Shown: positions 1-64,000 of the stretch, piece by piece
Layout of the letters: each line of letters begins with the position of its first letter
How positions within the stretch are numbered: the first letter of the stretch is position 1
Source of the DNA: Deinococcales bacterium
GTDB lineage: Bacteria > Deinococcota > Deinococci > Deinococcales > JAAFIG01
NCBI GenBank assembly: GCA_043778225.1
Contig: JAYWGM010000015.1
Span: 32,001-96,000 of the forward strand
Length of the DNA: 64,000 nucleotides
Reading direction: 5' to 3'
Position numbers and translations under genes: made by a program
The notes under the pieces: model-generated
Seen by the model: the letters and a program-made list of their open reading frames with translations, nothing else
What the model was told of the DNA's origin: nothing
Database searches by the model: none

Positions 1-78
1 AGGTTTACGGGGTACTCGAGACATAAACGGCATTGTCTCATGAATCGGTGAGAGGTTAAGCGTGTAAACTGGGAATAG

Positions 79-1170
79 ATGACAACGTTTCTAAAAAGCA
101 TTCAGATTGAGGGCTTTAAGTCTATCCGTTCGAGTACCCTCGAGTTACGACCTTTGAATGTGCTGATTGGGGCGAATGGGGCTGGGAAATCCAATTTTAT
201 TTCGTTTTTTAAGATGCTTAACCAAATTGCAAATGGCGAATTTGCATTCTGGGTTCAAAAATCAGGTGGAGCAAGCAGTTTGTTACACATGGGAACTAAA
301 GTTACAAGCAAAATTTCGGCTTTGCTGACGTACCAAATAGACGAGGCGGAGTTGAATTATCGTTTTGAGATTGACCATGTTCTTGCAGGTGATGGATTCA
401 TTTTTGAGGACGAGCATTCTTGGTATAAAACCCAAGAGCGACCATACATAATGGCTACTTCAACAGAATCGCGTTTGCTTAATGCTGCTCTGAGTAACGA
501 CCAAGCTGGATTACAAATTCGTAAGCTATTGCTCGAGAATCGTCCTTATCAATTCCATGATACTAGCGATACTGCGTATATGAAGCTAACAGGGACATTA
601 GATGATGATGTTTTTCTAAAGTCAGATGCTGGGAATCTGGCTGCGGTACTGTTTCGCTTGAAGAGTTTTCACCCAAAACATTACCAAAAGATTCTAAGAA
701 CAATCCAACTGAGCGCACCTTACTTTAAGGATTTTGTACTCGAGCCGAATGGACGAAATATTCGGCTTCGTTACCTCGAGTTTGGTTCGGAAACTGTTTA
801 TGGTGCGTATCAGCTTTCTGATGGAACATTGCGACTCATGGCACTTTTGACATTGCTTTTGCAACCATTAGAATCCTTACCAAGCACCATTTTAATAGAT
901 GAACCCGAACTTGGCTTACATCCTCATGCCCTCGAGACAGTGCTTTCAGTGATGAGAAGTGTTGGTGGTGAGAAACAAATTATTATTGCAACTCAATCTG
1001 TTTCGATTGTGGATCGGCTCGAGCCAGAGGATATTATTGTTGCCCAACGCCATGGTTCTGAAACTCAGTTTACTCGTCTTGATGCGACCAGACTTGAATC
1101 TTGGCTCGAGGAATACAGCCTTGGCGAACTCTGGGAGAAAAATGTTCTGGGTGGGAGACCATCTCGATGA
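79..1170 (+). CDS. ABC-type AAA ATPase (AAA_21/AAA_15-like)
   Basis: Walker A GANGAGKS, signature LSDGT, Walker B ILIDEPE, ATQS switch. Confidence 0.85.
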   Translation: MTTFLKSIQIEGFKSIRSSTLELRPLNVLIGANGAGKSNFISFFKMLNQIANGEFAFWVQKSGGASSLLHMGTKVTSKISALLTYQIDEAELNYRFEIDHVLAGDGFIFEDEHSWYKTQERPYIMATSTESRLLNAALSNDQAGLQIRKLLLENRPYQFHDTSDTAYMKLTGTLDDDVFLKSDAGNLAAVLFRLKSFHPKHYQKILRTIQLSAPYFKDFVLEPNGRNIRLRYLEFGSETVYGAYQLSDGTLRLMALLTLLLQPLESLPSTILIDEPELGLHPHALETVLSVMRSVGGEKQIIIATQSVSIVDRLEPEDIIVAQRHGSETQFTRLDATRLESWLEEYSLGELWEKNVLGGRPSR

Positions 1171-1865
1171 AACGCTTAAACATTTTGACGGAAGGTCAGA
1201 CTGAAGAAAAATTTGTCTGGGATTTACTTGCGCCGCATTTGGCAAACTTTGAAATCGTGGTCAATGCACGTTGCATCATTACTGGAAAAACACGTCCGTT
1301 TCAGGCAAATGGCAATCGTCAAAACAAACTTCACAAAGGCGGTCTGATAGATTTTCCGCAAGTGTCAAGAGACTTACAACGTTGGCGCAATGAAGATCCA
1401 CAAGCCACGCTGACCACAATGTTTGATTTATATGCCCTACCTGACGATTTTCCCTTGTACCAACAAAGTATAAACCAACCTCCTTCAGTAAGGGTTGAAT
1501 CACTTGAGCAAGCATTTTTAGACGAGCTTGGATTATCAAATTTCGTTCCGTATATTCAACTGCATGAATTTGAAGCCCTCTTATTTTCGGATATTCAAAC
1601 CCTTAATACCATCGTTGCTAGAGATTCAAAATACCCCGAGCAAACGTTGCGGCAACTACAAGAAATCAGTCAATCGTTTGAAAATCCAGAACTGATCAAT
1701 GACTCACCGATAACTGCTCCCTCAAAACGCCTCTACTCAATTTTTAGCGAAAAATATCAAAAGACTTCCGAAGGAAATGATGTGGCGATTCTAATCGGCT
1801 TAGAAAAAATCCGCGCCCAATGCCCACATTTTAATGCGTGGGTCACGAAGCTCGAGAATATCTAA
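1167..1865 (+). CDS. DUF4276-family (TOPRIM-like) protein
   Basis: Starts [14 protein letters not shown] with ATGA overlap on the ATPase stop; FDLY and HEFEALLF motifs. Confidence 0.75.
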
Positions 1866-2818
1866 GCCAATTCTTCAAATACCCCGAGTTTACGAAACCG
1901 CTCGGCTCGAGATTCCAGCAATGCCGTATGGCTCATCCCGTTCATCTGCTCGAGATGATTTAACAACGCTTTTTTAAGTTCTTCACTCGAGCCTACAGGG
2001 TCGTTATGCGCCCCGCCTTTGGGTTCTGGAATCACCTCGTCCACAATACTGAACTGCTCGAGGTCACGCGCTGTTAAACGCAGTGCCTCGGCTGCTTTCG
2101 AGGCTTCTTTGGCATCACGCCAAACAATTGCAGCACAAGATTCTGGACTAATCACACTGTAAACCGCATTCTCGAGAATTAACACGCGGTTGCCGACCGC
2201 AATTGCCAGCGCTCCGCCGCTACCGCCCTCGCCGATGATGACACTAATTACTGGCACGCGAAGCCGAGTCATTTTTTGGATACTTTGTGCAATCAACCAA
2301 GCCTGTCCGCGTTCCTCAGCCGCAATTCCGGGGTATGCCCCGGGGGTATCCACCAAGGTAATTAAAGGCAGCCCAAACTTATCTGCCATGTCCATCAAGC
2401 GCATGGCTTTACGAAACCCTTCTGGGTGCGCCATACCAAAATTCCGTGCAATGTTCTCCTTGGTATCGCGTCCTTTTTGCTGCCCAATCAGCACCACCGC
2501 CCGACCCTCGAGCCGCGCAAGTCCACCAACTATCGCAGAATCCTCGCCGTAAGCCCGATCTCCGTGCAATTCCTGAAAATCCGTGAAAATCCGCCCAATA
2601 AAATCCAATGCCGTCGGACGACCCGGTGCTCGAGCCAACTGCACCCGTTGCCAACGCGATAACTTCTCGTAAGTCTCCGAACGAAGCCGTTCAAGGCGCT
2701 TCTCGAGCAGCGCCAATTCCTCGCTCATGTCAACATTGCTGCTGCTGCCATATGCCTTTAACTCCTCAATTCGAGTCTCGAGGTCAACAATAGGTTTTTC
2801 AAATTCAAGTGCTGGCAT
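1862..2818 (-). CDS. accA: Acetyl-CoA carboxylase carboxyltransferase alpha
   Basis: [25 protein letters not shown] motifs. Confidence 0.97.
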
Positions 2819-2827
2819 AAAAACTCC

Positions 2828-2990
2828 AAGGTGAAAGGGGAAAAAGGGAAAAAGGGAAGAAGGAATGTGGTCCTAAACTTTTAACCTTTCTTGACCCCAA
2901 AGATGCACCTGTCTTGAACCAATACACGCACCTCACGGGCAGGTTCGCTTGTGGGCTGGGTTGCTTTTGACCCTTTAACCCTTTCACCTT
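2828..2990. repeat. Composite intergenic element with 12-bp terminal inverted repeats and an internal 38-bp hairpin unit
   Basis: AAGGTGAAAGGG (2828-2839) and CCCTTTCACCTT (2979-2990); 2912-2949 matches 49342-49379 at 33/38. Confidence 0.7.
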
Positions 2991-3916
2991 CATTTCCTTC
3001 TCCCAAACAAACCCGTCCGAGGTGGTGGCGGGACTTTAATCTCGAGGGTTGAGACTTCTGGTTTTGGTTGGTTTCTCAGTGCAGCGATTAAATTGGCGAG
3101 GGTTTCACGGTGTTGCCTTCTGTCTACCACCATGTCAATAAAACCTTTTTTCTCATAGAATTCTGAGCGTTGAAAACCATCGGGTAAACTCTGACGAACG
3201 GTTTGTTCAATCACGCGCTGACCTGCAAATCCAATTAGAGCATCGGGTTCACCAATAATTACATCGCCGATGGCAGCAAAACTGGCTGCCACACCGCCCG
3301 TGGTTGGGTCGGCAAGCACCGTGATGTACGGCAGCCCTTTAACGCTCAGTTGCTCGAGGGCAAAAGTGGTTTTTGCCATTTGCATCAGGCTTAACGCACC
3401 TTCCATCATCCGAGCGCCACCCGAAGCCGTGACCAAAATCATGCTGCGGTCTTCCTTGGTCGCCAGTTCTATGGCTCTGGTAATTTCCTCGCCTTCGCTG
3501 CTGCCCATGCTGCCGCCAGCAAATTCAAAATCCATGACACAAATCACAATAGGCAAACCCGCCAAGCTGCCACGCCCAGCGTAAATTGCTGATTCACGAC
3601 CCGTTTTCTTACGCGCCCGCTCGAGTTTTGCGACATAAGTATCGGTATCCACAAATTCAAGTGGGTCTTTGGCTTTGATTTTTCCACTGGTGACTTGGAA
3701 CGTACCCGCATCCAGCAGCCCTTCAACGCGGCGCTTGACTGGAATTCGGTGATGGTAGCCACACTTTGGGCAAACCCGCAAATTCTGCTCGAGTTCTTTG
3801 TTGTAGACCTGAGCGTTGCACTTTGGACATTTACCCCACAAATCGGGCAAATCATCATTAACCGTATTTTCTTTTAGTTGCGGAGGTCGCCGCCGAAAAA
3901 AACGCTCGAGGGTCAT
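2990..3916 (-). CDS. accD: Acetyl-CoA carboxylase carboxyltransferase beta
   Basis: C4 zinc finger CPKC..CPKC, GGSMG, SGGARMMEG, PTTGGV. Confidence 0.97.
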   Translation of the reverse strand: MTLERFFRRRPPQLKENTVNDDLPDLWGKCPKCNAQVYNKELEQNLRVCPKCGYHHRIPVKRRVEGLLDAGTFQVTSGKIKAKDPLEFVDTDTYVAKLERARKKTGRESAIYAGRGSLAGLPIVICVMDFEFAGGSMGSSEGEEITRAIELATKEDRSMILVTASGGARMMEGALSLMQMAKTTFALEQLSVKGLPYITVLADPTTGGVAASFAAIGDVIIGEPDALIGFAGQRVIEQTVRQSLPDGFQRSEFYEKKGFIDMVVDRRQHRETLANLIAALRNQPKPEVSTLEIKVPPPPRTGLFGRRK

Positions 3917-4102
3917 AAGGTCACTCGGCTCGAGGGTACAAGAATCGCTTTCACAATTTTATTCTACAATCTAAACCACATGAGTTGCTTGGACTGTGTT
4001 CAAAAAGAATGGAATCGAGAGGTGGACAGCCAATTTCTGGCTCCGCAGATTTGATTTAAGGCTCAAGGTTAGTGTACGACACAAACAAGGTTTTCGTTCC
4101 CG

Positions 4103-4393
4103 TTAATGCACTCGAGTAACGAATACGTTTTCCATTCGAGCAATCAGTCGTGCTGGGTCGGGCTGCATGGTTTTTCGTTCAGGCGAATCAAAATAGGCTT
4201 GGTCGGCGCTTTCCCAGTTCTCACCTTCAAACGCCATCAGCCACACAAATTGATTGGTGCTGGGAATGGTGTACGCCTCGAGTACCTTAAAGCCCTGTTT
4301 TTCTCGCAATGGCACAAGTTGAGTCCGCCACTCTTCTGTCCATTCCGAAAGCGCACCTTTGTTAATTGTGTAAGTACGAAGTTGCAGTTTCAT
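4103..4393 (-). CDS. NIPSNAP-family protein
   Basis: QLRTYTI start, about 96 aa, overlaps the stop of the upstream gene. Confidence 0.7.
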   Translation of the reverse strand: MKLQLRTYTINKGALSEWTEEWRTQLVPLREKQGFKVLEAYTIPSTNQFVWLMAFEGENWESADQAYFDSPERKTMQPDPARLIARMENVFVTRVH

Positions 4394-5379
4394 TGATGTC
4401 CTGAAATACCATGAGGTTCGTAAGCCCGCTCGAGTTGCTGTATTTCCTCAGGGCTGAGTTTGAATTCCACAGCAGCCAGCGCATCCTCGAGATGCTGCAT
4501 TTTGCTCGCACCGATTATCGGCGCACTTACAAAAGGCTTTCCTAGCATCCAAGCCAGTGCAACCGTGGCAGCAGGGACTTCTCGAGCCAAAGCAAGGGCA
4601 TTTAGGTTCTCGATCACTGCCCAGTCACTCGAGTGGGTGTACAGCGCATCGCTAATCGAATCGGTTTCGGCGCGTTTGGTTAATTTCTGACCATCCTTGC
4701 TGCGGTTTCCAGCCAGCATTCCTCGAGCCAATGGACTCCAAGGAATTACGCCAACCCCCATATCCAAGCACTGCGGCATCATTTCGCGTTCTTCTTCGCG
4801 GTAAATCAGGTTGTAATGATTCTGCATCGAAATAAATTTGGTCAAGCCGTGCAATTGTGCTACACCTTGCGCTTTGGCAAATTGCCAAGCGTACATACTC
4901 GAAGCACCAAGATACCGCACTCGCCCTGAACGTACTAGGTCATGCAGTGCCTGCATGGTTTCTTCGATAGGCGTGTTGTTATCCCACCGATGAATTTGAT
5001 ACAAGTCTAAGTAATCCGTACCGAGGCGCTTTAAGCTGGCATCCACGGCTTCAAAAATGTGTTTCCTCGAGAGACCTTGCTGGTTTGGGGCAGATTCGCC
5101 AACACCAAAAAAGACTTTACTGGCAAGCACGTACTCTTCGCGTTTGGCAAATTTCTTGAGTAAAATCCCCGTGTATTCCTCCGAAGTCCCCCTCGAGTAG
5201 GCATTGGCGGTGTCAAAAAAATTGATTCCAGCCTCAAAAGCTCGACGCACAAACGGTTCGGAATCCGTTAGATTAAGCGCCCACGGACGGAACTGCGGGT
5301 CGCCGTAAGTCATCATGCCAAGACAGAGTTTTGAGACGCTAAGACCGGAATTTCCAAGGCGCGTATATTGCATAAGCAT
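4390..5379 (-). CDS. Aldo/keto reductase
   Basis: GINFFDTANAY, DYLDLYQIHRWD, PWSPLARG. Confidence 0.95.
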   Translation of the reverse strand: MLMQYTRLGNSGLSVSKLCLGMMTYGDPQFRPWALNLTDSEPFVRRAFEAGINFFDTANAYSRGTSEEYTGILLKKFAKREEYVLASKVFFGVGESAPNQQGLSRKHIFEAVDASLKRLGTDYLDLYQIHRWDNNTPIEETMQALHDLVRSGRVRYLGASSMYAWQFAKAQGVAQLHGLTKFISMQNHYNLIYREEEREMMPQCLDMGVGVIPWSPLARGMLAGNRSKDGQKLTKRAETDSISDALYTHSSDWAVIENLNALALAREVPAATVALAWMLGKPFVSAPIIGASKMQHLEDALAAVEFKLSPEEIQQLERAYEPHGISGHQ

Positions 5380-5442
5380 AGTTTAACGTTGCTCGAGTCA
5401 ATGCGCTCGTGGTCTGGGCTACCACCATATCTATTTACGGCT

Positions 5443-6039
5443 TTAGAGCGCAATATGCTCGAGAATACCAAAGATTTTTTCTGGATTTTGGATTGAGTAT
5501 TCTGCACTGTCCACGGTTGCGTTTTTTTGCTCAAGGGCTAAAAACCGCCATTGTATACCTGTCGTGACTACACCATAGATGCGTTCTCGAGGTTTGTTCT
5601 GTTCGATGTTAAATTGCTGTGCGGCAATCATCTCAGCGAGGCATTGCCCAAATCCACCAATAATGTTTTCGTTCTTGGCTTCCACCAAAACACATATTGG
5701 CGCTGTCAAAACCAATTGTTGTGGGTTACTCGAGAGGATGTAATCACAGCGTCCTTTTAAGCCCATGGCTTCGTTGACATTAAATTCTAAACCCGAGAAG
5801 ACACTGACTTTTTGGTGATGCAATAACTTAAATTCAGTTAGAAAGGGTGCAATCAAGAGTTCTGAACGGGCTTTTTCGGTATTTAGGTTCAGTGCCAATG
5901 GCAAGTACCTGTGCAGTAAATCCTCAAGGGTTTTGGGTAACTGAACAGGTATAACATTCTCGAATAAATCCTTATTTTCTTCGATGGTCACACCAAATTT
6001 TTGTTGAACTTCGAGTAACTTAAAATCAGAGTATGCCAT
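5443..6039 (-). CDS. PD-(D/E)XK restriction-endonuclease-like hypothetical protein
   Basis: G.CDY...VEAK...QCLAEM...YGVVTTG pattern; paralogue of 49087-49758. Confidence 0.65.
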   Translation of the reverse strand: MAYSDFKLLEVQQKFGVTIEENKDLFENVIPVQLPKTLEDLLHRYLPLALNLNTEKARSELLIAPFLTEFKLLHHQKVSVFSGLEFNVNEAMGLKGRCDYILSSNPQQLVLTAPICVLVEAKNENIIGGFGQCLAEMIAAQQFNIEQNKPRERIYGVVTTGIQWRFLALEQKNATVDSAEYSIQNPEKIFGILEHIAL

Positions 6040-6081
6040 GCGAGGACTATACGCGCTGATGCCATAACCCTTATGATAAAC

Positions 6082-6624
6082 CTATGAGTCTTGTACTTTC
6101 TCGAGCCAGTACAAACTAAGCACATTCGAGCCGTACACACGTTTCTCGAGCCTAAAACCAGTCACTTCGGGCAGTTTAATTTGAATTGGATGTTGTGAAA
6201 TTAGCACACCATCTGGCTCGAGTTTAGCCAATGCCAAGGTTTTAAGCGTGATTTTCTCGAGGTCAGCGGTGTATGGCGGGTCTATAAAAATAATGTCGTA
6301 ACTCGGTGCAGACTCAAGGAATTTTAGAGCATCGGCTTTGATAACTTTAGCTTCAACTTTTAATTCACGACGGTTCTTCTCGAGAATTTCGGTGGCTTTG
6401 GAGTCTTTCTCGACCATTGTCACCAGATATTCTCGAGAAGCCGCCTCGAGTCCAACCGCCCCAGACCCAGCACATAAATCCAACAGGCTCGAGCCAGACC
6501 CAAAATGAACTTCGAGCAAATCAAACAGGCTTTTGCGAACTCGAGCAGGAGTTGGACGGGCAGTCCTGGGAATGTTCAGAGAACGCCCTTTGGCACTGCC
6601 ACCTAGAATGCGAAGGTCTGGCAT
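6082..6624 (-). CDS. rsmD: RsmD-family rRNA methyltransferase
   Basis: LRILGG..KGR, LDLCAGSG, FIDPPY; start placed at MPDLR directly after the purA stop. Confidence 0.85.
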   Translation of the reverse strand: MPDLRILGGSAKGRSLNIPRTARPTPARVRKSLFDLLEVHFGSGSSLLDLCAGSGAVGLEAASREYLVTMVEKDSKATEILEKNRRELKVEAKVIKADALKFLESAPSYDIIFIDPPYTADLEKITLKTLALAKLEPDGVLISQHPIQIKLPEVTGFRLEKRVYGSNVLSLYWLEKVQDS

Positions 6625-6625
6625 T

Positions 6626-7840
6626 TTATATCCAACTGACTTGCCCAAAAGTTTCGGCTCGAGATTGCCCAGTTCCAAATATCACAACTTTACAACCGAC
6701 CAATTCTTCAATTCGGGCAATGTAATGCAGGACTGTCTTTGGTAGGTCTTCGCGGCGTTCAATGCCATCTAATCTTCCCCATCCGTCCATTTCCTCGAGT
6801 ATGGCATTGCCGTTTTCATCGTGTTCTATACCAAGTTTTACTTTGTCAAAACCACTTAAAAAATCGAGCTTGGTTAGGGCAATCCCATCAAAGCCGTTGA
6901 CTTCAACGGCGTATTTGACCAGTTTGGTGTCAAACCAACCCATGCGTCTCGGTCTGCCCGTGGTCGTGCCGTACTCTGCCCCAGGCGCATCGCGTTGTCC
7001 GCGTAGGCGATGCTCGAGTTCACCAAAAACCTCGGTTGGGAAAGGTCCATGTCCGACACGGCTGGTAAAGGCTTTGGCGACACCATAAACCTTGTTAATG
7101 TGCTTATGGTTCACGCCTGTCCCCACGAGGATTCCACCTACAGTGGGGTGGCTCGAGGTCACAAATGGGTATGTGCCGTAATTCAAATCGAGCAGTGTGG
7201 CTTGAGCGCCTTCAAAAAGTACATTCTGATTTTGATTGAGTGCATCGCGCAGCATCGAACCCGTGTCGGCAATAAATGGTGCAAGGATTTCTCGAGCTTG
7301 GAGCATATGCGGCAATGCGTCCTGAACAGTTTTCCAACCCACTTCGGCGGTGCTGTTGGGTTTGGCTTCGATTAAGCGCGTCAGTCGTTCGTGCAGCACT
7401 GCATCCGAAGCCAAATCGCCAGCCCGAATTCCAATCCGCCGAGCGCGGTCAGCATAGGCGGGTCCAATGCCACGTCCGGTTGTACCAACAAAGTCGTTCT
7501 TGCCATCTACGTGTTTATGGTGTGGCAGTACCAAATGGGCGCGGTCAGAAACGTAGACTTCGGGGTTTAAGCCATGGGTTTTAAGGTACGCCAGTTCTTC
7601 TTTGAACTTAAATGGGTCTATCACTAAGCCGTCGCCGAGAACAATTTTAACGCCCGGGCGCACTGCTCCAGCCGGAAAGAGATTCAACTTAAAAACCACA
7701 TCAGGCAGCACAATTGTATGCCCAGCATTTGCTCCGCCCGAGTAACGCACCACAAAATGCGCTTCTGGGGCAAGAAAATCCGTAACTTTACCTTTACCTT
7801 CATCGCCCCACTGAGCGCCAATAATTGCAATTCCAGGCAT
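6626..7840 (-). CDS. purA: Adenylosuccinate synthetase
   Basis: GAQWGDEGKGK, GGANAGHT, GTTTGRPRR. Confidence 0.97.
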   Translation of the reverse strand: MPGIAIIGAQWGDEGKGKVTDFLAPEAHFVVRYSGGANAGHTIVLPDVVFKLNLFPAGAVRPGVKIVLGDGLVIDPFKFKEELAYLKTHGLNPEVYVSDRAHLVLPHHKHVDGKNDFVGTTGRGIGPAYADRARRIGIRAGDLASDAVLHERLTRLIEAKPNSTAEVGWKTVQDALPHMLQAREILAPFIADTGSMLRDALNQNQNVLFEGAQATLLDLNYGTYPFVTSSHPTVGGILVGTGVNHKHINKVYGVAKAFTSRVGHGPFPTEVFGELEHRLRGQRDAPGAEYGTTTGRPRRMGWFDTKLVKYAVEVNGFDGIALTKLDFLSGFDKVKLGIEHDENGNAILEEMDGWGRLDGIERREDLPKTVLHYIARIEELVGCKVVIFGTGQSRAETFGQVSWI

Positions 7841-7958
7841 GAATATCTCCTAATTTCAATAAAAAAACGGCGCAAAGCACCGTAGTTAAGTGTAACCCGA
7901 TTTAGCTCGAGACTCCAAACTGGGCTACACTAACAATCAGTCCTTGGAGGGGGTATTT

Positions 7959-8321
7959 ATGCACTGGTACTTGGAAGGTTTCAGAAGATACTTTGATTTT
8001 ACAGGTCGCACTCGTCGTAGAGGATACTGGATTTTTAGTTTGTTTCACATAATTGTTACGGTACTTGTTATTTTTGCTGACGCATTTACGGGAACACTTA
8101 ACCCACAAACCGGATTAGGAATTATTGGATGGCTTTATACGCTTTTTTCATTCATTCCAGGTTTAGCCATCACAGCCAGAAGACTCCAAGACACGGGGAA
8201 AGCAGGTTGGTGGCTGCTACTTATTTTCGTGCCATTTATTGGCGCTATAGCAATTTTTGGATTTACACTTCAAGACAGTGAAGCTGGCGCTAATGACTTT
8301 GGACCCAATCCAAAAACTTGA
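7959..8321 (+). CDS. DUF805 (YhaH-like) membrane protein
   Basis: F.GR.RR..YW and RRLQDTGK.GW motifs; GGAGG RBS at 7946-7950. Confidence 0.85.
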   Translation: MHWYLEGFRRYFDFTGRTRRRGYWIFSLFHIIVTVLVIFADAFTGTLNPQTGLGIIGWLYTLFSFIPGLAITARRLQDTGKAGWWLLLIFVPFIGAIAIFGFTLQDSEAGANDFGPNPKT

Positions 8322-8345
8322 CTAACTCGAGTTTTATTGGGTCAC

Positions 8346-8549
8346 TCATACAAGAATAAGTTCTTTGGTTGGACTCAAGTCTTTATTAAGAATCATCAGT
8401 TTAGAATCCTCGTCCATGTTGCGTTCCACTGCAAAATACAGCGACAACGCCCGTTTAACAATTTCAGCTTTTGGTACACGGCGTTTCTGGGCAAGTTGCT
8501 CGAGACGTTCATTGAATTGCTTATCACCATCTATGGTAAATCTGGACAT
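8346..8549 (-). CDS. Small ribbon-helix-helix (CopG-like) protein
   Basis: RFTI..LEQLA....KAEIVKRAL; GAGGTG RBS upstream. Confidence 0.6.
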   Translation of the reverse strand: MSRFTIDGDKQFNERLEQLAQKRRVPKAEIVKRALSLYFAVERNMDEDSKLMILNKDLSPTKELILV

Positions 8550-8645
8550 GAATGCACCTCTTTCTACTGCAAATCTACTGCAAATTGATACATCCGTCAA
8601 ATTGAATGAATTTGTAGACTTGTCAAGTCGAGTAGACTAGAATTT

Positions 8646-9068
8646 ATGAATCCTGTTCAAAGTATGCAAAACGCGATCGCGGCTGGTTGGCAAAAAGTGC
8701 TTGATGGTTTGCTGGCACTTAATCCAGTTCCTGAACCACTGCGCCCTTTGATTGGCTCAAGGTACTTTTGGTTTCTGATTTGGGTAGCCATTTTCTCGAG
8801 CCTCGGGCGCAATTTACTGGGCGAACGCTTTGGGGCTTGGCTTGGAGCAATTCTAGGCGGCTTGGTTTGGGCTTCGTTTATGCCACGTCCTGAACTCGAG
8901 CTTGGTGGCTTGCTTTTGTTGCTGGTGGTTGCGCCATTATTGCTGGGTTGGTTCTCGAGAACACGACTCGGGCAGCGCACCAGAGGCGCAAAAAGCTGCC
9001 CAGACTGCTTTGAGGAAGTTAAGCATCAAGCCAAGGTTTGTAAGCACTGCGGGTATCGGTTTTCGTAA
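8646..9068 (+). CDS. Membrane protein with C-terminal zinc ribbon
   Basis: Hydrophobic helices followed by CPDC..CKHC. Confidence 0.7.
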   Translation: MNPVQSMQNAIAAGWQKVLDGLLALNPVPEPLRPLIGSRYFWFLIWVAIFSSLGRNLLGERFGAWLGAILGGLVWASFMPRPELELGGLLLLLVVAPLLLGWFSRTRLGQRTRGAKSCPDCFEEVKHQAKVCKHCGYRFS

Positions 9069-9097
9069 AGTGCCTTTGGATTGTCAAACCAAACGGT

Positions 9098-10006
9098 TCA
9101 GTCAGCAGCAAACAATTCGGTACTCAAATAGCGTGCGCCAGTATCGCAGGCAATCGTCACTATTCTTTTGCCAACCCCAAGTTCTTTTGCCAAAAGCACC
9201 GCACTGTAAATCATACCGCCACCACTCATGCCAACAAATAAGCCTTCCTCGCGGGCTAAACGCCGAGCAAACGGAAAAGCATCTTCCTCGAGAACCGTTA
9301 CGATACGATCTAAAATACTTCGGTCAAGGTTTTTGGGAATAAAGCCCGGACCCATGCCCTGAAAACCATGTTGTCCTCGAGTGCCGCCACTCAGGACATT
9401 GCTGCGCTGTGGTTCGACTGCCACGACTTCTATGCTCGAGTCTTGTTCTTTGAGGTATTTGCCAGTGCCACTGATTGTGCCACCCGTGCCAGTGCCGTAA
9501 ACAAACATATCCATGCGCCCCTGCATCTGCGCCCAAATTTCAGGTCCGGTTGTTTGGTAATGAATTCGTGGATTGGCAGGATTTTCAAACTGATTGGGCA
9601 TCCAAGCGTTCGGTAAACTCGAGACAATCCGCTCGGCTTCCTCGATGGCGGCGAGCATTCGCCGTTCTGGGTCGGTCAGCACAAGCTCCGCGCCATATGC
9701 CCGCAAGGTGCGTTTGCGTTCTTCGGACATTTGGGCTGGCAAAGTTAAAATTAGTTTGTAACCTCGAGCCGCCGCAATTTGTGCTAAGCCAATGCCGGTA
9801 TTGCCACTGGTTGGCTCGACAATTGTGCCACCCGGCTTTAATACGCCTCGTGCTTCGGCATCCAAAACCATACTTAAAGCGGTGCGGTCTTTGATGCTTC
9901 CGCCAGGGTTTTGCCCCTCGAGTTTGACCCAGACCTCGGCACTGTCTGGCTCGAGAACACGTTGTAACTGCAAAATCGGGGTATTGCCAATCAGCGAATC
10001 AATCAT
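9098..10006 (-). CDS. cysK: Cysteine synthase A
   Basis: NPGGSIKDR, EPTSGNTGIG, GTGTGGT. Confidence 0.93.
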   Translation of the reverse strand: MIDSLIGNTPILQLQRVLEPDSAEVWVKLEGQNPGGSIKDRTALSMVLDAEARGVLKPGGTIVEPTSGNTGIGLAQIAAARGYKLILTLPAQMSEERKRTLRAYGAELVLTDPERRMLAAIEEAERIVSSLPNAWMPNQFENPANPRIHYQTTGPEIWAQMQGRMDMFVYGTGTGGTISGTGKYLKEQDSSIEVVAVEPQRSNVLSGGTRGQHGFQGMGPGFIPKNLDRSILDRIVTVLEEDAFPFARRLAREEGLFVGMSGGGMIYSAVLLAKELGVGKRIVTIACDTGARYLSTELFAAD

Positions 10007-10073
10007 AGAATTAAGTTACCGCGTTTAGACCAACAAGGCAGTTCTATAGGCTACTTGCTGTTAAAATTATGGC

Positions 10074-10967
10074 ATGACCAAAAATAAATTGCTGCTTGGC
10101 ATAGATGCTGGCGCGAGCAGCACCAAATGGGCGTTGCTAAAACCAAATTTCGAGTTTGTGGCGGCTGGGCGAACACCAGCCTTGACTGGGCATATTTTTA
10201 CCCAGCAGCAGCGCCAAGAAAATCTGGCAGCCCTCGAGTTACTTTTTGCCGTTTTGCAGGAATTTGTGCCAACCGATGCGGTGGTTGGCATCACGGGTTT
10301 AAGCATTGGCGACCAAGCAGCCCAGTTTTACCAAAGCGTTTTACTCGAGCGCTTGGGTTTATCCTCAATTTCGGTGATGTCGGATATGGATTTAGCCTAT
10401 TTGGCGCATTTTGAACGCGGTCAAGGCATATTGGTTTATGCGGGTACAGGTGGCATCGCTTATCATCTTGGGGTAGACCATGCGGTCACTCGAGCCGGCG
10501 GACGCGGTTATTTGATTGCCGACCCCGGTGGCGGTTTTAGCATTGGTCAAAAAGCCCTTGAGTTGGTTACGACCCTAATGGATGTTTCAGAGACCCCGCA
10601 AACTCATCCGCTTGCAGCAGCAATTTTTTTAGAAGTTGGCTCGAGCGAGTGGGCGGTGCTGCGCCAACACGTTTACACGGGCGGAAGACTGGCTGTGGCA
10701 GCCTTTGCGCCTTTGGTTGGAAAAGTGGCGGCGCAAAACAACCCCGATGCAATCCAAATTCTCGAGCAAGCTGGGGCAGAAATAGCAATGTTGGTGCAGC
10801 GCATTATCAGCCGAGTTGGCGTTCTACCAATAGCTCTGGCGGGTGGAGCGCTTTTGGTTTCGCCAATCGTCGCCCAAGCGGCTCAAGCCAAGCTGAATGG
10901 TTTAGAGGTGCGTCTGCTAAACTTAGATTTAGCCCAAGCGGCTGCAAAAATGGCATCGAAGCCTTAG
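10074..10967 (+). CDS. BadF/BadG-type sugar (GlcNAc-like) kinase
   Basis: GIDAGASST, AGTG, GGRGYLIADPGGG. Confidence 0.8.
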   Translation: MTKNKLLLGIDAGASSTKWALLKPNFEFVAAGRTPALTGHIFTQQQRQENLAALELLFAVLQEFVPTDAVVGITGLSIGDQAAQFYQSVLLERLGLSSISVMSDMDLAYLAHFERGQGILVYAGTGGIAYHLGVDHAVTRAGGRGYLIADPGGGFSIGQKALELVTTLMDVSETPQTHPLAAAIFLEVGSSEWAVLRQHVYTGGRLAVAAFAPLVGKVAAQNNPDAIQILEQAGAEIAMLVQRIISRVGVLPIALAGGALLVSPIVAQAAQAKLNGLEVRLLNLDLAQAAAKMASKP

Positions 10968-11158
10968 TGTTTTTTTGCCAGTGCCATCAAGACATCTTTT
11001 TCGATAATCAAGCCGTTTGTGCCAGTTCCTTTAATGTTTGTCCAGTCGAGATGATTTTCTTCGGCAATGCGTTTTGCCAATGGTGCAATGCCAGACTGAT
11101 GTTGGGTTTCTGGTTGCGCCAGACTGTTTTGTTTGAACCAGTCTTCAAAGTCGTTCAT
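10964..11158 (-). CDS. Small protein with an E3-binding (peripheral subunit binding) domain
   Basis: PLAKRIAEEN.LD...IKGTG.NG.I..KDV. Confidence 0.7.
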   Translation of the reverse strand: MNDFEDWFKQNSLAQPETQHQSGIAPLAKRIAEENHLDWTNIKGTGTNGLIIEKDVLMALAKKH

Positions 11159-11189
11159 ACATCATAGTAGCACCAATCAAGCGCAATCT

Positions 11190-11867
11190 TCATGGCTCGA
11201 GACTACTTTTTTTGGCGTGAATAATCGCAATTTTCTGCCAGATTTTCCTTGATAAACCCGTGGTCAGCACCTCGAGTTCGTTGACACTCTGGTTGGCTTC
11301 GGGGTCGTCAAATCGGGCAATGTATAAAAAGGCGATTTTTGAAATCAGCGCTAATAGTTCTGAGCAGTAATCTAGGTAGCGCCCAAGTTGTAGGTCGGTC
11401 AGTTGTGTGTTTGGATCGTTGGGGTCTTTAGAAAGCTGCTTCATGTCGACAATATGCGCCACACTGCGTAAGCGATTTAGGGCATCCACCACTCGAGTGC
11501 GTTTGACTCGAGTTTCAATCGTCATCAAAGAATAAATACCAGCTGCCAACAGCACAATTTCGCTGGTGGTTGCCTCGAGTAAGCCGACCAAATCACTGAT
11601 GTTGAGGTTACTAACGGTGATGTTTAAGCTCGAAATGGTCAGGATAAGGGCAATAAATACAACCGCTAAAAAAATACCAATCGAGAACCGCAGCCAACGA
11701 ATCGGCTTATTGATTTCGTCGGTCACTGCTGTGGTTTGTTGCGAGAAAATTATTAAATCGGCACAAGTTTCGCCCAACCCACTGCCCGGAAAGCGATGCT
11801 CGATTCGGGCATACAATTTCTCGAGCGTTTCAGTGATTTTGGTGGCTTGAAGTTCGGCATTGAGCAT
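11190..11867 (-). CDS. Hypothetical membrane protein
   Basis: 225-aa ORF with two hydrophobic segments. Confidence 0.65.
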   Translation of the reverse strand: MLNAELQATKITETLEKLYARIEHRFPGSGLGETCADLIIFSQQTTAVTDEINKPIRWLRFSIGIFLAVVFIALILTISSLNITVSNLNISDLVGLLEATTSEIVLLAAGIYSLMTIETRVKRTRVVDALNRLRSVAHIVDMKQLSKDPNDPNTQLTDLQLGRYLDYCSELLALISKIAFLYIARFDDPEANQSVNELEVLTTGLSRKIWQKIAIIHAKKSSLEP

Positions 11868-11875
11868 GAAGTATC

Positions 11876-12673
11876 TTAACGTTTTATCGGGATAGCAATT
11901 TCGGTGCGGTATTGGCTTGGGTCAGAGACCGATAACGGATGGTCTAAAAAGGTTTCGCGGACATCACCAATCATCTGATGCTCGGATTCGGCAAGCCACA
12001 TCAGTAACCGCTCGAGGGTTTGCGGGATATTGTTGTATTCTCCATAGTGAATTGCACAGGCGTATTCGGCAGACTCGAGTTCAAAAACGGTTGGTTCTTG
12101 GCTTGGAGTTGCAATGATCGGAATACAAGCTCGAATCTCCATTTCCCGTTTTCGCCACGGAATCGGATAGGTGCAAAAAGCCGCTCCATTGGTCACCAAA
12201 CCATGGCTACGGACAGTAGAATAAACCCTGCCAATGGTCTGTCCAATGATGGCTCGCATATCATTTTCTGCCCAAAGAACAGTTTGGGACAAACAAACCA
12301 TGCTCTGTTTTGGGATGATACGAAAAATTACCGAGAATGAATTTTTGTCGTTGCTGATGATCCTATCGAGCTTTTGTAGCATTTTTCGATGCTCGAGCAA
12401 ACGGTTTTCGATAAATTGCCGATGATCGAGCAATTGTTGGCTGGCTTCTTTTGGGTTTTGTAAAATTGCCAAGATGGTATCTAGGGGCATTTCGCATTCA
12501 CGAAGTAATTTGATTTGTTCGGCTATTTCGACTTGTTCTAAAGTGTAATAACGGTAGCCCGTGTCTGGGTCTATCAGGCGTGGCTCGAGGATGCCTTGGG
12601 TATTATAAAGTCGTAAGGCACGAATCGAAAGCCCGCTAAGTCGAGAGAATTTCCCTATTGAGATGAGGTTCAT
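11876..12673 (-). CDS. MerR-family regulator with GyrI-like effector domain (BmrR-like)
   Basis: SIGKFSRLSGLSIRALRLY; C-terminal HYGEY..YRTEIAIPI; start placed at MNLIS. Confidence 0.88.
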   Translation of the reverse strand: MNLISIGKFSRLSGLSIRALRLYNTQGILEPRLIDPDTGYRYYTLEQVEIAEQIKLLRECEMPLDTILAILQNPKEASQQLLDHRQFIENRLLEHRKMLQKLDRIISNDKNSFSVIFRIIPKQSMVCLSQTVLWAENDMRAIIGQTIGRVYSTVRSHGLVTNGAAFCTYPIPWRKREMEIRACIPIIATPSQEPTVFELESAEYACAIHYGEYNNIPQTLERLLMWLAESEHQMIGDVRETFLDHPLSVSDPSQYRTEIAIPIKR

Positions 12674-12751
12674 ATGACTCCCCAGCCCACACAAAACCGC
12701 AGCGCGTCTCCCGTTATGTGGCTTTTTATAATTTAGCACGTTCTCAATAGG

Positions 12752-14680
12752 TCAGCCTAACCAAAAGTATTGGTAGGGCTTTAACCAAATCATTCCCGAT
12801 TCTATTTTTATATTTTGTTGGCTGATAAAATCCCAAACTTGGTCGGTCTCGAGCCACCAAGTTGGAATGGCTTGGCTGGTTTCGGAAAAATTAAATAGGC
12901 ACAATAAACGCCCAAGCGGATGAACCCGTTCAAAGGCAAAGACCGCAGGATTTGGCGACTCGAGAACCGTGCTTTCGATCGCGGCGTGTAAATGTGGGGT
13001 ACGGATTCGAGCGTGGATTAACCCCAGAATTCCAGCTTGAACTTGGCTTTGGGCTTTTTCTTGTAGGGTTTTTGGCTGAGTCAGCTTTGGTAGTACACCC
13101 CAAGGAAATTTTTGGCGGTGAACCCAACGGTTATCCATTGCCATTTCGGGTTGCTCGAGGTAACTCAGGTCGTTTAAGAGTGCCAATTCATCGCCCATAT
13201 AGAGCAGTGGGATTCCACCAAAAGAAAAAACCACGGCATGGGTCATCAGTAAGCGTTGTAGACTTAATTCAACTTGGCGTGGGTTTTGTTGCTCGAGGGC
13301 TAATTCTAAGCCAGCCAGACTGGCGGCACTGCCCGAGATTCGGCGGTCATGGGTTTTTGGGTTTTCTTGAAAAACCAAGCCTCTGGCGTGTGAACCAGCA
13401 AAAATTCCACTGTAAAAATCGGACAAAAAACGCCGATGGGCATAACCATCTAAGCCGACATCTCGAGCATCGGCATCCGAAATCGCCCAGCCAATGTCGT
13501 CGTGACAACGCACATAAGTATTCCAAGCGGTGTTGTTTGGCTTCTTTGGGAATTGGCGCAGTGCATGGCTCATCAGGCGGGTGTTGCGTGAAGCCAAACT
13601 CGACCAGAGTTGCACCATCAGGCTGTTATGATAGGCGCTGTCCGAAACCTTACCAAAGTGCTTACCCTGCCCAAGATAATGAATCAGGTCGTTTGGGGCA
13701 ACAATCGCTTCGGCTTTGAACAGCACGGCTGGCGCGACGATTCTTGCCACACTTCGCAGGGCTTGGGTAATCTGATGCACTTCTGGTAGGTTTTGGCAAT
13801 TTGTGCCAAGGCGCTTAAAGATAAAAGCAATCGCATCGAGCCTAAAAATATCAATGCCTTTGTTAGCAAGCCATAAAATCACGTCGACAAACTCGAAAAA
13901 AACCTCAAAATTGCCCCAGTTAAGGTCCCATTGCCAAGTGTTAAAAGTTGTCCAGACCCAGTTTTTAGATTCCAGATTGAACGTAAAATTGCCCGGTGCA
14001 AAATCTGGAAAAACCTCTGGTAAGTGCTGCTCGAGTTGGTCGGGCATGGTGCGGTCTGGGTAAAAATAAAAATAGTCTTGGTATTTGCGCTCACCACTTT
14101 GGGCGCGTACCGCCCATTCGTGTTCCATTGCCACATGGTTTAAGACCAAATCGCAGCATAAAGAAATTCCTTTTTGGTGCAGCGCTTCAGTCAGTCGCTC
14201 GAGGTCATCCATTGTGCCAAGGTCGGAACGCACTTGGCGAAAATTTTGCACCGCATAGCCACCATCGTGTGGGGCTGGGCGGGGCTGCAAAAATGGCATC
14301 AGGTGCAAATACTTAATTTTTAAGGATTCCAAATACGGTATTTTCTCGATAATGCCAGCTAAATTGCCAGCAAAACGCTCGGTGTACGCCACATAGGCAA
14401 TCATTTCGGGTTCTTGAAACCAATCTGGCGCAAGTAAGCGCTCTGAGTCAAGTTGGCGCAGACTTGTTTTGCGTTGGCTGTGGTGCGTGGTCATGACCTC
14501 GAGTAGCTGCTCGAGTTGGTCGGACGTGGGCGCATAGACCTCGAGTCCAGCCATTAAATCGGGTAAATACCTTTTGAGCCGTGCCAAAAAGACATCGCGC
14601 TCTGGCAATACAAGAGAAATCTTTGTCTCGAGGTTATCGAGCAAATGCCGTTGAGCAGGGGATAGGGGAGAGGAAAACAT
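12752..14680 (-). CDS. Amylosucrase / GH13 glycoside hydrolase
   Basis: DLVLNH, FRLDA, KAEAIV, YVRCHDDIGW, DNRWVHR. Confidence 0.9.
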   Translation of the reverse strand: MFSSPLSPAQRHLLDNLETKISLVLPERDVFLARLKRYLPDLMAGLEVYAPTSDQLEQLLEVMTTHHSQRKTSLRQLDSERLLAPDWFQEPEMIAYVAYTERFAGNLAGIIEKIPYLESLKIKYLHLMPFLQPRPAPHDGGYAVQNFRQVRSDLGTMDDLERLTEALHQKGISLCCDLVLNHVAMEHEWAVRAQSGERKYQDYFYFYPDRTMPDQLEQHLPEVFPDFAPGNFTFNLESKNWVWTTFNTWQWDLNWGNFEVFFEFVDVILWLANKGIDIFRLDAIAFIFKRLGTNCQNLPEVHQITQALRSVARIVAPAVLFKAEAIVAPNDLIHYLGQGKHFGKVSDSAYHNSLMVQLWSSLASRNTRLMSHALRQFPKKPNNTAWNTYVRCHDDIGWAISDADARDVGLDGYAHRRFLSDFYSGIFAGSHARGLVFQENPKTHDRRISGSAASLAGLELALEQQNPRQVELSLQRLLMTHAVVFSFGGIPLLYMGDELALLNDLSYLEQPEMAMDNRWVHRQKFPWGVLPKLTQPKTLQEKAQSQVQAGILGLIHARIRTPHLHAAIESTVLESPNPAVFAFERVHPLGRLLCLFNFSETSQAIPTWWLETDQVWDFISQQNIKIESGMIWLKPYQYFWLG

Positions 14681-14756
14681 ATCGTAAACGCTTACGGGTA
14701 GTTTAACATAAAAAGCCGCATTGAACCAAAATCGTTCTTGGCGCGTACACTAAGTC

Positions 14757-16154
14757 ATGATGCCCGCCTTTATTGCCAGTGTTGCGCTTGCTGCGCTCAG
14801 TCTGCTCGCCCGAGTGCTGTTTAATATCCCTTCGCCACTCGAAAAACTCTACACGACGATCACTTTTTGGCTTGGTACACCCGAAATGTTTCAATTGGTG
14901 CATAAGTTACTTGGCTTTGGTGAAGCTGGGAAAATCGCGGCCTTTCTTGGCTCGAGCCTGCTTTTTATTGGCGGTCTGACTATTTTGGGGAGGGTTGGCG
15001 TGCTGCCCGCCACGCTTGGTGTGGCTTTGCTTTCGCTTGGGCTTTTATTCTCGAGTCAAGGCTTGGCTGCTTTTATCTGGGCGGTCGCTTATGCTGGCTT
15101 GTATTTTGGCATTCGCCGTATTCTCGAGCCTTTGCAGACCGACCCTGAACGGCGTGGCACACTGCAAACCCTGACGGGGGGCGCAGTCGGGGTGCTTGGG
15201 CTTGGTGCATTTGGCTTTTTGCAACCGCTTCTGCGTGGCTCGAGTGCAGTCGCGGCTGCGCCACTGGCTGCCAACACCCCTAAATTGCCAGACGGCATTG
15301 TGTCGCAAAAAGACTTGTACTATGTTTCGATCAACAACGAATTGCTCGACCCTAAAGTCAAAGAAGAGTCCTGGACGCTTGAGTTGGCTGGGCTGGTCAA
15401 AAATCCACAAAAATTTACCCTCCAAGAACTCAAAGACCAATTTAAGCCCCAAGACCTCGAGTTCACCATGAGTTGTATTTCTAATCCAGTTGGCGGCACG
15501 TTGATTGGCAACTGTAACTGGCGCGGTTTGCGGGTTAAGGATTTACTCGAGCAAGTTGGTATACAAGCAGGCGCAAAATGGATTACATGGGAAGCCGCCG
15601 ATGGTTTTTATGAATCCTTGCCACTCGGAGAAGCGCTCGAGGATGATGTGCTGCTGGCATATTTTATCAATGGTGAGCCATTAAACAATAAGCATGGTTT
15701 TCCATTGCGTTTAATTCTGCCAGGGCATTACGGCATGAAGCAACCGCGTTGGATGACCAAAATTACGCTCAGCAGTGAAGAACGCCTTGGTTACTGGGCA
15801 AACCGTGGCTGGAGCAAAACCGCCTATATTCAGCCCCACAGCCGTATAGACGACCTCGAGAAACTGAGTGCAGGACAAGTCACAACTTTGCGCGGAATTG
15901 CCTACGCGGGTATCGAAGCAATCGAAAAAGTCGAAGTCAGCACCGATGGCGGCAAAACGTGGAACAGCGCCAGCCTCGAGAAACGCGCCCGTTATGCTTG
16001 GACTCGTTGGACATTGGCATGGACTCCAACCTCTGGGCAGCACCAGTTGGTTGTGCGCTGTTATGCGGCAGGAAAAGTACAAACCGAAGAAATGCGCGAT
16101 AGCCTGCCAGAAGCCGCCAGCGGTTGGCATAAGCTCAATGCTTTTGTGGCTTAG
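14757..16154 (+). CDS. Membrane-anchored molybdopterin-dependent oxidoreductase (sulfite oxidase family)
   Basis: CISNPVGG, HGFPLRLILPG.YGMK; internal RR twin-arginine-like segment. Confidence 0.85.
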   Translation: MMPAFIASVALAALSLLARVLFNIPSPLEKLYTTITFWLGTPEMFQLVHKLLGFGEAGKIAAFLGSSLLFIGGLTILGRVGVLPATLGVALLSLGLLFSSQGLAAFIWAVAYAGLYFGIRRILEPLQTDPERRGTLQTLTGGAVGVLGLGAFGFLQPLLRGSSAVAAAPLAANTPKLPDGIVSQKDLYYVSINNELLDPKVKEESWTLELAGLVKNPQKFTLQELKDQFKPQDLEFTMSCISNPVGGTLIGNCNWRGLRVKDLLEQVGIQAGAKWITWEAADGFYESLPLGEALEDDVLLAYFINGEPLNNKHGFPLRLILPGHYGMKQPRWMTKITLSSEERLGYWANRGWSKTAYIQPHSRIDDLEKLSAGQVTTLRGIAYAGIEAIEKVEVSTDGGKTWNSASLEKRARYAWTRWTLAWTPTSGQHQLVVRCYAAGKVQTEEMRDSLPEAASGWHKLNAFVA

Positions 16155-16683
16155 GGCAAAACTTTTATCGTGCCTTCGCCAGCCACGACCCAAAAGTGTT
16201 TGTCTAAGCTCATCACTAAGCCGCCGTTGCGTTCGGCGCAAGCAACCACCAGCGCATCGGCAAGTCCAAGTGGCAGGTTTTGGTACTTGTTGACCAAAAC
16301 TTGGGCGCGTTTAATATCTTGGTCTTGTGGTGCTAATACCAAATTATGTTAATCAGTCGCGTATTTTGACTGATTAACCGACTAAAAGGAGTGATAACAG
16401 AACCGAATTAACGCTTGAACGACAGTTTGACCGTGTTTTTTGGTCAAACGAGAGTGATTAAGTTAATTCGGTATAATTGATAAATTCCCGATTGAATGTC
16501 GTTTAGAAAAGCATTTAGGGCGTAAAGTCCAAGGCGCTGCTCGAGCAGCCAAGCAATTTCTGTGAGAATTCCTGTTGGAATCAGGTACGGAGTTGGGAAT
16601 TTCAAAACCATTTCTCGAGACCGTTTATGGTCTGGGTCTTTTTGATTCGCCAGAGCAAAAACTACACTCGTATCAAGGGTCAT
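16151..16683 (-). pseudogene. PIN/VapC toxin gene split by a ~135-bp insertion
   Basis: N-half MTLDTS..EIAWLL and C-half LGLADA..SLDKHF lie in separate ORFs. Confidence 0.8.
16342..16478. mobile_element. MITE-like multi-hairpin insertion
   Basis: Three perfect stems of 11, 11 and 8 bp; AATTAT/ATAATT ends; interrupts the PIN gene. Confidence 0.6.
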
Positions 16684-16901
16684 TTCAATGGGTCCCAATT
16701 CTTGTACAACCATTCTTCGCTGTCTGCGCCAGTCAAATCACTTTCGCCAATGCCAAGTGACGAAAACACCAAATTATTTGGCAATAAGTAGCGCGATTCA
16801 AGGTCTTTGGTCAAAAACTGTTCAACTGTCAGACCGTGTTGGTCTGCAATAAAATGCAGCTTTTCCTCGAGTTGTGGTTTTAAGGTTAGCACTAAAGTCA
16901 T
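16680..16901 (-). CDS. Putative antitoxin
   Basis: 73 aa, ATGA overlap with the PIN gene, SLGIGES...SEEWL tail. Confidence 0.65.
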   Translation of the reverse strand: MTLVLTLKPQLEEKLHFIADQHGLTVEQFLTKDLESRYLLPNNLVFSSLGIGESDLTGADSEEWLYKNWDPLK

Positions 16902-16968
16902 ACCTTAGATTGTAGCAGCAAAAAGTGAACCGAGTACAACCACAGCCACTTGTCTCGAGCCACGCTAA

Positions 16969-17481
<513 letters not shown>

Positions 17482-17601
17482 ATCTCGAGAAGAAAGTGCG
17501 TTCGGAACTTGGAACAAAGAAAAGCACTTTTTGCAAGGTATCCGTTTCCAAATCTTGCAGAACAATTTGATCCTCTACCCAAAGCCCAAAGCTAAACTTT
17601 T

Positions 17602-18321
17602 TTACTCAAGTAAATTCCGCAACCAACGCTCGGGGGTATTCAAAAACCCTTTCCAATCGCGCAGCAACTCGAGGTCGTTGGTGCTGCTTTGGCGAATACC
17701 CCAAGCCCCAAACTCGAGCAGACTGGCATTGGGCAAAGACAATAAAATTGGTGAATGGGTGGCACAAATCACTTGCGCCCCTCGAGCCGCTAAATTGTGC
17801 AGTAGCCCAAGCAAAGCCAATTGCGACCCAAAACTTAAAGCCGTTTCGGGTTCGTCCAGCAAATAAAACCCACTCGAGTCAAAATGCTCATTAAAAATAT
17901 GCAGCAAGCGCTCACCGTGCGAACGAGAACTGTAGCCGCGTTCTTTGCGCCGAGCGCGGGTGGACTCGAGGTCGGCAATTAAATCCAACAACGTACTGGC
18001 ACGAAGAAAAAAACCTTCTGGCGAAGCATTATCTGGCGTACCAAGTTTGGTATTCCAAGCCAAAGGCGCATCCTCGAGTGAAAGTTCTGTGCCAGTGCGC
18101 CGTAAATATGGCGTGGCTGCCCCAATGCGTTTGTAGCGCACCGCAATACTCTCGAGAACCGTGGTTTTACCTGAACCGTTCTCGCCCACAAAGAAAGTAA
18201 TCGGACTCGAGAACTTTAGCCCCAAATCCCGAATCTGTTGCACTGCCGCAATGTCGTATGGATGCCGTTCGAGCCAAGGCTCTGATTCATAATTGAGTGA
18301 CTGTAAATGTAGCCGTTTCAT
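17602..18321 (-). CDS. ABC-like AAA ATPase (COG3910-like)
   Basis: GENGSGKT, SHGE, LLDEPE, ATHSP. Confidence 0.85.
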   Translation of the reverse strand: MKRLHLQSLNYESEPWLERHPYDIAAVQQIRDLGLKFSSPITFFVGENGSGKTTVLESIAVRYKRIGAATPYLRRTGTELSLEDAPLAWNTKLGTPDNASPEGFFLRASTLLDLIADLESTRARRKERGYSSRSHGERLLHIFNEHFDSSGFYLLDEPETALSFGSQLALLGLLHNLAARGAQVICATHSPILLSLPNASLLEFGAWGIRQSSTNDLELLRDWKGFLNTPERWLRNLLE

Positions 18322-18334
18322 GTCCGTATTCTAC

Positions 18335-18370
18335 AAAAAAGGACGAAAGCATGAAACCTTCGTCCTTTTT
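18335..18370. terminator. Intrinsic terminator, possibly bidirectional
   Basis: AAAAAAGGACGAA...TTCGTCCTTTTT. Confidence 0.8.
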
Positions 18371-18399
18371 ACCTTTTGACCTTTTGACCTTTTGACCTT
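18371..18399. repeat. 8-mer tandem repeat (ACCTTTTG) x3.6
   Basis: Read directly from the sequence. Confidence 0.85.
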
Positions 18400-19657
18400 A
18401 CTTAGTGCGTCCAGCCAACAAATCTTCGGCTTGTTTCTGGGCTTTATCAAGTGCGTCTTTGGCGCTGATTTTACCAGCCACGGCTTCCTTAATCCCAGCC
18501 TCGAGAATGTTAAAGCGAATTGCTTCCCAGTCGGACAAGCGTGGTTCGTAATCGGCGAAACGAGCTTGTTTAATCACGTTGTCAAAATCTGGGTTGGCTT
18601 TGACAAAGGTTTTGTAGTCGCTTGTTTCTTGGGCAAGGTCGCTCGAGGGAACATAGCCAGTTTGGGTGGCGAAAATGGCGCTGTTGCGGGCTTGCATCGC
18701 AAAGTTCATAAATTTACCAGCCAAGTTTTGTTGGGCTTTTGAAGCATCGTTAAAAACCACTAGGTTTGTGCCTTGGATTAAAGCAATCCCCGGAACGCCA
18801 CGTTTTGCGCCCGGTAGCGTGTTAATGCCAAGATTGAACTTGGCGGCGCTTTTGTAAAATGGCATACCCGCACTGGTGTCCAGCGCAAAGCCAAAGGTGT
18901 CGTTCAGTTGGCTGTTGATAAACCCAGAAGTAATTGGACGGGCTGCTTTTTCGGCACTTAAATCTAAAAACCATTGCAAGGCTTTGACTGCAATTGGGCT
19001 GTTGAGCTTGACTTTGCCATTTTCTTCGTATTTACCGCCAAGGGTCAGGAAAATTGGGGCAAAGGTGCTGGCGGTTGGTTGAAACCAAAAGGCTGGAGCG
19101 CCTTGGGCTTTAGAAATGGCTCTGACGGTGCTGGTGAATTCCTCGAGCGTGGTTGGCACTTTGGCATTGTATTTTTTTAAGAGGTCTTTGTTGACGTACA
19201 TTAACTGTACACTTTTGTTAAACGGCAAACCGTACAGCACGCCCTTAAAGGTCGCAGCCTCGATAAAGCGTTTTTGTAAGTATTGGGTACGAACGCCAAC
19301 CGTTTTGAGGTCGGTCAGTTTATCTGCCTCGAGATACAAAGCAATGTTGTTCTCAAAGGCTTGTGCCATTGCTGGAACTTTACCAGCCGCAAAGCCAGCT
19401 TTGAGTTTGGTGGATAAATCGCCATAACCGCCCTGTGGAATTGGCAAAATACACGCACCATCCGAAGTTTTATTAAACTCGGCAGCCAGTGCATTTAAGA
19501 CATTTTGCTGCACCGCATCGCGGAAACCATGCCAAAATTCGGCAACCGTCGTGGCTTTGGCACACTGGGCTTTAACCACATCGGCGGGGGTTTGTTGCGC
19601 CCAAGTTGTGGCGGCGGCAATCACACCGAACGCACCTAAAATAGCAATCTTTTTCAT
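18398..19657 (-). CDS. ABC transporter extracellular solute-binding protein (family 1)
   Basis: Signal peptide MKKIAILG, FWHG, YGLPFNKS; GGAG RBS. Confidence 0.85.
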   Translation of the reverse strand: MKKIAILGAFGVIAAATTWAQQTPADVVKAQCAKATTVAEFWHGFRDAVQQNVLNALAAEFNKTSDGACILPIPQGGYGDLSTKLKAGFAAGKVPAMAQAFENNIALYLEADKLTDLKTVGVRTQYLQKRFIEAATFKGVLYGLPFNKSVQLMYVNKDLLKKYNAKVPTTLEEFTSTVRAISKAQGAPAFWFQPTASTFAPIFLTLGGKYEENGKVKLNSPIAVKALQWFLDLSAEKAARPITSGFINSQLNDTFGFALDTSAGMPFYKSAAKFNLGINTLPGAKRGVPGIALIQGTNLVVFNDASKAQQNLAGKFMNFAMQARNSAIFATQTGYVPSSDLAQETSDYKTFVKANPDFDNVIKQARFADYEPRLSDWEAIRFNILEAGIKEAVAGKISAKDALDKAQKQAEDLLAGRTK

Positions 19658-19729
19658 TTTACTCCTTTTTTCTACTGGCTCGAGCCTCCTCGAGCAACAC
19701 CTGTACTCTAGCATTTGACTTAACCCTTG

Positions 19730-20356
19730 TCAGGTCTTGGTCAGATGCTCAAACTGAGCAATCAGCAGCGCACACCCAGACTCGAGGCTGACGGTTATTG
19801 CGCCAAGTGCGATGTTAGAAATCCCAAGGCTCGAGCCAACCCCCAAGCTAGATTGCTCGAGATTCCATTTTGCCCCAGACAGCCTTAAACCAACACAAGG
19901 CTCGAGTGCCAACAAACTAAAAGTCTGGTTTGGCTCGAGGGCAATTCGGTGCTGCGTGGTAATCACCCAGCCAGCTTCATTGCCACTCTCGAGCGCTATT
20001 TCAAAACCGTTTTGCGATTCTCGAGCCGCCAAAAGAGCGATTGCCAGTGCATGGTCAAAGCGTCCGCCAAATGCGCCAAGAATCATGGTGCTGGTTGCTC
20101 CAAGGCTTTTAGCGCAAATCAGGGCTAACTCGAGGTCGGTCATGTCTTTTTCTTTGGGAAAGGTCTGGCGCGGTGCATTTAAGACAATCCCATCGCTCGA
20201 GTCAAAATCGCCAACCCACTGGGTGACGGTTAAGCCTAGGGCAATCGCGTGTCGCGCTCCGCCGTCGGCGGCAATCACAAGGCTGGCGGCTTGTGCCAAG
20301 GCTTGCACTCGAGGCGTAACGCTCAGGTGTCCAGCCGCAAGGATGATGGCGTGCAT
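19730..20356 (-). CDS. thiN: Thiamine pyrophosphokinase
   Basis: AADGG, GDFDS, KDMTD, GGRFDH, LGISN. Confidence 0.92.
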   Translation of the reverse strand: MHAIILAAGHLSVTPRVQALAQAASLVIAADGGARHAIALGLTVTQWVGDFDSSDGIVLNAPRQTFPKEKDMTDLELALICAKSLGATSTMILGAFGGRFDHALAIALLAARESQNGFEIALESGNEAGWVITTQHRIALEPNQTFSLLALEPCVGLRLSGAKWNLEQSSLGVGSSLGISNIALGAITVSLESGCALLIAQFEHLTKT

Positions 20357-20359
20357 GAT

Positions 20360-20833
20360 TTATTTTCTTTTGATACTCGGTTTTTCGTCCTCGCCTATTT
20401 CAAGGTTTTGAATCGCCGAGACAAAATCTTGGACATTATCAAAATCCTTGTAGACGCTGGCAAAGCGAATATACGCCACATCGTCGATGCCATGTAAAAA
20501 CTTCATGGCACGACGACCAATTTCGACACTCTGGATTTCGGTATCGCCAAAACCGTCCTCGAGACTAAAGGCAAACGCCCGCAAGCGCTCGGCATCCACT
20601 GGGCGTTTTTCGCAAGCGATAATTAAACCACGCAGTAATTTGTCTGGGTCAAAAGTTTCTTTGCGCCCAGAGCGTTTCAGTACGGTTAAAGGCTCAAATT
20701 GGGCGCGTTCATAACTGGTAAAGCGATAAGCGCAATTTGGGCATTCGCGCCTGCGGCGAATACTTGCGCCTTCGTCGGATGGACGCGAATCTACCACTCG
20801 AGTATCTGGATGCTGACAACGAGGACATTTCAT
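20360..20833 (-). CDS. nrdR: Transcriptional repressor NrdR
   Basis: CP.C..VVDSR..RRRREC, ATP cone, AYIRFASVY. Confidence 0.97.
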   Translation of the reverse strand: MKCPRCQHPDTRVVDSRPSDEGASIRRRRECPNCAYRFTSYERAQFEPLTVLKRSGRKETFDPDKLLRGLIIACEKRPVDAERLRAFAFSLEDGFGDTEIQSVEIGRRAMKFLHGIDDVAYIRFASVYKDFDNVQDFVSAIQNLEIGEDEKPSIKRK

Positions 20834-21546
20834 TCTAAAAACTCCCGTGGAATGATTTTTTTGCGCTCAGGCAAGACCGATAATTTAACCCCGATGGTTT
20901 GACCCGTAATCCCTCTGGCGGCTGGCAGTGCTAAACTGAGCGCACTTTCGCCAAGCCGAGCATCAAAATCCACACCGCCCGAAATCCTCGAGGGGACAAG
21001 CGCATTGGTTCGCACCCCCATATCGGATAAGCCACCAACAATGCCCGATAAATACGCCCGTAAGCCTCGGGTGTGCGGTTCGTTGTTGTCCGAGGGTGGC
21101 AAGACCAAGGTTGCCCAAGCGTTGGGCGCACGGCGCATCAGGGCTTGCATCACCAAATAACTCGAGCGGGCTTGAACTTCAAACATTTCGTTAAACTCCG
21201 ATTCGGTCAGTTTCTTAAAAGGGGTGATGCTGACTCCATCGGCAATATGCACCAGTCCCGAAATACTGCCGTAAATCTCGAGAATTTTATCAAAAACTTT
21301 TTTGACCTCGAGTTGCACGGCGGTATCACCCTTGACCGGAATGGCTTCGATGCCCAAGCGCTCGAGTTCGGCAGCGGTCTGCGAAGCCGCTTCTGGGTTT
21401 GGGTCTATTGCCACCACCGTTGCCCCAGCCAAGCCCAAGGCTCGAGCAATGCTGTGTCCAAAGCCACGACCTGCACCGCTTACGGCAATAACCGTGTCTG
21501 CCAAGGGTTTGGCGGCAATTGGACTGGGAGGGAATGTTTGTATCAC
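20830..21546 (-). CDS. SDR-family oxidoreductase (atypical)
   Basis: SGAGRGFG Rossmann motif; GTG start 6 nt after TATGAT. Confidence 0.75.
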   Translation of the reverse strand: MIQTFPPSPIAAKPLADTVIAVSGAGRGFGHSIARALGLAGATVVAIDPNPEAASQTAAELERLGIEAIPVKGDTAVQLEVKKVFDKILEIYGSISGLVHIADGVSITPFKKLTESEFNEMFEVQARSSYLVMQALMRRAPNAWATLVLPPSDNNEPHTRGLRAYLSGIVGGLSDMGVRTNALVPSRISGGVDFDARLGESALSLALPAARGITGQTIGVKLSVLPERKKIIPREFLE

Positions 21547-21575
21547 GCCGTTATCATACTCATATCTGTGGGTGC

Positions 21576-21604
21576 TTGCCAAACTCGAGTAAGCGTGTTA
21601 CACT
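21576..21604 (+). promoter_or_regulatory. Sigma70-type promoter of tRNA-Ala
   Basis: TTGCCA-N17-TACACT. Confidence 0.7.
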
Positions 21605-21633
21605 CCCAAAGCTCGAGTAGAGCAATCCCAAGA

Positions 21634-21709
<76 letters not shown>

Positions 21710-21713
21710 GAGT

Positions 21714-21739
21714 AAAACCCGCTCAGAGCGGGTTTTTTT
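21714..21739 (+). terminator. Intrinsic terminator after the tRNA
   Basis: AAAACCCGCT-CAG-AGCGGGTTTT followed by a T tract. Confidence 0.85.
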
Positions 21740-21829
21740 ATTTTAAATTGTCCTGATACTTTATCAGGCTTTAAAAAATAACTCGTTATTAGACGCGAGA
21801 AAGTGTTTTTTCTGCAATAATGCCGAAAT

Positions 21830-23419
21830 ATGGAAACTACAGACAGGCAGTTTGAAAGTATCCTCTGGGCAGCCGCCGATAAATTACGCGGTCATATGGA
21901 TGCAGCCGAATACAAGCACGTTGTTCTCGGCTTGATATTCCTGAAATACATTTCGGATGCCTTTACAGGTCAATATGAAAAAATTAAACAAGAATTTGGC
22001 ATACAAGCAGCCGAAGATCGAGACGAATACGCAGCCGAAGGTATTTTTTGGGTTCCGCCCAAAGCTAGATGGGTTTACTTACAAGAAAATGCCAAAGACC
22101 CCAAAATAGGCGCACTGATAGACCAAGCAATGGAATTACTCGAGACCGAAAACCCAAAGCAATTAAAAGGAGTTCTGCCCAAGGATTTTGGACGACCTAC
22201 ACTAGACAAAACCAAACTAGGCGAACTGATAGACCAATTCAGCAACCTAAAAATGGCAGCCACAGAAAACAATACCAACACAGACCCCACAAAGAAAAAC
22301 TCGAGCAGCAAAGATATGCTCGGGCGAGTCTACGAATACTTCCTATCCAAATTTGCCAGTGCCGAAGGTAAACTCGGTGGGGAATTCTACACACCCACCA
22401 GCGTAGTACGGGTCATTGTCGAAATGCTCGCACCATACAAAGGACGCATCTACGACCCTGCCTGCGGCTCAGGTGGAATGTTTGTCAATAGCGAAAAATT
22501 CGTCGAAGCCCACGGTGGAAAAATAGGCGATGTCAGCATCTACGGACAAGAAAGCAACCCCACAACATGGAAACTCGCCAAAATGAACCTTGCCATTCGC
22601 GGACTAGAAGCCAACCTAGGCACACAAAACGCCGATACCTTCCACAACAACCAGCACCCAGACTTACGCGCCGATTACATCCTTGCTAATCCACCCTTTA
22701 ATATCTCCGATTGGGGCGGCGAAAACCTACGCCAAGACCAACGCTGGCAACACGGCACACCACCCAGCAGCAACGCCAATTACGCATGGATGCAGCACAT
22801 GATTTACCACCTTGCACCAAATGGCATTGCAGGATTTGTCCTTGCCAACGGTTCACTCAGCAGCAACTCGAGCGGTGAAGGCGACATTCGCCAAAAAATA
22901 ATCGAAGCTGACTTTGTAGACTGCATTGTATCCCTACCCGGACAACTCTTTTACACCACACAAATACCAGTCGCTCTTTGGTTCTTAGCCCGCAACAAGA
23001 AAAACGGACGAGGACTCGAAGGACGCACCCTCCGCGACAGAAGCCACCACACCCTATTCATAGACGCACGAAAACTCGGATACATGGAAACTCGAGTCAA
23101 CCGCAATTTTACCGACACAGACATTGCCCAAATAGCCGATACCTACCACAACTGGCGCGGCGACGGACAACAACAATACACAGACCAAGCCGGATACTGC
23201 AAAAGTGCAAACCTTGAAGAAATCAAAACCCACGGGTATGTTCTAACCCCCGGACGATACGTTGGCATAGAAGCCCAAGTACCAGACAGCGAACCATTTG
23301 AGCAAAAAATGCAACGCCTCACCCAACAACTCCAGACCCAATTTGAACAAAGCACCATTCTCGAGCAACAAATCAAAAATAATCTGGAGAAACTAGGCTA
23401 TGCCCTACAACCCAAATAA
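21830..23419 (+). CDS. hsdM: Type I RM methyltransferase subunit
   Basis: [30 protein letters not shown]. Confidence 0.96.
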
Positions 23420-23473
23420 ACACCACCAACAAGGCATCAGATGATAAAAACCACGAAATTTATAATTTGGGTT

Positions 23474-23501
23474 TGAATAATTTTTTTGTAACTCGAGCCA
23501 A
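23474..23501 (+). repeat. 28-bp direct repeat, copy 1
   Basis: TGAATAATTTTTTTGTAACTCGAGCCAA. Confidence 0.85.
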
Positions 23502-23548
23502 AACAAGTGATCAACAGCGAATTGATAATTTACCCTAAGGATTCTAAT

Positions 23549-24616
23549 ATGGCGCTTACACGCAAAAAAAACACAACTAAACCAGTAACTCAGGGTTTAC
23601 AAGGTTACGAAGTATTCATTAAAGAATTAAAACATTACATTCAACAAACCCAAGTGCGTGTCGCCATGACCGTTGGGCGCGAAGTATCCCAGCTTTACTG
23701 GCAAGTAGGTCAAAAATTTGTACTTGCCCAACAACAACATCAATGGGGCGATAAGATTTTAGAACAAGTTGCGGCTGATCTAAAAACAGCTTTTCCTGGG
23801 GTACAAGGTTTTTCAAAAGCCAATTTATACCGCATGAGAGCCTTTTTTTTAGCTTATCAAGATCAGAATTCAATTGTCGCACAAGCTGTGCGACAATTGC
23901 CTTGGGGTCATAATGTTGTTTTGTTACAAAAAATTAAAAATCCTAACGAACGGTTATGGTACGCACAGCAAATTCTCGAGTTTGGAATGAGTCGTTCAAT
24001 ACTAGAATTACAAATTCAAAATGGGCTATATCACCGGCAAGGTAAAGCCCTGACTAATTTTTCGACCACATTACCACCACTTCAATCTGATTTAGCGCAA
24101 CAAATTCTGAAAGACCCCTATAATTTCGATTTTTTAACCCTAGGTCAAGATGCCCATGAATTATCACTTGAACGAGGTTTACTCGAGCATCTGAAATTAT
24201 TTTTACTTGAACTTGGTGTTGGCTTTGCTTTCGTGGGAAGTCAATATCATCTCGAGGTGGGTGCAGAAGATTTTTATATTGACTTATTATTTTATCATTT
24301 GAAATTACGGGCTTTTATTGTGATTGAACTTAAAGCCCGAGAAGTAAAACCTGCCGATATAGCCCAAGTAATGGGTTACGTGGCTGTCGTGGATGAACAA
24401 TTGCGACATGAATCGGATGCGTCTACAATTGGTTTGGTTTTAGGTAAGGGCAAAAAATCGGTTATGGCAGAGTACGTTCTAAAAAATGTTAAAGCTCCGA
24501 TTGGAATTGCTGAGTATTTTACAGCCGAGACGTTACCAAATGACCTCGAGGCGGATTTGCCAAGTGTGGAGTTGCTTGAGGCGGAATTGGCTAAGTTGGG
24601 TGGTCTGGATGAATAA
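23549..24616 (+). CDS. DUF1016 / YhcG PD-(D/E)XK nuclease-family protein
   Basis: LYWQVG..WG, GFS..NL..MR, KDPYNFDFL, IDLLFYH, IELK. Confidence 0.92.
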   Translation: MALTRKKNTTKPVTQGLQGYEVFIKELKHYIQQTQVRVAMTVGREVSQLYWQVGQKFVLAQQQHQWGDKILEQVAADLKTAFPGVQGFSKANLYRMRAFFLAYQDQNSIVAQAVRQLPWGHNVVLLQKIKNPNERLWYAQQILEFGMSRSILELQIQNGLYHRQGKALTNFSTTLPPLQSDLAQQILKDPYNFDFLTLGQDAHELSLERGLLEHLKLFLLELGVGFAFVGSQYHLEVGAEDFYIDLLFYHLKLRAFIVIELKAREVKPADIAQVMGYVAVVDEQLRHESDASTIGLVLGKGKKSVMAEYVLKNVKAPIGIAEYFTAETLPNDLEADLPSVELLEAELAKLGGLDE

Positions 24617-24637
24617 TTTTTTTGTGGCTCGAGCCAA
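24610..24637 (+). repeat. 28-bp direct repeat, copy 2
   Basis: TGAATAATTTTTTTGTGGCTCGAGCCAA (26/28 identical to copy 1). Confidence 0.85.
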
Positions 24638-24646
24638 GGCGAATTT

Positions 24647-25918
24647 ATGAACAATGTAACTGTATACCGTTTCTCTGATTTATTTGAGAAAATAGTTGAT
24701 AATCGAGGTAAGACAGTACCGACTGAAGATTCTGGGATGCCGCTAATCGCAACGAATTGTATTAAAAATGATTCGTTGTATCCTGTATACGAAAATGTCA
24801 GGTTTATTTCTGATGAGACGTATAAAACTTGGTTTCGTGGACATCCAGAACCTAATGATCTAATTTTTGTTTTGAAAGGCTCACCGGGGCGCGTATGTAT
24901 AGCCCCTGATCCAGTAGATTTTTGCATTGCACAGGATATGGTGGCTTTACGTCCTGACGATACGAAAGTTTATTGGAAATTTTTATTTGCTCTTTTAAGA
25001 TCATCAGAAATGCAGTCTAAGATTGGGAATATGCACGTTGGCACTTTAATTCCACATTTCAAAAAGGGTGATTTTGATAATTTGTATTTGTCTATTCCAG
25101 ATAGAAAAACTCAAGAATTTATTGGGGATTTATATTTTTTAATCTCGAGTAAAATCGAATTGAACCGTGCTACCAATGCTACGCTCGAGGCTTTGGCGCA
25201 AACCCTTTTCAAATCTTGGTTTGTGGATTTTGATATTGTGAAAGCCAAAGCGCTTGGTCTCGAGCCAAAGGGTGTGGATGCCAGTACAGCCGCATTATTT
25301 CCAAGTGCTTTTGTTAGCTCGAGCATGGGCGAAATTCCAGAAGGCTGGGAAATAAGAGGAATAGATAGTATTGCAGATTTTTTGAATGGTCTTGCGATGC
25401 AAAAATACCCTCCAAAAAGCAATTTGTCATTACCTGTTATTAAAATTGCCCAACTTCGTAAAGGTGATACTGTCGGCGCTGACCGAGCGAGTACAGAATT
25501 GCCAGAAGATTACATTATACAAGATGGAGACGTACTTTTTTCATGGTCGGGAAGTCTGGAAGTCGTGATGTGGACAGGTGGAATTGGCGCACTGAATCAG
25601 CATTTATTCAAAGTTACTTCTCAGGAATACCCAAAATGGTTTTATTACCTTTGGACGCTCGAGCATTTAGCGGAATTTAGACATATTGCCGAAAGTAAAG
25701 CAACGACAATGGGACATATCCAAAGAAAACATTTGAGCCAAGCTCGAGTGAATGTCCCGCCTCGAGAAATCCTTGATAAGCTCGGAGCAATTTTAGAACC
25801 GCTTGTTGAAAATATGTACTTAAATAACCTTGAATCTAAACGACTTACCACTACTCGAGATTCGTTGCTTCCTAAGTTGCTGTCTGGGGAAATTGAAGTT
25901 GGAGACATAATCATATGA
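24647..25918 (+). CDS. hsdS: Type I RM specificity subunit
   Basis: Two TRDs, central KIELN...LFKSWFVDF...IPEGW, terminal RDSLLPKLLSGEI. Confidence 0.95.
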   Translation: MNNVTVYRFSDLFEKIVDNRGKTVPTEDSGMPLIATNCIKNDSLYPVYENVRFISDETYKTWFRGHPEPNDLIFVLKGSPGRVCIAPDPVDFCIAQDMVALRPDDTKVYWKFLFALLRSSEMQSKIGNMHVGTLIPHFKKGDFDNLYLSIPDRKTQEFIGDLYFLISSKIELNRATNATLEALAQTLFKSWFVDFDIVKAKALGLEPKGVDASTAALFPSAFVSSSMGEIPEGWEIRGIDSIADFLNGLAMQKYPPKSNLSLPVIKIAQLRKGDTVGADRASTELPEDYIIQDGDVLFSWSGSLEVVMWTGGIGALNQHLFKVTSQEYPKWFYYLWTLEHLAEFRHIAESKATTMGHIQRKHLSQARVNVPPREILDKLGAILEPLVENMYLNNLESKRLTTTRDSLLPKLLSGEIEVGDIII

Positions 25919-26961
25919 AGTTTCTTCAGGCAGAATTTGAACAAGATTTACTCGCAGAGATTGATGATAGTGGAGCAATCCGTATTGGCGAATCTTTATT
26001 TAGTCCTGTTGATATTTTGAGTAGTGACCAAGAAGCGTATGAAAACGAACTGACACTGTGGCGATCAGAGGTGTGGTTGCCACCAAAACTCGAGAAATTA
26101 AAGAAAATTCTTGAACTTGAAAATAACCAGCATCGGTTTGCAGATTTACTCGAACTCTTATTACGGAACAAAGTTGTCCCATTTGTTGGTTCTGGTATGT
26201 CCGCTTCTTCAAGTATGCCAATGTGGACAAAGTTTTTATGGCAACTTCAAACACAATCTACTTTGGCTGCAACAGATCTACAGGCTATGATTGATGCTGG
26301 GAATTATGAAGATGCGGCTTCGGCACTGATTGCTAATATGCCCAATCCACTATTTAACGAAAAGTTAGAGCAGACATTTCGAGCAAGACAATTAGATAAT
26401 GTTGTAGGTGCGGTCAAGTACCTACCACGTATTTTTGCTTCAACTGTTGTAACTACAAATTATGACAACATTTTAGAATTGGTTTTTCAGGATTTGGAAA
26501 TTGAATTTGACGAAATTTTATTTGGGAAACGAATAGAAGACCACTCAGAGTTTCGTCGTAATGAACAACGTTGCTTATTGAAATTGCATGGCGATTTTAG
26601 AAGACCATCTACTCGAGTTTTAACTAAGCCTGAGTACGACTCATGTTATCAAGAGGGTAGTGCTTTCAAAGCAGAATTATCTCTTATTTATCAGGCAAAT
26701 TCATTGTTGTTTCTTGGCTGTAGTTTACAGAATGACCGAACAGTTTCTTTGTTGGCTGAGGTTGCATCAAGAGACCCAACTATGCCACGTCATTATGCTT
26801 TTTTGGCTTCACCAGACACCCCAGAAGATAGAATAAGACGTGAACATTTTTTAACAGACCGAAAAATTTTTCCTATCTGGTATCCTGTTTTAGAACATAA
26901 TCACGATGAACCAATCGAAGCGCTTTTAATCGGTTTAATGCAAGGTTTAGGGAAAATATGA
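25915..26961 (+). CDS. SIR2-like (SIR2_2) protein with acidic N-terminal extension
   Basis: [25 protein letters not shown] motifs. Confidence 0.88.
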
Positions 26962-29900
26962 GTCAAAATTTTAACGAAAATACTGTTGAACAAGCCACGC
27001 TCGAGTGGTTGCGTGGTCTTGGTTACGAGTACGAATTTGGTCCGAGTATTGCGCCAGAAGAAAAACGTGCCGAACGAGCTTCTTTTCGTGAGGTGTTGCT
27101 CCTCGAGCGTTTGCGGGTTGCTTTGCAGCGTTTGAATCCCACTGCTCCTCTAGCGGCACTCGAGGAGGCGGTACGGCGTGTTTCCACACCAGAATTTCCT
27201 GCGTTAATGCAGAACAATCGGGCGTTTCATAGGTTGCTTGCCGAGGGTGTCGAAACCGAGGTGCTGCAAGATGGTGTGTTGCGTGGTGTGCTGGTGCGTT
27301 TGGTGGATTGGGATAATGTGGATGCCAATAATTGGTTGGTGGTTAATCAATTAACGGTTGTGGATGGGCAGATTAACCGTCGTCCAGATGTTGTGGTGTA
27401 CTTGAATGGGTTGCCAATTGCGGTCATTGAACTTAAAAACGCGGCGGATAAGAAAGCCACCATCGAAAATGCGTATCAGCAGCTTAGGACGTATCAAAAT
27501 CAAATTAGTCGATTGTTTGTTTTTAATGCCTTGTTGGTTATTTCCGATGGTGTGCAGGCTCGGCTTGGTTGTGTTGGGGCAGAAATGGAGCGTTTCCAAC
27601 CGTGGAAAACTGTTTCTGGTACAGAATTACTGCCCGAATCTCTGGAGACGCTGATTAAAGGTGTCTTTGACCGTTCGCGTTTACTAGCGTTCCTGCGTGG
27701 TTTTATTGTTTTTGAGGATTTTGGCTCGAGTATTCAAAAGAAAATTGCGGCGTATCATCAGTTCTTCGCGGTGCAAAAAGCCTTGCAGAGTACCGTAGTG
27801 GCTTCAAGTGCGGCTGGCGATGGCAAAGGCGGTGTGGTCTGGCATACCCAAGGAAGCGGTAAGAGTTTAACAATGGTGTTCTTCGCGGGTGGCTTGGTGC
27901 AAAGTGCAGCGCTGGCAAATCCAACCATTGTTATTTTGACAGACCGTAACGATTTAGACGATCAGTTATTTGGGACATTCTCGAGGTGTAAGGATTTGTT
28001 GCGTCAAACGCCTGTACAAGCGGGTAATCGGGCGGATTTGCGGGGGTTACTCGAGCGTGAGGCGGGTGGGGTGGTTTTTACAACCATTCAAAAGTTCTTA
28101 CCCGAGGAACGCGGTGATAAATTCCCAAGGTTATCGGCGCGGCGTAATATCGTGGTTATTGCCGATGAAGCGCATCGCAGTCAGTATGGTTTTGAAGCCA
28201 AAGTGGATTTGCAAACAGGGGATTTGCGTTATGGTTTCGCGCAGAATGTACGCGATGCGCTACCAAACGCTACTTTTCTTGGTTTTACGGGTACGCCAGT
28301 CGAAAGTACCGATAAGAACACCCGAGGTATTTTTGGTGAGTACATTGATATTTACGATGTGCAACGGGCAGTGCAGGACGGCGCGACTGTGCCTATTTAT
28401 TATGAGTCTCGGTTAGCTAAACTCGATTTGCTCGAGTCGGAAAAACCGCGTTTAGATGATGATTTTGAAGAAGTAACCGAGGGCGAAGAAGCCTTTAGTA
28501 AGGAAAAACTGAAATCTAAATGGGCGCAACTCGAGGCGCTGATTGGTACGAAAAAGCGGCTTGAGCAAATTGCAGCCGATTTGGTGCAGCATTTTGAAGC
28601 ACGGCAAGATGTGTTGCTTGGTAAGGGCATGATTGTTTGTATGAGTCGCCGTATTTGTGTGGATTTGTACAATGAACTGATTAAATTGCGTCCGACTTGG
28701 TTTGGTGCGTCTGATACAGAAGGTGTGCTTAAAGTGGTGATGACAGGTGCGGCTTCTGACCCTGACGATTGGCAACCGCATATTCGTTCTAAAGCCAGAC
28801 AGCGTGATATTGCCGAGCATTTTCGGGATGATACTTCCAATCTTAAATTGGTCATTGTGCGTGATATGTGGCTGACAGGTTTTGATGTGCCGTGTTTGCA
28901 CACCATGTACTTGGATAAACCAATGCGTGGACATGGGTTAATGCAGGCGATAGCTCGAGTCAATCGGGTTTTTAGTAATAAGCCAGGTGGTTTGGTCGTG
29001 GATTACCTTGGTTTGGCGAATAATTTGCGTGAGGCATTGGTCACGTACACCAGTAGCGGTGGGCAGGGTGCGCCGACGCTTGACCAAGAAGCGGCTTTTG
29101 CAGTGATGCAGGAAAAACTTTCGATTTGCCGTGGTTTATTTCATGGTTTTGATTACTCGGATTTTATGACTGGTTCACCATCTGATCGGGTGGCGATTCT
29201 GCCCGAAGCTCAGGATTTTATTTTGGCTCAAGATCGCGTAAAAGGTAAGGAACGCCTGATTAAAGCCTCGCTTGAACTTGCCAAAGCCTTTGCGTTGTCT
29301 GTACCACTCGAGGAAGCATTGGCTTTGCGTCAAGAAATTGTGTTTTTTCAGACTGTCCGCGCTATTTTCGAGAAACGCGAAGGTACAACCAATCAAGCTG
29401 CCAGTTCAGATTTGCACGATGCGATTCAGCGTTTGGTTGAACGGGCAGTTGCGCCCGAAGGTGTGATTGATATTTTTGCGGCGGCAGGTTTGAAAAAACC
29501 TGACATCAGTATTTTATCGGATTCTTTTCTGGCAGATGTGCAAAATATGCCGCAACGTAATTTAGCCGTAGAACTGCTCGAGCGTTTAATGAAAGACGAA
29601 GTGAAAACAGGTTCTAAACGCAATTTGGTACAATCCAAGGCTTTTTCGCAAAAACTCGAGGCTGCCTTATTAAAGTATCAGAATCGGGCAATAGAAACAG
29701 CGCAAGTTATTGAAGAACTAATTGCCTTGGCTCGAGCTTACCGTGATGTGCAAAACCGAGGCGAAAGCATGGGGCTTGCCGAAGATGAAATTGCTTTCTA
29801 CGATGCTTTACAAGTCGGCGACCCTAGTCAAATCATGGCGGATGATGTGCTGCGGACTATTGCTTTAGAAGTAGCACAAACTGTGCGGAACAACACCACA

Positions 29901-30059
29901 ATTGACTGGGCGGTGCGTGAACAAGTCCAAGCAAATTTGCGGCGATTGGTTAAACGTGTATTGCGTAAATACGGCTATCCACCTGAGCAGCAAGAAGCAG
30001 CCACAAACACGGTTTTGGAACAAGCCAAATTACTGGCACAATTGAATCAGGAGACGTGA
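26958..30059 (+). CDS. hsdR: Type I RM restriction subunit
   Basis: RRPD..IELK nuclease motif, [25 protein letters not shown]. Confidence 0.96.
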
Positions 30060-30103
30060 CCTAAGAAGGTACGCTGTACACCTCTAAGTGCTAAAATCTG
30101 TTT

Positions 30104-32089
30104 ATGCCTTTGCAACTTTCGGTCTGCGATTACCCCGAACACCTCCCACCCGAAGAATGGGCGCAATTCCCTAAAAAAATGCGCCAACTGGGGCTAACTT
30201 TTGTGCGAATTGGCGAATTTGCATGGTCAAAGCTCGAGCCAAGCGCTGGGAATTACCAATTTGACTGGCTGGATATTGCCATCGAAGCCCTCCACGCTGA
30301 AGGGCTAAAAGTGGTACTCGGCACGCCAACCGCCACACCGCCAGCTTGGTTGGTGCGTCAATATCCGAGCATTTTGCCTGTAGATATTGAAGGGCGAACT
30401 CGAGAATTTGGCTCGAGACGGCATTATGATTTCTCGAACGATGTCTACTGGCAGCACTCAGCCCGAATTGTCGAGGTCTTGGCAAAACGCTATGGAAATC
30501 ATCCAGCCATGGCTGGCTGGCAAACCGATAACGAATATGGCTGCCATGATACGACCCGCTCGTATAGCCAACAAGCCAAAGAAAAATTTCAGGGCTGGCT
30601 CGAGCAAAAGTACGTCTCGCTCGAGGCGCTGAATACCGCTTGGGGAGCAGTTTTTTGGTCGCAGGAGTACACTGCTTGGGGACAGATTGGCTTGCCAAAT
30701 TTAACCGTTACCGAAGCCAACCCAAGCCATATTTTGGATTTTATGCGTTTCTCGAGTGACCGTGTAGCAAGCTACGACCGAATGCAGACCGAGATTATCC
30801 GCGCTCACAGCCCAAATCGTTTTGTGACCCACAATTATATGATCTTCTTTTCGGATTTTGACCATTACAAGGCTGCTGCACATCTGGATTTTGTGACTTG
30901 GGATAATTACCCGACGGGGATGCTCGAGTTTTTTGCGCCGCATGGTACATCTGAGGAAACCAAGAACAAATTTGCCCGAACTGGACATCCAGATTTGGTG
31001 GCACTTAACCACGATATTTACCGAGGCTTAAAGAATAAGCCGTTTTGGGTTATGGAGCAGCAATGCGGACAGGTCAATTGGTCGCCGTATAATCCGTTGC
31101 CCGCCCCCGGGGCAGTCCAGCTTTGGACACTCCAAGCCATGAGTCATGGGGCAAATGTGGTTTCGTATTTTCGTTGGCAGGCGGCTCGAGAAGCCCAAGA
31201 AGATTATCATTCGGGCTTGTTGCGTCACGATGGCTCAGAAGACCGTGGCTACGCTGAGGTCAAACGCCTTGCGCCGCACCTCGAGAAATTGTCCGATGAA
31301 TTAGCGCCATGCCGTGTTTGTATTTTGCACGATTACGAATCTTTGTGGGCTTACGATGTCCAAAAACACCATGCCGACAGTTCGTATTGGTCGCAGATGA
31401 TGATGTACTACACCGAACTGCGTCAAGTCGGTGTGGATGTGGATGTGCTGCACCCGATGTCAGATTTAAGCGCCTATGGTTTGATTATTGCTCCAGCCTT
31501 GATTATTGGTTCGCTCGAGTTAGCCAATCACCTCGAGCAGTACGCCCAAGCTGGCGCAACCGTGGTTTTTGGTACACGTACAGGGTTTCGTACTTCTACT
31601 GGCGCAGTCCCCAAAGAAAACCCAATGACCAAATTGGCTGGGGTTAAAGTCAAGAACTTCGATAGCCTGCGCCCCGGTTTACACTCGAGCATCGAAGCCT
31701 TTGACCAAAGTTTTGCCACCCACACTTGGAATGAATCGCTCGAGTTACTTGACCCAGACATCCGCGTTTTAGGCACATTTTTTGACGACCCACTGTACAG
31801 CCAAGCTGGCATCACTTACCGACCCATGAACACCGGCGGAATTATGTACATTGGCGTTTGGGGCGAGAAAATCGTTAAGCGCAGCCTCGAGTATGCGCTT
31901 TTTCGGGCTGGCATCAGCCATCAAGAACTCGAGCCGGGTTTGCGCCTGACACGGCGCGGCGGCTTGGTTTATGCCCAAAACTGGACTCGAGGTGGAATTT
32001 CTTTGCCCCTAGACCCAGACACCGAATTTGTCTATGGCGACAGCCTGATCGAGCCTTATGGCGTAACGGTCTACAAAGATAAGGAGTAA
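30104..32089 (+). CDS. GH42 beta-galactosidase
   Basis: [29 protein letters not shown]. Confidence 0.93.
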
Positions 32090-32129
32090 TGCAAATTTAA
32101 GTTAAGGTATCAATCCAAGAAAACCGTGT

Positions 32130-32156
32130 GTAGGGGCAGACCCCCGCGTCTGCCCT
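32130..32156 (+). repeat. GTAG-type REP palindrome
   Basis: GTAG followed by GGGCAGAC-N6-GTCTGCCC. Confidence 0.65.
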
Positions 32157-32306
32157 GCTAGGAATTAGTTCAAAGTAATTTGGCTTTGGTACTTAAAAGT
32201 GAATAGCTGCATCCTAAAACCGATAAAAAGTACCAAGGTTTAGGGCGATTTTTGCCTTAAAACCAATCAACCCGTTTTGTTCCTCGGACTGCTGTAAACT
32301 AGAGCC

Positions 32307-32894
32307 ATGGCAGATGCAACTTCTCGCAAAGAACAAATTTATAGAGCTTCGGCAAAACTCTTTTCGGAGCGCGGTTATCATGCCACCAGTATGCGTGATT
32401 TGGCTCAGGCGCTCGGTGTCCAAGGCGGGAGTTTGTACGCTCATATCTCGAGTAAAGAAGAATTGCTCTGGGAAATTGTCAATCGGGCTGCTGATGAATT
32501 CGATGCGGCGCTCGAGCCAATCCGCGACAGCCGCTTAAACGCCAGCGAAAAACTCCGCGCTGCCCTCGAGGCGCATTTTAAGGTGATTTCCTTAAACCGT
32601 GAAATTGTGACGGTCTTTTTTCATGAATGGAAGCATTTACCAATTGTCAAAATGGAAGAAATTACGGAGCGCCGTGCCAGTGTCGAACGGATTTACCGCC
32701 AAATTCTCGAGGAAGGCGTAAAAAATGGGCATTTTCGCAAAGACTTGGATTTTAGGTTAGCCAGTTTGCTGTCCTTATCGAGTGCCAATTGGACGTACCA
32801 ATGGCTCAATCCCAACGGGCGCTTATCGGCAAAAGAAGTCGCCGATTCTTTTTGTGCCATGCTCTTGGATGGATTTAAGAAGCCTCAGGGCTGA
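32307..32894 (+). CDS. TetR/AcrR-family regulator
   Basis: LFSERGYHATSMRDLA..GSLYAHISSKEELL. Confidence 0.92.
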   Translation: MADATSRKEQIYRASAKLFSERGYHATSMRDLAQALGVQGGSLYAHISSKEELLWEIVNRAADEFDAALEPIRDSRLNASEKLRAALEAHFKVISLNREIVTVFFHEWKHLPIVKMEEITERRASVERIYRQILEEGVKNGHFRKDLDFRLASLLSLSSANWTYQWLNPNGRLSAKEVADSFCAMLLDGFKKPQG

Positions 32895-33631
32895 ATTATA
32901 CCAATCATTCCACCGAACTCGCCGTCGTCGTCTCGAGTTTTGGGGATTCGCATCGCGGAAATACTGCCATCTAAGTACAGGGCGTTTTGGCATTTTAAGA
33001 TGTCGCGCATAAACATGGCGGTGTCGTAGAAATTGACCCAATCATCGCTAATCACCAAATGGACTTTTGATCTTGACTCGACCCCAATTATGTTGCGTGG
33101 CAAGCGATTAAAACTGTTTTTTTGAAAGGCGCTATGGATTTTGCCGTTTCTGACCAACATTGGACCAGACTGTGTTGCTTCGAGCGCAGCAGGGGCTAGG
33201 CGTTGATAGTCGAGCGTCTCGAGGATACGCGCCCCAGATTTCTCGAGAAAAAATACACCGTTGGGTTGAAGATAAAAATTGCCATAACCACTGCGCCGCG
33301 TTTTTAATGGATGCAGCACTTTTCCACGTTCGATGTGTAAGCCCAGTGGGGCTTGGGAAGTATCAAAAATCCCTGCATTCATGGCAGTCAACAAACGAAT
33401 TTTATTTTTTACAAGGTGTTTCTCGAGGTTTTTAAGGCTCGAGAATGGCTTGCCTTGCGGGTTTTTCCAAAACATTTTCAGTTGTACTTTGGTTAAGTCG
33501 GCACTGACTACCGTAAATCGTGTGCCATTGTACTCGAGTTGACGAATCTCAATCCCCAAAGTTTGCGGCGCGGCGCGGCTCGAGGTCATACCAAGAAAAA
33601 TAGAAATCAAGAAAAGGAATCGAATCGCCAC
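32885..33631 (-). CDS. Phosphodiester glycosidase / YigE-like exported protein
   Basis: Signal peptide, AMNAGIF, GNF.LQPNGVF, QSGPML, ALYLDG. Confidence 0.8.
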   Translation of the reverse strand: MAIRFLFLISIFLGMTSSRAAPQTLGIEIRQLEYNGTRFTVVSADLTKVQLKMFWKNPQGKPFSSLKNLEKHLVKNKIRLLTAMNAGIFDTSQAPLGLHIERGKVLHPLKTRRSGYGNFYLQPNGVFFLEKSGARILETLDYQRLAPAALEATQSGPMLVRNGKIHSAFQKNSFNRLPRNIIGVESRSKVHLVISDDWVNFYDTAMFMRDILKCQNALYLDGSISAMRIPKTRDDDGEFGGMIGIIQP

Positions 33632-33653
33632 GTCGCTCAGTTTAAGCCATGTT

Positions 33654-35123
33654 TTAATTTAAGACCAACTGCCCAACTCGTACCAGACCATCATCGCTTG
33701 GAATATCCTCAGGCAGAATGCTCGAAAGGGCTTGGTCAGAAATTTCATCGACGGTTTCTGCCACACGGTTGGCTTGTTGCTCGAGAATCCGTTCAAATAA
33801 ATTGCGGGCAAAGCGGGCATTGCCAAAGTTTTTAGCCGGGTTTTCGAGGGCGCGTTCAAAAATAAGTTGACAAATTTGACTGGCTCGAGGGTCGAGGACA
33901 TAACCATCATCGCTTGCCATCTTCTCGAGGATAACCAGCAGTTCTTCAGCTCGAAAATGCTTAAATTCAAAAAACCGATTGAACCTTGAGCGCACCCCCG
34001 GGTTGGACTCAAGAAAACGCTGCATTTCGTCGTGGTAGCCAGCAATCACGACACAAAGGCGGGTGCGCTGGTCTTCGAGCCGCTTTAATAGGGTTTCGAT
34101 CGCTTCATAACCAAAGTCGCGGTGTCCAGACTCACCATCGCGTGGCGCAAGGGCATAGGCTTCGTCAATAAACAGCACCCCATCGAGCGCTCGGTTGACC
34201 AATTCATCCACTTTCATGGCGGTTTGACCAATATAGCCAGCCACCAGACCAGCGCGGTCGGTTTCGATTAAATGCCCGCGTTTCAAAAAACCAAGCTGTT
34301 TATAAAGCCGCCCGACCAGCCTTGCGACTGTGGTTTTTCCTGTACCCGGAGGTCCGGTCAAGACCAAATGGAGGCTCATATCGGCGGTTTTTAAGCCGCG
34401 TTCTTTGCGCTCGAGTTGAACTCGTAAAAAGTTTTTGAGGTGCTTAAAACTCTGCTTAATTTCGCCTAAACCAATTAAGGTCTCAAGTTCAGCCGTGACG
34501 GACTCGAGTGAATCGGTATCGAGCGCTTCTAAGGCTGCTCCTTCTGGCAAAGGTGGCGGGGTATCGCTCGGGTCGTTGGTGCTGATAAATAAACTATGGA
34601 AAGCAACTTTATTGGCATGATAAACCACAAAGCCAGTATTTTTCCCGCTCACTTCTAACAATTCGCCAGCCCCATGGGTATGCACGACTGTGCCATTGAT
34701 TAAAAAAGAAATGTTTTCGCCTTGGCGCTGTAGCTCGAGCAGATTGACTGCATTCCACTGATAAATCACTTCTGTACGAGTCCAAGCCACAATCACTTGA
34801 TATTCGCCATTTTTATATTTGGCAATCCGAAAATGTCCATCGCCTGAAATCACAAATTCAAAGCAATTATTGGCGTTTTCTACACCCCACAAAATGCCGT
34901 AGCCGTTGTTGTCCACGCCCTCGAGTTTTTGGGTCACCAAATGTAAACGAAAGGCGGGTTTATCGTAATAATCGCCACAGTCTTTCCAAACCATCCAACT
35001 GCCTTCGGCTCGACGATGCTCAAAAACATAGCGCTCTGGCTCGAGCCGCAAAATATAATCGGCGGTTTCTCCAGTAAACCAGGCGTGCTGATTATCAGCA
35101 AAACGATCCTCGAAAATCACCAT
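33654..35123 (-). CDS. SpoVK/CbbX-family AAA+ ATPase with beta-sandwich N-terminal domain
   Basis: GPPGTGKTTVAR, LFIDEAY, SNPG..SRF, FGNARFARN. Confidence 0.88.
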   Translation of the reverse strand: MVIFEDRFADNQHAWFTGETADYILRLEPERYVFEHRRAEGSWMVWKDCGDYYDKPAFRLHLVTQKLEGVDNNGYGILWGVENANNCFEFVISGDGHFRIAKYKNGEYQVIVAWTRTEVIYQWNAVNLLELQRQGENISFLINGTVVHTHGAGELLEVSGKNTGFVVYHANKVAFHSLFISTNDPSDTPPPLPEGAALEALDTDSLESVTAELETLIGLGEIKQSFKHLKNFLRVQLERKERGLKTADMSLHLVLTGPPGTGKTTVARLVGRLYKQLGFLKRGHLIETDRAGLVAGYIGQTAMKVDELVNRALDGVLFIDEAYALAPRDGESGHRDFGYEAIETLLKRLEDQRTRLCVVIAGYHDEMQRFLESNPGVRSRFNRFFEFKHFRAEELLVILEKMASDDGYVLDPRASQICQLIFERALENPAKNFGNARFARNLFERILEQQANRVAETVDEISDQALSSILPEDIPSDDGLVRVGQLVLN

Positions 35124-35208
35124 GGGTCTATTCTACAAAGTTTTTGGCACAATTTTTTCTCATCCGATTTTGGTGGCAGACGATAAGAAATTTCGGTAAG
35201 CTCTGCCG

Positions 35209-35658
35209 ATGAGATTTTTTCTAATGGTTTTTTTGGCTTTTCTAGCGGTTTCTTGTACGCCCAATGAGCGAATTGTTTCTGAGATACCAAGTTATGCGGG
35301 GATTTATGCCCGAATCACGATTGAAGGTGCGGACTCCATCGAAAGTTTGACCCAAATTACGGTTTCAATGCGAGAAAAAGCAGCGGGTCATGGTTTTATT
35401 TTTCGGGCATATAACTCGGGCAGCACCTCGGTCAATGCCTTATGGATTCGGGTGGCTGGTCAACAGGCACAGACTTATTTTCGAGCAGATGAAATTCGTG
35501 AAAACGACAAGAAAAACCGTGTCGTATTTACCCTCCTGACCGACCCAAGCCCACCACCCTTAAAAGAAGTTTTTAACGACAGCCTTGGCTCACTGCTTTC
35601 TGATTTGGCAGACCGCTTAAAGTTGCCGCTCAGTCAATTTAAGGTCGAACTGAGGTGA
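35209..35658 (+). CDS. Hypothetical lipoprotein
   Basis: Lipobox LAVSC. Confidence 0.7.
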   Translation: MRFFLMVFLAFLAVSCTPNERIVSEIPSYAGIYARITIEGADSIESLTQITVSMREKAAGHGFIFRAYNSGSTSVNALWIRVAGQQAQTYFRADEIRENDKKNRVVFTLLTDPSPPPLKEVFNDSLGSLLSDLADRLKLPLSQFKVELR

Positions 35659-36185
35659 AAATTTTGGCACTCGAGACCAGCACCCCGTTTTTGGTCTTGG
35701 GTTGGCTGGATGGCAGCAATCAGCGCGAACAAGCACACCCTGTTGAACGCGCCCATGCCGAGCAAATATGCAACCATCTCGAGCAATTTAATGTGCCTCG
35801 AGCCGATTTAATTGCAGTTGGGGCTGGACCCGGTTCATACACTGGGGTGCGTCTGGCTGCCAGTTTTGCCCTTGGTTTGGCTCGAGCTTGGAACGCCAAA
35901 GTGGTGCGTGTCCCAACCCTAGAAGCCATAGCAGTCCAAGAAACTGGCATTGTGGCGGTCAGTGTCAATGCTTTTCGGGGCAATGTCTACAGTGCAATTT
36001 ACGAAGTTGGCTCGAGTCTGACCACCCTTGTGCCACTCGAGAAACGCCCACGTGCCGAATTTCAAGCCCTGATTCCAGTTGGGGCGCAGCATCTCGAGGA
36101 TGTCGCCCCGTCTGGAATTGGTTTAGCCCAACTTGCCCAAAAGAGACTGGTCTCGGGTCAGAACCTCGAGTTGCTGTATTTATAA
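35655..36185 (+). CDS. tsaB: tRNA t6A biosynthesis protein TsaB
   Basis: ILALETS, GPGSYTGVR. Confidence 0.92.
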   Translation: MKILALETSTPFLVLGWLDGSNQREQAHPVERAHAEQICNHLEQFNVPRADLIAVGAGPGSYTGVRLAASFALGLARAWNAKVVRVPTLEAIAVQETGIVAVSVNAFRGNVYSAIYEVGSSLTTLVPLEKRPRAEFQALIPVGAQHLEDVAPSGIGLAQLAQKRLVSGQNLELLYL

Positions 36186-36611
36186 CTAGCTGCCCCGACC
36201 GACCGTACTTTTATCGCTCGGTTTCTCGAGGGCAGTGCCAGTCGCGTTCATCTCTGAGCGCCCACTAAAAACCGCCCCAGATTCGATGTCGAGGGCTGTG
36301 GCTTTGACATCGCCAATCAGTTTGCCGCTTTTGGTGATTGTGATTTTGCCTTTGGCGACCACATTGGCTTTGACACTGCCATGCAGAATTAAGTTATCGC
36401 ATTCGATATTTTCGCCTTCAACGGCTGCGCCCGCCGAAATCTCGAGGTTGCCTTTTATTGCCACATTGCCATTGACGTTGCCATCGCAACGCATTGCACC
36501 ACTCGAGACCACATCGCCTTTGATGATTGTGCCTTTTTCGATGTAGGTGTAGCCAGCCCCTTGGGCGTTGGCTGCTTGGTTTTTTTGTTGCTGGTTGCCG
36601 CGTCCAATCAT
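36186..36611 (-). CDS. Bactofilin (polymer-forming cytoskeletal protein)
   Basis: Repeated I.G.V beta-helix motifs, IESGAVFSG; start placed at MIGRG. Confidence 0.85.
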   Translation of the reverse strand: MIGRGNQQQKNQAANAQGAGYTYIEKGTIIKGDVVSSGAMRCDGNVNGNVAIKGNLEISAGAAVEGENIECDNLILHGSVKANVVAKGKITITKSGKLIGDVKATALDIESGAVFSGRSEMNATGTALEKPSDKSTVGRGS

Positions 36612-36631
36612 GATTCTCTCCAAAAAGTGGT

Positions 36632-37606
36632 TCAACGAGGTAGCTCGAGGCTATCAAATTGAGGACGTTGACGATTTAAGAAACTGCTGGGGTTAATCGG
36701 GGTGTTACCCACTCGGACTTCGTAATGCAGATGTGGTCCAGTGCTGTTGCCCGTGCTGCCAACCAAGCCAATCAGGTCGGTACTCGAGACTTGTCTGCCA
36801 GCCTTGACATTGAGTTTAGAAAGATGCCCATACAGGGTCTTATAGCCGTAGCCATGATTAACCACGATATGCAGTCCATAGCCAAGGCTGCTCCAGCCAG
36901 CCGTCTCGACCACACCCGGGGCAGTCACGCGCACATCTGCGCCGAGGTTGGTAGCAATATCCCAGCCAGTGTGCTTTTCGATTCGCCCATTGCGTGGCGA
37001 GGCTCGAGTGCCAAATCTAGAAGTGATTCTGCCGAGGGTGGGAAAACCTGCTGGGATAGCCGCTTCTTGGCGCATCTTGTCATCAAGCGGGACGAGGGTT
37101 TTGGCAAAACGTCTGTCGGATTGTTGCAGTAAATCATCGAGGGCAGTAAGCAATAAAAAAGGGTCTTTAATCTCGAGGTTGCTTGCGCCGCCGCCCGGTT
37201 TTAGGCTGGTTCGCTCGATTTTCGAGACCCCTGCACGATTTTCGACCGCGCCAAGCCGAGTTTCAAGCTCGAGTAAGCGTGTACCAAAGACTTGAGTTTT
37301 GCGGCTGAGGGCTTCAACTTTGCCTTTTTCAAGCCCAAGTTGGCGCTCGAGGCTGGCTTTGTCGAGTTGTAGCTTGGTTTTTTCGGCAAATAAGGCAATG
37401 TTGGTCTGGACACTGGCAGCCAAAAGTAAGGGTGCGCCAACTGCACCAATCCCAATACATAAGCCAAGCACCGCCACAACCGCCAACCATGTCCAACGAA
37501 AGCGCAAACGGTGCGATTGTCCACTGTCTGGAATCACCAAGACGGTCATGCCACTTTTGGTGGTTTTACGTTTAATCAGGCTATCGGTCGGTTTTTTCCA
37601 GAACAT
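36632..37606 (-). CDS. M23 metallopeptidase with N-terminal TM segment and coiled coil
   Basis: HTGWD, YGHL, STGPHLHYEV. Confidence 0.92.
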   Translation of the reverse strand: MFWKKPTDSLIKRKTTKSGMTVLVIPDSGQSHRLRFRWTWLAVVAVLGLCIGIGAVGAPLLLAASVQTNIALFAEKTKLQLDKASLERQLGLEKGKVEALSRKTQVFGTRLLELETRLGAVENRAGVSKIERTSLKPGGGASNLEIKDPFLLLTALDDLLQQSDRRFAKTLVPLDDKMRQEAAIPAGFPTLGRITSRFGTRASPRNGRIEKHTGWDIATNLGADVRVTAPGVVETAGWSSLGYGLHIVVNHGYGYKTLYGHLSKLNVKAGRQVSSTDLIGLVGSTGNSTGPHLHYEVRVGNTPINPSSFLNRQRPQFDSLELPR

Positions 37607-37641
37607 CGCCCGTAGAGTCTAGCCTAAAATTTGGCTGGGGG

Positions 37642-37890
37642 CTAGGTTTTTTGCACACGCCAAGCCTCGGGAATACTTTGACTCGAGACCAAGAGAATTT
37701 CGGCTTGGTACTGGGCTGTGCCATCGCGCAACATGGTATTGAGTTCTCGTTCAATATTTTGCTGAATTCGGCGCAGCATCGTGCTTTCGGTATTTTCTAG
37801 TCCGCGAGATGCCAAAAAGTCACGGTGAAACTTAGGGAGTTCTTCGAGCGGAATGCTTGCTTCTAGTTTGCGCCAATCTATCCATTGCAT
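37642..37890 (-). CDS. Hypothetical protein
   Basis: 82-aa ORF with TAGACT 7 nt upstream of the ATG. Confidence 0.55.
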   Translation of the reverse strand: MQWIDWRKLEASIPLEELPKFHRDFLASRGLENTESTMLRRIQQNIERELNTMLRDGTAQYQAEILLVSSQSIPEAWRVQKT

Positions 37891-38055
37891 AAGTTCAGTC
37901 TAGTCTATGAAAATTTAATCAGCATAAACTTTTCACGAATTAGATAATCGTGAATCTATTCACATAACTATATCAGTTCTTTTGAGCTTCTTAGCATCAA
38001 GATTTCCAAATAAGAGGTGTGGTACAAATCTATCAAAACAGGTATAGTGCTGCTC

Positions 38056-38784
38056 GTGGCAGATGACAAAGATCGTCCGGTGTACGTCATCAGCGTGGCA
38101 GCCGACCTCGTGGAGATGCACCCGCAAACCTTGCGATTATATGAGCGCAAGGGCTTAATTCGTCCTGGGCGCTCGAGTGGCAAGACCCGCTTGTACTCCG
38201 AGCGCGACATCGAATACTTGCGCGAAATTCGTCGGCTTACCCAAGAACTTGGTGTGAACTTGGCGGGGGTCGAAGAAATCATGAAGTTGCGCTTTGAACT
38301 TGACGAAGTGCAGACCAAATTTGAAGGCGAAATTTATCGGCTCGAGGGGGCAATTCGTGCTGAATTCGATGCCCAAATTGCCAGCGTTGAGTCCGACGAC
38401 CCCAAAGACAAAGGCGTTTTTGTGATTAGTGTAGCTGCCGACTTGGTGGATATGCACCCACAGACCTTGCGCCTTTATGAGCGTAAAAACCTGATTCGCC
38501 CCAAGCGCTCGAGTGGTAAAACCCGTTTGTATTCCGAGCGCGATGTGCTGCACTTAAAAGACATCAAACGCCTGACCCAAGAACTTGGCGTAAATCTGGC
38601 TGGCGTAGAAGAAGTGATGCGTTTGCGCTTTGAACTCGATGATGCCCAAGACCGACTCGAGCGCGAAGCCTTGCGTCTGCAACAAGAAATTGCCGACCGC
38701 ATCGAACTGATGAAAGGTCATTCGTTGCCATCTTCAAAACCACCACCTAAAACAAAGCCTAAACGCAGTAAAAAGATAACTTAG
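38056..38784 (+). CDS. hspR: Heat-shock repressor HspR, tandem-fused type
   Basis: Two copies of [21 protein letters not shown]...GVNLAGV; GTG start after TATAGT. Confidence 0.85.
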
Positions 38785-40097
38785 GCTTGGCGCTCGAGCC
38801 ACCAGCCAAGCTCGAGGGCGGTGCTGTCGTCACCTCGAGCCGCCACAATTTGTAAACCTACGGGTAAGCCAGATTCGCTGGTAAACGGCACAGAAAGTGT
38901 TGGTAAGCCCACCAAACTAAAAGGTAAGGTCAGTTCGATAAAAGCATCGCGGTGTGTTTTTATGCCAGACTCGAGCAGCACTTCTTGTGTGCCGCGAATC
39001 GGTGCAGCCAGTGGCGCAGTTGGTAGCACCAGTGCATCTATTTGGTGCAGTGTGTTCTCGAGTCCAGAGCGCACCAAACGGCGTTCGGTTCGAGCTTGTA
39101 AGTAGGCACTGACGGTGGTCTGTCTCCCAGCTTCAAGGGCGGGTAGGATATTTACCGAAAAGCTTTGTGGCTCACTTTCCAATGCCAGACGATGCACAAA
39201 AGCGGCTTCTGCCCGAACAATCGTGCTGTAGCAACCACTGGCTAAATCCAGATGCTCGGGTTGCACATCAATAATCGTTGCGCCAGCTTTTTTGAATTGC
39301 TCGAGTTTGGCTTCAAAATCAGTCCTGACCGAATCTCCTAGCCGTCCCTCGAGCCAATGCCGTGGTACACCGAGCCGAATTCCTGCTAAGTTGTTGAGGT
39401 GGCGCAACGGCAAATTGCGGTGCGCCAAAACCTCAAGCATCGTGTGGGCATCGGTCACAGAGTTGCTTAAAATCCCAGCGTGGTCACAGGTGGTGCTTAA
39501 ATTCAGTGCGCCATCCAGAGGAATCCAGCCAAAGGTTGGCTTAAAGCCAACAATCCCACAAAAACTGGCTGGAATTCGCACCGAGCCACCCGTATCCGAA
39601 CCCAAACTGGCAAGCCCAACCCCTAAAGCCACCGCCGCCGCACTGCCACTGCTCGAGCCTCCAGCTTGTCGGGTTGAGTCGAGTGGATTTTTAACATCGC
39701 CCGTGGCGAAATTCTCGCCAGTAATCCCCAAAGCAATTTCGTGCATATTGACTTTTCCAAGAATAATCGCGCCAGCCTCGATTAGATTCTGTACGGCGGC
39801 CGCATGGCGATTTGGATTTTGAAATTCGACTGGTAAATTGGCTCGAGTTCCGCCCTTGGTCGGCATTTGCGCTACATTAAATAAATCCTTGACCGTGATT
39901 GGAATACCATGCAATGCGCCCGATGTTGGCTGTGCATCGGCGGCTTTGGCGGCGGCTCTGGCTTGGTCGGCAGCTAAATAGGCAAATATGTTTGTGTCAG
40001 TCTGCTTCTGGGCGTTCTCGAGGGCAGTTTCGACCAGTTCTAGGCTGGTAATTTTTCCGACGGCTAAATCGGCTCGGGTTTCTAAAATAGATTTCAT
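38781..40097 (-). CDS. Amidase-signature family enzyme
   Basis: [19 protein letters not shown]. Confidence 0.92.
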
Positions 40098-40159
40098 GCC
40101 ATTATCGTACTAGAATTGGGTTAAAACAGTTCACAATTAAATAAGTTAGACTGACCACG

Positions 40160-41443
40160 ATGAAAGCGGTATTAAAATTCGTATTGATGGTGTTTGTTTT
40201 GGCTGGGTTGGCATTGGCGCTGCAACAGCACCAAGAACCGCTTGCACCGTTACCAGAAGATAATGCTGAACTGACGGTTTGGAGTGTTGCTCCCGGACTC
40301 GATGAAATCGGACAGTTGTTCCAATCGCGTCACAATATCAGATTGCAAATTCGCACCTTTAACAGTGGTACTGAATTGTATAAAAGTCTGCAACTTGCTC
40401 TTAAAAACGGCGAAGCAACCCCAGATGTGGCACGGGTTGAGTACGCTTTTCTTCCTTGGTTACAGCGCCATAACGGCTTACTCGAGTTACCCAAAACCCC
40501 AGATTTTTTTGCGCCATGGGCAGCCGCTCAAGTTTCTAGCCTCGGGGCGGTTTATGCTGTGCCGCAAGACATCGGAGCAATGGCATTGGTCTACCGCCAA
40601 GATATTTTTGAGCGCTACAACGTAACTGCACCACGCACTTGGGCAGATTTTGCAAGAATTGGCGAAACCTTGGCTGCCCGCAGCAATAACCAAATTAAAC
40701 TGACCAATTTTGACCGCTCGAGTTTGTTTTTGGCTTCTTTGGTTTGGGCGCAAGGTGGGCAATTCTGGACTCGAGACCAAAGCGGCTATACCCAAACCCT
40801 CGATACGCCAATTTCGAGACAAGTTTTAACGTACTGGGGTGGTTTAATTCGTAAAAATATCGTCAGCACCACCGCCGAGTACAGCGTTGAACATTGGAAT
40901 GCACTTCGCAGTGGGCGTTTGGCTTCTGCCATCGTGCCAGCTTGGGCGCTTGGCGCATATGCCCGTAACCTCGAGCCAGCCATTGCCAAAGGTGCAGTCT
41001 ATCGCTTAGCGGCTTTGCCTAGTGCTGGGCGCAGCAGCACTGGAAATTTGGGCGGCTCGAGTTTGGTGGTCGCTAAAGCCACAAAGTACCCAAAAGCAGC
41101 CACGGCTTTTGCTTTGTTTGCCGCCACATCTGCCGAAGCCATCACCCAGCTTTGGACACAAGAAGCCCGTTTACCTGCCATGAAAACTGGTTTTGATTTA
41201 CTCGAGACGACCCAAGCAGCCACGGTGGTTTTTGAAGAAAATCCAGCTAAAATTTACGAAGCCGCCTCTAAAGTCATTCCAGAGCGTTTTGAATGGTCGC
41301 CGTGGTTGCCGACGGCTGATGCGGTCTACCGTAAACTCTTTGATGCGGCACTCGAGAATAAAATTTCTTTTGGGCAACTCTCAGCCCTTTGGCAAAATCA
41401 AAGCCTCGAGTTGGCATGGCGAGAAGGTTTTGCGGTGCGTTAG
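40160..41443 (+). CDS. Sugar ABC transporter substrate-binding protein
   Basis: Signal peptide, PDVARVEY, YAVPQDIG, GGSS. Confidence 0.8.
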   Translation: MKAVLKFVLMVFVLAGLALALQQHQEPLAPLPEDNAELTVWSVAPGLDEIGQLFQSRHNIRLQIRTFNSGTELYKSLQLALKNGEATPDVARVEYAFLPWLQRHNGLLELPKTPDFFAPWAAAQVSSLGAVYAVPQDIGAMALVYRQDIFERYNVTAPRTWADFARIGETLAARSNNQIKLTNFDRSSLFLASLVWAQGGQFWTRDQSGYTQTLDTPISRQVLTYWGGLIRKNIVSTTAEYSVEHWNALRSGRLASAIVPAWALGAYARNLEPAIAKGAVYRLAALPSAGRSSTGNLGGSSLVVAKATKYPKAATAFALFAATSAEAITQLWTQEARLPAMKTGFDLLETTQAATVVFEENPAKIYEAASKVIPERFEWSPWLPTADAVYRKLFDAALENKISFGQLSALWQNQSLELAWREGFAVR

Positions 41444-41497
41444 GCTTAGCTCATAAAACCACATTCTTTACTGCCTATCTCGAGGTAGAATCAAGGC

Positions 41498-42556
41498 GTG
41501 GGAATTCTTGTCTGGCTGATTATTATTAACGTCGCGGTTTTTGTTCACGAACTCGCCCATTATTTGGCGGCTCGAGCGCAAGGGGTGAATGTTAAGGCGT
41601 TTTCAATTGGCATGGGTCCGATTTTATGGCGGCGAGATTGGAAAAACACCGAATGGCGGGTTTCTTTGCTGCCAATTGGTGGCTATGTGGATATAGATGG
41701 TTTAGCCCCAAACCAATACGACGACCAAGGCAGACCAATTCCACCAACCCATGGTTTTGCTCGTCTGGGCTATTGGGGTAAATTTGCAGTTTTGTTTGCA
41801 GGACCACTTTCTAATATCATTTTAGCAGTGCTTATTGTTGGATTTGCGTTTTTGGGACAAGGCAAAGCAATTTTAGGGGAACGAATCCAGCTTGGGGTAC
41901 AACCCGCCTCTCAAGCCGAAAAAACAGGTCTTCGAACCAACGATTTTTTACTTAAAATCAACGGTCAAGTCGTCAAAGACACCGATACAGTCCGCGCTCA
42001 TTTACAGACCAATGGTCAGCGTATTTTTACGATTGAACGGGCTGGGAAAATTCTCGAGGTCAAGTTTGATTGGACACCGACCGTTTTCCCAGAACAAACC
42101 CGTCCCAAATTTGGGGTCTCGATTGGGCGTGAAGCGCGCTATGAGCCAATGCCGATTGGTGAAGCCTTTGGACAAAGTGCCACGACCTTAATCGGTGGGA
42201 TTCCACAGTTTATAGAAGCCATTGTTGGCGGCATTTTCCGCACGGTCACATTGCAGCGCGATGAAAATTTGCAGGGTCCAGTTGGAGCGGTCAGTGCCAC
42301 CGCCGAAGTTGCACGCCAAGGATTTTTTCCAGTCTTGTTCTTGGCTGGCGTAATTAACCTGTCTTTGGGTCTTTTTAACCTTTTACCAATACCTGGCTTA
42401 GATGGCGGTCGAATTCTACTCTCGAGCATTGTGGCTTTGCGCCGTAAGCCTTTTGCGCCCGGACAAGAAGAAAAAATTAACTTTGCTGGCTTTATTTTTG
42501 TGATGGTCTTTATTCTCTTGGTGACTGTCCAAGATATTAGTAAATTGGTGCGATGA
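41498..42556 (+). CDS. rseP: M50 site-2 protease with PDZ domain (RseP-like)
   Basis: HELAH, NLLPIPGLDGG. Confidence 0.88.
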   Translation: MGILVWLIIINVAVFVHELAHYLAARAQGVNVKAFSIGMGPILWRRDWKNTEWRVSLLPIGGYVDIDGLAPNQYDDQGRPIPPTHGFARLGYWGKFAVLFAGPLSNIILAVLIVGFAFLGQGKAILGERIQLGVQPASQAEKTGLRTNDFLLKINGQVVKDTDTVRAHLQTNGQRIFTIERAGKILEVKFDWTPTVFPEQTRPKFGVSIGREARYEPMPIGEAFGQSATTLIGGIPQFIEAIVGGIFRTVTLQRDENLQGPVGAVSATAEVARQGFFPVLFLAGVINLSLGLFNLLPIPGLDGGRILLSSIVALRRKPFAPGQEEKINFAGFIFVMVFILLVTVQDISKLVR

Positions 42557-43203
42557 ATCCAGAGCCGCAACCAAAGATGATTACGGTTTTGATTCCGGCT
42601 TTTAATGAAGCCAAAACTGTGGCAAATGTGGTTCAGGTGGCTCGAGAAGCTGGTTTTTTGCAGATTTTTGTAATCAGCGACGGCAGCACTGACCAAACCG
42701 TGATTCAGGCTAAAAATGCTGGTGCAAAGGTTCTTGAACTCTACCCAAATCAGGGTAAAGGAGCAGCCGTCAAAGCTGGCGCATTGCAAGCCACGAGTCA
42801 GTATTTACTGCTGCTCGATGCGGATTTACTTAAACTCGAGGTGCAACACCTACACGCCATGCTCGAGCCAGTCCAACGTGGGCAAGCCGATACCACGGCT
42901 GGGCTTTTTGTTGGTGGTGGTGCAATCACCGATTTTGGCAACCGAGCCACACCACAATGGAGCGGACAACGCCTGATTCCACGCCAAACGATTTTATCAG
43001 CTAGAAACCTCGAGACGGCTGGCTATGGCATCGAAGTGGCAATCAATGACCAGATTGCGCTCGAGCAATTAAGACTCGAGTACATAGACTTAAAAGGTGT
43101 CTCGCAGGTGATAAAAGAGCAAAAACTAGGGCTGATTGCTGGTTTAGCCCGCCGTCTTAAAATGTACTGGCAAATTCTGCGCTACAGCACCAGCAAACGC
43201 TAA
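42553..43203 (+). CDS. Glycosyltransferase family 2
   Basis: IPAFNE, DGSTD, GKG, DAD. Confidence 0.9.
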   Translation: MNPEPQPKMITVLIPAFNEAKTVANVVQVAREAGFLQIFVISDGSTDQTVIQAKNAGAKVLELYPNQGKGAAVKAGALQATSQYLLLLDADLLKLEVQHLHAMLEPVQRGQADTTAGLFVGGGAITDFGNRATPQWSGQRLIPRQTILSARNLETAGYGIEVAINDQIALEQLRLEYIDLKGVSQVIKEQKLGLIAGLARRLKMYWQILRYSTSKR

Positions 43204-44195
43204 TCGCGTGGTGTCTGGAAATGCTTGAGCAGCATCTTTGGACTTAAACTGAGCAGTGTATGCACCACGGCTGGGTCAAACTGCGAACCCGCACCACGCT
43301 CCAAACGCGCTCGAGCTTCGGGGATTGGCAATGCTGCTCGGTACGGTCGGGTCGTGGTCATGGCATCAAAAGCATCCACCACCGAAATAATTCGCCCACC
43401 CAAAGGAATATCGCTTTCGCCTAATTTATCGGGGTAGCCCGTGCCATCCCAGCGTTCATGATGAGCCCGTACCATCGGTGCAACTTCATCGCCTTGAGGT
43501 AACTTGGCGGCGATTTCTGCGCCGTGAACTGGGTGTAAACGCATAATATCCCATTCTTCGGGGCTTAACGCACTGGGCTTACGCAAAATACTGGCTGGAA
43601 CGGCGATTTTACCAATGTCGTGCAGCAAACCAGCCGCCCGAACGGCTGCCACTTCTCGAGAAACCCGACCCATCTGCAATGCCACATGACCCGATAAGTA
43701 GCGCAACCGCTCGACATGAAGAGCAGTGTACGGGTCGTGCTTTTCGACAGTTTGTGATAAAGACTTCATGATTCCATAATGGTCTTCAATGCCCAGACTT
43801 TGCAGGTATTTACGGCACATTCGCTCGACTCGAGTCCGAATCCCTCGAGAATTCCAAGGGGCAGCCACAACATCGTCTGCCCCAATCAATAATAAATGAT
43901 CTTCTAAATCGAGTTGTTCGGCACTGAGCATCACCAGAATTGGCACATTGGTGTGTGGGTCGGATTTAATGGTGCGAATTAAATGAGGCGTGTACCCCTC
44001 GGCGGGTCCTAAAATGACACCATCAATCACACCACTGGCACATAGACCAATCACTTCTTCGGGTGTAAAGGCTGGGATATAACTCATTCCAATGCTTTGT
44101 AACTCGAGAAACTCTGGGTTGAGAACTGTGGTGTCATAAGCCAGCACAGCCACACGCATTGGGCGATTGATAATCACATTATCCTCGTAGTTCAT
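43200..44195 (-). CDS. HD-GYP cyclic-dinucleotide phosphodiesterase with degenerate receiver domain
   Basis: LLHDIGK, HHERWDGTGYP, VDAFDAM..RPY. Confidence 0.9.
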   Translation of the reverse strand: MNYEDNVIINRPMRVAVLAYDTTVLNPEFLELQSIGMSYIPAFTPEEVIGLCASGVIDGVILGPAEGYTPHLIRTIKSDPHTNVPILVMLSAEQLDLEDHLLLIGADDVVAAPWNSRGIRTRVERMCRKYLQSLGIEDHYGIMKSLSQTVEKHDPYTALHVERLRYLSGHVALQMGRVSREVAAVRAAGLLHDIGKIAVPASILRKPSALSPEEWDIMRLHPVHGAEIAAKLPQGDEVAPMVRAHHERWDGTGYPDKLGESDIPLGGRIISVVDAFDAMTTTRPYRAALPIPEARARLERGAGSQFDPAVVHTLLSLSPKMLLKHFQTPRD

Positions 44196-44198
44196 AGA

Positions 44199-46151
44199 CT
44201 AATTAACGCGGAACTTCATCTCGCGCTTTAATTGCGCTAAGGTGGGCGGCAATTCACCGACTTCATGTAAAAACTGCGATTCGACCTTACTCATGGCTTT
44301 GCGGCTTGCCAGTGCGCCTTCGACTTCCCCGGTGGCACGAACCAACAATTCGTTGAGCGATTCATCCAATGGTTCAACTTTTAATAACCGTTCTGTTAAG
44401 CGCCGACAGGCTTGGAAGTCTCCAGATTCATACATTTCTTGCACCAATTTTAAGCCACTGCGAACCAATAACCATTCCATGTTTGCTCGAACCTCCTCGA
44501 TCCACTGTCCCTCGAAGCCGCGCATAAATGGACCACGGCACAACTCGAGGGCTTGGTAGAACTCATTTTCGGAAGGGGCGTGTAGCAATTGCATAGCTTG
44601 GTTGTAATCGAATTCGAGTGGTATATTTCCAGTATCAACAGAATAGGACTTGGTAAAACGATCGTAAGCAAACTTGATAGAAGGCACAGCTTGATTCAGT
44701 TCATAACGCGAAGTATGAAAGTAATTGCGGGCTGCTTCGACATCTTTGGAGTCTTCAAAAACCTCGCTCAGGATTTTCTCGAGTGAACTCTGTGGGTAAA
44801 TTAGCAAGTAAGCCATAACTGCAAAGGAACGTTGGAGCTTACAACTAATCGGCTGACCATTGAGCGAAACCATCGGTGAACCTAAAGAAAGAAACGAAAT
44901 CGTATCGGGCAGGGGGCGCGAAAAAAGAGCTTGGCTTGGGATACTGGAGCCTTGCAAAGAAAGCATCCCATAACTCGAGGCAACCTCAGTTAGTACACTT
45001 AAATCACCAATAAAACGCTTTTCTAGCTCGAGAAATGCCGAACTTTCGGTGATGCTGACAATATCGGTTAAAGAATCTAAAATTGTCGTGGCTTTGGCGG
45101 CGTGTCCAAGTTTGGCGTGTGCATAGGCTAATTGTAACAAAGTCCAACCCAACTCGCGCCGCCACTCGAGGTCGGCAAAGGTGGCTTGAGACAATTCTAA
45201 AAAGGGGATGGCTGTTTCATATTCGCCGAGTGCATTGTGGTACTGCCCTTTGCGGTGAGCAAAGAGGGCTTTTTCGGATTGTTGCTCTGCAAAAAGCTCA
45301 AACTGAATAAACTTACTTCTAGCAAAAGTGTACTCTTGTTTATAGATAATTATCCCTATTAAGTTGAAATATACACGACAGATACTGGATTTATAATCAA
45401 TTTGTGCCTCTGGACAGTTGGTTATACTCAATAAGCCAGTTATGGATTCTTCTACCTGTTGGTCTACAAATGCCAGAAGATTGGATACGATGCTTCTATT
45501 GACTCTTAACTGAGGATTGGTATTTTCACTAAATTTCTCAAGTAAATCTCGAGACTGCCGATACTGTCCTAGATAAAATAAAATCTGCGATTTACTCAAA
45601 TTAAGGTAGGATTTCCAAATCTCTGATGCGCCTGCGATTGAATTATCAATAATTCTAATTGCTTCATTGTCTAACCCACGCAGATGCAAAACTGTAGAGA
45701 GACTTTGAGCGATGGTTTGTACCAATGAGCCTATATTTTTTTCTGTCTGTGCCTCAAACCAAACCTCTTTTAGCATTTGTTCGGCTTGGCAAAGTTTGTT
45801 GTTGCGAAATAGAACTTCGCCTTGGATGTATCTAAGTTGTAATGACTCTTTTTTTAAGAGTTTTGTCGTATCAATTTGTCGAATTTCATAGTCAATATTT
45901 TCAAATTTATTCTGAACCACAGACAATTGAATCAAGTCAACAGCTGCCCCATTTTCTTGTCGTTTTGAAGCGCGGCGCAGGTATATCTCAGCTTGTAAGA
46001 AGTCGCCAAGACCCCAGAAAGCTCGTCCGATGAGCCTATCCTCTTGTGGCGTTGGTGAAACTAAGCCGCCATAAACGCTTATGGCTTCTTGATAGCGCCC
46101 AGACTGTACAAGTGGTTGTATTGGAGGACTATACGTGGTTGCAAGGCTCAT
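44199..46151 (-). CDS. TPR-like helical-repeat protein with C-terminal winged-helix and BTAD domain
   Basis: TPR-like helices; LG.P.V..NG, AYLL, YFH..RY.L, ALEL.RGPF, EPLDE; AAGGAAG RBS before MSLAT. Confidence 0.8.
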   Translation of the reverse strand: MSLATTYSPPIQPLVQSGRYQEAISVYGGLVSPTPQEDRLIGRAFWGLGDFLQAEIYLRRASKRQENGAAVDLIQLSVVQNKFENIDYEIRQIDTTKLLKKESLQLRYIQGEVLFRNNKLCQAEQMLKEVWFEAQTEKNIGSLVQTIAQSLSTVLHLRGLDNEAIRIIDNSIAGASEIWKSYLNLSKSQILFYLGQYRQSRDLLEKFSENTNPQLRVNRSIVSNLLAFVDQQVEESITGLLSITNCPEAQIDYKSSICRVYFNLIGIIIYKQEYTFARSKFIQFELFAEQQSEKALFAHRKGQYHNALGEYETAIPFLELSQATFADLEWRRELGWTLLQLAYAHAKLGHAAKATTILDSLTDIVSITESSAFLELEKRFIGDLSVLTEVASSYGMLSLQGSSIPSQALFSRPLPDTISFLSLGSPMVSLNGQPISCKLQRSFAVMAYLLIYPQSSLEKILSEVFEDSKDVEAARNYFHTSRYELNQAVPSIKFAYDRFTKSYSVDTGNIPLEFDYNQAMQLLHAPSENEFYQALELCRGPFMRGFEGQWIEEVRANMEWLLVRSGLKLVQEMYESGDFQACRRLTERLLKVEPLDESLNELLVRATGEVEGALASRKAMSKVESQFLHEVGELPPTLAQLKREMKFRVN

Positions 46152-46202
46152 AAATTTGGCTTCCTTATGATTATTGAAACTAAGCGGTACGGAGGAACAC
46201 AT

Positions 46203-46313
46203 ATGAAAAAAATTATTAGCTTGATTCTGGTTGTAGTCGGTTTTGCCTTCAGTGGTGTCGCATCTGCTACTTTCGGTGGAAACATTCCCCCAGAAGTCTG
46301 CTCGAAGTGCTAA
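46203..46313 (+). CDS. 36-aa secreted pre-peptide (candidate signalling peptide)
   Basis: GGAGG RBS at 46191-46195; MKK, hydrophobic core and A-S-A cleavage site; tail TFGGNIPPEVCSKC. Confidence 0.75.
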   Translation: MKKIISLILVVVGFAFSGVASATFGGNIPPEVCSKC

Positions 46314-46363
46314 GACAGGATACTACAACTTTCTAATACACTCTGGTCAAAATACACATTAGC

Positions 46364-46400
46364 TTCGGCGGGTTTCTCTAACCGCCGAACTATTTTTATT
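46364..46400 (+). terminator. Intrinsic terminator after the peptide gene
   Basis: TTCGGCGG...CCGCCGAA followed by CTATTTTTATT. Confidence 0.7.
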
Positions 46401-46439
46401 ATGTACCCTGTCGTTGGGTGAGAGTCTATAGACTAAGAG

Positions 46440-47375
46440 TCAGACTACAGTCTGGTTCTGAAAAATCTGCTCGAGACCCGAGGCAATATCCACCAAACTC
46501 GAGACCGCCATAAAGTGCTTTGCGCCTTGACCAACGGCTGCGAATGGAACTGGGTTGCGGGTGTGGGTTTTGATACGTAAGTCCTCAAAGTTGCCGTGGT
46601 CGGAAGTGACCAAAAAAAGCGTGTCCTTTGCTTGGAACTCGAGACACGCCAAACAAAAAGACTCGAGCCGATGGGCAAACGCCATAGCCTCCTCGAGATT
46701 CATTTTATGCCCAAGGTGGTCTGTCCACCATTGGTCAAAGACCGTGACTTTGGCTTGACTACCCATAAATAAAAATGCCCATTGGCGGATTTGCTCGAGA
46801 TTGTTAGGCTGATTGGGCAAATGCAGCATGGGGGCTATGCCAATGCCGTTGGCTTGTTCTATGCCAATGCTTGTGGCTTGTTCAGTGCCAATACCCTTGG
46901 CTTGTTCAGTGCCAATGCCAGCTTGTTTAGTGTCAGCTTGCTCGAGGGTTGCTCCTGCGGCTAAGGCGCTGGTGGCAATCGCATTGAGGCGAACTTTGCC
47001 ATTTTGTAGTGCTTCTAAATAGCTATTCGGGTAATAATTGGCGAGTCGGACATTGCCAAGGCGCTTGAAAATGCTTTGCTCGAGTAATGGGCGCAAACTC
47101 GGACTGACCCAAGGTCCATAATGAAACCCCAAATGGGCGGCGGCATTGATACCTGTCAGAATTGTGGTCTGTCCGGTGCCACTTTGCGGTAAGCCCGTAA
47201 TCCCCAAATTGGCATCGATTGGTCTGGTTATACATTCTGAACTCGAGGTAAAGTTGGGCGTGCTGATGCCTAGTTTTTGTAAGGTTGGTAACTCGAGACC
47301 CGCAAAAGGGTGGGCGATGGTGTCGTTGGGTTCTCGTAAACCCACGCCGTCCAGCATTAACCAAGCAACTCGCAT
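46440..47375 (-). CDS. Alkaline-phosphatase-superfamily metalloenzyme (phosphoglycerate mutase-like)
   Basis: LDGVG, PQSGTGQT, DHLGH, TSDHGN.ED...HT.NPVP. Confidence 0.8.
   Translation of the reverse strand: MRVAWLMLDGVGLREPNDTIAHPFAGLELPTLQKLGISTPNFTSSSECITRPIDANLGITGLPQSGTGQTTILTGINAAAHLGFHYGPWVSPSLRPLLEQSIFKRLGNVRLANYYPNSYLEALQNGKVRLNAIATSALAAGATLEQADTKQAGIGTEQAKGIGTEQATSIGIEQANGIGIAPMLHLPNQPNNLEQIRQWAFLFMGSQAKVTVFDQWWTDHLGHKMNLEEAMAFAHRLESFCLACLEFQAKDTLFLVTSDHGNFEDLRIKTHTRNPVPFAAVGQGAKHFMAVSSLVDIASGLEQIFQNQTVV
46837..46944. repeat. Intragenic 24-bp tandem repeat (about 4.5 units)
   Basis: Encodes EQAKGIGT/EQATSIGI/EQANGIGI. Confidence 0.85.
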
Positions 47376-47503
47376 ATGTTAGAGCATAACGCACTTTTGA
47401 ATAGCTTGCCTCAAACTCTGACATTGAGTATGAGTTTTAGCGATTACGGTATAAATTGAAAGTATTAAGAATTTTGTCAGTTTTGCCAATGTAGACTGCC
47501 TTG

Positions 47504-47833
47504 GTGAAAAAACCTATCTCTGCCACAGAAACCGCCCTTCGTATGATTGGTCGTAAAGGCACATTCTTGATTCTTGAAATGCTACTGAAAGGTGCTACAC
47601 GCTTTACCACGCTCGAGAAAGCCTTAAAAGTCAGTCCAAGAACGCTGTCTGAGCGCCTAAAAGAACTCGAATCATACGATGTGGTGAGCCGTAAAGCCTT
47701 TCCCGAAGTACCGCCACGAGTTGAGTACAGCCTGACCGAAAAAGGCGAAGCTCTACACCTTGTCTTTGAAGGTATCCGCGAGTGGACAGAAGCCTTTGAG
47801 AAGCCTAAAAAGAAAGCTGTCAAGAAAAAATAA
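47504..47833 (+). CDS. HxlR-family winged-helix regulator
   Basis: SPRTLSERLKELE, PPRVEYSLT. Confidence 0.9.
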   Translation: MKKPISATETALRMIGRKGTFLILEMLLKGATRFTTLEKALKVSPRTLSERLKELESYDVVSRKAFPEVPPRVEYSLTEKGEALHLVFEGIREWTEAFEKPKKKAVKKK

Positions 47834-47838
47834 TTTGT

Positions 47839-47869
47839 AAAAAAGAGGAAAAGTTTACTTTTCCTCTTT
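47839..47869. terminator. Bidirectional terminator between convergent genes
   Basis: AAAGAGGAAAAG...CTTTTCCTCTTT. Confidence 0.75.
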
Positions 47870-47874
47870 ATGAT

Positions 47875-48948
47875 TTACTTTGCAGACACCGATTGTTGAA
47901 CCCGACGAATTCGTGTGGCGGTGGCTAAATTCTCGAGAACCGCCACGGTTTCATCCCAAGCAATACAGGCATCGGTCACCGAAACGCCATACTCGAGCGG
48001 CTGGTTTGGAATTAAATCCTGACGACCAGCTTTTAAGTGGCTCTCGAGCATTAAGCCGATAATTCGGGTGTCGCCAGCCGCGATTTGTTCGGCAACATTG
48101 GCAGCCACCGGAATCTGGTTCTCGTGCTTTTTACTCGAGTTGCCGTGCGAGCAATCAATCATCAGCCGTGCAGCCAAGCCAGACTTGGCAATCTCGCTGC
48201 TGGCGGTTTCGACGTTGGTTGCGTCATAATTTGGAGTTTTGCCACCGCGCAGAATCACATGGCAATCCTCGTTCCCGCCAGTCGAGATAATCGCACTATG
48301 ACCAGCTTTGGTAACCGACAAAAAATGGTGTGGCTGCGAAGAGGACTTGATTGCATCTACCGCAATTTTAATGTTGCCATCTGTGCCATTCTTAAAACCA
48401 ACCGGGCAACTCAGCCCACTGGCGAGTTCACGATGCACTTGGCTTTCGGTGGTACGCGCTCCAATTGCACCCCACGCAATTAAATCGGCGATGTACTGGG
48501 GGCTGATGGTATCGAGGTATTCGGTCGCGGCTGGCAATCCAAGTTCGTTAATCTCGAGCAATAATTCTCGAGCCACCCGCAAGCCAGTGTTGATTTCAAA
48601 GCTGCCATCGAGCTTTGGGTCATTGATTAAACCTTTCCAGCCAACGGTGGTGCGCGGCTTTTCAAAATAGACCCGCATCACAAGCTCGAGGTCGTTATGT
48701 AAGCGGTTCTTGACCTCAAGTAATTTATTGGCATATTCAAGGGCAGCTTTGGTGTCGTGAATCGAGCATGGACCGACCACCACCAAAAGGCGGTCATCCA
48801 TGCCGTGCAGAATTCGGTGCGAGGCTTGGCGTGAGTTAAACACGGTTCGAGCCGCGTTTTCCGAAATGGGAAATTCGCGCATGATGTGGGTTGGTGGGGC
48901 GAGTTCATGAATGGCTTTAATTCGGACATCATCGGTGTTGTGTGGCAT
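47875..48948 (-). CDS. aroG: DAHP synthase, class I-alpha
   Basis: GPCSIHD, RVYFEKPRTTVGWKG, IGARTTESQVHR, DCSHGNS; feedback isotype not determinable. Confidence 0.92.
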   Translation of the reverse strand: MPHNTDDVRIKAIHELAPPTHIMREFPISENAARTVFNSRQASHRILHGMDDRLLVVVGPCSIHDTKAALEYANKLLEVKNRLHNDLELVMRVYFEKPRTTVGWKGLINDPKLDGSFEINTGLRVARELLLEINELGLPAATEYLDTISPQYIADLIAWGAIGARTTESQVHRELASGLSCPVGFKNGTDGNIKIAVDAIKSSSQPHHFLSVTKAGHSAIISTGGNEDCHVILRGGKTPNYDATNVETASSEIAKSGLAARLMIDCSHGNSSKKHENQIPVAANVAEQIAAGDTRIIGLMLESHLKAGRQDLIPNQPLEYGVSVTDACIAWDETVAVLENLATATRIRRVQQSVSAK

Positions 48949-48964
48949 ATGCTCCTTTTTCCAT

Positions 48965-48993
48965 AAAAAAACCGCCGAATTTATCGGCGGTTT
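48965..48993 (-). terminator. Attenuator terminator upstream of DAHP synthase
   Basis: Minus strand AAACCGCCGA-TAAAT-TCGGCGG-TTTTTTT. Confidence 0.85.
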
Positions 48994-49013
48994 AGTTGGG
49001 TCTTAAAACAAAT

Positions 49014-49079
49014 TTACGTCCCCTCAGCCGCCGTGTCTGGGGTAAAATAGAAGCCATAAAACGGCGAACGTGAACGCAT
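49014..49079 (-). CDS. Phe/Tyr-rich leader peptide
   Basis: MRSRSPFYGFYFTPDTAAEGT, directly before the terminator. Confidence 0.8.
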   Translation of the reverse strand: MRSRSPFYGFYFTPDTAAEGT

Positions 49080-49086
49080 GGACAAT

Positions 49087-49758
49087 TTATACCGCTTGGT
49101 GTACCAAAAATGCAAGTGCCGAAGCTCGAGCCGAAGCCGATAGGATAAAATGTAACGCACCAAATAATTCGGGTAAATCATCCACAGTAAAACTTTGGAC
49201 GTGCTTGGTAAAAACACGCTCCTCAAGTTTTGCAAACTCCCAGACTTTACCATCAGTCACAATGCCATAAACGATTTTGGTGGTATCGTCGTTGATTTTT
49301 TGGGCGGCGATAAGTTCGGCTAAACACTGCGCCCATCCTTCTCTTGACCCTAAACACGCACCTGACGGGCAGGGTCGCTGTTCAAAGTCGTTCTTTTTGG
49401 CTTCTGCTACCAAAATTAAAGGTGTCTCGAGAACCGTTTTACCAAGCTCAGATTTCGTTCCAATTAAGTAATCGGGAGTACCGCTCAGCGCCGTATCAAA
49501 AAAAATGGCTTTTTGAATCCAAAGTGAAAACTTATCCACAAAACTCTTGTACACTTCGCGCAGCACAGGAAAAATAATCGTTTCAGAACGAGCAGCCTCT
49601 GAAGTAAATACATCCAAATTCTCTAAGCTAAACTCGAGTTCAGAACGAAAACCAAGCGAAGGCTCGAGACCAGAGGCAAGAATAAAATGTTCCTCGAGAT
49701 ACCTAACTTGATAGGCTTGTTGCACCTGCGAAATGCTTTTGAAATCACTGAACGCCAT
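49087..49758 (-). CDS. PD-(D/E)XK-like hypothetical protein carrying a 13-aa insertion
   Basis: G.PDY..EAKK..QCLAE..YGIVTDG; paralogue of 5443-6039. Confidence 0.7.
   Translation of the reverse strand: MAFSDFKSISQVQQAYQVRYLEEHFILASGLEPSLGFRSELEFSLENLDVFTSEAARSETIIFPVLREVYKSFVDKFSLWIQKAIFFDTALSGTPDYLIGTKSELGKTVLETPLILVAEAKKNDFEQRPCPSGACLGSREGWAQCLAELIAAQKINDDTTKIVYGIVTDGKVWEFAKLEERVFTKHVQSFTVDDLPELFGALHFILSASARASALAFLVHQAV
49339..49379. repeat. In-frame hairpin repeat element
   Basis: GACCCT...AGGGTC stem; homologous to 2912-2949. Confidence 0.75.
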
Positions 49759-49812
49759 GCAGCAATTGTACTTTGAATTGGTGAGCCTAGGTCTTGAGGG
49801 TGTCCCAAAAAG

Positions 49813-50421
49813 TCATAGTTCATCCTTGTATTTGACCAATAATTCCTCGAGGGCTTCGCGCAGTACGCTGGCTTCGGTGCGACCTGTGGCGCTGCTTAAT
49901 TTACTCAGTCGCTCGAGTTGGGCTTTTGGATAAAAGTTACTTTTCAGGGTCATTTTATCTTCAACATAAATCGCCACGCGGCTGCGTCCTTCGCGTTTAG
50001 CGCGGTACATCGCTTCGTCGGCACAGCGCATCAGGTCAGCAATGGTTTTGGCGTGTGGTGGCTTGGCGGCAATGCCAACACTCAGTTGGATTTTTCTCGG
50101 GATTTCGGCACTGACATAGTTGCTCGAGAAATGATTGCGAATTTCCTCGAGCAGAATCAAGGCACTCTCGGCGGTGCTGTCTGGAATGGCGGCAGCGTAT
50201 TCGTCGCCGCCGATGCGTCCCACAATTGCATTGGCTGGAAGGCTGCCGCCTAAAGTTCGCTCGAGACTGCGAAGCACACTATCGCCAGCAGCATGACCAA
50301 GGCTGTCGTTGATTTCCTTAAAGTGGTCAAGGTCTATTAAGGCGAGGGCAAGATGGACGTTATCGAGGGCATTCAGGGCTTGCTCGAAGTCGTGACGATT
50401 GAGAACGGGTAGATAATTCAT
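49813..50421 (-). CDS. GGDEF-domain protein fused to a C-terminal ribbon-helix-helix
   Basis: DLDHFKEIND.LGH..GD, RIGGDEY, AD.AMY.AK; tail QLERL..LS..TGR.EASVLREAL. Confidence 0.85.
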   Translation of the reverse strand: MNYLPVLNRHDFEQALNALDNVHLALALIDLDHFKEINDSLGHAAGDSVLRSLERTLGGSLPANAIVGRIGGDEYAAAIPDSTAESALILLEEIRNHFSSNYVSAEIPRKIQLSVGIAAKPPHAKTIADLMRCADEAMYRAKREGRSRVAIYVEDKMTLKSNFYPKAQLERLSKLSSATGRTEASVLREALEELLVKYKDEL

Positions 50422-50436
50422 GTGTACTCCTGATGT

Positions 50437-50490
50437 AAGATATTAAACATATATATACTACGCACAACCTATATATGTCAAATGTATCTT
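50437..50490. promoter_or_regulatory. Imperfect inverted repeat, candidate operator
   Basis: AAGATA..ACATATATA-N14-TATATATGT..TATCTT. Confidence 0.55.
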
Positions 50491-50538
50491 GTTCTGAGGC
50501 TTGCATCTCTTGTCACGTCTCGAGTAACATAGGCTTAC

Positions 50539-51210
50539 ATGGAAGCCCATCATTATCTCCAAGCACTCGGATTGACCGAATACGAAGCTCGAGCCTACAC
50601 TGCCTTATTGGCTCTAGGACGCGCTCAGCCCGCTAAAATTGCACGCCACAGCAATATCCCACGCCCCAAAGTTTACGAAACCTTAGAGCGGCTTGAGGCT
50701 CGAGGCTTGGCGACCCGCACCCAAGTTTCGCCGCTCGAGTATGCGCCGCTTTCGGCTCGTGAGTACATTACCCGAGCCGACCGCGAATTTAAGGGCAGAC
50801 TCGAAGGACTCGAGCGCAGCCTCGCTCGACTTGCGCCCGAACCAGCCCCCGAAGCGGTCTATCCTTTGCGTGGTGAAGCGGCGACGCTGGCACTGGTCGA
50901 AGACATTGTGCTGAACTCGAGTCGAACGCTGCATATGGCTGGCGAACCCGAATTGGTGGCACGTTTAGCCGCCAAGACTGCACGTGCAGTCGTCGTGCAT
51001 TCCTCGAGTTTAGAGCATCTGCCCCAAATTGCGGCGGCTGGTCAGCGCCCACTTTTGGTGGCTCGAGATGGCGAAGCGGTGGTTATTGCCCACCTGACCG
51101 AAGATGCCGCCCAAGTTCATGGGGTACATTCGCATAACCCAGTGATTGTGCGTCTGGTTGAGGGCTATATTGAACTGGCTGGACTCCATAAAGACAAAAA
51201 GAAAAAATGA
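50539..51210 (+). CDS. TrmB-family transcriptional regulator
   Basis: LGLTEYEARAY.ALL, IPRPKVYETL..L..RGL. Confidence 0.88.
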   Translation: MEAHHYLQALGLTEYEARAYTALLALGRAQPAKIARHSNIPRPKVYETLERLEARGLATRTQVSPLEYAPLSAREYITRADREFKGRLEGLERSLARLAPEPAPEAVYPLRGEAATLALVEDIVLNSSRTLHMAGEPELVARLAAKTARAVVVHSSSLEHLPQIAAAGQRPLLVARDGEAVVIAHLTEDAAQVHGVHSHNPVIVRLVEGYIELAGLHKDKKKK

Positions 51211-51249
51211 CCCATATCCGGCTCATTGCAAAAATGTAGAATCTCCAGC

Positions 51250-51423
51250 ATGGGTATTCTTACGGTCTTGTGTGGTGTTTTGATGTTGGCAATTGGACTT
51301 GTTGGTGTGGCTAAAAAACAGAGTTTGCTGCCCGAAATTAAACCTTCCGAAGCGGCACTGGTCACGATTCCAATGGGCTTGGTGATTTTGGTGCTTGGGA
51401 TTATTATTCAGACCAAAAGCTGA
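51250..51423 (+). CDS. Small two-TM membrane protein
   Basis: Two hydrophobic helices; TAGAAT 7 nt before the ATG. Confidence 0.55.
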   Translation: MGILTVLCGVLMLAIGLVGVAKKQSLLPEIKPSEAALVTIPMGLVILVLGIIIQTKS

Positions 51424-51454
51424 AGCTCGAGTCAATGCGTTAGAATGCTGACAA

Positions 51455-52921
51455 ATGAAACATATTCTTGCCTTAGACCAAGGAACAACTTCGTCTCGAG
51501 CCATCGTTTTTAGTGAGGATGGTCGGATTGTCAGCCGTTCACAAAAAGAACTGACCCAGATTTATCCACAACCCGGTTGGGTCGAACACGATGCCAACGA
51601 GATTTTAAGCACGCAATTACAAACCGCCCGAGAAGCCTTGTCCGGGGTGTTGGGCGAAGTCGTGGCGTGTGGGATTGTCAATCAGCGCGAAACCACTGTA
51701 CTTTGGGAACGCAGCACAGGTAAGCCGATTCATAACGCGATTGTCTGGCAAGACCGTCGCACGGCGGCTTATTGCGACCAACTCAAAGCCCAAGGTCTGG
51801 CAGAAACCTTCAAACAAAAGACTGGTTTATTACTCGACCCTTACTTTAGTGGTACAAAATTGCGTTGGTTGCTCGAGAACATCGAGGGTGTAAGACAACG
51901 TGCCGAAGCTGGCGAACTGGCATTTGGCACAGTAGATTCTTGGCTGATTTATAATTTAACTGGCTTTGAAGTTCATGCCACCGATGTCACCAATGCAGCG
52001 CGGACATTGCTTTTCAACATCCAAACGCTCGAGTGGGATACCGAAATCCTTGAGTTACTAAATATCCCCCAAGCTGTTTTGCCCGAAGTCCGCGCCTCGA
52101 GTGCCAGTTACGGTACAGCCAAAGCCCTCAATAACCTGCCAATAACAGGTGTGGCTGGTGACCAACACGCGGCGCTGTTTGGTCAGGCTTGTCTCGAGCC
52201 TGGAATGGCAAAAAATACTTACGGCACAGGTTGCTTTATGCTGCTCAACACGGGTTCTAAAATTGTCTCGAGTGCTTCAGGGTTGCTGACCACACCCGCT
52301 TGGAAAATTGGCGACTCAGCCACCTATGCGCTCGAGGGCAGCGTTTTTATTGCAGGAGCGGTGGTGCAGTGGCTACGCGACGAGATGAAGTTTTTTAGCG
52401 ATGCCAAAGAGGTCGAGACGCTGGCGGCTAGTGTGCCGGACAACGGCGGGGTTTATCTTGTGCCAGCCTTTGCGGGACTGGGCGCACCACATTGGGATGC
52501 CTATGCTCGAGGCACAATTATCGGACTGACCCGTGGCACAGGCAGGGCGCACATTGCTAGAGCCGCACTTGAGGCGGTGGCGTTTCAGACCAAGGATGTG
52601 TTGGAGGCAATGCAAGCCGACAGTGGGGTCAAGCTCGAGGCATTGCGGGTGGATGGTGGCGCAACCAGCAACGACCTTTTGATGCAGTTTCAGGCTGATA
52701 TTTTGGGTGTACCAGTCGAGCGCCCGCGCATTACCGAAACCACGGCGCTGGGTGCGGCTTTTCTGGCGGGTCTTGAGTCTGGGCTAATGAATTTAGATTC
52801 AATTGCTGGTACGTGGCAACTCGAGCGACGTTTTGAGCCGAATATGAACGAATCCGAACGCGAAAAGCTCTATACAGGCTGGAAAAAAGCCGTTGGTCGC
52901 GCTAAGGCTTGGGCAGAGTAA
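51455..52921 (+). CDS. glpK: Glycerol kinase
   Basis: [28 protein letters not shown]. Confidence 0.97.
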
Positions 52922-53047
52922 GCAAAATAGGTGTTTTCCGCAATCATCTAAGGGCTACCACCCTAGTGCCAACAAGTTTTTAGAATGTAAAATAGGGTCT
53001 TGACCTCGAGCCGAACAGGTGCAGGGGTATTTTGCCACGGAGTTTAT

Positions 53048-54835
53048 ATGAAAATTCAGCCACTCTTCACTTTCATTTTTACCTTTGGTGCATTGTTTGT
53101 CTCGTGCCAAAGCAGTGTAGTTAGCCCTATCTCGAGCCAGAAGTCTTTTGGTCAGGTCGAAATCGACTTTGGCAATCTAAAAACCCAAGCTGGCAGTTTT
53201 CAATCAGAAACTGGAATCGTGATTAACCCAATTGCTTCGGCAGTGGTTTGCACCGATGCCACCAGCAATGTTCGCTATATCTACCGCAGTTTTACCGTGA
53301 CCAATACCACTGGCTCGAGTTTAGAAAATTTGCAGCTTCATGCCTATAAAAAACTAGGTAACGTCAACTCGAGCGCCTTAAAAAACATTGTGGATTTTGG
53401 TGGCAACACAAATTCGAGCTTGGTCAGTTCGGTTCAGCCGCGTCATGGGCTGGGCAGTTGTACAACTGCGCCGTTTGCACCAGACCCAGCCAAAGCTGAT
53501 TTACAAGTCTACTCGAGTGCCGAAATTACTGCTCGTACCACCAGTGCAGGCACAAACTTAGACTCAGGCGAGCTTTTACTGGGTTATGGCTATTTGGCGC
53601 GGCAGCGCGGCGCACAATCGGTCTCCGACTCCGATGACCGCACCATCGCCAATAATGAATCCGCCACCGTGACCATCGGCTTAAAAGTTCCGAACACTGC
53701 AAATTCGGTTTACAGCTTTAGCATGACGTTTTTACTGTTTACCGACATGGTGCGCGAATTGGTACAAACCCCAGAAGATGTCTTGGCTGGCACGACCGCA
53801 GGTTTGGCAGCCCTGCCTGTTGGTACGGCTCGAGTTTCTTTGTTGGGTGGTGCAGCTTGCGGACTGAGTGGTAACAACCGTTATCAAAAACAAATTGTGA
53901 TTGCTGACACAGGCTCGACCCAACGCTTTGATGCCGAAACTCAAAACCCAGCTGGCGCAGTCATTGTCATCTCGAGTAATGCTGATTCTGGATTGGGCAG
54001 TTTACGCACCGCCATCAGCGACGCACAGTCAATCGGTATCTTTTGTTTTACCCAGCCGATTGCCCTGAACAGCAGTTTAGTGATTGACAAGAACATTTAT
54101 TTGCTGGCTGGAGAAAATGCAGCGCTGAATGGGACAAATTCTACCACTGGAATTATTTCGGTAAGCTCGAGTGGCAATCTGTGCCTTTATAGTGTGACCG
54201 TGGAAAACGGACGCGACACGAACGGCACTGGTGGGGGTATCAAAAATGCTGGGACTACCACATTGTTTGGCACTCGAGTGCAGAATAACCGCGCCGCACC
54301 AAGCACCCAAGGTGGTGCAGCCCAAGGCGGTGGTATCCAGAATTCTGGCACATTGACTTTGCAGTACAGCAAAATCTCGAGCAACATAGCCCAAGGTGCG
54401 GATACGACCTCAGTCATTGCGGCACCTAGTAACGATGTCATCCTCAATGGGGAAGTCGGTGGTCATGCAAGAGGTGGTGGCATTTACAGTACAAACGCAG
54501 TTACATTGCAAAGCAGTTTGGTCAGTAACAATGCCGTGCTTGGCGGAAAAGGAGCAAATGGTTTCGACGCTTATGATTTTGGTGCTGACCGTGATTGCGA
54601 TGGTAGACCTGGCAACGGCGGCAACGGCGGAGATGCCTTGGGCGGCGGCGTTTATTTAGGAACCGGTGGAACATTAAACGGTGCTGCTTTGGTCAGTGGC
54701 AATTTGTATACATCGGGCATTGGCGGTTCGCCAGGCAACATACCAGTCCTTGCTCTCCGTGATTGTATACTATTTGCTGGAACAAGCGGTGCGCTTGGGC
54801 TTGGGTCAAATGCAACGGCAAATGTCGCACCATAA
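53048..54835 (+). CDS. Surface lipoprotein with beta-helix (pectin lyase-like, GGGI repeats) domain
   Basis: Lipobox LFVSC; ADSG.GSLR.AI; repeated GGGI.N motifs. Confidence 0.7.
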   Translation: MKIQPLFTFIFTFGALFVSCQSSVVSPISSQKSFGQVEIDFGNLKTQAGSFQSETGIVINPIASAVVCTDATSNVRYIYRSFTVTNTTGSSLENLQLHAYKKLGNVNSSALKNIVDFGGNTNSSLVSSVQPRHGLGSCTTAPFAPDPAKADLQVYSSAEITARTTSAGTNLDSGELLLGYGYLARQRGAQSVSDSDDRTIANNESATVTIGLKVPNTANSVYSFSMTFLLFTDMVRELVQTPEDVLAGTTAGLAALPVGTARVSLLGGAACGLSGNNRYQKQIVIADTGSTQRFDAETQNPAGAVIVISSNADSGLGSLRTAISDAQSIGIFCFTQPIALNSSLVIDKNIYLLAGENAALNGTNSTTGIISVSSSGNLCLYSVTVENGRDTNGTGGGIKNAGTTTLFGTRVQNNRAAPSTQGGAAQGGGIQNSGTLTLQYSKISSNIAQGADTTSVIAAPSNDVILNGEVGGHARGGGIYSTNAVTLQSSLVSNNAVLGGKGANGFDAYDFGADRDCDGRPGNGGNGGDALGGGVYLGTGGTLNGAALVSGNLYTSGIGGSPGNIPVLALRDCILFAGTSGALGLGSNATANVAP

Positions 54836-54879
54836 AGTCTGCCCTCGAGTTTTATTTTGTAATCGGGTAGACTGCCCTA

Positions 54880-56760
54880 ATGCTGGTTGCATTAGATAAC
54901 GTCGAAAAATTTTACGGTTCGCAGGATATTCTGCTCGGTTGTAGTCTCACCATTTACGAAGGCGAACGCCTCGCGGTGGTTGGGCGCAATGGCGCTGGCA
55001 AAACCACCATCCTCAAACTCCTGTCGGGCGCAGAAGAACCGACCACGGGCAAGGTGGTTCGTACTCCCGGTCTGTCGGTGAGGGCATTAGCCCAAGACCC
55101 AGAATTTCCGTCCAAGCAAACGATTCTTGCGGCAGTCGAATCTGCCTTTACCGAATTTGATGCGATAGAATCCGAGATGCGAGCCTTAGAGCCGTTTCTC
55201 GAGGACGAAGACAAGATGCACGAGTACCACGAACTCGAAGAGCATTACCGCTTGCGTGGAGGTTATGCCCGCAGTACACGGCGCGATATTGTTTTAAGTA
55301 GCCTTGGTTTTTTGGGGCGCGAAAGCGAAATTGTGGATGGTTTATCCGGTGGCGAGCGCACCCGCTTGGCATTGGCACAGATTTTGGTGGCACAGCCCGA
55401 ATTGCTGCTCTTGGACGAACCGACCAACCATTTAGACATTGTGATGCTCGAGTGGCTAGAAAGTTTTTTGCGTGGTTATCCCGGCGCAATTTTAATGATT
55501 TCGCATGACCGTGCTTTTTTGGATGCAGTTGCCACCGAAACTGCGCTGGTTTTTAATAAAAATGTCAAACGCTATCCGGGCAACTACAGTGCCTTTAAGG
55601 TTACATGGGAAGCCGAGCGCGAAGTGCATGGGCGGACTCGAGTCAACCAACTTAAAGAACTTGGGCGCTTAGAAGCCAGTGCCGAGAAAACTCGTCAATG
55701 GGGACACAGCAACGAAAAACTAGCGATTCGCGCTCGAGCGATGGCAAAACGTGCTGAGCGCTTTGCCGATACAGTGCTAGACCAGTTGGCGGCTGAACAA
55801 GGCACGGCAACTGTTGGTTTTGCCGCTTCTGAAACGGGCGAGATTATATTTCAAGGCAACCATATCACCCGTGGTTTTGGTGAACGCAAATTGTTTTCGG
55901 GCATTGAAGCGACCATCCGAAAAGGTGAACGAATTGCAATTATTGGGCGCAATGGTGCAGGAAAATCCACGCTGCTAAAAACCATGTTGGGTTTTGAACC
56001 ATCGGATGATTCGCGCAGTGCCGTCCGCCTTGGCTCGAGGGTCAAACTTGGCTATTACGATCAGCAGTTGCGTGGCATAGACCCAAACAGCACGCTGTTT
56101 CTTGAGGTTAAGCCTTTTTTTGAAAAAGACCAGATGGTCTTTGACACGTTGGGTGCGTATTTATTTCCGCACAGCAGCAAAGACAAGAAAATCTCGATGC
56201 TCTCGGGTGGCGAAAGAGCGCGACTGGCTCTGCTCAAACTTTCGTTACAAGAATGTAATTTTTTAGTTTTGGACGAACCGACCAATCATTTGGATATGGA
56301 AATGCTCGAGAAGCTCGAGACTGGTTTAGCCAATTTTCCCGGTACGCTAGTCATGGTTTCACATGACCGACGTTTTATCGAAAATGTAGCCAACGAAATC
56401 TGGATTGTCGAGGATGGTAAATTGTTTACTTATCCGTACACCTATGCGATTGCGCTTGAGAAACACAAAGCCGCCACTACACCAACGCCGATTCTCGAGG
56501 AAAAAATAGCGGTCGTGGCAGCAGTGCCAAAAGCCAAGGCAAAAACCAATCCTTGGAAACTGGGTGTGGAAATGAAAAACCTCGAGACTCAAATCGCGGC
56601 GCTCGAGGCAGAACAATTGGCAGTACAAAGCGAATTGGGCAGCCCTAAAGTGGGTTCGGATTTTGCTGCCCTTGGGAAGCGTAATGTTGAGATTGACCTA
56701 CAATTATCCGAGGCGATGAATCGCTGGGAAGAAATCTCGCAATTGTTGGCTTTGGTGTAG
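54880..56760 (+). CDS. ABC-F family ATPase
   Basis: Two ABC domains (GRNGAGK, LSGGE, LDEPTNHLD), no TM segments, C-terminal coiled coil. Confidence 0.92.
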   Translation: MLVALDNVEKFYGSQDILLGCSLTIYEGERLAVVGRNGAGKTTILKLLSGAEEPTTGKVVRTPGLSVRALAQDPEFPSKQTILAAVESAFTEFDAIESEMRALEPFLEDEDKMHEYHELEEHYRLRGGYARSTRRDIVLSSLGFLGRESEIVDGLSGGERTRLALAQILVAQPELLLLDEPTNHLDIVMLEWLESFLRGYPGAILMISHDRAFLDAVATETALVFNKNVKRYPGNYSAFKVTWEAEREVHGRTRVNQLKELGRLEASAEKTRQWGHSNEKLAIRARAMAKRAERFADTVLDQLAAEQGTATVGFAASETGEIIFQGNHITRGFGERKLFSGIEATIRKGERIAIIGRNGAGKSTLLKTMLGFEPSDDSRSAVRLGSRVKLGYYDQQLRGIDPNSTLFLEVKPFFEKDQMVFDTLGAYLFPHSSKDKKISMLSGGERARLALLKLSLQECNFLVLDEPTNHLDMEMLEKLETGLANFPGTLVMVSHDRRFIENVANEIWIVEDGKLFTYPYTYAIALEKHKAATTPTPILEEKIAVVAAVPKAKAKTNPWKLGVEMKNLETQIAALEAEQLAVQSELGSPKVGSDFAALGKRNVEIDLQLSEAMNRWEEISQLLALV

Positions 56761-56814
56761 TCTTGCACAGCAAGCGCTTGATGCCATAAAGTAGGCACAT
56801 CTCAGGGGGCATAC

Positions 56815-57780
56815 ATGGTTTTTGATGCGGTTTCGTTTATTCTTGGTGGTTTGGTTTTTGGAATTCTGGCTTGGTTTGTACAGGCATATCTCGGACGTGT
56901 ACAACTTGGTCAGGTGAAAAGTGAATTGCGTGAAGCCAAACAGCAATTATCTGGGGTCAAACTCGAAGTTGAACGGGTCAGAACCCAATTGACCGAGAAA
57001 ATGGCGCTGACCTCGAGCCTTGAATCCTCCAACACCGAACTGACCAAGCGTTTGCCAAAACTCGAGGGATTCGAGCGAGCCAATGCCGATTTGCGGCTGC
57101 AAATGCAGGGCTTTGATAATCTTAAACAAAAACTGGGCAATGCTGAAACAGAATTAAGCATTCTGCGCCAAAAAGCTGGAGAATTTGATGCTTTGCAAAA
57201 CCGCTTTGAAGCCTTGCAAACTGAATTCTCAAGCCTTAAAACCAAAACTTCTGGTTTTGAAATGATTCAGGCAAAAGCGGCTCGTACCGACGAACTCGAG
57301 CAGAATATTGGTGCATTTGAACTCGAGAAAGCCGAGCAATTAAAAATTGTGCAAGCCGCACTGCTAAAAGCCAGCGATGCCGAAGCTGCCCAACAAAAAC
57401 TCCGTGCCAGTTTGCAAGAAAGTGTTGCCGAAGTTGCTCGGACTCGGGCTGGAATGCAGCAATTTGAGGGCTTAAAAACCCGAATTGACGAACTCGAGGC
57501 GCGTGGGGTATCCAACGAAACCCAAGCCAAACTCGATGGACTCGAGACCGAACTCAGCGCCTATAAAGCTCGAGTGGCGCAACTCGAGACGGCTGGGAAT
57601 GCTGAACTTGAATTGGCTCGAGTCAAAATCCAAGAACTCGAGCAAGCTCAGCAGATGGTTGCCGAAGAAATTGTTCCGAGTGCAGTAGAAATTGAGTCCG
57701 TCGAGACATCTCTAATCCAAGAGCCGCAAAACGAACTTGCCCAAAACACTGAGCCTACAACCGATTCAACTGCCAGCTAA
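56815..57780 (+). CDS. Membrane-anchored coiled-coil protein
   Basis: N-terminal TM segment, then long E/K/Q/L heptads. Confidence 0.7.
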   Translation: MVFDAVSFILGGLVFGILAWFVQAYLGRVQLGQVKSELREAKQQLSGVKLEVERVRTQLTEKMALTSSLESSNTELTKRLPKLEGFERANADLRLQMQGFDNLKQKLGNAETELSILRQKAGEFDALQNRFEALQTEFSSLKTKTSGFEMIQAKAARTDELEQNIGAFELEKAEQLKIVQAALLKASDAEAAQQKLRASLQESVAEVARTRAGMQQFEGLKTRIDELEARGVSNETQAKLDGLETELSAYKARVAQLETAGNAELELARVKIQELEQAQQMVAEEIVPSAVEIESVETSLIQEPQNELAQNTEPTTDSTAS

Positions 57781-58350
57781 ACCAAGCGCATCGGCTTTGG
57801 CACGTAGTCCAGCTAAAACATTTTCGATGTGTGTTTCTAAGGTAAGTTCGGGCATGATGCCTTGAAGCTCCTCAAGTCCTAGCGCAATGTCTTCGCGGTT
57901 TACGCCTTTAGCAAAAGCCTTGTCTTTGAGTTTTTTCTTGACGCTTGCGACCTCGAGATTATGAATACTTTTATCGGGGCGCACATAGGTGGCAGCCGTA
58001 CAAAAACCACAGAGTTCATCCACCGCAAAAAGTGCAATGGCGAGTTTGCTGACTCGAGCCACACCACTGCCGGTGTAATGCCCTAAAATTGCCTCGAGCA
58101 TGGTTGGTGTTAAATCGGTGTTTGTCCGCAAATAATTCACGCCCCAAAAAGGATGACCATTTTCGCCCAAATCTGGATGCGATTCATAATCAAAATCGTG
58201 TAACAAGCCCGTGACTGCAAATTCAGTTTCGTCGCCCTCGAGAATTTTGGCGTAATGCACCATCGCCGCTTCGACCGCCAGCATATGTTTACGCAAGGAT
58301 TCGGATTGTGTAAATTCGCAGACCAATCTAAAGGCTTCATCTCGAGTCAT
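57766..58350 (-). CDS. HD-domain hydrolase
   Basis: KHMLAVE, GLLHDFD, DELCG. Confidence 0.85.
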   Translation of the reverse strand: MTRDEAFRLVCEFTQSESLRKHMLAVEAAMVHYAKILEGDETEFAVTGLLHDFDYESHPDLGENGHPFWGVNYLRTNTDLTPTMLEAILGHYTGSGVARVSKLAIALFAVDELCGFCTAATYVRPDKSIHNLEVASVKKKLKDKAFAKGVNREDIALGLEELQGIMPELTLETHIENVLAGLRAKADALGLAGS

Positions 58351-58365
58351 GAGCAGCAGTCTAAC

Positions 58366-58926
58366 TTACTCGAGCGGTGGGAGTTGCGCGTAGAGACCAG
58401 ATAGTACGATTTCAAATTCTAAACTCGGAAATTTTAGTACAGCCTCACCCTCAAGTTTTTTATAACGCCAATCTGAGCCATCCCTCGAGTACACTTCGGC
58501 GATTTCTTCGGTTTGTGAAAGTAAAACGTACTGCTCTAAACTTGGTATTTGCTGATAAGCCTGCCATTTTTCGCCACGGTCTATGGCTTCGGTGCTGCTC
58601 GATAGAATTTCAATGATAATTGTTGGGTGATACTGGACTCGAGCCTTTTTTTCGGCACTTTGTTTTACAAAATAAATATCTGGGTAGTAGCCACGCCCAG
58701 AAGGTGTTTGTAAGCTGACATCGTTATAAGTGTAGTAGCCGCGTTTTAAGGCGTGTTGCAGAATCATTGCAATTAAAAACAAAGCCATTAAATTATGCCT
58801 ATCAGTTCCACCAGCCATAACAAACAGATTACCATCTACAAACTCATGGCGTTCTTGGCTGTGGCTTTCAAACTCGAGGTACTGCTCGAAAGTTGTGGCG
58901 GTTTTGACTGGCATTTCTCGAAGCAT
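58366..58926 (-). CDS. Uma2-family endonuclease
   Basis: HEFVDG..MAGG, YYPD, EILS.ST...DRGEK. Confidence 0.9.
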   Translation of the reverse strand: MLREMPVKTATTFEQYLEFESHSQERHEFVDGNLFVMAGGTDRHNLMALFLIAMILQHALKRGYYTYNDVSLQTPSGRGYYPDIYFVKQSAEKKARVQYHPTIIIEILSSSTEAIDRGEKWQAYQQIPSLEQYVLLSQTEEIAEVYSRDGSDWRYKKLEGEAVLKFPSLEFEIVLSGLYAQLPPLE

Positions 58927-58946
58927 AAGAAAGTATACTCGCTTTT
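58927..58946. promoter_or_regulatory. Bidirectional leaderless promoter
   Basis: Palindrome AGTATACT gives TATACT on both strands, 5 and 7 nt before divergent ATGs. Confidence 0.65.
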
Positions 58947-60095
58947 ATGTTTGAGTTTTTAACCACTGCCACATCTGGTCGCTCGAGAGTAGCGACATTT
59001 TCTACACCATTTGAAACCGTGACCACGCCAATGTTTATGCCAGTTGGCACACAGGGGAGTGTCAAGAGTTTATCGGCACGGGATTTACGCGAAATTGGCT
59101 CGCAGATGATATTAGGCAATACTTACCACTTAATTTTGCGTCCTGGACTCGAGATAATGCAGCAATTTGGCGGTTTACGTGGTTTTACAGCTTATCCTGG
59201 TGCATTTTTAACCGATTCTGGTGGTTTTCAAGTCATGAGCCTTGGGCATATGCGAACTATTACCGAACATGGTGTGGTTTTTAAGAACCATATTAACGGC
59301 GACAAGCTCGAGATGACTCCAGAAAGCAGTGTAGCAGCCCAAGAAGCGATAGGAGCGAACATCATCATGGCATTTGATGAATGTCCACCGCACCCTGCAA
59401 CCTTTGACTACGGCAAGGCGAGCTTAGAGCGTACCGTGCGGTGGCTCGAGCGCTGCTTACAAGCCAAAACCCGAGATGACCAAGGTTTGTTTGCAATTGT
59501 CCAAGGTGGAATTGACCTCGAGTTACGCCGCCGTAGTCTCGAGGCAACCCTGCCATTTGCCACACCCGGCTTTGCGATTGGCGGCTTAGCCGTAGGGGAG
59601 AGCAAAGAGGAAATGTACCCCAGTGTGGACTTTGCGACCCAACATTTACCGACCAATAAGCCGCGCTACCTGATGGGGGTTGGTTTCCCCGAGGACTTGG
59701 TTGCCAGCATTGCACTTGGGGTGGATATGTTTGATTGTGTGTATCCGACTCGCACGGCGCGATTTGGCTACGCACTGACTTCCCAAGGGCGCTTAAATTT
59801 GCAAAATGCCAAGAACCGCACCGACCCCGCGCCGCTCGAGGCAGGCTGCGATTGCTATGCTTGTCAGAATCACTCGAGGGCTTATATTGCCCATTTGCTC
59901 CGTGCCGAAGAAATGCTTGCGCCGCGCTTACTGAGCTTGCACAATTTGCGCTTTTTGCACCGAATTACTGAGGCGGCTCGAGCCGCGATTTTAGAAAATA
60001 ACTACCATGATTGGGCGCTCGAGTGGGGAGAACAGTATTTTAAGAACAGTATTCCAGCTTGGTTTGTACAAGCCATAGAATCTGGACGTGGTTAA
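58947..60095 (+). CDS. tgt: tRNA-guanine transglycosylase
   Basis: FMPVGT, TDSGGFQ, PRYLMGVG, C.C..C..H zinc site. Confidence 0.96.
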   Translation: MFEFLTTATSGRSRVATFSTPFETVTTPMFMPVGTQGSVKSLSARDLREIGSQMILGNTYHLILRPGLEIMQQFGGLRGFTAYPGAFLTDSGGFQVMSLGHMRTITEHGVVFKNHINGDKLEMTPESSVAAQEAIGANIIMAFDECPPHPATFDYGKASLERTVRWLERCLQAKTRDDQGLFAIVQGGIDLELRRRSLEATLPFATPGFAIGGLAVGESKEEMYPSVDFATQHLPTNKPRYLMGVGFPEDLVASIALGVDMFDCVYPTRTARFGYALTSQGRLNLQNAKNRTDPAPLEAGCDCYACQNHSRAYIAHLLRAEEMLAPRLLSLHNLRFLHRITEAARAAILENNYHDWALEWGEQYFKNSIPAWFVQAIESGRG

Positions 60096-60526
60096 TTGCT
60101 CGAGTCACGAAACGGATTGAGGATTTGCAAATCACCATATTTTTGCGTATGGTTCAGGTCTTCAGTCCATAAAATACTGCAACCTAATTCGAGTGCCGAC
60201 GTGACCATCAATGCGTCCCAAAAAGAAATATTTGTTTCTTGAAGTAACTGGGTTGCGGTGATTACAGTCATTGGGCTAGGCGAATGAACTATCCATTCGC
60301 TGTAATCTTTAAGAACTTGATTTGCTTCTAAAATTGAAAGTGGATGTGCAATTTTTCGCGTTACATTCACAAAAAACTCTTGCATCACTTGAATACTCAA
60401 ACAACCTGTATGTTCAAACCAAAGTCGGTCAAGTAATTGCTTGGCGAATTGGTGTTTATGTGTGCTGCTTGGATCAAAAGCATAGATAAGTATATTGGTA
60501 TCTATAAATTCGAGTTTAGCGCTCAT
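60092..60526 (-). CDS. PIN/VapC toxin
   Basis: FIDTNILIY, QEF, SFWDAL, TEDL. Confidence 0.88.
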   Translation of the reverse strand: MSAKLEFIDTNILIYAFDPSSTHKHQFAKQLLDRLWFEHTGCLSIQVMQEFFVNVTRKIAHPLSILEANQVLKDYSEWIVHSPSPMTVITATQLLQETNISFWDALMVTSALELGCSILWTEDLNHTQKYGDLQILNPFRDSSN

Positions 60527-60758
60527 AGGCTTGTTCTCGAGTTGGCATTGGGTCACCTGGATTGCGTAAAGGTCGTGCATTTTCCATCATCATTTTTTGT
60601 CGTTCCCAAGCGGCTTGATAACTGTCATTTTGAGTTGTGCTACGGGTTAAGCCTTCAATAACCAAGCTCGTTATACTTGTACCACGTTCTGCCGCGACAC
60701 TTTTTGCTTTTTTAAGCAGATATTTTGGTAGTCGAAGGGTTACATTTTGGGTTTCCAT
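60516..60758 (-). CDS. RHH/CopG-like antitoxin
   Basis: NVTLRLP..LLKKAK..AAERG.S; overlaps the PIN start. Confidence 0.8.
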   Translation of the reverse strand: METQNVTLRLPKYLLKKAKSVAAERGTSITSLVIEGLTRSTTQNDSYQAAWERQKMMMENARPLRNPGDPMPTREQAYER

Positions 60759-60800
60759 ACCAAAATACTAGCACATTTTGCACGTATCTGTGTGCAATTT

Positions 60801-61919
60801 TTAGAGAATACTTGCCCAGATTTCATCGGCAATTCGGTACACGGCTTTGGCATCGGCTAGTTTTTTAACCCCAGCTTCTAACTCCTCGAGTTTATGTGGA
60901 GTAGAAAGCACATCCTCGAGTGCGGCGGCAACGTTTTTAGCGCCTTCGGCATACAGCCCAGCACCTTCTCGTACAACGTATTCGGCATTGGGAGATTCTT
61001 GAAATTTTATTGCACCGTTGATAATCATAGGTGTGCCAAGCGCGGCGGCTTCGGTAATGGTGGCGGGTCCGGCTTTAGAAATCAGTAAATCGGCGGCTCG
61101 TAAAAAGACATCAAATTCAGAAGTAAAGCCGTAGACCAAAGTCTTTTTCTTCCAAGGTACAGCCTCAAGCGATTCTTTTAAGGTTTTATTTTTTCCAGCC
61201 AGCACCACCAATTGCGAATCGGCGAGGCTCGAGTCTATGGCTTTGGCGGTCTCGAGCAATGGACCCATGCCGTCGCCACCACCGACCAGAATAACGATTT
61301 TGGCGGATTTATCCCAGCCAAGTTTTTCTCGAGCCTCGAGTTTAGTCATGGTCATTTTTGAGAATCTTGGGTGCATCACTGGACCAGTTAAAATCAGTTT
61401 CTTCGGGTCTAGCCCAAGCTCGAGACCACGGTCATAAGCTGGTTGGACTGGCACAAGGGTTTTGTCGGCTCGAGTGTCGTACCACAGAATGGTTGGCAGG
61501 GCATAATCGGTAATGACACTGATAAATGGGGTAGCTAATCCAAGTTTTCGCAAGGCATAAACGCTGGGGCGGACAAAAACACTGTGAACACAAACCACAA
61601 TATCGCTTGGGTGGCGCTTATACAGGTGCTTGATGCGTGGGTACATATTGCGTTCGTACAGCTGAGCAGCCAGTTTATTCTTAAAGAGTCTATCGCCAAT
61701 CCAGTATTGGGCTTCGTAACTGGCGGGGTGAAAATTGACCCATTTGCCGTATGTGGTCGGCATGGTGTTAAACGGATATGGTGTGTAACTTTGCCACATA
61801 TCCACCATTTCAAATACAAACTCGCCCGCGTGTTTTTCCTCGAGTGCGGCGGTTATTGCATTGCAAGCTGCCCGATGCCCACCGCCAGTGTCGGACATCA
61901 AGAATAAAATGCGTTTCAT
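60801..61919 (-). CDS. MGDG-synthase-like glycosyltransferase (GT28)
   Basis: DTGGGH, VITD, GGGDGMG, KAGP.TI.EA. Confidence 0.88.
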   Translation of the reverse strand: MKRILFLMSDTGGGHRAACNAITAALEEKHAGEFVFEMVDMWQSYTPYPFNTMPTTYGKWVNFHPASYEAQYWIGDRLFKNKLAAQLYERNMYPRIKHLYKRHPSDIVVCVHSVFVRPSVYALRKLGLATPFISVITDYALPTILWYDTRADKTLVPVQPAYDRGLELGLDPKKLILTGPVMHPRFSKMTMTKLEAREKLGWDKSAKIVILVGGGDGMGPLLETAKAIDSSLADSQLVVLAGKNKTLKESLEAVPWKKKTLVYGFTSEFDVFLRAADLLISKAGPATITEAAALGTPMIINGAIKFQESPNAEYVVREGAGLYAEGAKNVAAALEDVLSTPHKLEELEAGVKKLADAKAVYRIADEIWASIL

Positions 61920-62968
61920 GGTTTAGTCTCGAGTTTTTTGGCAGCTTGAGCCGTCGCCTGTGCCAGTACAGCCGAACCACCAATAAACGGACCAATTAAG
62001 TAATACAAGTAATATGATAAAACCCGCCAAATCAGCACAAATGGCACGACCGCTTCTTTGGAAATCCCAAGCGCAGAACTGCTTGTACCAAGCACGATTT
62101 CAAAGTATCCAGCCCCACCGGGGGTTGGAATAAAGAAACTAAAATAGACCAGCAAGACTTGGGCTGCGATTAAGCCAAAGTTATCCACTGTATAACCAAG
62201 TGCTGCCAAAACCAAATTGGCGGCAGCAAAATGAAATGTAAAATTAAGGAAGGTGGATAAATGCAGTTTGACTTGAGTCGAAAAAGACAATTGCCGCATT
62301 TGCCCCATCGCCTCGGCGGTTTCAGCAATAAAACGCAATGCACTGCGCTGAAAACGTTTTAGAAATTTAAGGTTGCAAATCATAAAAACCAATTTCTCGA
62401 GCCGATGAGCTTGGTATGCCACACCATAGGCTAAGCCAATGGCGATGACTGTTCCAATAGCAACCAGCAGACCTAAAAACGAGCCAATCACGGGGAGATT
62501 TAAGTTGATACCAGCAAAGTACAAATAAGCAAAAGATAATGGCAGAGCATAGGCATAAAAAACAAGGTCAAGCGAAACAGAAAAAATTGCTACCGCCGTG
62601 GCGCGTCTCGAGTCGGTATACTGCGATAAATACCACGCCATCGCCACATTTGCCCCACTGGCACTGGGTGTGGTGGCTGCACCAAACAAATACAGCAAAA
62701 AGGCGCGGGTAGCTCGAGCAAGGGTTACATTTTTGTTGTTTGATAAAAGTTGAATGCGCCAACCAGCCACCAACCACCAAGCCACCACCGATGCTACAAA
62801 AACAATCGCCCAAAGTGGATGAATCTGAACGGTGCGGCTAAATTCTTCGGGGTTAAATTCTTTACCCAGACTGAGCAGACCAAAGACACCCAGCGCCGAG
62901 AAAGCCAGTGTAATGAGTAAGGCTTGAATCGCGTTTTTCACATTTGACCTCGAGACAGCATAAAACAC
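61916..62968 (-). CDS. Lysylphosphatidylglycerol-synthase-TM / flippase-like membrane protein
   Basis: Multi-TM; TP...G, PTPGGAG..E, WR...YY. Confidence 0.8.
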   Translation of the reverse strand: MFYAVSRSNVKNAIQALLITLAFSALGVFGLLSLGKEFNPEEFSRTVQIHPLWAIVFVASVVAWWLVAGWRIQLLSNNKNVTLARATRAFLLYLFGAATTPSASGANVAMAWYLSQYTDSRRATAVAIFSVSLDLVFYAYALPLSFAYLYFAGINLNLPVIGSFLGLLVAIGTVIAIGLAYGVAYQAHRLEKLVFMICNLKFLKRFQRSALRFIAETAEAMGQMRQLSFSTQVKLHLSTFLNFTFHFAAANLVLAALGYTVDNFGLIAAQVLLVYFSFFIPTPGGAGYFEIVLGTSSSALGISKEAVVPFVLIWRVLSYYLYYLIGPFIGGSAVLAQATAQAAKKLETKP

Positions 62969-62994
62969 GATAACATTTCGCGGCTCGAGGTGGC

Positions 62995-64000
62995 TTAATT
63001 GCGAAACAGCACTTGTTCTTTGCTAAAGTTGCGAAGCGCTAAGAATGCTGTTCCGACGGCAAAAATCAGGTTGGCAATCACAATGACTGCTATAATTTCT
63101 GGTGTGGCTTTGCCTTTGACAATATCAAGTATTCCCAAAGTGCTGCCAATGATGGGTGTGGCATACAATAAGGTGCTGCGAGCAATAAAATCGCCAAACT
63201 GCATCCCGATTGACACAAACTGAGAAATGATTTGTAAAGGCACAAGATACGTCTGGGCTTCCTTGAACGAACGCGCATAAATGCCAATCGAGACCAAAAT
63301 ACCAGATAACATCAGCGCCACTGTAATTCCAATCAAGAACATCGATAAAAATCCTTCTACCCCGAGATTTAAGTTACCACCAAATAAAGCGCTGATTTCG
63401 CTCGAGTCGCTAGAACCAAATTGCTTGAGGACAATTGGGCTGAGTAACCCAGAAACCACAAAAGCCGAGACCTGCATGACTACACCAAACAGAGCAAACA
63501 AGGTGACTGCCAGTAATTTACCCAGCACGACCTCGAGCCGCTTGACAGGGGAGACCAGCAGAATCTCAAGGCTACCGCGTTCTTTCTCGCCAGCCGTGCT
63601 GTCCACTGCCACGGTACTTGCGCCACCCAGAATCGCTAAGAAAATAAACATCGGGAATAAAAAAGCAAAGACCCCGCCGGAACGCTCCGAAACGGTTTCG
63701 GCATTGACCGCCGAAGCCCTAACTGGCTCGAGGGTCTCGGGCGTAAGTCCAACCGAAGCCAATTTTTTAACCACCAAAGACTTTGAGTAATTTTGAATCG
63801 CATCCTCAATTTTATTGCGAACCACCGAGGCTTTCTGATTGCTAAATTTAACAAAGACTTGAATATCCACTGGCTTTCCACCAGCCGAATTGGGTACACC
63901 GTTTTTGGGTATCGAAAGCGCCGCTTCGACCTCGCCATTTTGGACAGCCTCGAGTGGCTTTTGAATCGGTTTGAGTTCGACCCCTGCGCCACCCGTCCCA
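62995..64000 (-). CDS. ABC-2 permease (NatB-like), 5' end outside the window
   Basis: AGEKERGSLE.LL..P, ARSFKEAQ; frame stays open to the window edge. Confidence 0.85.
   Translation of the reverse strand, partial: GTGGAGVELKPIQKPLEAVQNGEVEAALSIPKNGVPNSAGGKPVDIQVFVKFSNQKASVVRNKIEDAIQNYSKSLVVKKLASVGLTPETLEPVRASAVNAETVSERSGGVFAFLFPMFIFLAILGGASTVAVDSTAGEKERGSLEILLVSPVKRLEVVLGKLLAVTLFALFGVVMQVSAFVVSGLLSPIVLKQFGSSDSSEISALFGGNLNLGVEGFLSMFLIGITVALMLSGILVSIGIYARSFKEAQTYLVPLQIISQFVSIGMQFGDFIARSTLLYATPIIGSTLGILDIVKGKATPEIIAVIVIANLIFAVGTAFLALRNFSKEQVLFRN

Follow-up and report, generated by a model that had tools for sequence, protein, structure and literature searches.

The palindrome CTCGAG is hyper-abundant in an uncultured family of Deinococcales and behaves like a highly iterated palindrome

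The hexamer CTCGAG was confirmed to be hyper-abundant in the genome of an uncultured member of the Deinococcales, where it is held by a force acting at the level of DNA that is strong enough to alter proteins. The window (the whole stretch of DNA analysed, 64,000 bp) contains 388 copies (6.1/kb), with 7 to 17 in each of its 32 bins of 2 kb, and the genome from which it comes (G000) contains 24,877 in 4,029,277 bp, i.e. 6.17/kb or about one per 160 bases. The order-0 expectation is 0.22/kb, in agreement with the chance level of about 0.25/kb given in the initial annotation, whose hand counts (Table 1) all proved exact. Genome-wide Markov-corrected counting, which had been proposed as a check, yielded observed/expected (O/E) ratios of 47.5 (order 1), 15 (order 2) and 63 (order 3, sites masked).

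As noted earlier for the window, sites occur in all frames and between genes: in G000, 13,768 are read as LE, 4,495 as xRx and 4,538 as xS[S/R], and 2,076 (5.35/kb) lie outside gene calls. The enrichment is of comparable fold in intergenic DNA (52x) and in the whole genome (63x), and only a mild rise is seen between convergent genes (8.1/kb vs 5.6-6.5/kb). A density set-point for CTCGAG was rejected because the fold is similar in non-coding and coding DNA. The excess did not vanish on codon-preserving shuffling, three synonymous-codon shuffles of G000 giving 1,918-1,977 genic sites vs 22,801 in reality (11.7-fold), and the LE dipeptide has the highest O/E of all pairs in the proteome (2.33). 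Selection on protein sequence is therefore not the explanation, as had been argued; it is the proteins that bend. The unit is the exact hexamer, with no consensus in its flanks in G000, rather than the TCGA of the TaqI site, since one-off NTCGAG words have O/E of 1.6-1.9 vs 63 for CTCGAG. The largest site-free gaps in G000 are low-GC islands; no 10.5-bp phasing was found in its 107-contig assembly at lags up to 1.2 kb, and no cluster of sites surrounds its dnaA gene.

Table 1. Location of CTCGAG sites and of the features discussed in the window
Feature	Position	Strand	Remarks
CTCGAG set, 388 dispersed copies	1..64000		counted; part of 24,877 genome-wide
First 4 kb, AAA ATPase/DUF4276/accA region	1..4000		24 sites
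rsmD-like methyltransferase ORF, 543 bp	6082..6624	-	9 sites; name from the initial annotation, DPPY motif
thiN, thiamine diphosphokinase, 627 bp	19730..20356	-	TIGR01378; 10 sites
Type I RM locus, hsdM - YhcG/DUF1016 - hsdS - SIR2-like - hsdR	21830..30059	+	34 sites in 8,230 bp

The excess is also present in assemblies of relatives: in the uncultured family, 19 of 19 genomes carry 4.3-6.8 sites/kb, and cultured Meiothermus-type relatives are enriched 6-7x, whereas the Thermus-type and Deinococcus-type genomes among the 260 compared lack the enrichment. Two genomes of one genus, each with a GC content of 0.50, differ about 20-fold (about 6.9-7.0/kb in G253 vs 0.3/kb in G197). A tree of one gene, ComEC, suggests that the excess is ancestral, with at least three losses, one of them inside a single genus. 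In a metagenome scan with GlpK the matches were not close (55-64% identity). Two public runs yielded contigs that match positions 40000-59999 of the window with 0-1 differing letters in the long pieces listed, but they belong to one study that is possibly its source, and so are not independent; no usable polymorphism was obtained from them. The G000 assembly lacks 16S rRNA. No published report of CTCGAG excess in Deinococcota was found in a search that covered few subscription papers.

CTCGAG is conserved between relatives, 300 of 333 sites being kept in comparison with G005, vs fractions of 0.66-0.82 in seven rows of control words and 0.43 for CTTGAG. Gain and loss, which had been proposed for study against relatives, show the same preference: synonymous loss has an O/E of 0.07-0.22 across six positions and gain an O/E of 3.8-8.3 for the five commonest one-off words, these ratios coming from three non-independent pairwise comparisons and sharing the same events. 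A Halpern-Bruno bias of ln63 predicts a loss of 0.07 and a gain of 4.2. Site turnover fits single-base steps with a selection-like bias of about ln63: in a stepwise model of LE turnover calibrated on other Leu-X pairs, the counts were 256/20/5/2 for G005 (expected 254.5/15.4/7.0/1.1; p=0.69) and 111/15/9/1 for G004 (expected 107.8/18.1/6.3/0.7; p=0.17), the G000 row being left unused as its fit reached the edge of the time grid. Drive and true selection leave an identical substitution pattern, and rates cannot separate them. Strictly polarised tip events comprise 39 losses and 9 gains, so that either the clade is off equilibrium or the polarisation is biased. Flanking DNA is unprotected, divergence at four-fold sites being 0.15-0.18 in all 8 bins of distance from the site (G005), with three other pairs similar.

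A second CTCGAG within about 60 bp is disfavoured in G000 and turns over faster. An LE pair is written as a site with probability 0.31 if a neighbouring site lies 6-11 bp away, against 0.82 when the neighbour is more than 170 bp off (permuted, 0.65 and 0.74), and the log-odds per neighbour rise from -2.1 at 8-9 bp through about -0.5 at 24-33 bp and about -0.3 at 42-65 bp to about 0 beyond 200 bp. A neighbour at 60 bp or less is associated with higher turnover in G000 (OR 1.80, p=0.0015) and G005 (OR 1.66, p=0.047), not significantly in G001 (p=0.09) or G004 (p=0.53). In stretches of 400 kb, the neighbour effect is missing from G043 (P 0.49-0.57, g(7-18)=1.31) and weak in G169; it is suggested in a small sample from G253.

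The link to methylation that had been proposed is only partly supported. Orphan CTCGAG m6A methyltransferases with no cognate nuclease listed (M.Mru1279II, M.Mch9957IV and M.Mhy14884I) are reported from motif-rich Deinococcota, with m6A at 94-99.5% of CTCGAG in three cultured relatives, and none of the five motifs listed for M. silvanus is CTCGAG (Blow et al. 2016, PMC4752239). Since Allomeiothermus silvanus is CTCGAG-enriched with no CTCGAG methylation listed, methylation appears to protect the sites rather than to cause their excess. No close relative of the three orphan enzymes was found in G000, the three methyltransferase families searched for gave no close member there or across its family, and no methyltransferase common to the 19 family genomes (57-94% complete) was found, although other enzyme families may exist. 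Several enzymes were rejected as candidates: TaqI-like P0001, with strong matches among 80 genomes only in G025, two of g21 and six of Thermus type; family A1, in 5 of 7 g13 and 12 of 19 f2 genomes, none of the 19 family genomes giving a strong match; PaeR7I-like family A2, with near full-length matches in 9 genomes out of 80, seven of them already in the query; N4/N6 enzymes, none in G002, G013 or G196; C5 enzymes, none in G010 or G169; and a C5 enzyme common to genus g1 and G253 (C33:16107), which is probably specific for CCGG (O/E 0.29, 0.05). The PaeR7I-like profile has only a weak match in G000 (E 7e-17, in a 1,353-aa frame), and PF04555, a test for the XhoI/PaeR7I type, has none there and was silent in all 14 controls as well. 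The type I RM locus of the window has 4.1 sites/kb, under the genome mean, and no link between it and CTCGAG was found.

ComEC and a ComEA-like protein are encoded in G000, which also gives a DprA-like motif match. ComEC is present in 16 of 17 other family genomes and in 77 of 80 genomes altogether, including motif-poor G197 and those of Thermus type, so competence machinery is not diagnostic. As causes, ComEC, ComEA architecture and NucS were rejected since they do not follow the excess, as was AddAB: of the 11 other family genomes searched, 6 match PDDEXK_1/AddB (PF12705), and there is no match in G000, G007, G009, G010, G013 or G014. Vsr, found in 1 of 5 genomes (not in G000, G006, G013 or G169), and RadC, found in 0 of 72, do not track it either. 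CTCGAG is present in 10 of the 43 CRISPR spacers, with no self-matches, and 87 copies lie in the 33 kb of phage MMP17 (5.6x). A viral scan for three close sites returned 131 mostly GC-rich loci, none assignable to the host and none matching a spacer.

The explanation that we tentatively prefer, while holding it short of probable, is that CTCGAG is upheld by molecular drive exerted through natural transformation or recombination. A putative sequence-specific reader, a protein acting in uptake or recombination, would prefer DNA bearing the word; site-making alleles would spread and site-breaking alleles be displaced, by single base changes, with a population-scaled strength of about ln63 = 4, and a second site near the first would add little. 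Where cultured relatives have CTCGAG methyltransferases, these would be a shield against XhoI-type nucleases, not the cause. We infer the action through transformation, the reader and the protective methylation. Uptake in H. influenzae is not raised by a second uptake sequence within 100 bp of the first, and such words can arise through drive alone (PMC7811141); in Synechococcus 7002, HIP1 increases transformation (bioRxiv 10.1101/2024.09.10.611283). Against drive, the candidate genes (ComEC, ComEA architecture) do not track the excess, the neighbour effect is missing in G043 and weak in G169, and drive in the host chromosome does not obviously explain the word in spacers and MMP17. Known uptake sequences are also longer and non-palindromic, which counts against drive. 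It is possible, if doubtful, that CTCGAG is a second phylum's own, independently evolved HIP word: ancestral to the Deinococcota, lost at least three times, in no need of methylation, and driven by a putative reader that would bias uptake or heteroduplex resolution in chromosomes, plasmids and phages, with enough force to double a dipeptide in the proteome.

It seems rather unlikely that CTCGAG is under true selection as the binding site of an abundant, sequence-specific protein (a nucleoid organiser, a protective coat or a self-mark for a defence nuclease) whose footprint would cover about 15-20 bp, with mimicry accounting for the word in phages and plasmids. Such selection would leave the same substitution signature as drive; the steep penalty under about 18 bp fits steric exclusion, spacers and MMP17 bear the word, and Xu et al. 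favour selection on HIP1, with a role in the chromosome (PMC5861425). The lack of helical phasing and of a dnaA cluster, the gap in density between the two genomes of one genus and the want of a candidate protein argue against it. Spacers, phage and plasmid would equally be accounted for by biased gene conversion within the cell, in which short-patch heteroduplex repair among chromosome copies, resident plasmids and prophages retains the site-bearing strand with neither uptake nor fitness benefit. Its rate pattern is equivalent to selection, the 10-20 bp range suits a short patch, and polyploidy has been described for T. thermophilus and cyanobacteria (PMC6469415, PMC6478999), but with Thermus-type and Deinococcus-type genomes lacking the excess and neither Vsr nor NucS following it, we consider this process unlikely.

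A repair-linked origin, raised in the initial annotation, gained no support in the form of a replication-coupled, methyl-directed mismatch-repair ratchet (Elhai 2015), in which sites label the parental strand and new ones fix until repair can reach most of the DNA from some site. Saturation near existing sites is predicted (PMC4390886, section 3.4), MutS- and MutL-like motif matches are present in G000, and the m6A of three cultured relatives would fit; the flat four-fold divergence, the greater loss of sites with a close neighbour, the motifs of M. silvanus and the failure to find a methyltransferase common to the family make the ratchet improbable. The writing of a site by a single multi-base event that overwrites six bases at first looked strong, as 7 of 9 strictly polarised gains involved 2-3 changed bases relative to the ancestor (0.24 and 0.07 expected from controls), transversions made up 34 of 70 changes in single-taxon gains, and three-base LE differences in G001 numbered 4 vs 0.3 expected (multi-base p=0.04). 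It was largely withdrawn, and is now thought very unlikely, on the evidence of flanks (divergence about as around any multi-base window), of a distant relative (for 44 of 79 multi-base cases the site is present in G000 as well) and of the stepwise model, which fits G005 and G004; multi-base losses are equally common (7), and new sites resemble other sites over no greater length (p=0.81). That the excess is a by-product of restriction-modification, of codon or base composition, or of assembly is scarcely credible. About twenty genes resembling DNA methyltransferases are indeed present in G000, where most other 6-bp palindromes are avoided, but the codon shuffle, the excess in every family genome, the contrast of G253 with G197 at equal GC, and the enrichment of G013 and G010 without strong avoidance of 4-bp palindromes all speak against it.

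HIP1 has gone thirty years without an agreed function, partly for want of an independent counterpart, and CTCGAG is a different word that behaves in the same way in a second phylum, where it is denser. Natural controls are at hand in the same-genus pair (7.0 vs 0.3/kb), in two cultured, motif-rich species, M. ruber with and A. silvanus apparently without listed methylation, and in transformable, motif-poor Thermus thermophilus, so that models of uptake, repair and binding are directly testable. Cloning, transformation and binning in these organisms would be affected. If CTCGAG is indeed such an independently evolved HIP word, highly iterated palindromes would be a recurring selfish or self-marking drive in competent, polyploid bacteria, with Meiothermus/Allomeiothermus vs Thermus as the system in which to dissect it.

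Chi (RecBCD/AddAB) is, like CTCGAG, short and over-represented, and is linked to recombination. Chi is polar and non-palindromic, unlike CTCGAG, and AddAB is not matched in every genome that is enriched in the word. Kamoku and Nielsen compare HIP1 to Chi. The uptake sequences USS/DUS of Pasteurellaceae and Neisseriaceae share with CTCGAG an origin by point mutation, sparseness in new DNA and explicability by drive, and are redundant within 100 bp (PMC7811141), as close copies of CTCGAG are disfavoured in G000. Unlike them, CTCGAG is a 6-bp palindrome with only a mild rise between convergent genes. It is also several times denser than USS. The CTCGAG methyltransferases of Blow et al. recognise the same word, their account concerning methylation, not genome-wide excess, and a CTCGAG cluster near dnaA in Nocardia (PMC4752239) has no parallel in G000.

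The HIP1-like behaviour claimed at the outset is borne out. Like HIP1 (GCGATCGC) and the alternate cyanobacterial HIPs (PMC4390886; Xu et al. 2018, PMC5861425; Rodriguez-Cruz et al. 2026, PMC13756078), CTCGAG is a short palindrome found genome-wide, in all frames and in intergenic DNA, and it is hyper-abundant, conserved at synonymous positions and missing from low-GC islands. Both exceed controls in conservation, span a phylum with sporadic losses, have a loose connection with orphan methyltransferases and are of unsettled function. HIP1 correlates with RadC, which is absent from all 72 genomes here, and the CTCGAG methylation of relatives is m6A. The host is not cyanobacterial, the nearest named records of its AccA being 'Deinococcales bacterium' MAGs (83-90%), and the HIP1 octamer is not in excess, its core CGATCG having an O/E of 0.29 in G000 (182 copies). 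CTCGAG differs from HIP1 in word, in having six bases, in phylum and in density (6,200/Mb vs 300-2,700/Mb), although the degenerate 6-mer rCCGGy of Elhai also exceeds his HIP range of 500-2,500 (PMC4390886). Among the marks of highly iterated palindromes as a class, an orphan methyltransferase for the word that is conserved across the 19 family genomes was not found; Markov excess, occurrence in all frames and non-coding DNA, and conservation over controls are all found in CTCGAG.

The palindrome CTCGAG occurs 388 times in the window and 24,877 times (6.17 sites/kb) in the source genome G000 (4.03 Mb, 48.7% GC, 89% complete), in which all 105 contigs longer than 3 kb carry it at 4.0 to 10.6 sites/kb. 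The hand counts of the initial annotation were exact: 24 sites in positions 1-4000, 9 in the rsmD-like ORF (543 bp), 10 in thiN and 34 in the restriction-modification (RM) locus. The excess in G000 is 47.5-fold under an order-1 model, 15-fold under order 2, 63-fold under order 3 with sites masked, and 52-fold in intergenic DNA. The annotation had also held that the word appears in every reading frame and that protein sequence does not explain it; both claims stand, as the 3,907 ORFs called in this analysis contain 13,768, 4,495 and 4,538 sites in the three frames, and codon-preserving shuffling leaves only about 1,950 sites in genes versus 22,801 observed. CTCGAG encodes 69% of Leu-Glu (LE) pairs, and no other dipeptide of G000 is as over-represented as LE (2.33-fold). 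The sites have no flank consensus, and words one base away (one-offs) occur at 0.5 to 1.9 times expectation.

The longest site-free gaps in G000 are mostly low-GC islands (top gaps of 2.0-5.6 kb, GC 0.31-0.46), and the sole dip in site density is over the ribosome-binding site and initial codons; no cluster of sites was found around dnaA. The tRNA genes of G000 contain 5 sites in 5,573 bp; four tRNA genes with a site lie in a single array, versus one among all other tRNAs. A CRISPR array, presumably type I-E-like, has 44 identical 29-bp repeats and CTCGAG in 10 of 43 spacers, for which no host match was found. Meiothermus phage MMP17 has 87 sites in 33 kb, and 30 kb of plasmid pMESIL01 have 39 versus 10 expected.

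Several other features of the window and of G000 were noted (see table). The YhcG/DUF1016 gene lies between hsdM and hsdS and resembles a cassette with a site-bearing repeat at either end. The dispersed repeat appears REP- or IS-end-like; it has 56 blast matches in G000, of which some are tandem and others sit at the ends of contigs, and sister genomes also contain many.

Features of the window and of other G000 contigs
Feature	Location	Remarks
AAA ATPase and adjoining DUF4276 gene	window 79-1865	defence-like pair
Type I RM operon	window 21830-30059	passengers: YhcG PD-(D/E)xK nuclease and SIR2_2 protein
28-bp direct repeat, 93% alike	window 23474-23501, 24610-24637	CTCGAG in each copy; flanks YhcG/DUF1016 gene
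ORF with two tandem MerR-type HTH domains	window 38017-38784	seen as 99-bp internal repeat
Dispersed repeat, ~38 bp	window 49342-49379	inside ORF
tRNA gene array	G000:C19 ~9900-12800	
CRISPR array	G000:C80:1-2700	
C5 methyltransferase and HNH nuclease pair	L015:1453-3082 (G000:C33)	

The nearest named records to G000 are 'Deinococcales bacterium' MAGs. The phylum Deinococcota was surveyed in 261 genomes (G265 is unpublished, and no claim is based on it), and the excess proposed from the window extends to relatives: all 19 genomes of the uncultured Deinococcales family f1, which includes G000, have 4.3-6.8 sites/kb. Genera g13 (22 genomes), g18 (4) and g19 (3) have 1.4-3.5 sites/kb; g9 (30 genomes) has 0.6-1.6, with a reversed control word of like magnitude; and g7 (96 genomes), probably Deinococcus, has at most 0.27. 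Proteins of G043, G169 and G181 bear the names Meiothermus ruber, Allomeiothermus silvanus and Calidithermus chliarophilus, respectively, and the ComEC of G069 (genus g9) is named Thermus thermophilus. The excess is 6.3-fold in G043 and 7.0-fold in G169 (400 kb of each). Two genomes of one genus and equal GC, G253 and G197, have 7.0 versus 0.3 sites/kb, a sampled excess of 75-fold versus 1.9-fold and a sampled LE observed/expected ratio of 2.35 versus 1.20. In a midpoint-rooted tree of one gene, ComEC, from 21 genomes, these two group together (100/100) beside G196 (3.6 sites/kb) and a g7-type clade, and f1 adjoins this group with weak support (80/66). By parsimony on this gene, the trait would be ancestral and would have disappeared from the Thermus and Deinococcus types and from G197; independent gains are a possible alternative.

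The sequence CCTCGAGG, possibly an 8-bp restriction site overlapping CTCGAG, is selectively depleted in G000 (0.30 of expectation) and not in G043, G169 or G253. G253, G043 and G169 (loci L234-L237 and L569 for G253; L600-L639) differ from G000 in that 79-89% of their sites have C or G as the adjoining base, possibly an extended preference in G253, where GC is 50%. Most other palindromes, 6-bp ones included, are very strongly avoided in G000 (GGCC has 131 copies in 4 Mb, and many 6-mers are below 5% of expectation), in line with its some twenty methyltransferase-like genes.

Site turnover was examined by aligning genome G003 to G005, G001 and G004 (67, 43 and 26 kb for retention; 105, 67 and 48 kb for polarised events; divergence 5.8-11.9%). 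Against G005, 300 of 333 sites were retained, versus 0.66-0.82 of control words and only 13 of 30 CTTGAG words. At synonymous third positions, site loss was 0.07-0.22 of the codon-matched background at each of the six positions, and one-offs were paired with a site at 3.8-8.3 times expectation (ratios unpolarised and pooled over non-independent genome pairs); by our own arithmetic, a loss ratio of 0.07 and a gain ratio of 4.2 are expected from a selection-like bias of ln63. A stepwise bias model calibrated on other Leu-X pairs fits LE turnover in both G005 and G004; for G001, it predicts slightly too few multi-base differences (p=0.04). Of the strictly polarised events, 9 were gains, 7 of them multi-base, and 39 were losses, of which 32 involved a single base and 7 were multi-base. 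Wholesale writing of sites, at first favoured for the multi-base gains, was largely abandoned: multi-base losses are equally numerous, in 44 of 79 multi-base cases the site is also present in the distant G000, the flanks do not stand out from those around other multi-base windows, and a search for an ectopic template showed none. Patchy divergence and short-lived one-offs suffice to explain these gains, and losses may outnumber gains at the tips because the word is declining in that clade (4.8-5.2 sites/kb versus 5.9-6.4 in sisters).

In G000, CTCGAG sites have a pair correlation of 0.39 for spacings of 6-17 bp and of 0.77-0.91 for wider ones up to 65 bp. With the protein fixed, the probability that an LE pair is encoded by the site rises from 0.31 with a neighbour at 6-11 bp to 0.82 beyond 170 bp (0.65-0.74 with labels permuted within genes), among genes of at least 300 bp and 2 sites/kb. 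The penalty per neighbour falls off smoothly with distance, with no helical phasing detected. Turnover of sites with a close neighbour is significantly faster in the G005 and G000 comparisons and not significantly so in G001 and G004, and four-fold divergence is independent of distance to a site. Thus, close sites appear partly redundant and give their flanks no shield, which argues against the repair-linked process suggested by the initial annotation, at least as the ratchet proposed by Elhai (PMC4390886, accessible parts). The neighbour effect appears in G253 (a small sample), weak in G169 and absent from G043, and may therefore be visible only where the force is strong.

The methylation link, also suggested initially, is partly supported by some cultured relatives: according to the accessible parts of Blow et al. 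2016 (PMC4752239), Marinithermus hydrothermalis, M. ruber and M. chliarophilus have active m6A enzymes for CTCGAG with no cognate nuclease listed, and the five motifs given for M. silvanus do not include CTCGAG. The candidate proteins found here probably are the enzymes of those locus tags. The Marinithermus candidate is M.TaqI-like (~55% to Thermus relatives), and those of M. ruber and Calidithermus form one PaeR7I-like family, A2. A candidate third family, A1, probably M.Eco57I-like to judge by a source name, is found in many genomes of family f2 and in five further genomes of g13. The link was not seen in G000 or across f1: the search, which covered these three families plus N4/N6 and C5 enzymes in MAGs 57-94% complete, found no close member of the three in G000, G253, G196 or g18, only one f1 genome (G009) has an A2 member, a distant one, and N4/N6 and C5 methyltransferases are patchy. 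Since several unrelated enzymes address one word in some lineages and none was found in the densest, CTCGAG methylation reads best as acquired protection. The C5 methyltransferase and HNH nuclease pair of G000 has a counterpart in the distant G253 (L091, 60% identity); six other g1 genomes have that methyltransferase, with no match to the nuclease in the locus.

These results define what kind of force is at work: it is selection-like, sequence-exact and exerted per site, reaches coding DNA, non-coding DNA and parasites, is locally redundant, and is tunable between lineages. As to the agent, a drive through transformation or recombination that would favour CTCGAG-bearing DNA is the leading candidate, tentatively and somewhat short of probable, because competence genes are present in G000, uptake sequences are alike, and HIP1 data point the same way. 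Uptake sequences share the redundancy of copies within 100 bp, and drive alone can produce them (PMC7811141); HIP1 boosts transformation (bioRxiv 10.1101/2024.09.10.611283), and HIP1 co-varies with pilus and competence genes, a test that HIP1 methyltransferases fail, according to the accessible parts of these sources. Two close rivals account better for the phage data: true selection for a protein that coats DNA or marks it as self, which is rather unlikely, and biased conversion within the cell, which is more doubtful still. Vsr, ComEC, the form of ComEA, an AddB-type nuclease, NucS and RadC were rejected as causal genes, their distribution not following the trait.

The CTCGAG excess is real and large. 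No report of it in Deinococcota was found in the open literature, and it may have been remarked on in subscription literature or REBASE. New here are the agreement with a stepwise bias model, the curve of redundancy between neighbours and its limits, the finding that flank divergence is flat, and the candidate genes that were excluded. The likeness to highly iterated palindromes (HIPs) drawn in the initial annotation was borne out in each class test that was run, except that of a shared methyltransferase. CTCGAG is not HIP1, but it works in the same way as the HIP class, as far as the accessible parts of PMC4390886, PMC5861425 and PMC13756078 describe it.

Follow-up and report, generated by a model that had tools for sequence, protein, structure and literature searches.

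The presence of a SIR2-like gene between hsdS and hsdR of a Type I restriction-modification (RM) operon raises the question of whether its product is coupled to the restriction enzyme or only shares its operon. The window, a stretch of 64,000 nucleotides from a Deinococcales bacterium, has the gene order hsdM-yhcG-hsdS-SIR2-hsdR 3′ of a tRNA-Ala. A preliminary description of this DNA had dealt with hsdS, SIR2 and hsdR, and left out the part of the operon formed by hsdM and the YhcG/DUF1016 gene. The features are as follows.

21634..21709, + strand: tRNA-Ala(GGC), immediately 5′ of the operon
21830..23419, + strand: hsdM, Type I methyltransferase, 529 aa (PF02384, PF12161; NPPF and DPACGSGG motifs read)
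23507..24616, + strand: YhcG/DUF1016 PD-(D/E)xK gene, PDC-S02 in PADLOC, an interchangeable passenger
24647..25918, + strand: hsdS, specificity subunit, 423 aa (PF01420); its stop overlaps the SIR2 start
25915..26961, + strand: SIR2_2 protein, 348 aa (PF13289), from a clade linked to Type I RM operons
25915..26079, + strand: acidic N-terminal domain of the SIR2 protein, residues 1-55, with phage protein homology
26125..26958, + strand: ThsA/DSR2/KomC-type SIR2 domain, residues 71-348
From 26458, + strand: codons of SIR2 pocket residues N182-Y183-D184; H225 codon at 26587-26589
26958..30059, + strand: hsdR, 1033 aa, HindI-like C-terminus (PF04313/PF18766/PF11867); its start overlaps the SIR2 stop

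The ORFs and the two ATGA overlaps said to join hsdS, SIR2 and hsdR (25915-25918 and 26958-26961) were confirmed. We did not take these overlaps as special evidence, since they are ordinary and the gap between hsdS and SIR2 varies among relatives, from about -13 to +135 nt. The hsdR product scored above the cut-off of the NCBIfam profile TIGR00348. Neighbours of the SIR2 gene also include a beta-galactosidase, and a Pfam search of them found no LmuB, HerA or HAM1 partner. The numbers of promoters and terminators did not differ from chance, and no RNA holder was listed. No second copy of the tRNA-Ala 3′ end occurs elsewhere in the assembly, and because this duplicated end is absent we see no att-bounded island. 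Three further copies of YhcG/DUF1016 are found on other contigs of the same genome.

The 348-aa protein matches PF13289 with 98.3 bits (cut-off 24.5), and the sirtuin-like motifs previously described as intact (GSGMS, TTNYD, KLHG and FLGCSL) are all present. Its AlphaFold model has a pLDDT of 94, and the top Foldseek matches of the model are ThsA, KomC and DSR2 (E 1e-13); FAM118B was among the sequence matches. N182 and H225 are invariant across 47 aligned sequences, and among 120 homologues the His is retained in 118 and Asn-x-Asp in 119. None of the 120 has two CxxC motifs, pairs of which bind zinc in classical sirtuin deacylases. The catalytic Asn/His residues are N112/H152 in ThsA and N133/H171 in DSR2 (PMC11263360), and the family profile scores wild-type DSR2 and KomC above their His mutants. 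Judged by the alignments, the catalytic residues of the defence NADases are retained in this predicted NADase. The pocket Tyr is retained in only 10/120 homologues, with Leu in 68 and Phe in 40.

In the AlphaFold model the chain stops with the SIR2 fold, so a large C-terminal sensor is absent, as the preliminary description had stated. The picture of a sensor-less protein did not survive, since an N-terminal domain with phage homologues had been overlooked. This domain is missing from the 35 longer relatives, most of which have Pfam domains of the STAND/TPR type. The hsd-linked clade has lost the STAND-TPR sensor of its closest long relatives.

The N-terminal domain is a separate unit of ~55 residues plus a linker helix, laid out as a helix, three short strands, a helix and a long helix. 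Its homologues are stand-alone proteins of phages, small and very acidic (PHROG 9294, 37123 and 9396), including rV5 gp187 and the products of the Providencia phage PS3 early genes Stuart_2 and Stuart_5, and a core of about 46 residues is common to both (hhalign 98.8%). These phage proteins have a median length of 75 aa with 26% D+E and 6% K+R, lie within clusters of small genes, and sometimes carry two copies of the domain or occur as two paralogues per genome. Neither sequence nor fold gave a Pfam or PDB match for the N-terminal domain, and acidic composition is the only likeness seen to DNA mimics such as Ocr and ArdA. At E<=0.001 the isolated model had no Foldseek match in BFVD (best E 0.23), and with VIA-align none of 48,161 PDB chains reached a Z of 5. 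Single-protein scans of viral contigs returned no relatives and DNA-pattern searches of viral contigs did; a word-index search, which is weak evidence, returned no long proteins carrying the phage domain. The window's own genome carries the domain only once, and nine Hsd proteins showed no match to it. Near the phage genes, ArdA, Ocr and other anti-defence families were absent from the Pfam results for 150 cluster representatives of 539 neighbours, most of which have no family. Within the SIR2 protein, coupling or sensing may fall to this domain.

Enrichment of homologues in hsd operons had been put forward as a check on the preliminary description, and it holds almost without exception. In a genome scan that was blind to neighbourhood, all 29 loci of close relatives (family score of at least 197; L081-L108 and L120) lie in Type I hsd operons, from many phyla and one archaeon. 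hsdS is directly upstream of SIR2 in 28/28 of these loci with upstream DNA, and hsdR is downstream in 28/29, with the remaining locus stopping at a contig edge. Only 1 of the remaining 51 lower-scoring loci had a distant N6-MTase match. When 158 SIR2 domains were placed in a tree, 53 of the 54 members of one clade (window sequence included; 52 unique sequences) are hsd-adjacent, compared with 1/104 outside it; the sole exception inside is a 1.4-kb contig without flank, and the sole case outside is a ResIII-DUF3427 helicase. The control passenger DUF4268 adjoins hsd in only 2/21 loci. Both PLSDB matches (2/2 plasmid records) are in annotated Type I operons, and a Ketogulonicigenium plasmid holds a copy of the operon (WP_273692376-79). 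These counts show a near-exclusive linkage of the SIR2 clade to hsd genes.

Support for the main clade was 96.7/87 (IQ-TREE, 20 sampled members). In a fast IQ-TREE analysis of a random subsample, the RM-linked SIR2 domains did not all group as a single clade, and a fuller run supported the main clade and left L015, L032 and L034 unplaced. Two layouts occur in the main clade: hsdM-hsdS-SIR2-hsdR with a HindI-like HsdR, and hsdR-hsdM-hsdS-SIR2 with an EcoEI-like HsdR and no hsd flank 3′ of SIR2. The HsdM proteins of these two RM families share only a distant similarity (about 50 bits), and the N-terminal domain is degenerate in the second group (0/10 at 10 bits or more against the viral profile). 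The main clade also holds one 990-aa HsdM-SIR2 fusion, on a single metagenome contig with no hsdS within 13 kb, and no second fusion was present among 35 long matches. Across 21 loci, SIR2 tree distances correlate with those of HsdM (rho 0.81) and HsdR (0.83), with partial correlations of 0.58-0.65 for HsdM and about zero for the conserved regions of HsdS; among the relatives in the trees, 20 have a full-length HsdR. This congruence could stem from joint transfer.

The place of the gene in the operon tells us less. The slot between hsdS and hsdR is a promiscuous cargo site, with NYN, Fic, DUF4268, DUF4357 and AAA_13 genes found there among relatives, and the argument from slot position is therefore weak. 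This HsdR type is present in 38/364 genomes of the phylum, and an hsdR-adjacent member of the SIR2 family in only 2. Two genomes of the same genus, G130 and G132 (HsdR 95% identical), match the window in hsdM, the conserved regions of hsdS, and hsdR, differ in TRDs and cargo, and have a NYN gene in the place of SIR2. The RM system does not need SIR2. Such observations agree with SIR2 being the passenger of a recombination hotspot, where cassettes are exchanged between the conserved 3′ part of hsdS and the 5′ end of hsdR with no functional coupling; exchange would be homologous, and therefore old passengers would stay in the slot and the passenger tree would follow the RM tree. The low GC of the SIR2 gene (38%) and its scarcity of CTCGAG sites (1.9 per kb vs 6.2 for the genome) are likewise consistent with a recent arrival. 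However, other passengers are not confined to the slot, with YhcG and DUF4268 also occurring outside hsd operons, while the SIR2 clade stands behind hsdS in two RM families with distant HsdM proteins, at an operon end without an hsdR flank, and once fused to HsdM. We regard a mere passenger as improbable.

The explanation that we favour, at about even confidence, is a restriction-coupled abortive-infection backup, PrrC/Ronin-like, with a predicted SIR2 NADase as effector and the N-terminal domain coupling it to the Hsd complex. SIR2 would be co-produced with HsdS and HsdR, and its N-terminal domain would attach it to the Hsd complex, with the HsdM/HsdS methyltransferase as the likeliest site, and keep it latent. 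A phage protein binding or disabling the complex would then release or rearrange SIR2, which would hydrolyse NAD+ and stop the infected cell. Because the family is restriction-locked and carries a phage-like domain, the protein is a good candidate for a cell-suicide backup against anti-restriction phages. The RM-guarding role proposed in the preliminary description thus gains from the hsd linkage and the kept catalytic residues, and loses its argument from position and its assumption of a protein without such a domain. Besides the promiscuous slot, the possible joint transfer and the single-contig fusion, other observations count against this backup: the pocket Tyr is lost in most homologues, and the Y134A change reduced the activity of DSR2 (PMC11263360); the phage homologue is encoded by Vequintavirinae, phages of exceptional sensitivity to RM (PMC8594841). 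A tentative possibility is that a phage anti-defence module was captured, such that the phage proteins of the three PHROGs bind the Type I methyltransferase, the same domain tethers SIR2, and displacement by the phage inhibitor leads to NAD+ depletion. If true, the guard would be made from the very domain by which the inhibitor binds, and a function could be assigned to a phage family that is widespread but unannotated.

Other readings use the same parts differently. The N-terminal domain could itself sense a phage factor: it might, for example, pair with its phage homologue, or serve as a decoy of what that homologue targets, and the RM operon would then provide expression and a ride only. 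The domain does exist as an autonomous phage protein, sometimes duplicated, its phage carriers are not RM-resistant, and bare SIR2 NADases with separate triggers are known (KomC). A self-contained sensor-effector should also occur outside hsd operons, like DUF4268 and YhcG, but the clade is hsd-adjacent in 53/54 cases, and the linkage persists in the hsdR-hsdM-hsdS-SIR2 group despite its degenerate domain; we find this unlikely. SIR2 might also fire when HsdR is loaded on unmethylated DNA or moves along it, so that restriction is amplified to abortive infection. The hsd linkage and the full-length HsdR of 20 relatives would fit equally, and PrrC is also activatable by unmodified DNA according to the available text of PMC3506569. 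Suicide at each successful restriction would presumably be costly, however, and the domain common to the phage proteins is left unexplained; we consider this mode of coupling very unlikely. The least likely role is that of a non-lethal NAD+-dependent modifier (ADP-ribosyltransferase or deacylase) tuning the RM enzyme or marking DNA. ADP-ribosylation was suggested for RM-linked Sir2 in the available text of Makarova et al. 2012 (PMC3506569), and the replaced Tyr and the FAM118B match point the same way, but the best structural and sequence matches are the defence NADases ThsA, KomC and DSR2, and the paired CxxC motifs are missing from all 120 homologues.

PADLOC, suggested earlier as a check, has no family-specific model, and its matches span the SIR2 part only. 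A link of Sir2 to Type I RM was already predicted in 2012; neither the family nor the phage domain was found in PADLOC or in the literature covered, which was mostly open-access, although the embedded-family tables of Payne et al. 2024 may list the family, and the available portions of PMC11514479, PMC12753305 and PMC11232893 contain nothing on either. Characterised RM guards are few (PrrC, Ronin, PARIS and EcoR22I), and in the accessible parts of the sources none is known to use NAD+ depletion. As the domain is common to the SIR2 family and the acidic phage proteins, including that of the laboratory phage rV5, one experiment could explain both gene sets.

In the available text of Makarova et al. 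2012 (PMC3506569), on the immunity-suicide coupling hypothesis, Sir2 domains are said to be present at many Type I and III RM loci and to have toxin-like roles, and immunity components may inhibit such toxins. That prediction is general, and this text names no family, obligate clade, N-terminal domain or phage homologue; the SIR2 clade is a small testable case of it across many phyla. ThsA, DSR2, KomC and Lamassu LmuA resemble our protein in fold (TM 0.57-0.65) and in the N-Y-D...H pocket, but it has no STALD/SLOG, DSR2 C-terminal sensor, or HAM1, TIR, HerA or LmuB partner. We rejected Thoeris ThsA (the match stops at profile position 230/478, with PF13289 only and no STALD/SLOG), DSR1/DSR2 (348 aa, without a large C-terminal sensor), Avs5 (14 bits vs a cut-off of 1000), and Lamassu, SIR2-HerA and Kongming (no LmuB ABC ATPase, HerA or HAM1 gene in the operon). 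The proteins of PHROG 9294, 37123 and 9396 stand alone, whereas the SIR2 protein carries their domain fused. In Ronin, the membrane toxin RonA, of 61 aa, belongs to an hsdR-less decoy (bioRxiv 10.1101/2023.04.06.535777), whereas this locus has a predicted enzymatic effector; since HsdR is full length, in the window and as found downstream in 28/29 genome loci, the RM-linked SIR2 loci are not Ronin-like decoys. PrrC of EcoprrI (Type IC RM) consists of an ABC-ATPase and a HEPN tRNase, in contrast to SIR2 plus a phage-related acidic domain, and membership was rejected with no ABC ATPase or HEPN match in Pfam, PADLOC or NCBIfam. The likeness to PrrC is one of setting, PrrC being embedded in the hsdMSR locus and, by the available portion of Payne 2024, almost never found elsewhere. 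It may also be one of logic: PrrC and RonA are kept latent by Hsd proteins, as the accessible sources describe, and release of a latent effector upon RM inhibition, as with PrrC, is what we propose for the SIR2 protein.

The SIR2 gene under study, which encodes a 348-aa SIR2_2 (PF13289) protein, lies between hsdS and hsdR of a Type I RM operon.

Features of the window around the SIR2 gene
21634-21709, + strand, tRNA-Ala
21830-23419, + strand, hsdM
23507-24616, + strand, YhcG/DUF1016 gene
24647-25918, + strand, hsdS
25915-26961, + strand, SIR2_2 gene, 348 aa
26958-30059, + strand, hsdR

As the preliminary description stated, the SIR2 gene meets both hsdS and hsdR in ATGA overlaps, and such tight junctions are usual, the gap behind hsdS being about -13 to +135 nt in relatives. 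Codon skew is opposite within the operon (third positions are 75% A+C in hsdM, 21830-23419, and 64% G+T in hsdR, 26958-30059). Across the whole genome, and throughout the window, the palindrome CTCGAG is abundant (24,877 copies, 6.2 per kb) and several other 6-mer palindromes are almost absent from the genome (GGCGCC 3, GACGTC 1, TGCGCA 11, CTGCAG 13), which looks like a highly iterated palindrome together with strong restriction-site avoidance.

The preliminary description also argued from the "PrrC position" of the gene. The placement between hsdS and hsdR holds, but taken alone it is weak evidence because the hsdR-adjacent slot is promiscuous and used by unrelated genes. Of 364 genomes from the phylum, 38 have the window's HsdR type, and the gene before hsdR differs between loci (30 loci fetched); nine of these genes checked with Pfam gave NYN, Fic, Y1 transposase, DUF4357, AAA_13, DUF4268, DUF3800 and DUF4276, with one lacking a family. 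Two genomes of the same genus, with HsdR 95% identical, have NYN in place of SIR2, and among the 364 genomes an hsdR-adjacent family member occurs only in the window's genome and one other (G011). In locus L197 (genome G150), which belongs to a related RM system, this slot upstream of hsdR is filled by an AAA_13 gene, at least 492 aa long, that we take to be possibly RloC/PrrC-like.

Linkage of the SIR2 family itself to Type I RM is far more consistent. A protein search gave 396 matches at E<=1e-10 among 5157 candidates, the 120 listed being mostly full-length relatives of 340-360 aa. The expected enrichment of homologues in hsd operons was found in a genome scan blind to neighbourhood: among the best 80 of 322 confirmed loci, all 29 with a family score of at least 197 were in such operons, hsdS ended directly upstream of SIR2 in 28/28 high-scoring loci with upstream DNA, further genes lay between SIR2 and hsdR in 7/28, and lower-scoring loci gave a distant methyltransferase match in 1/51. 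By record title, these 80 loci come from Bacteroidota, Acidobacteriota, Chloroflexota, cyanobacteria, several proteobacterial groups, Kuenenia and the archaeon Methanothrix. A metagenome scan (best 80 of 289) gave the same linkage and a second architecture, hsdR-hsdM-hsdS-SIR2, with an EcoEI-like HsdR. Both plasmid matches lie in operons annotated as Type I; in one of them a hypothetical gene separates hsdS from SIR2. In one 13-kb locus from the metagenome scan, which lacks hsdS, an N-terminal extension, HsdM and SIR2 are fused in frame into a single 990-aa protein, and hsdR comes next (L011:5976-8948). The control passenger DUF4268, examined with 1.5-kb flanks, adjoins hsd genes in 2/21 loci. 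A family member shortened to 247 aa (L096:3083-3826) was seen within an otherwise complete hsd operon.

A tree of SIR2 domains (n=158) was built from the window and 157 of 160 loci, three being left out because their matches were short or missing. Of the 54 members of one clade (52 unique sequences, two pairs being duplicates), 53 are hsd-adjacent, the exception having no flank, and outside it 1/104 was labelled hsd-adjacent, its neighbour being a ResIII-DUF3427 helicase; part of the Hsd queries behind these labels came from the same loci, and Pfam was used to check those queries. FastTree support for the split was 0.83, and in IQ-TREE with 57 sequences the main clade had support of 96.7/87 with the L015/L032/L034 group unplaced; a quicker run with randomly sampled sequences did not recover monophyly. 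SIR2 distances correlate with those of HsdM (0.81) and HsdR (0.83) over 21 loci, and after partialling they track HsdM, not the short HsdS conserved regions. This congruence supports a long association, short of proof of contact since joint transfer can yield it. Three SIR2 proteins encoded behind hsdS (L032:54-2075, L033:1218-3062, L034:6585-8429) have an extra C-terminal tail of ~250 aa; two were scanned and gave no Pfam match beyond SIR2_2.

The AlphaFold model of the window protein (47-sequence alignment, pLDDT 94) best matches ThsA, KomC and DSR2. Its sirtuin-like motifs, noted from the sequence beforehand, are indeed present, with N182-Y183-D184 and H225 as in the pockets of DSR2 (N133-Y134-D135, H171) and ThsA (N112-Y113-D114, H152) (PMC11263360). 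The Asn, Asp and His do not vary across the 47 sequences, and H225 can be placed on the catalytic His because His mutants of DSR2 and KomC score 5-6 bits below wild type on the family profile. Among the top 120 homologues the His motif is kept in 118 and the pocket Tyr in only 10 (Leu in 68, Phe in 40), and none has two CxxC motifs. PADLOC had no family-specific model, and its matches in 23/23 clade members cover the SIR2 part only (ThsA, LmuA).

In the predicted structure, residues 1-55 fold into a small alpha/beta domain, which is acidic across the family (21% D+E, 7% K+R). At E<=0.001 a profile of 34 SIR2 N-termini matched 193 of 1.84 billion proteins, and 150 of these matches were listed; 90 of those have the SIR2 part and many of the other 60 resemble fragments of the family. 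From those 60, 22 small stand-alone acidic proteins were chosen by eye. PHROG 9294, 37123 or 9396, all of unknown function, were matched by 23/27 proteins scanned, and profile-profile comparison of the SIR2 N-termini with the stand-alone set, itself picked using the first profile, gave 98.8% over 46 columns. More independent evidence comes from the N-termini themselves, as PHROG 9294 and PHROG 37123 were each matched by 2/34 at E<0.001, and from residues 1-70 searched by structure against the ESM Atlas, which gave three wholly viral clusters (TM 0.63-0.68); Foldseek with this domain against BFVD gave nothing significant. On viral contigs the bacterial profile found 63 ORFs (median 75 aa, 26% D+E) in 61/65 pattern-matched loci. 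A viral-only profile reached at least 10 bits in 26/38 close family N-termini, compared with 1/190 shuffles and 0/21 unrelated SIR2 N-termini; it gave the window's N-terminus 11.2 bits and was weak on the second architecture and the HsdM-SIR2 fusion (medians 4.7 and 7.3 bits).

Named phage carriers include Vequintavirinae (rV5 gp187), Providencia phage PS3 and Microbacterium phages. The podophage PS3 has two paralogues among its first genes (L168:1683-1886 and 2931-3131), and the domain is also repeated inside single proteins (P0209, P0183). In protein P0264 it precedes a different domain, and it is matched at TM 0.61 by a bacterial ESM Atlas cluster in which 48% of the proteins have Abi_C; the domain may serve other effectors too. 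The 35 longer SIR2 relatives lack it, and most of them have STAND/TPR-type domains instead, from which it seems that the clade swapped a C-terminal sensor for the N-terminal domain and the RM link.

We give roughly even chances to the simplest reading, an RM guard, in which the N-terminal domain would dock SIR2 on the Hsd complex, probably on the methyltransferase, and a phage protein attacking that complex would free the predicted NADase. Its boldest version, where the domain would be an inhibitor module taken over from phages and in competition for the same Hsd site, is doubtful; the exceptional RM sensitivity of Vequintavirinae in BASEL tests (PMC8594841) counts against it, as does the lack of any known anti-defence family among 150 representatives of phage-gene neighbours. 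It is unlikely that the protein is instead a self-contained sensor, and we think it quite improbable that it is pure hotspot cargo. Activation by restriction activity itself is very improbable, and a non-lethal modifier seems the least probable of these readings.

Such an RM guard has precedents in PrrC and RonA (PMC12707154, bioRxiv 2023.04.06.535777, PMC3506569). An RM-coupled Sir2 is not a new idea, since Makarova et al. (2012, 2013; PMC3506569, PMC3632139) had put forward that the Sir2 domains of Type I RM loci are toxins coupled to them. Within the literature searched, the clade, its near-obligate RM linkage and its phage-related domain were undescribed, and the supplements of Payne et al. 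2024 (3,231 embedded families) may list the clade. The same study classes PrrC as a gene that is embedded almost only in Type I RM, and in this near-exclusive embedding the SIR2 clade resembles PrrC.

Follow-up and report, generated by a model that had tools for sequence, protein, structure and literature searches.

A putative peptide-receptor circuit with a TPR-SARP regulator and a linked HD-GYP phosphodiesterase in Deinococcota

In the window, i.e. the 64,000-nucleotide stretch of Deinococcales DNA that was analyzed, a gene for a short pre-peptide lies head-to-head with a gene for a cytoplasmic TPR-type regulator, which is followed by a gene for an HD-GYP phosphodiesterase. Sequence comparison and structural models suggest, with a probability of roughly 0.6, that these genes form an RRNPP-like peptide-receptor circuit whose output domain is of another type and whose receptor gene is transcribed together with that of a cyclic-dinucleotide phosphodiesterase. 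The original prediction had proposed such a circuit; it is supported here by a scan of the flanks of receptor homologues, by a TPR domain resembling those of Rap, NprR and AimR, and by a SARP module, i.e. by comparative evidence and predicted structure.

Domain structure of the receptor

The receptor gene (44199-46151, minus strand) encodes 650 amino acids from the ATG at 46151; an alternative in-frame ATG at 46202 would yield 667 amino acids. The ATG at 46151 and its AAGGAA ribosome-binding site are kept in the orthologues, and from this start 51 nt separate the receptor gene from the divergent pre-peptide ATG, in agreement with the head-to-head layout and 51-bp gap described before. The protein is soluble, with a highest 19-residue hydropathy mean of 1.07 and no membrane segment. 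Pfam detected several TPR families and, at residues 528-607, a BTAD domain (29.2 bits, cut-off 22.1). In an AF2 model (mean pLDDT 88; 92.8 for a separate model of the C-terminal domain), a TPR-like superhelix, the presumed peptide-binding sensor (residues 10-400; 44952-46124, minus strand; pLDDT mostly >85), is connected via a linker of 10 residues to a SARP module. The latter consists of an OmpR-type winged helix-turn-helix (wHTH; residues 418-523; 44583-44900, minus strand) and a BTAD helical domain (residues 528-649; 44205-44570, minus strand). No ATPase or NOD domain was found in the receptor by Pfam, and none is visible in the model. When the C-terminal 239 residues were searched with Foldseek, all six hits with E ≤0.001 were AfsR (8k60, 8hvr) or EmbR (2fez, 2ff4), with TM-scores by query of 0.66-0.75 (0.71-0.75 for AfsR). 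Pfam, model and Foldseek thus concur with the earlier description of a 650-residue protein with TPR-like helices and a C-terminal wHTH/BTAD region.

Comparison of the TPR domain with solved structures placed domain III of MalT first (Z 28.3, 339 residues, rmsd 3.7); because this top match is a small-molecule sensor, the type of ligand is not decided by the TPR fold. Besides MalT, the best matches were RRNPP receptors with bound peptides. Rap proteins scored Z 25.3-28.2 overall (27.9-28.2 for Rap-pheromone complexes, 27.2 for RapJ), NprR 25.6-27.1 and AimR about 23, with 320-334 aligned residues and an rmsd of 3.5-4.4 in these superpositions, whereas unrelated TPR proteins reached Z ≤24.8 with an rmsd of mostly ≥4.7. 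A profile comparison of the receptor detected NprR (E 1e-8), RapH (1.2e-6) and RapF (4e-4), scores which rank among those of CTR9, consensus TPR, BBS4 and IFIT and are no better than for generic TPR proteins. Among same-genus receptor orthologues, sequence identity was 39-77% in the TPR domain, 48-91% in the wHTH and 87-96% in the BTAD domain; the sensor domain diverges faster than the output domain.

Direct repeats in the shared control region

A candidate SARP operator, of predicted function only, is located at 46107-46168 (plus strand) and overlaps the first receptor codons. It comprises two 12-nt direct repeats 23 nt apart, TACAAGTGGTTG at 46107 and TATACGTGGTTG at 46130, and a weaker third unit recognized by eye, TGGCTT at 46157, which abuts a TATGAT −10-like hexamer at 46167. 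The 12-nt repeats sit inside receptor codons, and their conservation in the orthologues is not clear. Upstream of the peptide genes at 38 related loci, 8-mer direct repeats were found with a spacing of 10 nt at five loci and 11 nt at six; further peaks occurred at 22 nt (5/38), 23 nt (6/38) and 32 nt (4/38), the expectation from mononucleotide shuffles being about one locus. Three repeat copies 11 nt apart precede the peptide gene at loci L020, L022 and L024; at L028, two copies are followed by 8 nt and then TAGGCT, and L002 is another clear case. SARPs are described as acting at directly repeated sites with a spacing of 11 or 22 bp, the −10 element lying about 8 bp from the 3' repeat (excerpts of PMC10936776). 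The repeat spacings upstream of the peptide genes apparently follow this promoter rule, which would make the repeats candidate operators.

Alternatively, the TPR-SARP protein could be a pathway-specific activator that senses a metabolite or a protein, the peptide being only its regulated product (an antimicrobial, surface-active or matrix component) in the manner of AfsR-afsS. SARPs typically activate neighboring genes, and the afsS promoter is bound by AfsR (excerpts of PMC10936776); furthermore, a non-peptide sensor tops the structural matches, and many mature parts in the family are of low complexity and rich in Gly, Pro and Thr. We nevertheless regard an activator of this kind as unlikely. 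The receptor and the peptide gene are the sole unit conserved across clades, and no gene for immunity, export or modification was found to be conserved in the flanks of the receptor loci. Divergence is much faster in the sensor than in the output domain and parallels the change in the peptides, and the predicted mature parts, which go down to 6-10 residues in some members and are arranged as tandem units in some, fit signals better than effectors.

The pre-peptide gene

The pre-peptide gene (46203-46313, plus strand) encodes 36 amino acids, with the Shine-Dalgarno sequence GGAGGA (46191-46196, plus strand) 6 nt ahead of its ATG. It was predicted by gene callers without being named, and its product matches no family in Pfam or NCBIfam. 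A predicted 22-residue Sec-type signal ending in A-S-A, in which a K-K n-region is followed by a hydrophobic core (12-residue Kyte-Doolittle mean 3.09), precedes a putative exported part of 14 residues, TFGGNIPPEVCSKC. The basic n-region, the hydrophobic h-region and the small residues at −3/−1 are typical of Sec signal peptides cut by signal peptidase I. Signal peptides were called by a home-made rule based on hydropathy and charge plus inspection of the listed peptides. An intrinsic terminator (46360-46402, plus strand) follows the gene and consists of a hairpin and a subsequent T-run. The hairpin (46360-46392) has 8 G+C-rich pairs, 3 more pairs and a 10-nt loop and folds with −16.2 kcal/mol (z −4.66); an equal fold occurred in 0 of 200 shuffles. 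A consensus terminator scan did not report this hairpin because the loop limit of the scan is 8 nt. Hence, the 36-residue ORF with its GGAGG ribosome site stood up to re-reading, the division into a 22-residue signal and a 14-residue remainder agreed with our rule, and the terminator ascribed to the small ORF was recovered.

Most peptide genes at orthologous and paralogous loci have a GGAGG-type ribosome site, and the terminator hairpin is kept at five of six same-genus orthologous loci, being absent at L010. Among the six same-genus orthologous pre-peptides, residues G25, P29, P30, C33 and C36 are invariant; all six carry the C-x-x-C tail, which is absent in most other clades. About 50% of the residues have changed within the genus, yet start, stop, frame, signal properties and ribosome site are kept. 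Judged by this pattern of conservation, the 36-codon ORF is a genuine, conserved gene.

The ORF encodes hardly more than a hydrophobic helix plus a short tail. The signal-like segment might thus remain uncleaved, giving a single-pass membrane micro-protein whose short outside tail acts locally and which is merely controlled by the regulator. This appears quite improbable, since nearly all listed family peptides have small residues at −3/−1 (A-x-A or V-x-A) ahead of the tail, and tandem short peptide units in four precursors (three copies in L011, two each in L013, L042 and L044) imply proteolytic release. Additionally, no conserved membrane partner gene was found near the receptor-peptide pairs.

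Recurrence of the receptor-peptide pair

The flanks of receptor homologues were scanned for small secreted ORFs, as the original prediction had proposed. A strict rule demanded the divergent strand, an ATG, a Shine-Dalgarno sequence, 28-60 amino acids and a signal-like N-terminus. At 50 receptor loci with an upstream flank, it was matched 30 times on the divergent strand and not once on the co-directional strand; a relaxed rule that accepted ATG as the only start codon found a divergent small ORF at 42 of the 50. As a control, the upstream regions of long ORFs in the window's own genome were used. The strict rule matched 3 of 1682 such regions, all of them at the three paralogous receptors, each of which is accompanied by a small ORF on the divergent strand with an ATG, a GGAGG site and a signal-like N-terminus; the ATG-only rule matched 102 of 1670. 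Because a relaxed rule allowing any start codon matched 22-25% of the control regions, relaxed-only matches were counted only if they were strict-like. The relaxed rule yielded no divergent candidate at 8/50 loci (L021, L025, L027, L035, L041, L052, L054 and L055), and at L021 a candidate small ORF lies downstream instead. The receptor-small-ORF layout occurs far beyond chance. A chance reading frame without a product in the divergent promoter region, as a length of just 36 codons might suggest, is of negligible probability in view of these counts (30/50 family loci against 0/50 on the other strand and 3/1682 controls, all paralogues) and of the fact that, although about 50% of the residues have changed, the ORF has kept its frame, start, stop, ribosome site and terminator.

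The receptor family was matched in 144 of 364 Deinococcota genomes (E ≤1e-10), and, at a clustering level of 50%, 467 representatives reach E ≤1e-30 against it. Its range covers uncultured Deinococcales, Deinococcus and, in a form of about 545 residues, a sister family. The recurrence of the pair across the Deinococcus-Thermus phylum points to peptide-based cell-to-cell signaling of a kind described until now from the Gram-positive Firmicutes only. Cultured, named strains, among them Deinococcus taeanensis TS293 and Deinococcus sp. KNUC1210, have members too, which makes the idea of a peptide circuit directly testable; the gene tables of the TS293 and KNUC1210 plasmid records list no peptide genes (PLSDB tables, which are incomplete).

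The HD-GYP gene

The receptor stop codon, which begins at 44199, is separated by 3 nt, as counted before, from the ATG at 44195 of the HD-GYP phosphodiesterase gene (43200-44195, minus strand; 331 amino acids). The protein matched HD_5 of Pfam with 134.9 bits and comprises an N-terminal pseudo-receiver (about residues 13-135) and an HD-GYP domain (139-317). Its HD and HHExxDGxGYP motifs are intact, and H192, D193, H245, H246, E247, G253, Y254 and P255 are invariant in 8/8 orthologues. In the same eight proteins, the column of the acceptor Asp in the pseudo-receiver holds G, S or E and that of the conserved Lys holds A, M or L, as read from an orthologue alignment and an alignment to AdeR. Without acceptor Asp and Lys, the pseudo-receiver is therefore no phosphorylation target. 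The closest sequence match of the HD-GYP protein is a cGAMP-specific enzyme; its substrate may be c-di-GMP or a related cyclic dinucleotide.

A receiver-like N-terminus ahead of an HD-GYP domain with intact motifs is shared with RpfG-type REC-HD-GYP proteins, which differ from the window protein in having the acceptor Asp and Lys; solved HD-GYP comparators are V-cGAP3 (5z7c), PmGH (4mcw) and PA4781 (4r8z). The DSF-RpfC-RpfG system, in which a quorum signal is wired to cyclic-dinucleotide breakdown, provides a parallel. An HD-GYP gene follows the receptor co-directionally at 9/9 orthologous loci with a downstream flank, in three uncultured Deinococcales genera (HD_5 was confirmed by Pfam at eight of them; L008 was not scanned), but is absent at the two paralogues of the window's genome and at the Deinococcus loci. 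The proposed tie to the phosphodiesterase thus held among the orthologues and not beyond them; it is a feature of one clade, not of the family.

Relation to known systems

The locus shares several properties with the RRNPP(A) systems Rap-Phr, NprR-NprX, PlcR-PapR, Rgg-SHP and AimR-AimP, which occur in Bacillota and in phages and plasmids of these. The gene of a cytoplasmic TPR-type receptor adjoins that of a small, putatively exported pro-peptide, the TPR superhelix has the shape of Rap, NprR and AimR (Z 23-28), and several divergent receptor-peptide pairs with a fast-diverging sensor domain occur per genome. Furthermore, some Deinococcota precursors hold tandem peptide units, and many RRNPPA propeptides are described as containing multiple peptides (excerpts of PMC9765709 and PMC11343458). 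The differences concern the output, which is a C-terminal SARP instead of an N-terminal Xre-type HTH or the three-helix phosphatase bundle of Rap, the sequence similarity of the receptor to the family, which does not exceed that of a generic TPR protein, the divergent gene order, the C-x-x-C end of the peptide in one clade, and the host phylum. The paper on RRNPP_detector treats such peptide systems as a trait of Bacillota (PMC10075063).

AfsR of Streptomyces coelicolor (SARP-NOD-TPR) likewise combines a SARP module and a TPR sensor in one protein and has a small gene as its target, as the pre-peptide gene may be here. However, AfsR and other large SARPs carry the SARP module N-terminally and NOD and TPR domains C-terminally, whereas the window receptor has the order TPR then SARP and lacks a NOD domain. 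Unlike afsS, which adjoins afsR and encodes a cytoplasmic product, the small gene here encodes a pre-peptide with a signal peptide. MalT, a STAND activator whose sensor is the best single structural match of the TPR domain, is a maltotriose sensor with an ATPase domain and a LuxR-type HTH; it is not known to be tied to a small secreted peptide gene. In large SARPs, the other domains inhibit the SARP module (excerpts of PMC10936776). The REC-SARP regulator Deide_19260 of Deinococcus deserti (COG3947) also has an N-terminal input and a C-terminal SARP output, but its input is a phosphorylatable receiver rather than a TPR domain, and excerpts of PMC3564903 report no peptide gene alongside.

A putative signaling circuit

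No published description of a cassette of a TPR-SARP receptor and an exported peptide was found. In a broader form, to which we give even odds, cytoplasmic TPR-SARP proteins of Deinococcota would constitute a large, hitherto undescribed family of peptide receptors; each receptor would have a short Sec-exported peptide of its own, and genomes would often hold several orthogonal pairs. The family would have its origin in the fusion of an RRNPP/MalT-like sensor with a SARP output, one clade having been wired directly to cyclic-dinucleotide degradation by a co-transcribed pseudo-receiver HD-GYP protein, and it would represent the first RRNPP-type quorum sensing (export, re-import, cytoplasmic receptor) outside Bacillota. 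If this is true, a second, architecturally distinct family of TPR peptide receptors exists in a phylum that branches deeply and has an outer envelope, and the picture of a Bacillota trait changes. It would also provide a natural example of a SARP activator under the control of a peptide sensor, and one of a peptide signal linked with cyclic-dinucleotide turnover within one operon. Multiple orthogonal pairs of this kind, with short peptides and a strong activator output, could serve well as building blocks of synthetic circuits in hosts that are radiation-resistant or thermophilic.

In the proposed circuit, signal peptidase would cut the pre-peptide after A-S-A to release a 14-residue peptide, which is perhaps trimmed further. 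This peptide would have a G-x-hydrophobic-P-P core, and its C-x-x-C tail could form a disulphide ring outside the cell. After building up extracellularly it would re-enter the cell and dock on the concave face of the TPR domain, whereby the SARP module may be freed or dimerized. In the 51-nt control region shared by the two genes, the module would then bind the helically phased direct repeats beside the peptide promoter's −10 element. Transcription of the peptide gene would rise in a positive feedback, as would that of the receptor-HD-GYP operon, and a high peptide level would lower c-di-GMP or a related cyclic dinucleotide via HD-GYP. Deinococcota possess an outer envelope layer which a 1.4-kDa peptide must cross in both directions, and this counts against the circuit. 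The genome contains 14 genes for SBP_bac_5 (Opp/Dpp-type) binding proteins, as the predicted re-import would require.

Small peptide gene and proposed TPR-SARP receptor

The 36-codon reading frame of the original prediction was confirmed at 46203-46313 (+), with GGAGGA located 6 nt upstream. Its product starts with M-K-K, contains a hydrophobic core (12-residue hydropathy mean 3.09) and carries A-S-A at residues 20-22, in agreement with the signal peptide proposed for it; the remaining tail of 14 residues ends in C-S-K-C. The terminator attributed to this gene was also found, namely a hairpin at 46360-46392 followed by a T-run, 46 nt past the peptide stop, with a folding energy of -16.2 kcal/mol (z -4.66, 200 shuffles). 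A consensus promoter and terminator scan gave no excess over shuffles and missed this terminator because its hairpin loop comprises 10 nt. Gene callers do predict the peptide ORFs, the sole name attached being 'hypothetical protein', and no Pfam or NCBIfam family was found for the peptides. Rfam revealed no riboswitch or known leader over 42500-47600, the sole match being a chance miRNA (E 0.69). Among public sequencing runs no RNA run was listed as carrying the cassette sequence; full carriers were two DNA runs only.

Two further genes lie on either side of the cassette. A metalloenzyme-superfamily gene at 46440-47375 (-), convergent with the peptide gene, contains a low-complexity insert of G-I-G-T-E-Q-A-type repeats and encodes 311 aa as compared to 279 aa in same-genus orthologues. 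A PDZ-containing M50 site-2 protease of the RseP type is encoded at 41498-42556 (+) and is probably a housekeeping copy; Eep, a relative of RseP-type proteases, processes peptide pheromones in Firmicutes.

The predicted 650-aa regulator corresponds to an ORF at 44199-46151 (-), which starts 51 nt from the peptide ATG. Pfam assigned TPR families and the expected C-terminal BTAD domain (29.2 bits, cut-off 22.1), and no membrane segment was detected by hydropathy. The AlphaFold2 model, built on a 32-row alignment, reached a mean pLDDT of 88.1 and consists of helical repeats (residues 10-400), a disordered linker (403-412), a three-stranded sheet with three helices and a hairpin (418-523), and six helices (528-649). 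The last 239 residues folded alone gave a pLDDT of 92.8; all six of their Foldseek matches at E ≤ 0.001 were the AfsR SARP domain or EmbR (TM by query 0.66-0.75), and the next match followed only at E 4e-3.

A Foldseek search with the whole 650-aa model returned long eukaryotic TPR proteins alone; this uninformative result was superseded by the separate C-terminal fold and by VIA-align re-scoring of Foldseek's top 961 chains, which changed their order. The re-scored chains included MalT domain III (Z 28.3), phage phi3T Rap with pheromones (27.9-28.2), RapJ-PhrC (27.2), NprR (27.1 apo, 25.6 with NprX), RapF-PhrF (26.9), APC/C subunits (24.8 and below) and AimR (about 23). Matches to RRNPP proteins, the Bacillota receptors paired with exported propeptides, span nearly the whole RRNPP chains (320-334 residues, rmsd 3.5-4.4). 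The receptor profile matched NprR and Rap at E 1e-8 to 4e-4, but generic TPR proteins score as well; we therefore claim a shared shape and not RRNPP membership.

Proposed circuit and candidate operator

We propose, with a probability of about 60%, that the cassette is an RRNPP-like peptide circuit. The peptide would be exported and cut, would accumulate, and would then be taken up again and bind the TPR sensor; the window's own genome encodes 14 Opp/Dpp-type binding proteins. The SARP module would then switch on transcription from the peptide promoter and of the receptor-HD-GYP operon. The cassette is thus proposed to work like the RRNPP systems, yet it is no member of that family and has an output taken over from SARPs.

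Among same-genus orthologues, identity is 39-77% in the TPR domain, 48-91% in the wHTH and 87-96% in the BTAD domain, a pattern expected if a sensor tracks a changing ligand with a fixed output; receptor-peptide co-variation rests on these identities and on peptides inspected clade by clade. Complex prediction for the TPR domain (residues 1-410) and the 14-residue tail scored 0.02 against a mark of 0.32, with controls not folded, and thus weighs on neither side of the binding question.

According to PMC10936776, SARPs bind direct repeats spaced by 11 or 22 bp, the 3' copy lying 8 bp away from the -10 element. Upstream of the peptide gene, three receptor loci (L020, L022, L024) carry a 9-mer three times at 11-nt steps, and another (L028) carries two copies 11 nt apart, then 8 nt, then TAGGCT. 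At L002, a receptor paralogue in the window's genome, a TCAG-containing unit occurs five times at 11-nt steps upstream of the peptide gene. In 38 non-redundant loci, spacings of 8-mer repeats with one mismatch allowed peaked at 10-11 nt (5 and 6 loci), 22-23 nt (5 and 6) and 32 nt (4), as compared to about 1 in mononucleotide shuffles, the loci being related and the control a simple one. Repeat spacing near the peptide genes appears to fit the SARP promoter rule, which is suggestive only. The window itself has a pair of 12-nt direct repeats, at 46107 and 46130 (a spacing of 23 nt), and a weaker third unit, seen by eye, abuts a TATGAT hexamer at 46167; the repeats overlap the first codons of the receptor and their conservation in orthologues is not clear.

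In an alternative reading, the peptide is a mere regulated product of the SARP activator, in the style of AfsR and afsS. Considering the domain identities as well, we regard this reading as unlikely.

Peptide sequences and precursors

The pre-peptides of six same-genus loci comprise 36-39 aa. Start, stop, length, signal character and terminator are kept and about half of the residues differ, G25, P29, P30, C33 and C36 being invariant. Elsewhere, the predicted tails comprise few residues; most of them are rich in Gly and include a hydrophobic residue, e.g., NPGTGGFGG, NPAGSGAGTF and GPGTGLGGGL. In family f5 of the Deinococcota the tails have 6-9 residues, most with a terminal Arg (e.g., GVSMHSR, GLHVSSR), and in eight of nine loci the peptides are encoded 420-580 nt upstream of the receptor. 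The f5 receptor (L036-L045) is a shorter form of ~545-554 aa that terminates inside the BTAD region; for one of these proteins (L039) Pfam gives only weak NNH6 and TPR matches.

A unit is repeated in tandem in four precursors: L011 has three copies, and L013, L042 and L044 have two. Furthermore, at L034 (77-320) a single receptor is preceded by two peptide genes in tandem; their signals are nearly identical, and their Cys-containing tails differ. Multiple peptides within many RRNPPA propeptides are reported in PMC9765709 and PMC11343458. The L011 repeat unit S-G-T-F-P-P aligns with the core found in the window's clade (G-x-I/L-F/P-P-P); this alignment suggests that the active part of the window peptide is probably this core plus, in the window's genus only, the C-x-x-C tail. 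The product might instead be an uncleaved membrane micro-protein; given the tandem units, we consider this improbable.

Occurrence of small ORFs next to receptor homologues

The window's genome (4.03 Mb, 107 contigs, 89% complete) harbors two further full-length receptor paralogues on contigs C72 and C80. Next to each of them lies a divergent small ORF that has ATG, GGAGG and an N-terminus resembling a signal; the tails are unrelated. For every ORF ≥300 aa in this genome, the upstream 900 nt were screened with a strict rule; it required the divergent strand, ATG, a Shine-Dalgarno sequence, 28-60 aa, an n-region of net positive charge and 12 consecutive uncharged residues with hydropathy ≥2.0. 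Three of 1682 regions matched, and these were exactly the three paralogue loci.

Receptor matches at E ≤ 1e-10 were found in 144 of 364 Deinococcota genomes; without the window's genome, the six families gave 17/18 (f1), 63/125 (f2), 0/23 (f3), 4/68 (f4), 59/128 (f5) and 0/1 (f6). Fifty loci with ≥300 nt of upstream flank were analyzed, 31 from initial searches and 19 from 20 further regions. Left out were L004-L006 (larger BTAD proteins, no full-length relatives), L014 (without upstream flank) and L038 (no tblastn match). Small ORFs with a predicted signal flanking receptor homologues, as the original prediction would have them, were identified by the strict rule at 30 of these 50 related loci (20/31 and 10/19), counts that are non-independent trials; the co-directional strand gave 0/50, and the own-genome control for the divergent strand 3/1682. 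A relaxed ATG-only rule (no Shine-Dalgarno sequence required, 26-90 aa, within 1200 nt) matched 42 of 50 loci and 102 of 1670 control regions (6.1%). When any start was accepted, the control rose to 22-25%; this rule was kept out of the family counts, and owing to its high background relaxed-only matches were counted only where they resembled strict ones. Among the 50 loci, the relaxed rule gave no divergent candidate at L025, L027, L035, L041, L052, L054 and L055; at L021 a candidate peptide ORF lies ~400 nt downstream instead. That the small ORF, short as it is, represents a chance frame is in view of these counts hardly credible.

HD-GYP gene

As predicted, an HD-GYP gene adjoins the receptor gene, with a 331-aa ORF at 43200-44195 (-) located 3 nt past the receptor stop (Pfam HD_5, 134.9 bits). 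A co-directional ORF of 322-382 aa is present 3' of the receptor in all nine orthologous loci with downstream flank (L001, L007-L011, L013-L015), which represent three genera of family f1. HD_5 was confirmed in eight of the nine; the ninth, L008, is nearly identical to L007 and lay outside the Pfam scan. The gene is absent 3' of both paralogues in the window's genome and of the Deinococcus loci.

The HD and HHExxDGxGYP motifs are invariant in the orthologues. The N-terminal 130 residues align with the AdeR receiver (E 3e-5), and the acceptor column was placed by the AdeR residue which we take to be the phospho-acceptor. All eight orthologues have G, S or E in this column and lack the conserved Lys; with both residues missing, the N-terminal domain is, judged from its sequence, a pseudo-receiver. 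Despite the lost phosphorylation residues, a K-S-D-P motif (residues 77-80) is invariant in this domain, encoded at 43776-44195 (-) in the window, and in its orthologues; it may form a partner-binding surface. Of the enzymes with solved structures, V-cGAP3 (E 3e-38) and PmGH are the nearest, hence either c-di-GMP or cGAMP could serve as substrate. Additionally, a stand-alone GGDEF gene (202 aa, 109.9 bits) with a weak ribbon-helix-helix tail is located at 49813-50421 (-), 3.6 kb from the HD-GYP operon.

Distribution and genomic neighborhood

The window's clade consists of uncultured Deinococcales MAG records only, and a search with the 14-row orthologue alignment returned nothing beyond them. 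A word-index protein homology search gave at least 13 close relatives of the receptor, and a profile search gave 467 representatives at E ≤ 1e-30. The phage collection contained no match to the receptor. Look-alike TPR-BTAD clusters were found in Pseudomonadota, Chloroflexota, Actinomycetota and Acidobacteriota by language-model similarity only.

In the RRNPP_detector paper (PMC10075063) peptide systems are presented as a Bacillota trait, and the sole Deinococcus SARP paper found concerns a REC-SARP protein (PMC3564903). No paper describing signalling by peptides, or receptors of the TPR-SARP type, in Deinococcota turned up in the open full-text literature. The system appears to be new as a combination of a proposed RRNPP-like mode of working with SARP output in this phylum.

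Plasmids of named Deinococcus strains carry receptor relatives as well. The peptide ORF was confirmed on two of these plasmids, from Deinococcus taeanensis TS293 and Deinococcus sp. KNUC1210, at a place where the gene table of PLSDB, which by design is incomplete, has no gene. In a single case, at L069 (1-394) on a plasmid of Deinococcus sp. KNUC1210, a gene for an S8 family serine peptidase is found immediately past the small peptide ORF; in Bacillus, Phr peptides are matured by proteases of the subtilisin type. In the window's genome, the L003 paralogue is followed after 27 nt by a 200-aa ORF without Pfam family and by a convergent 269-aa ORF (3444-4846), and the L002 paralogue by a convergent HNH endonuclease gene (2535-3233); judged by these neighbors, both paralogous cassettes lie beside possible mobile or defence genes.
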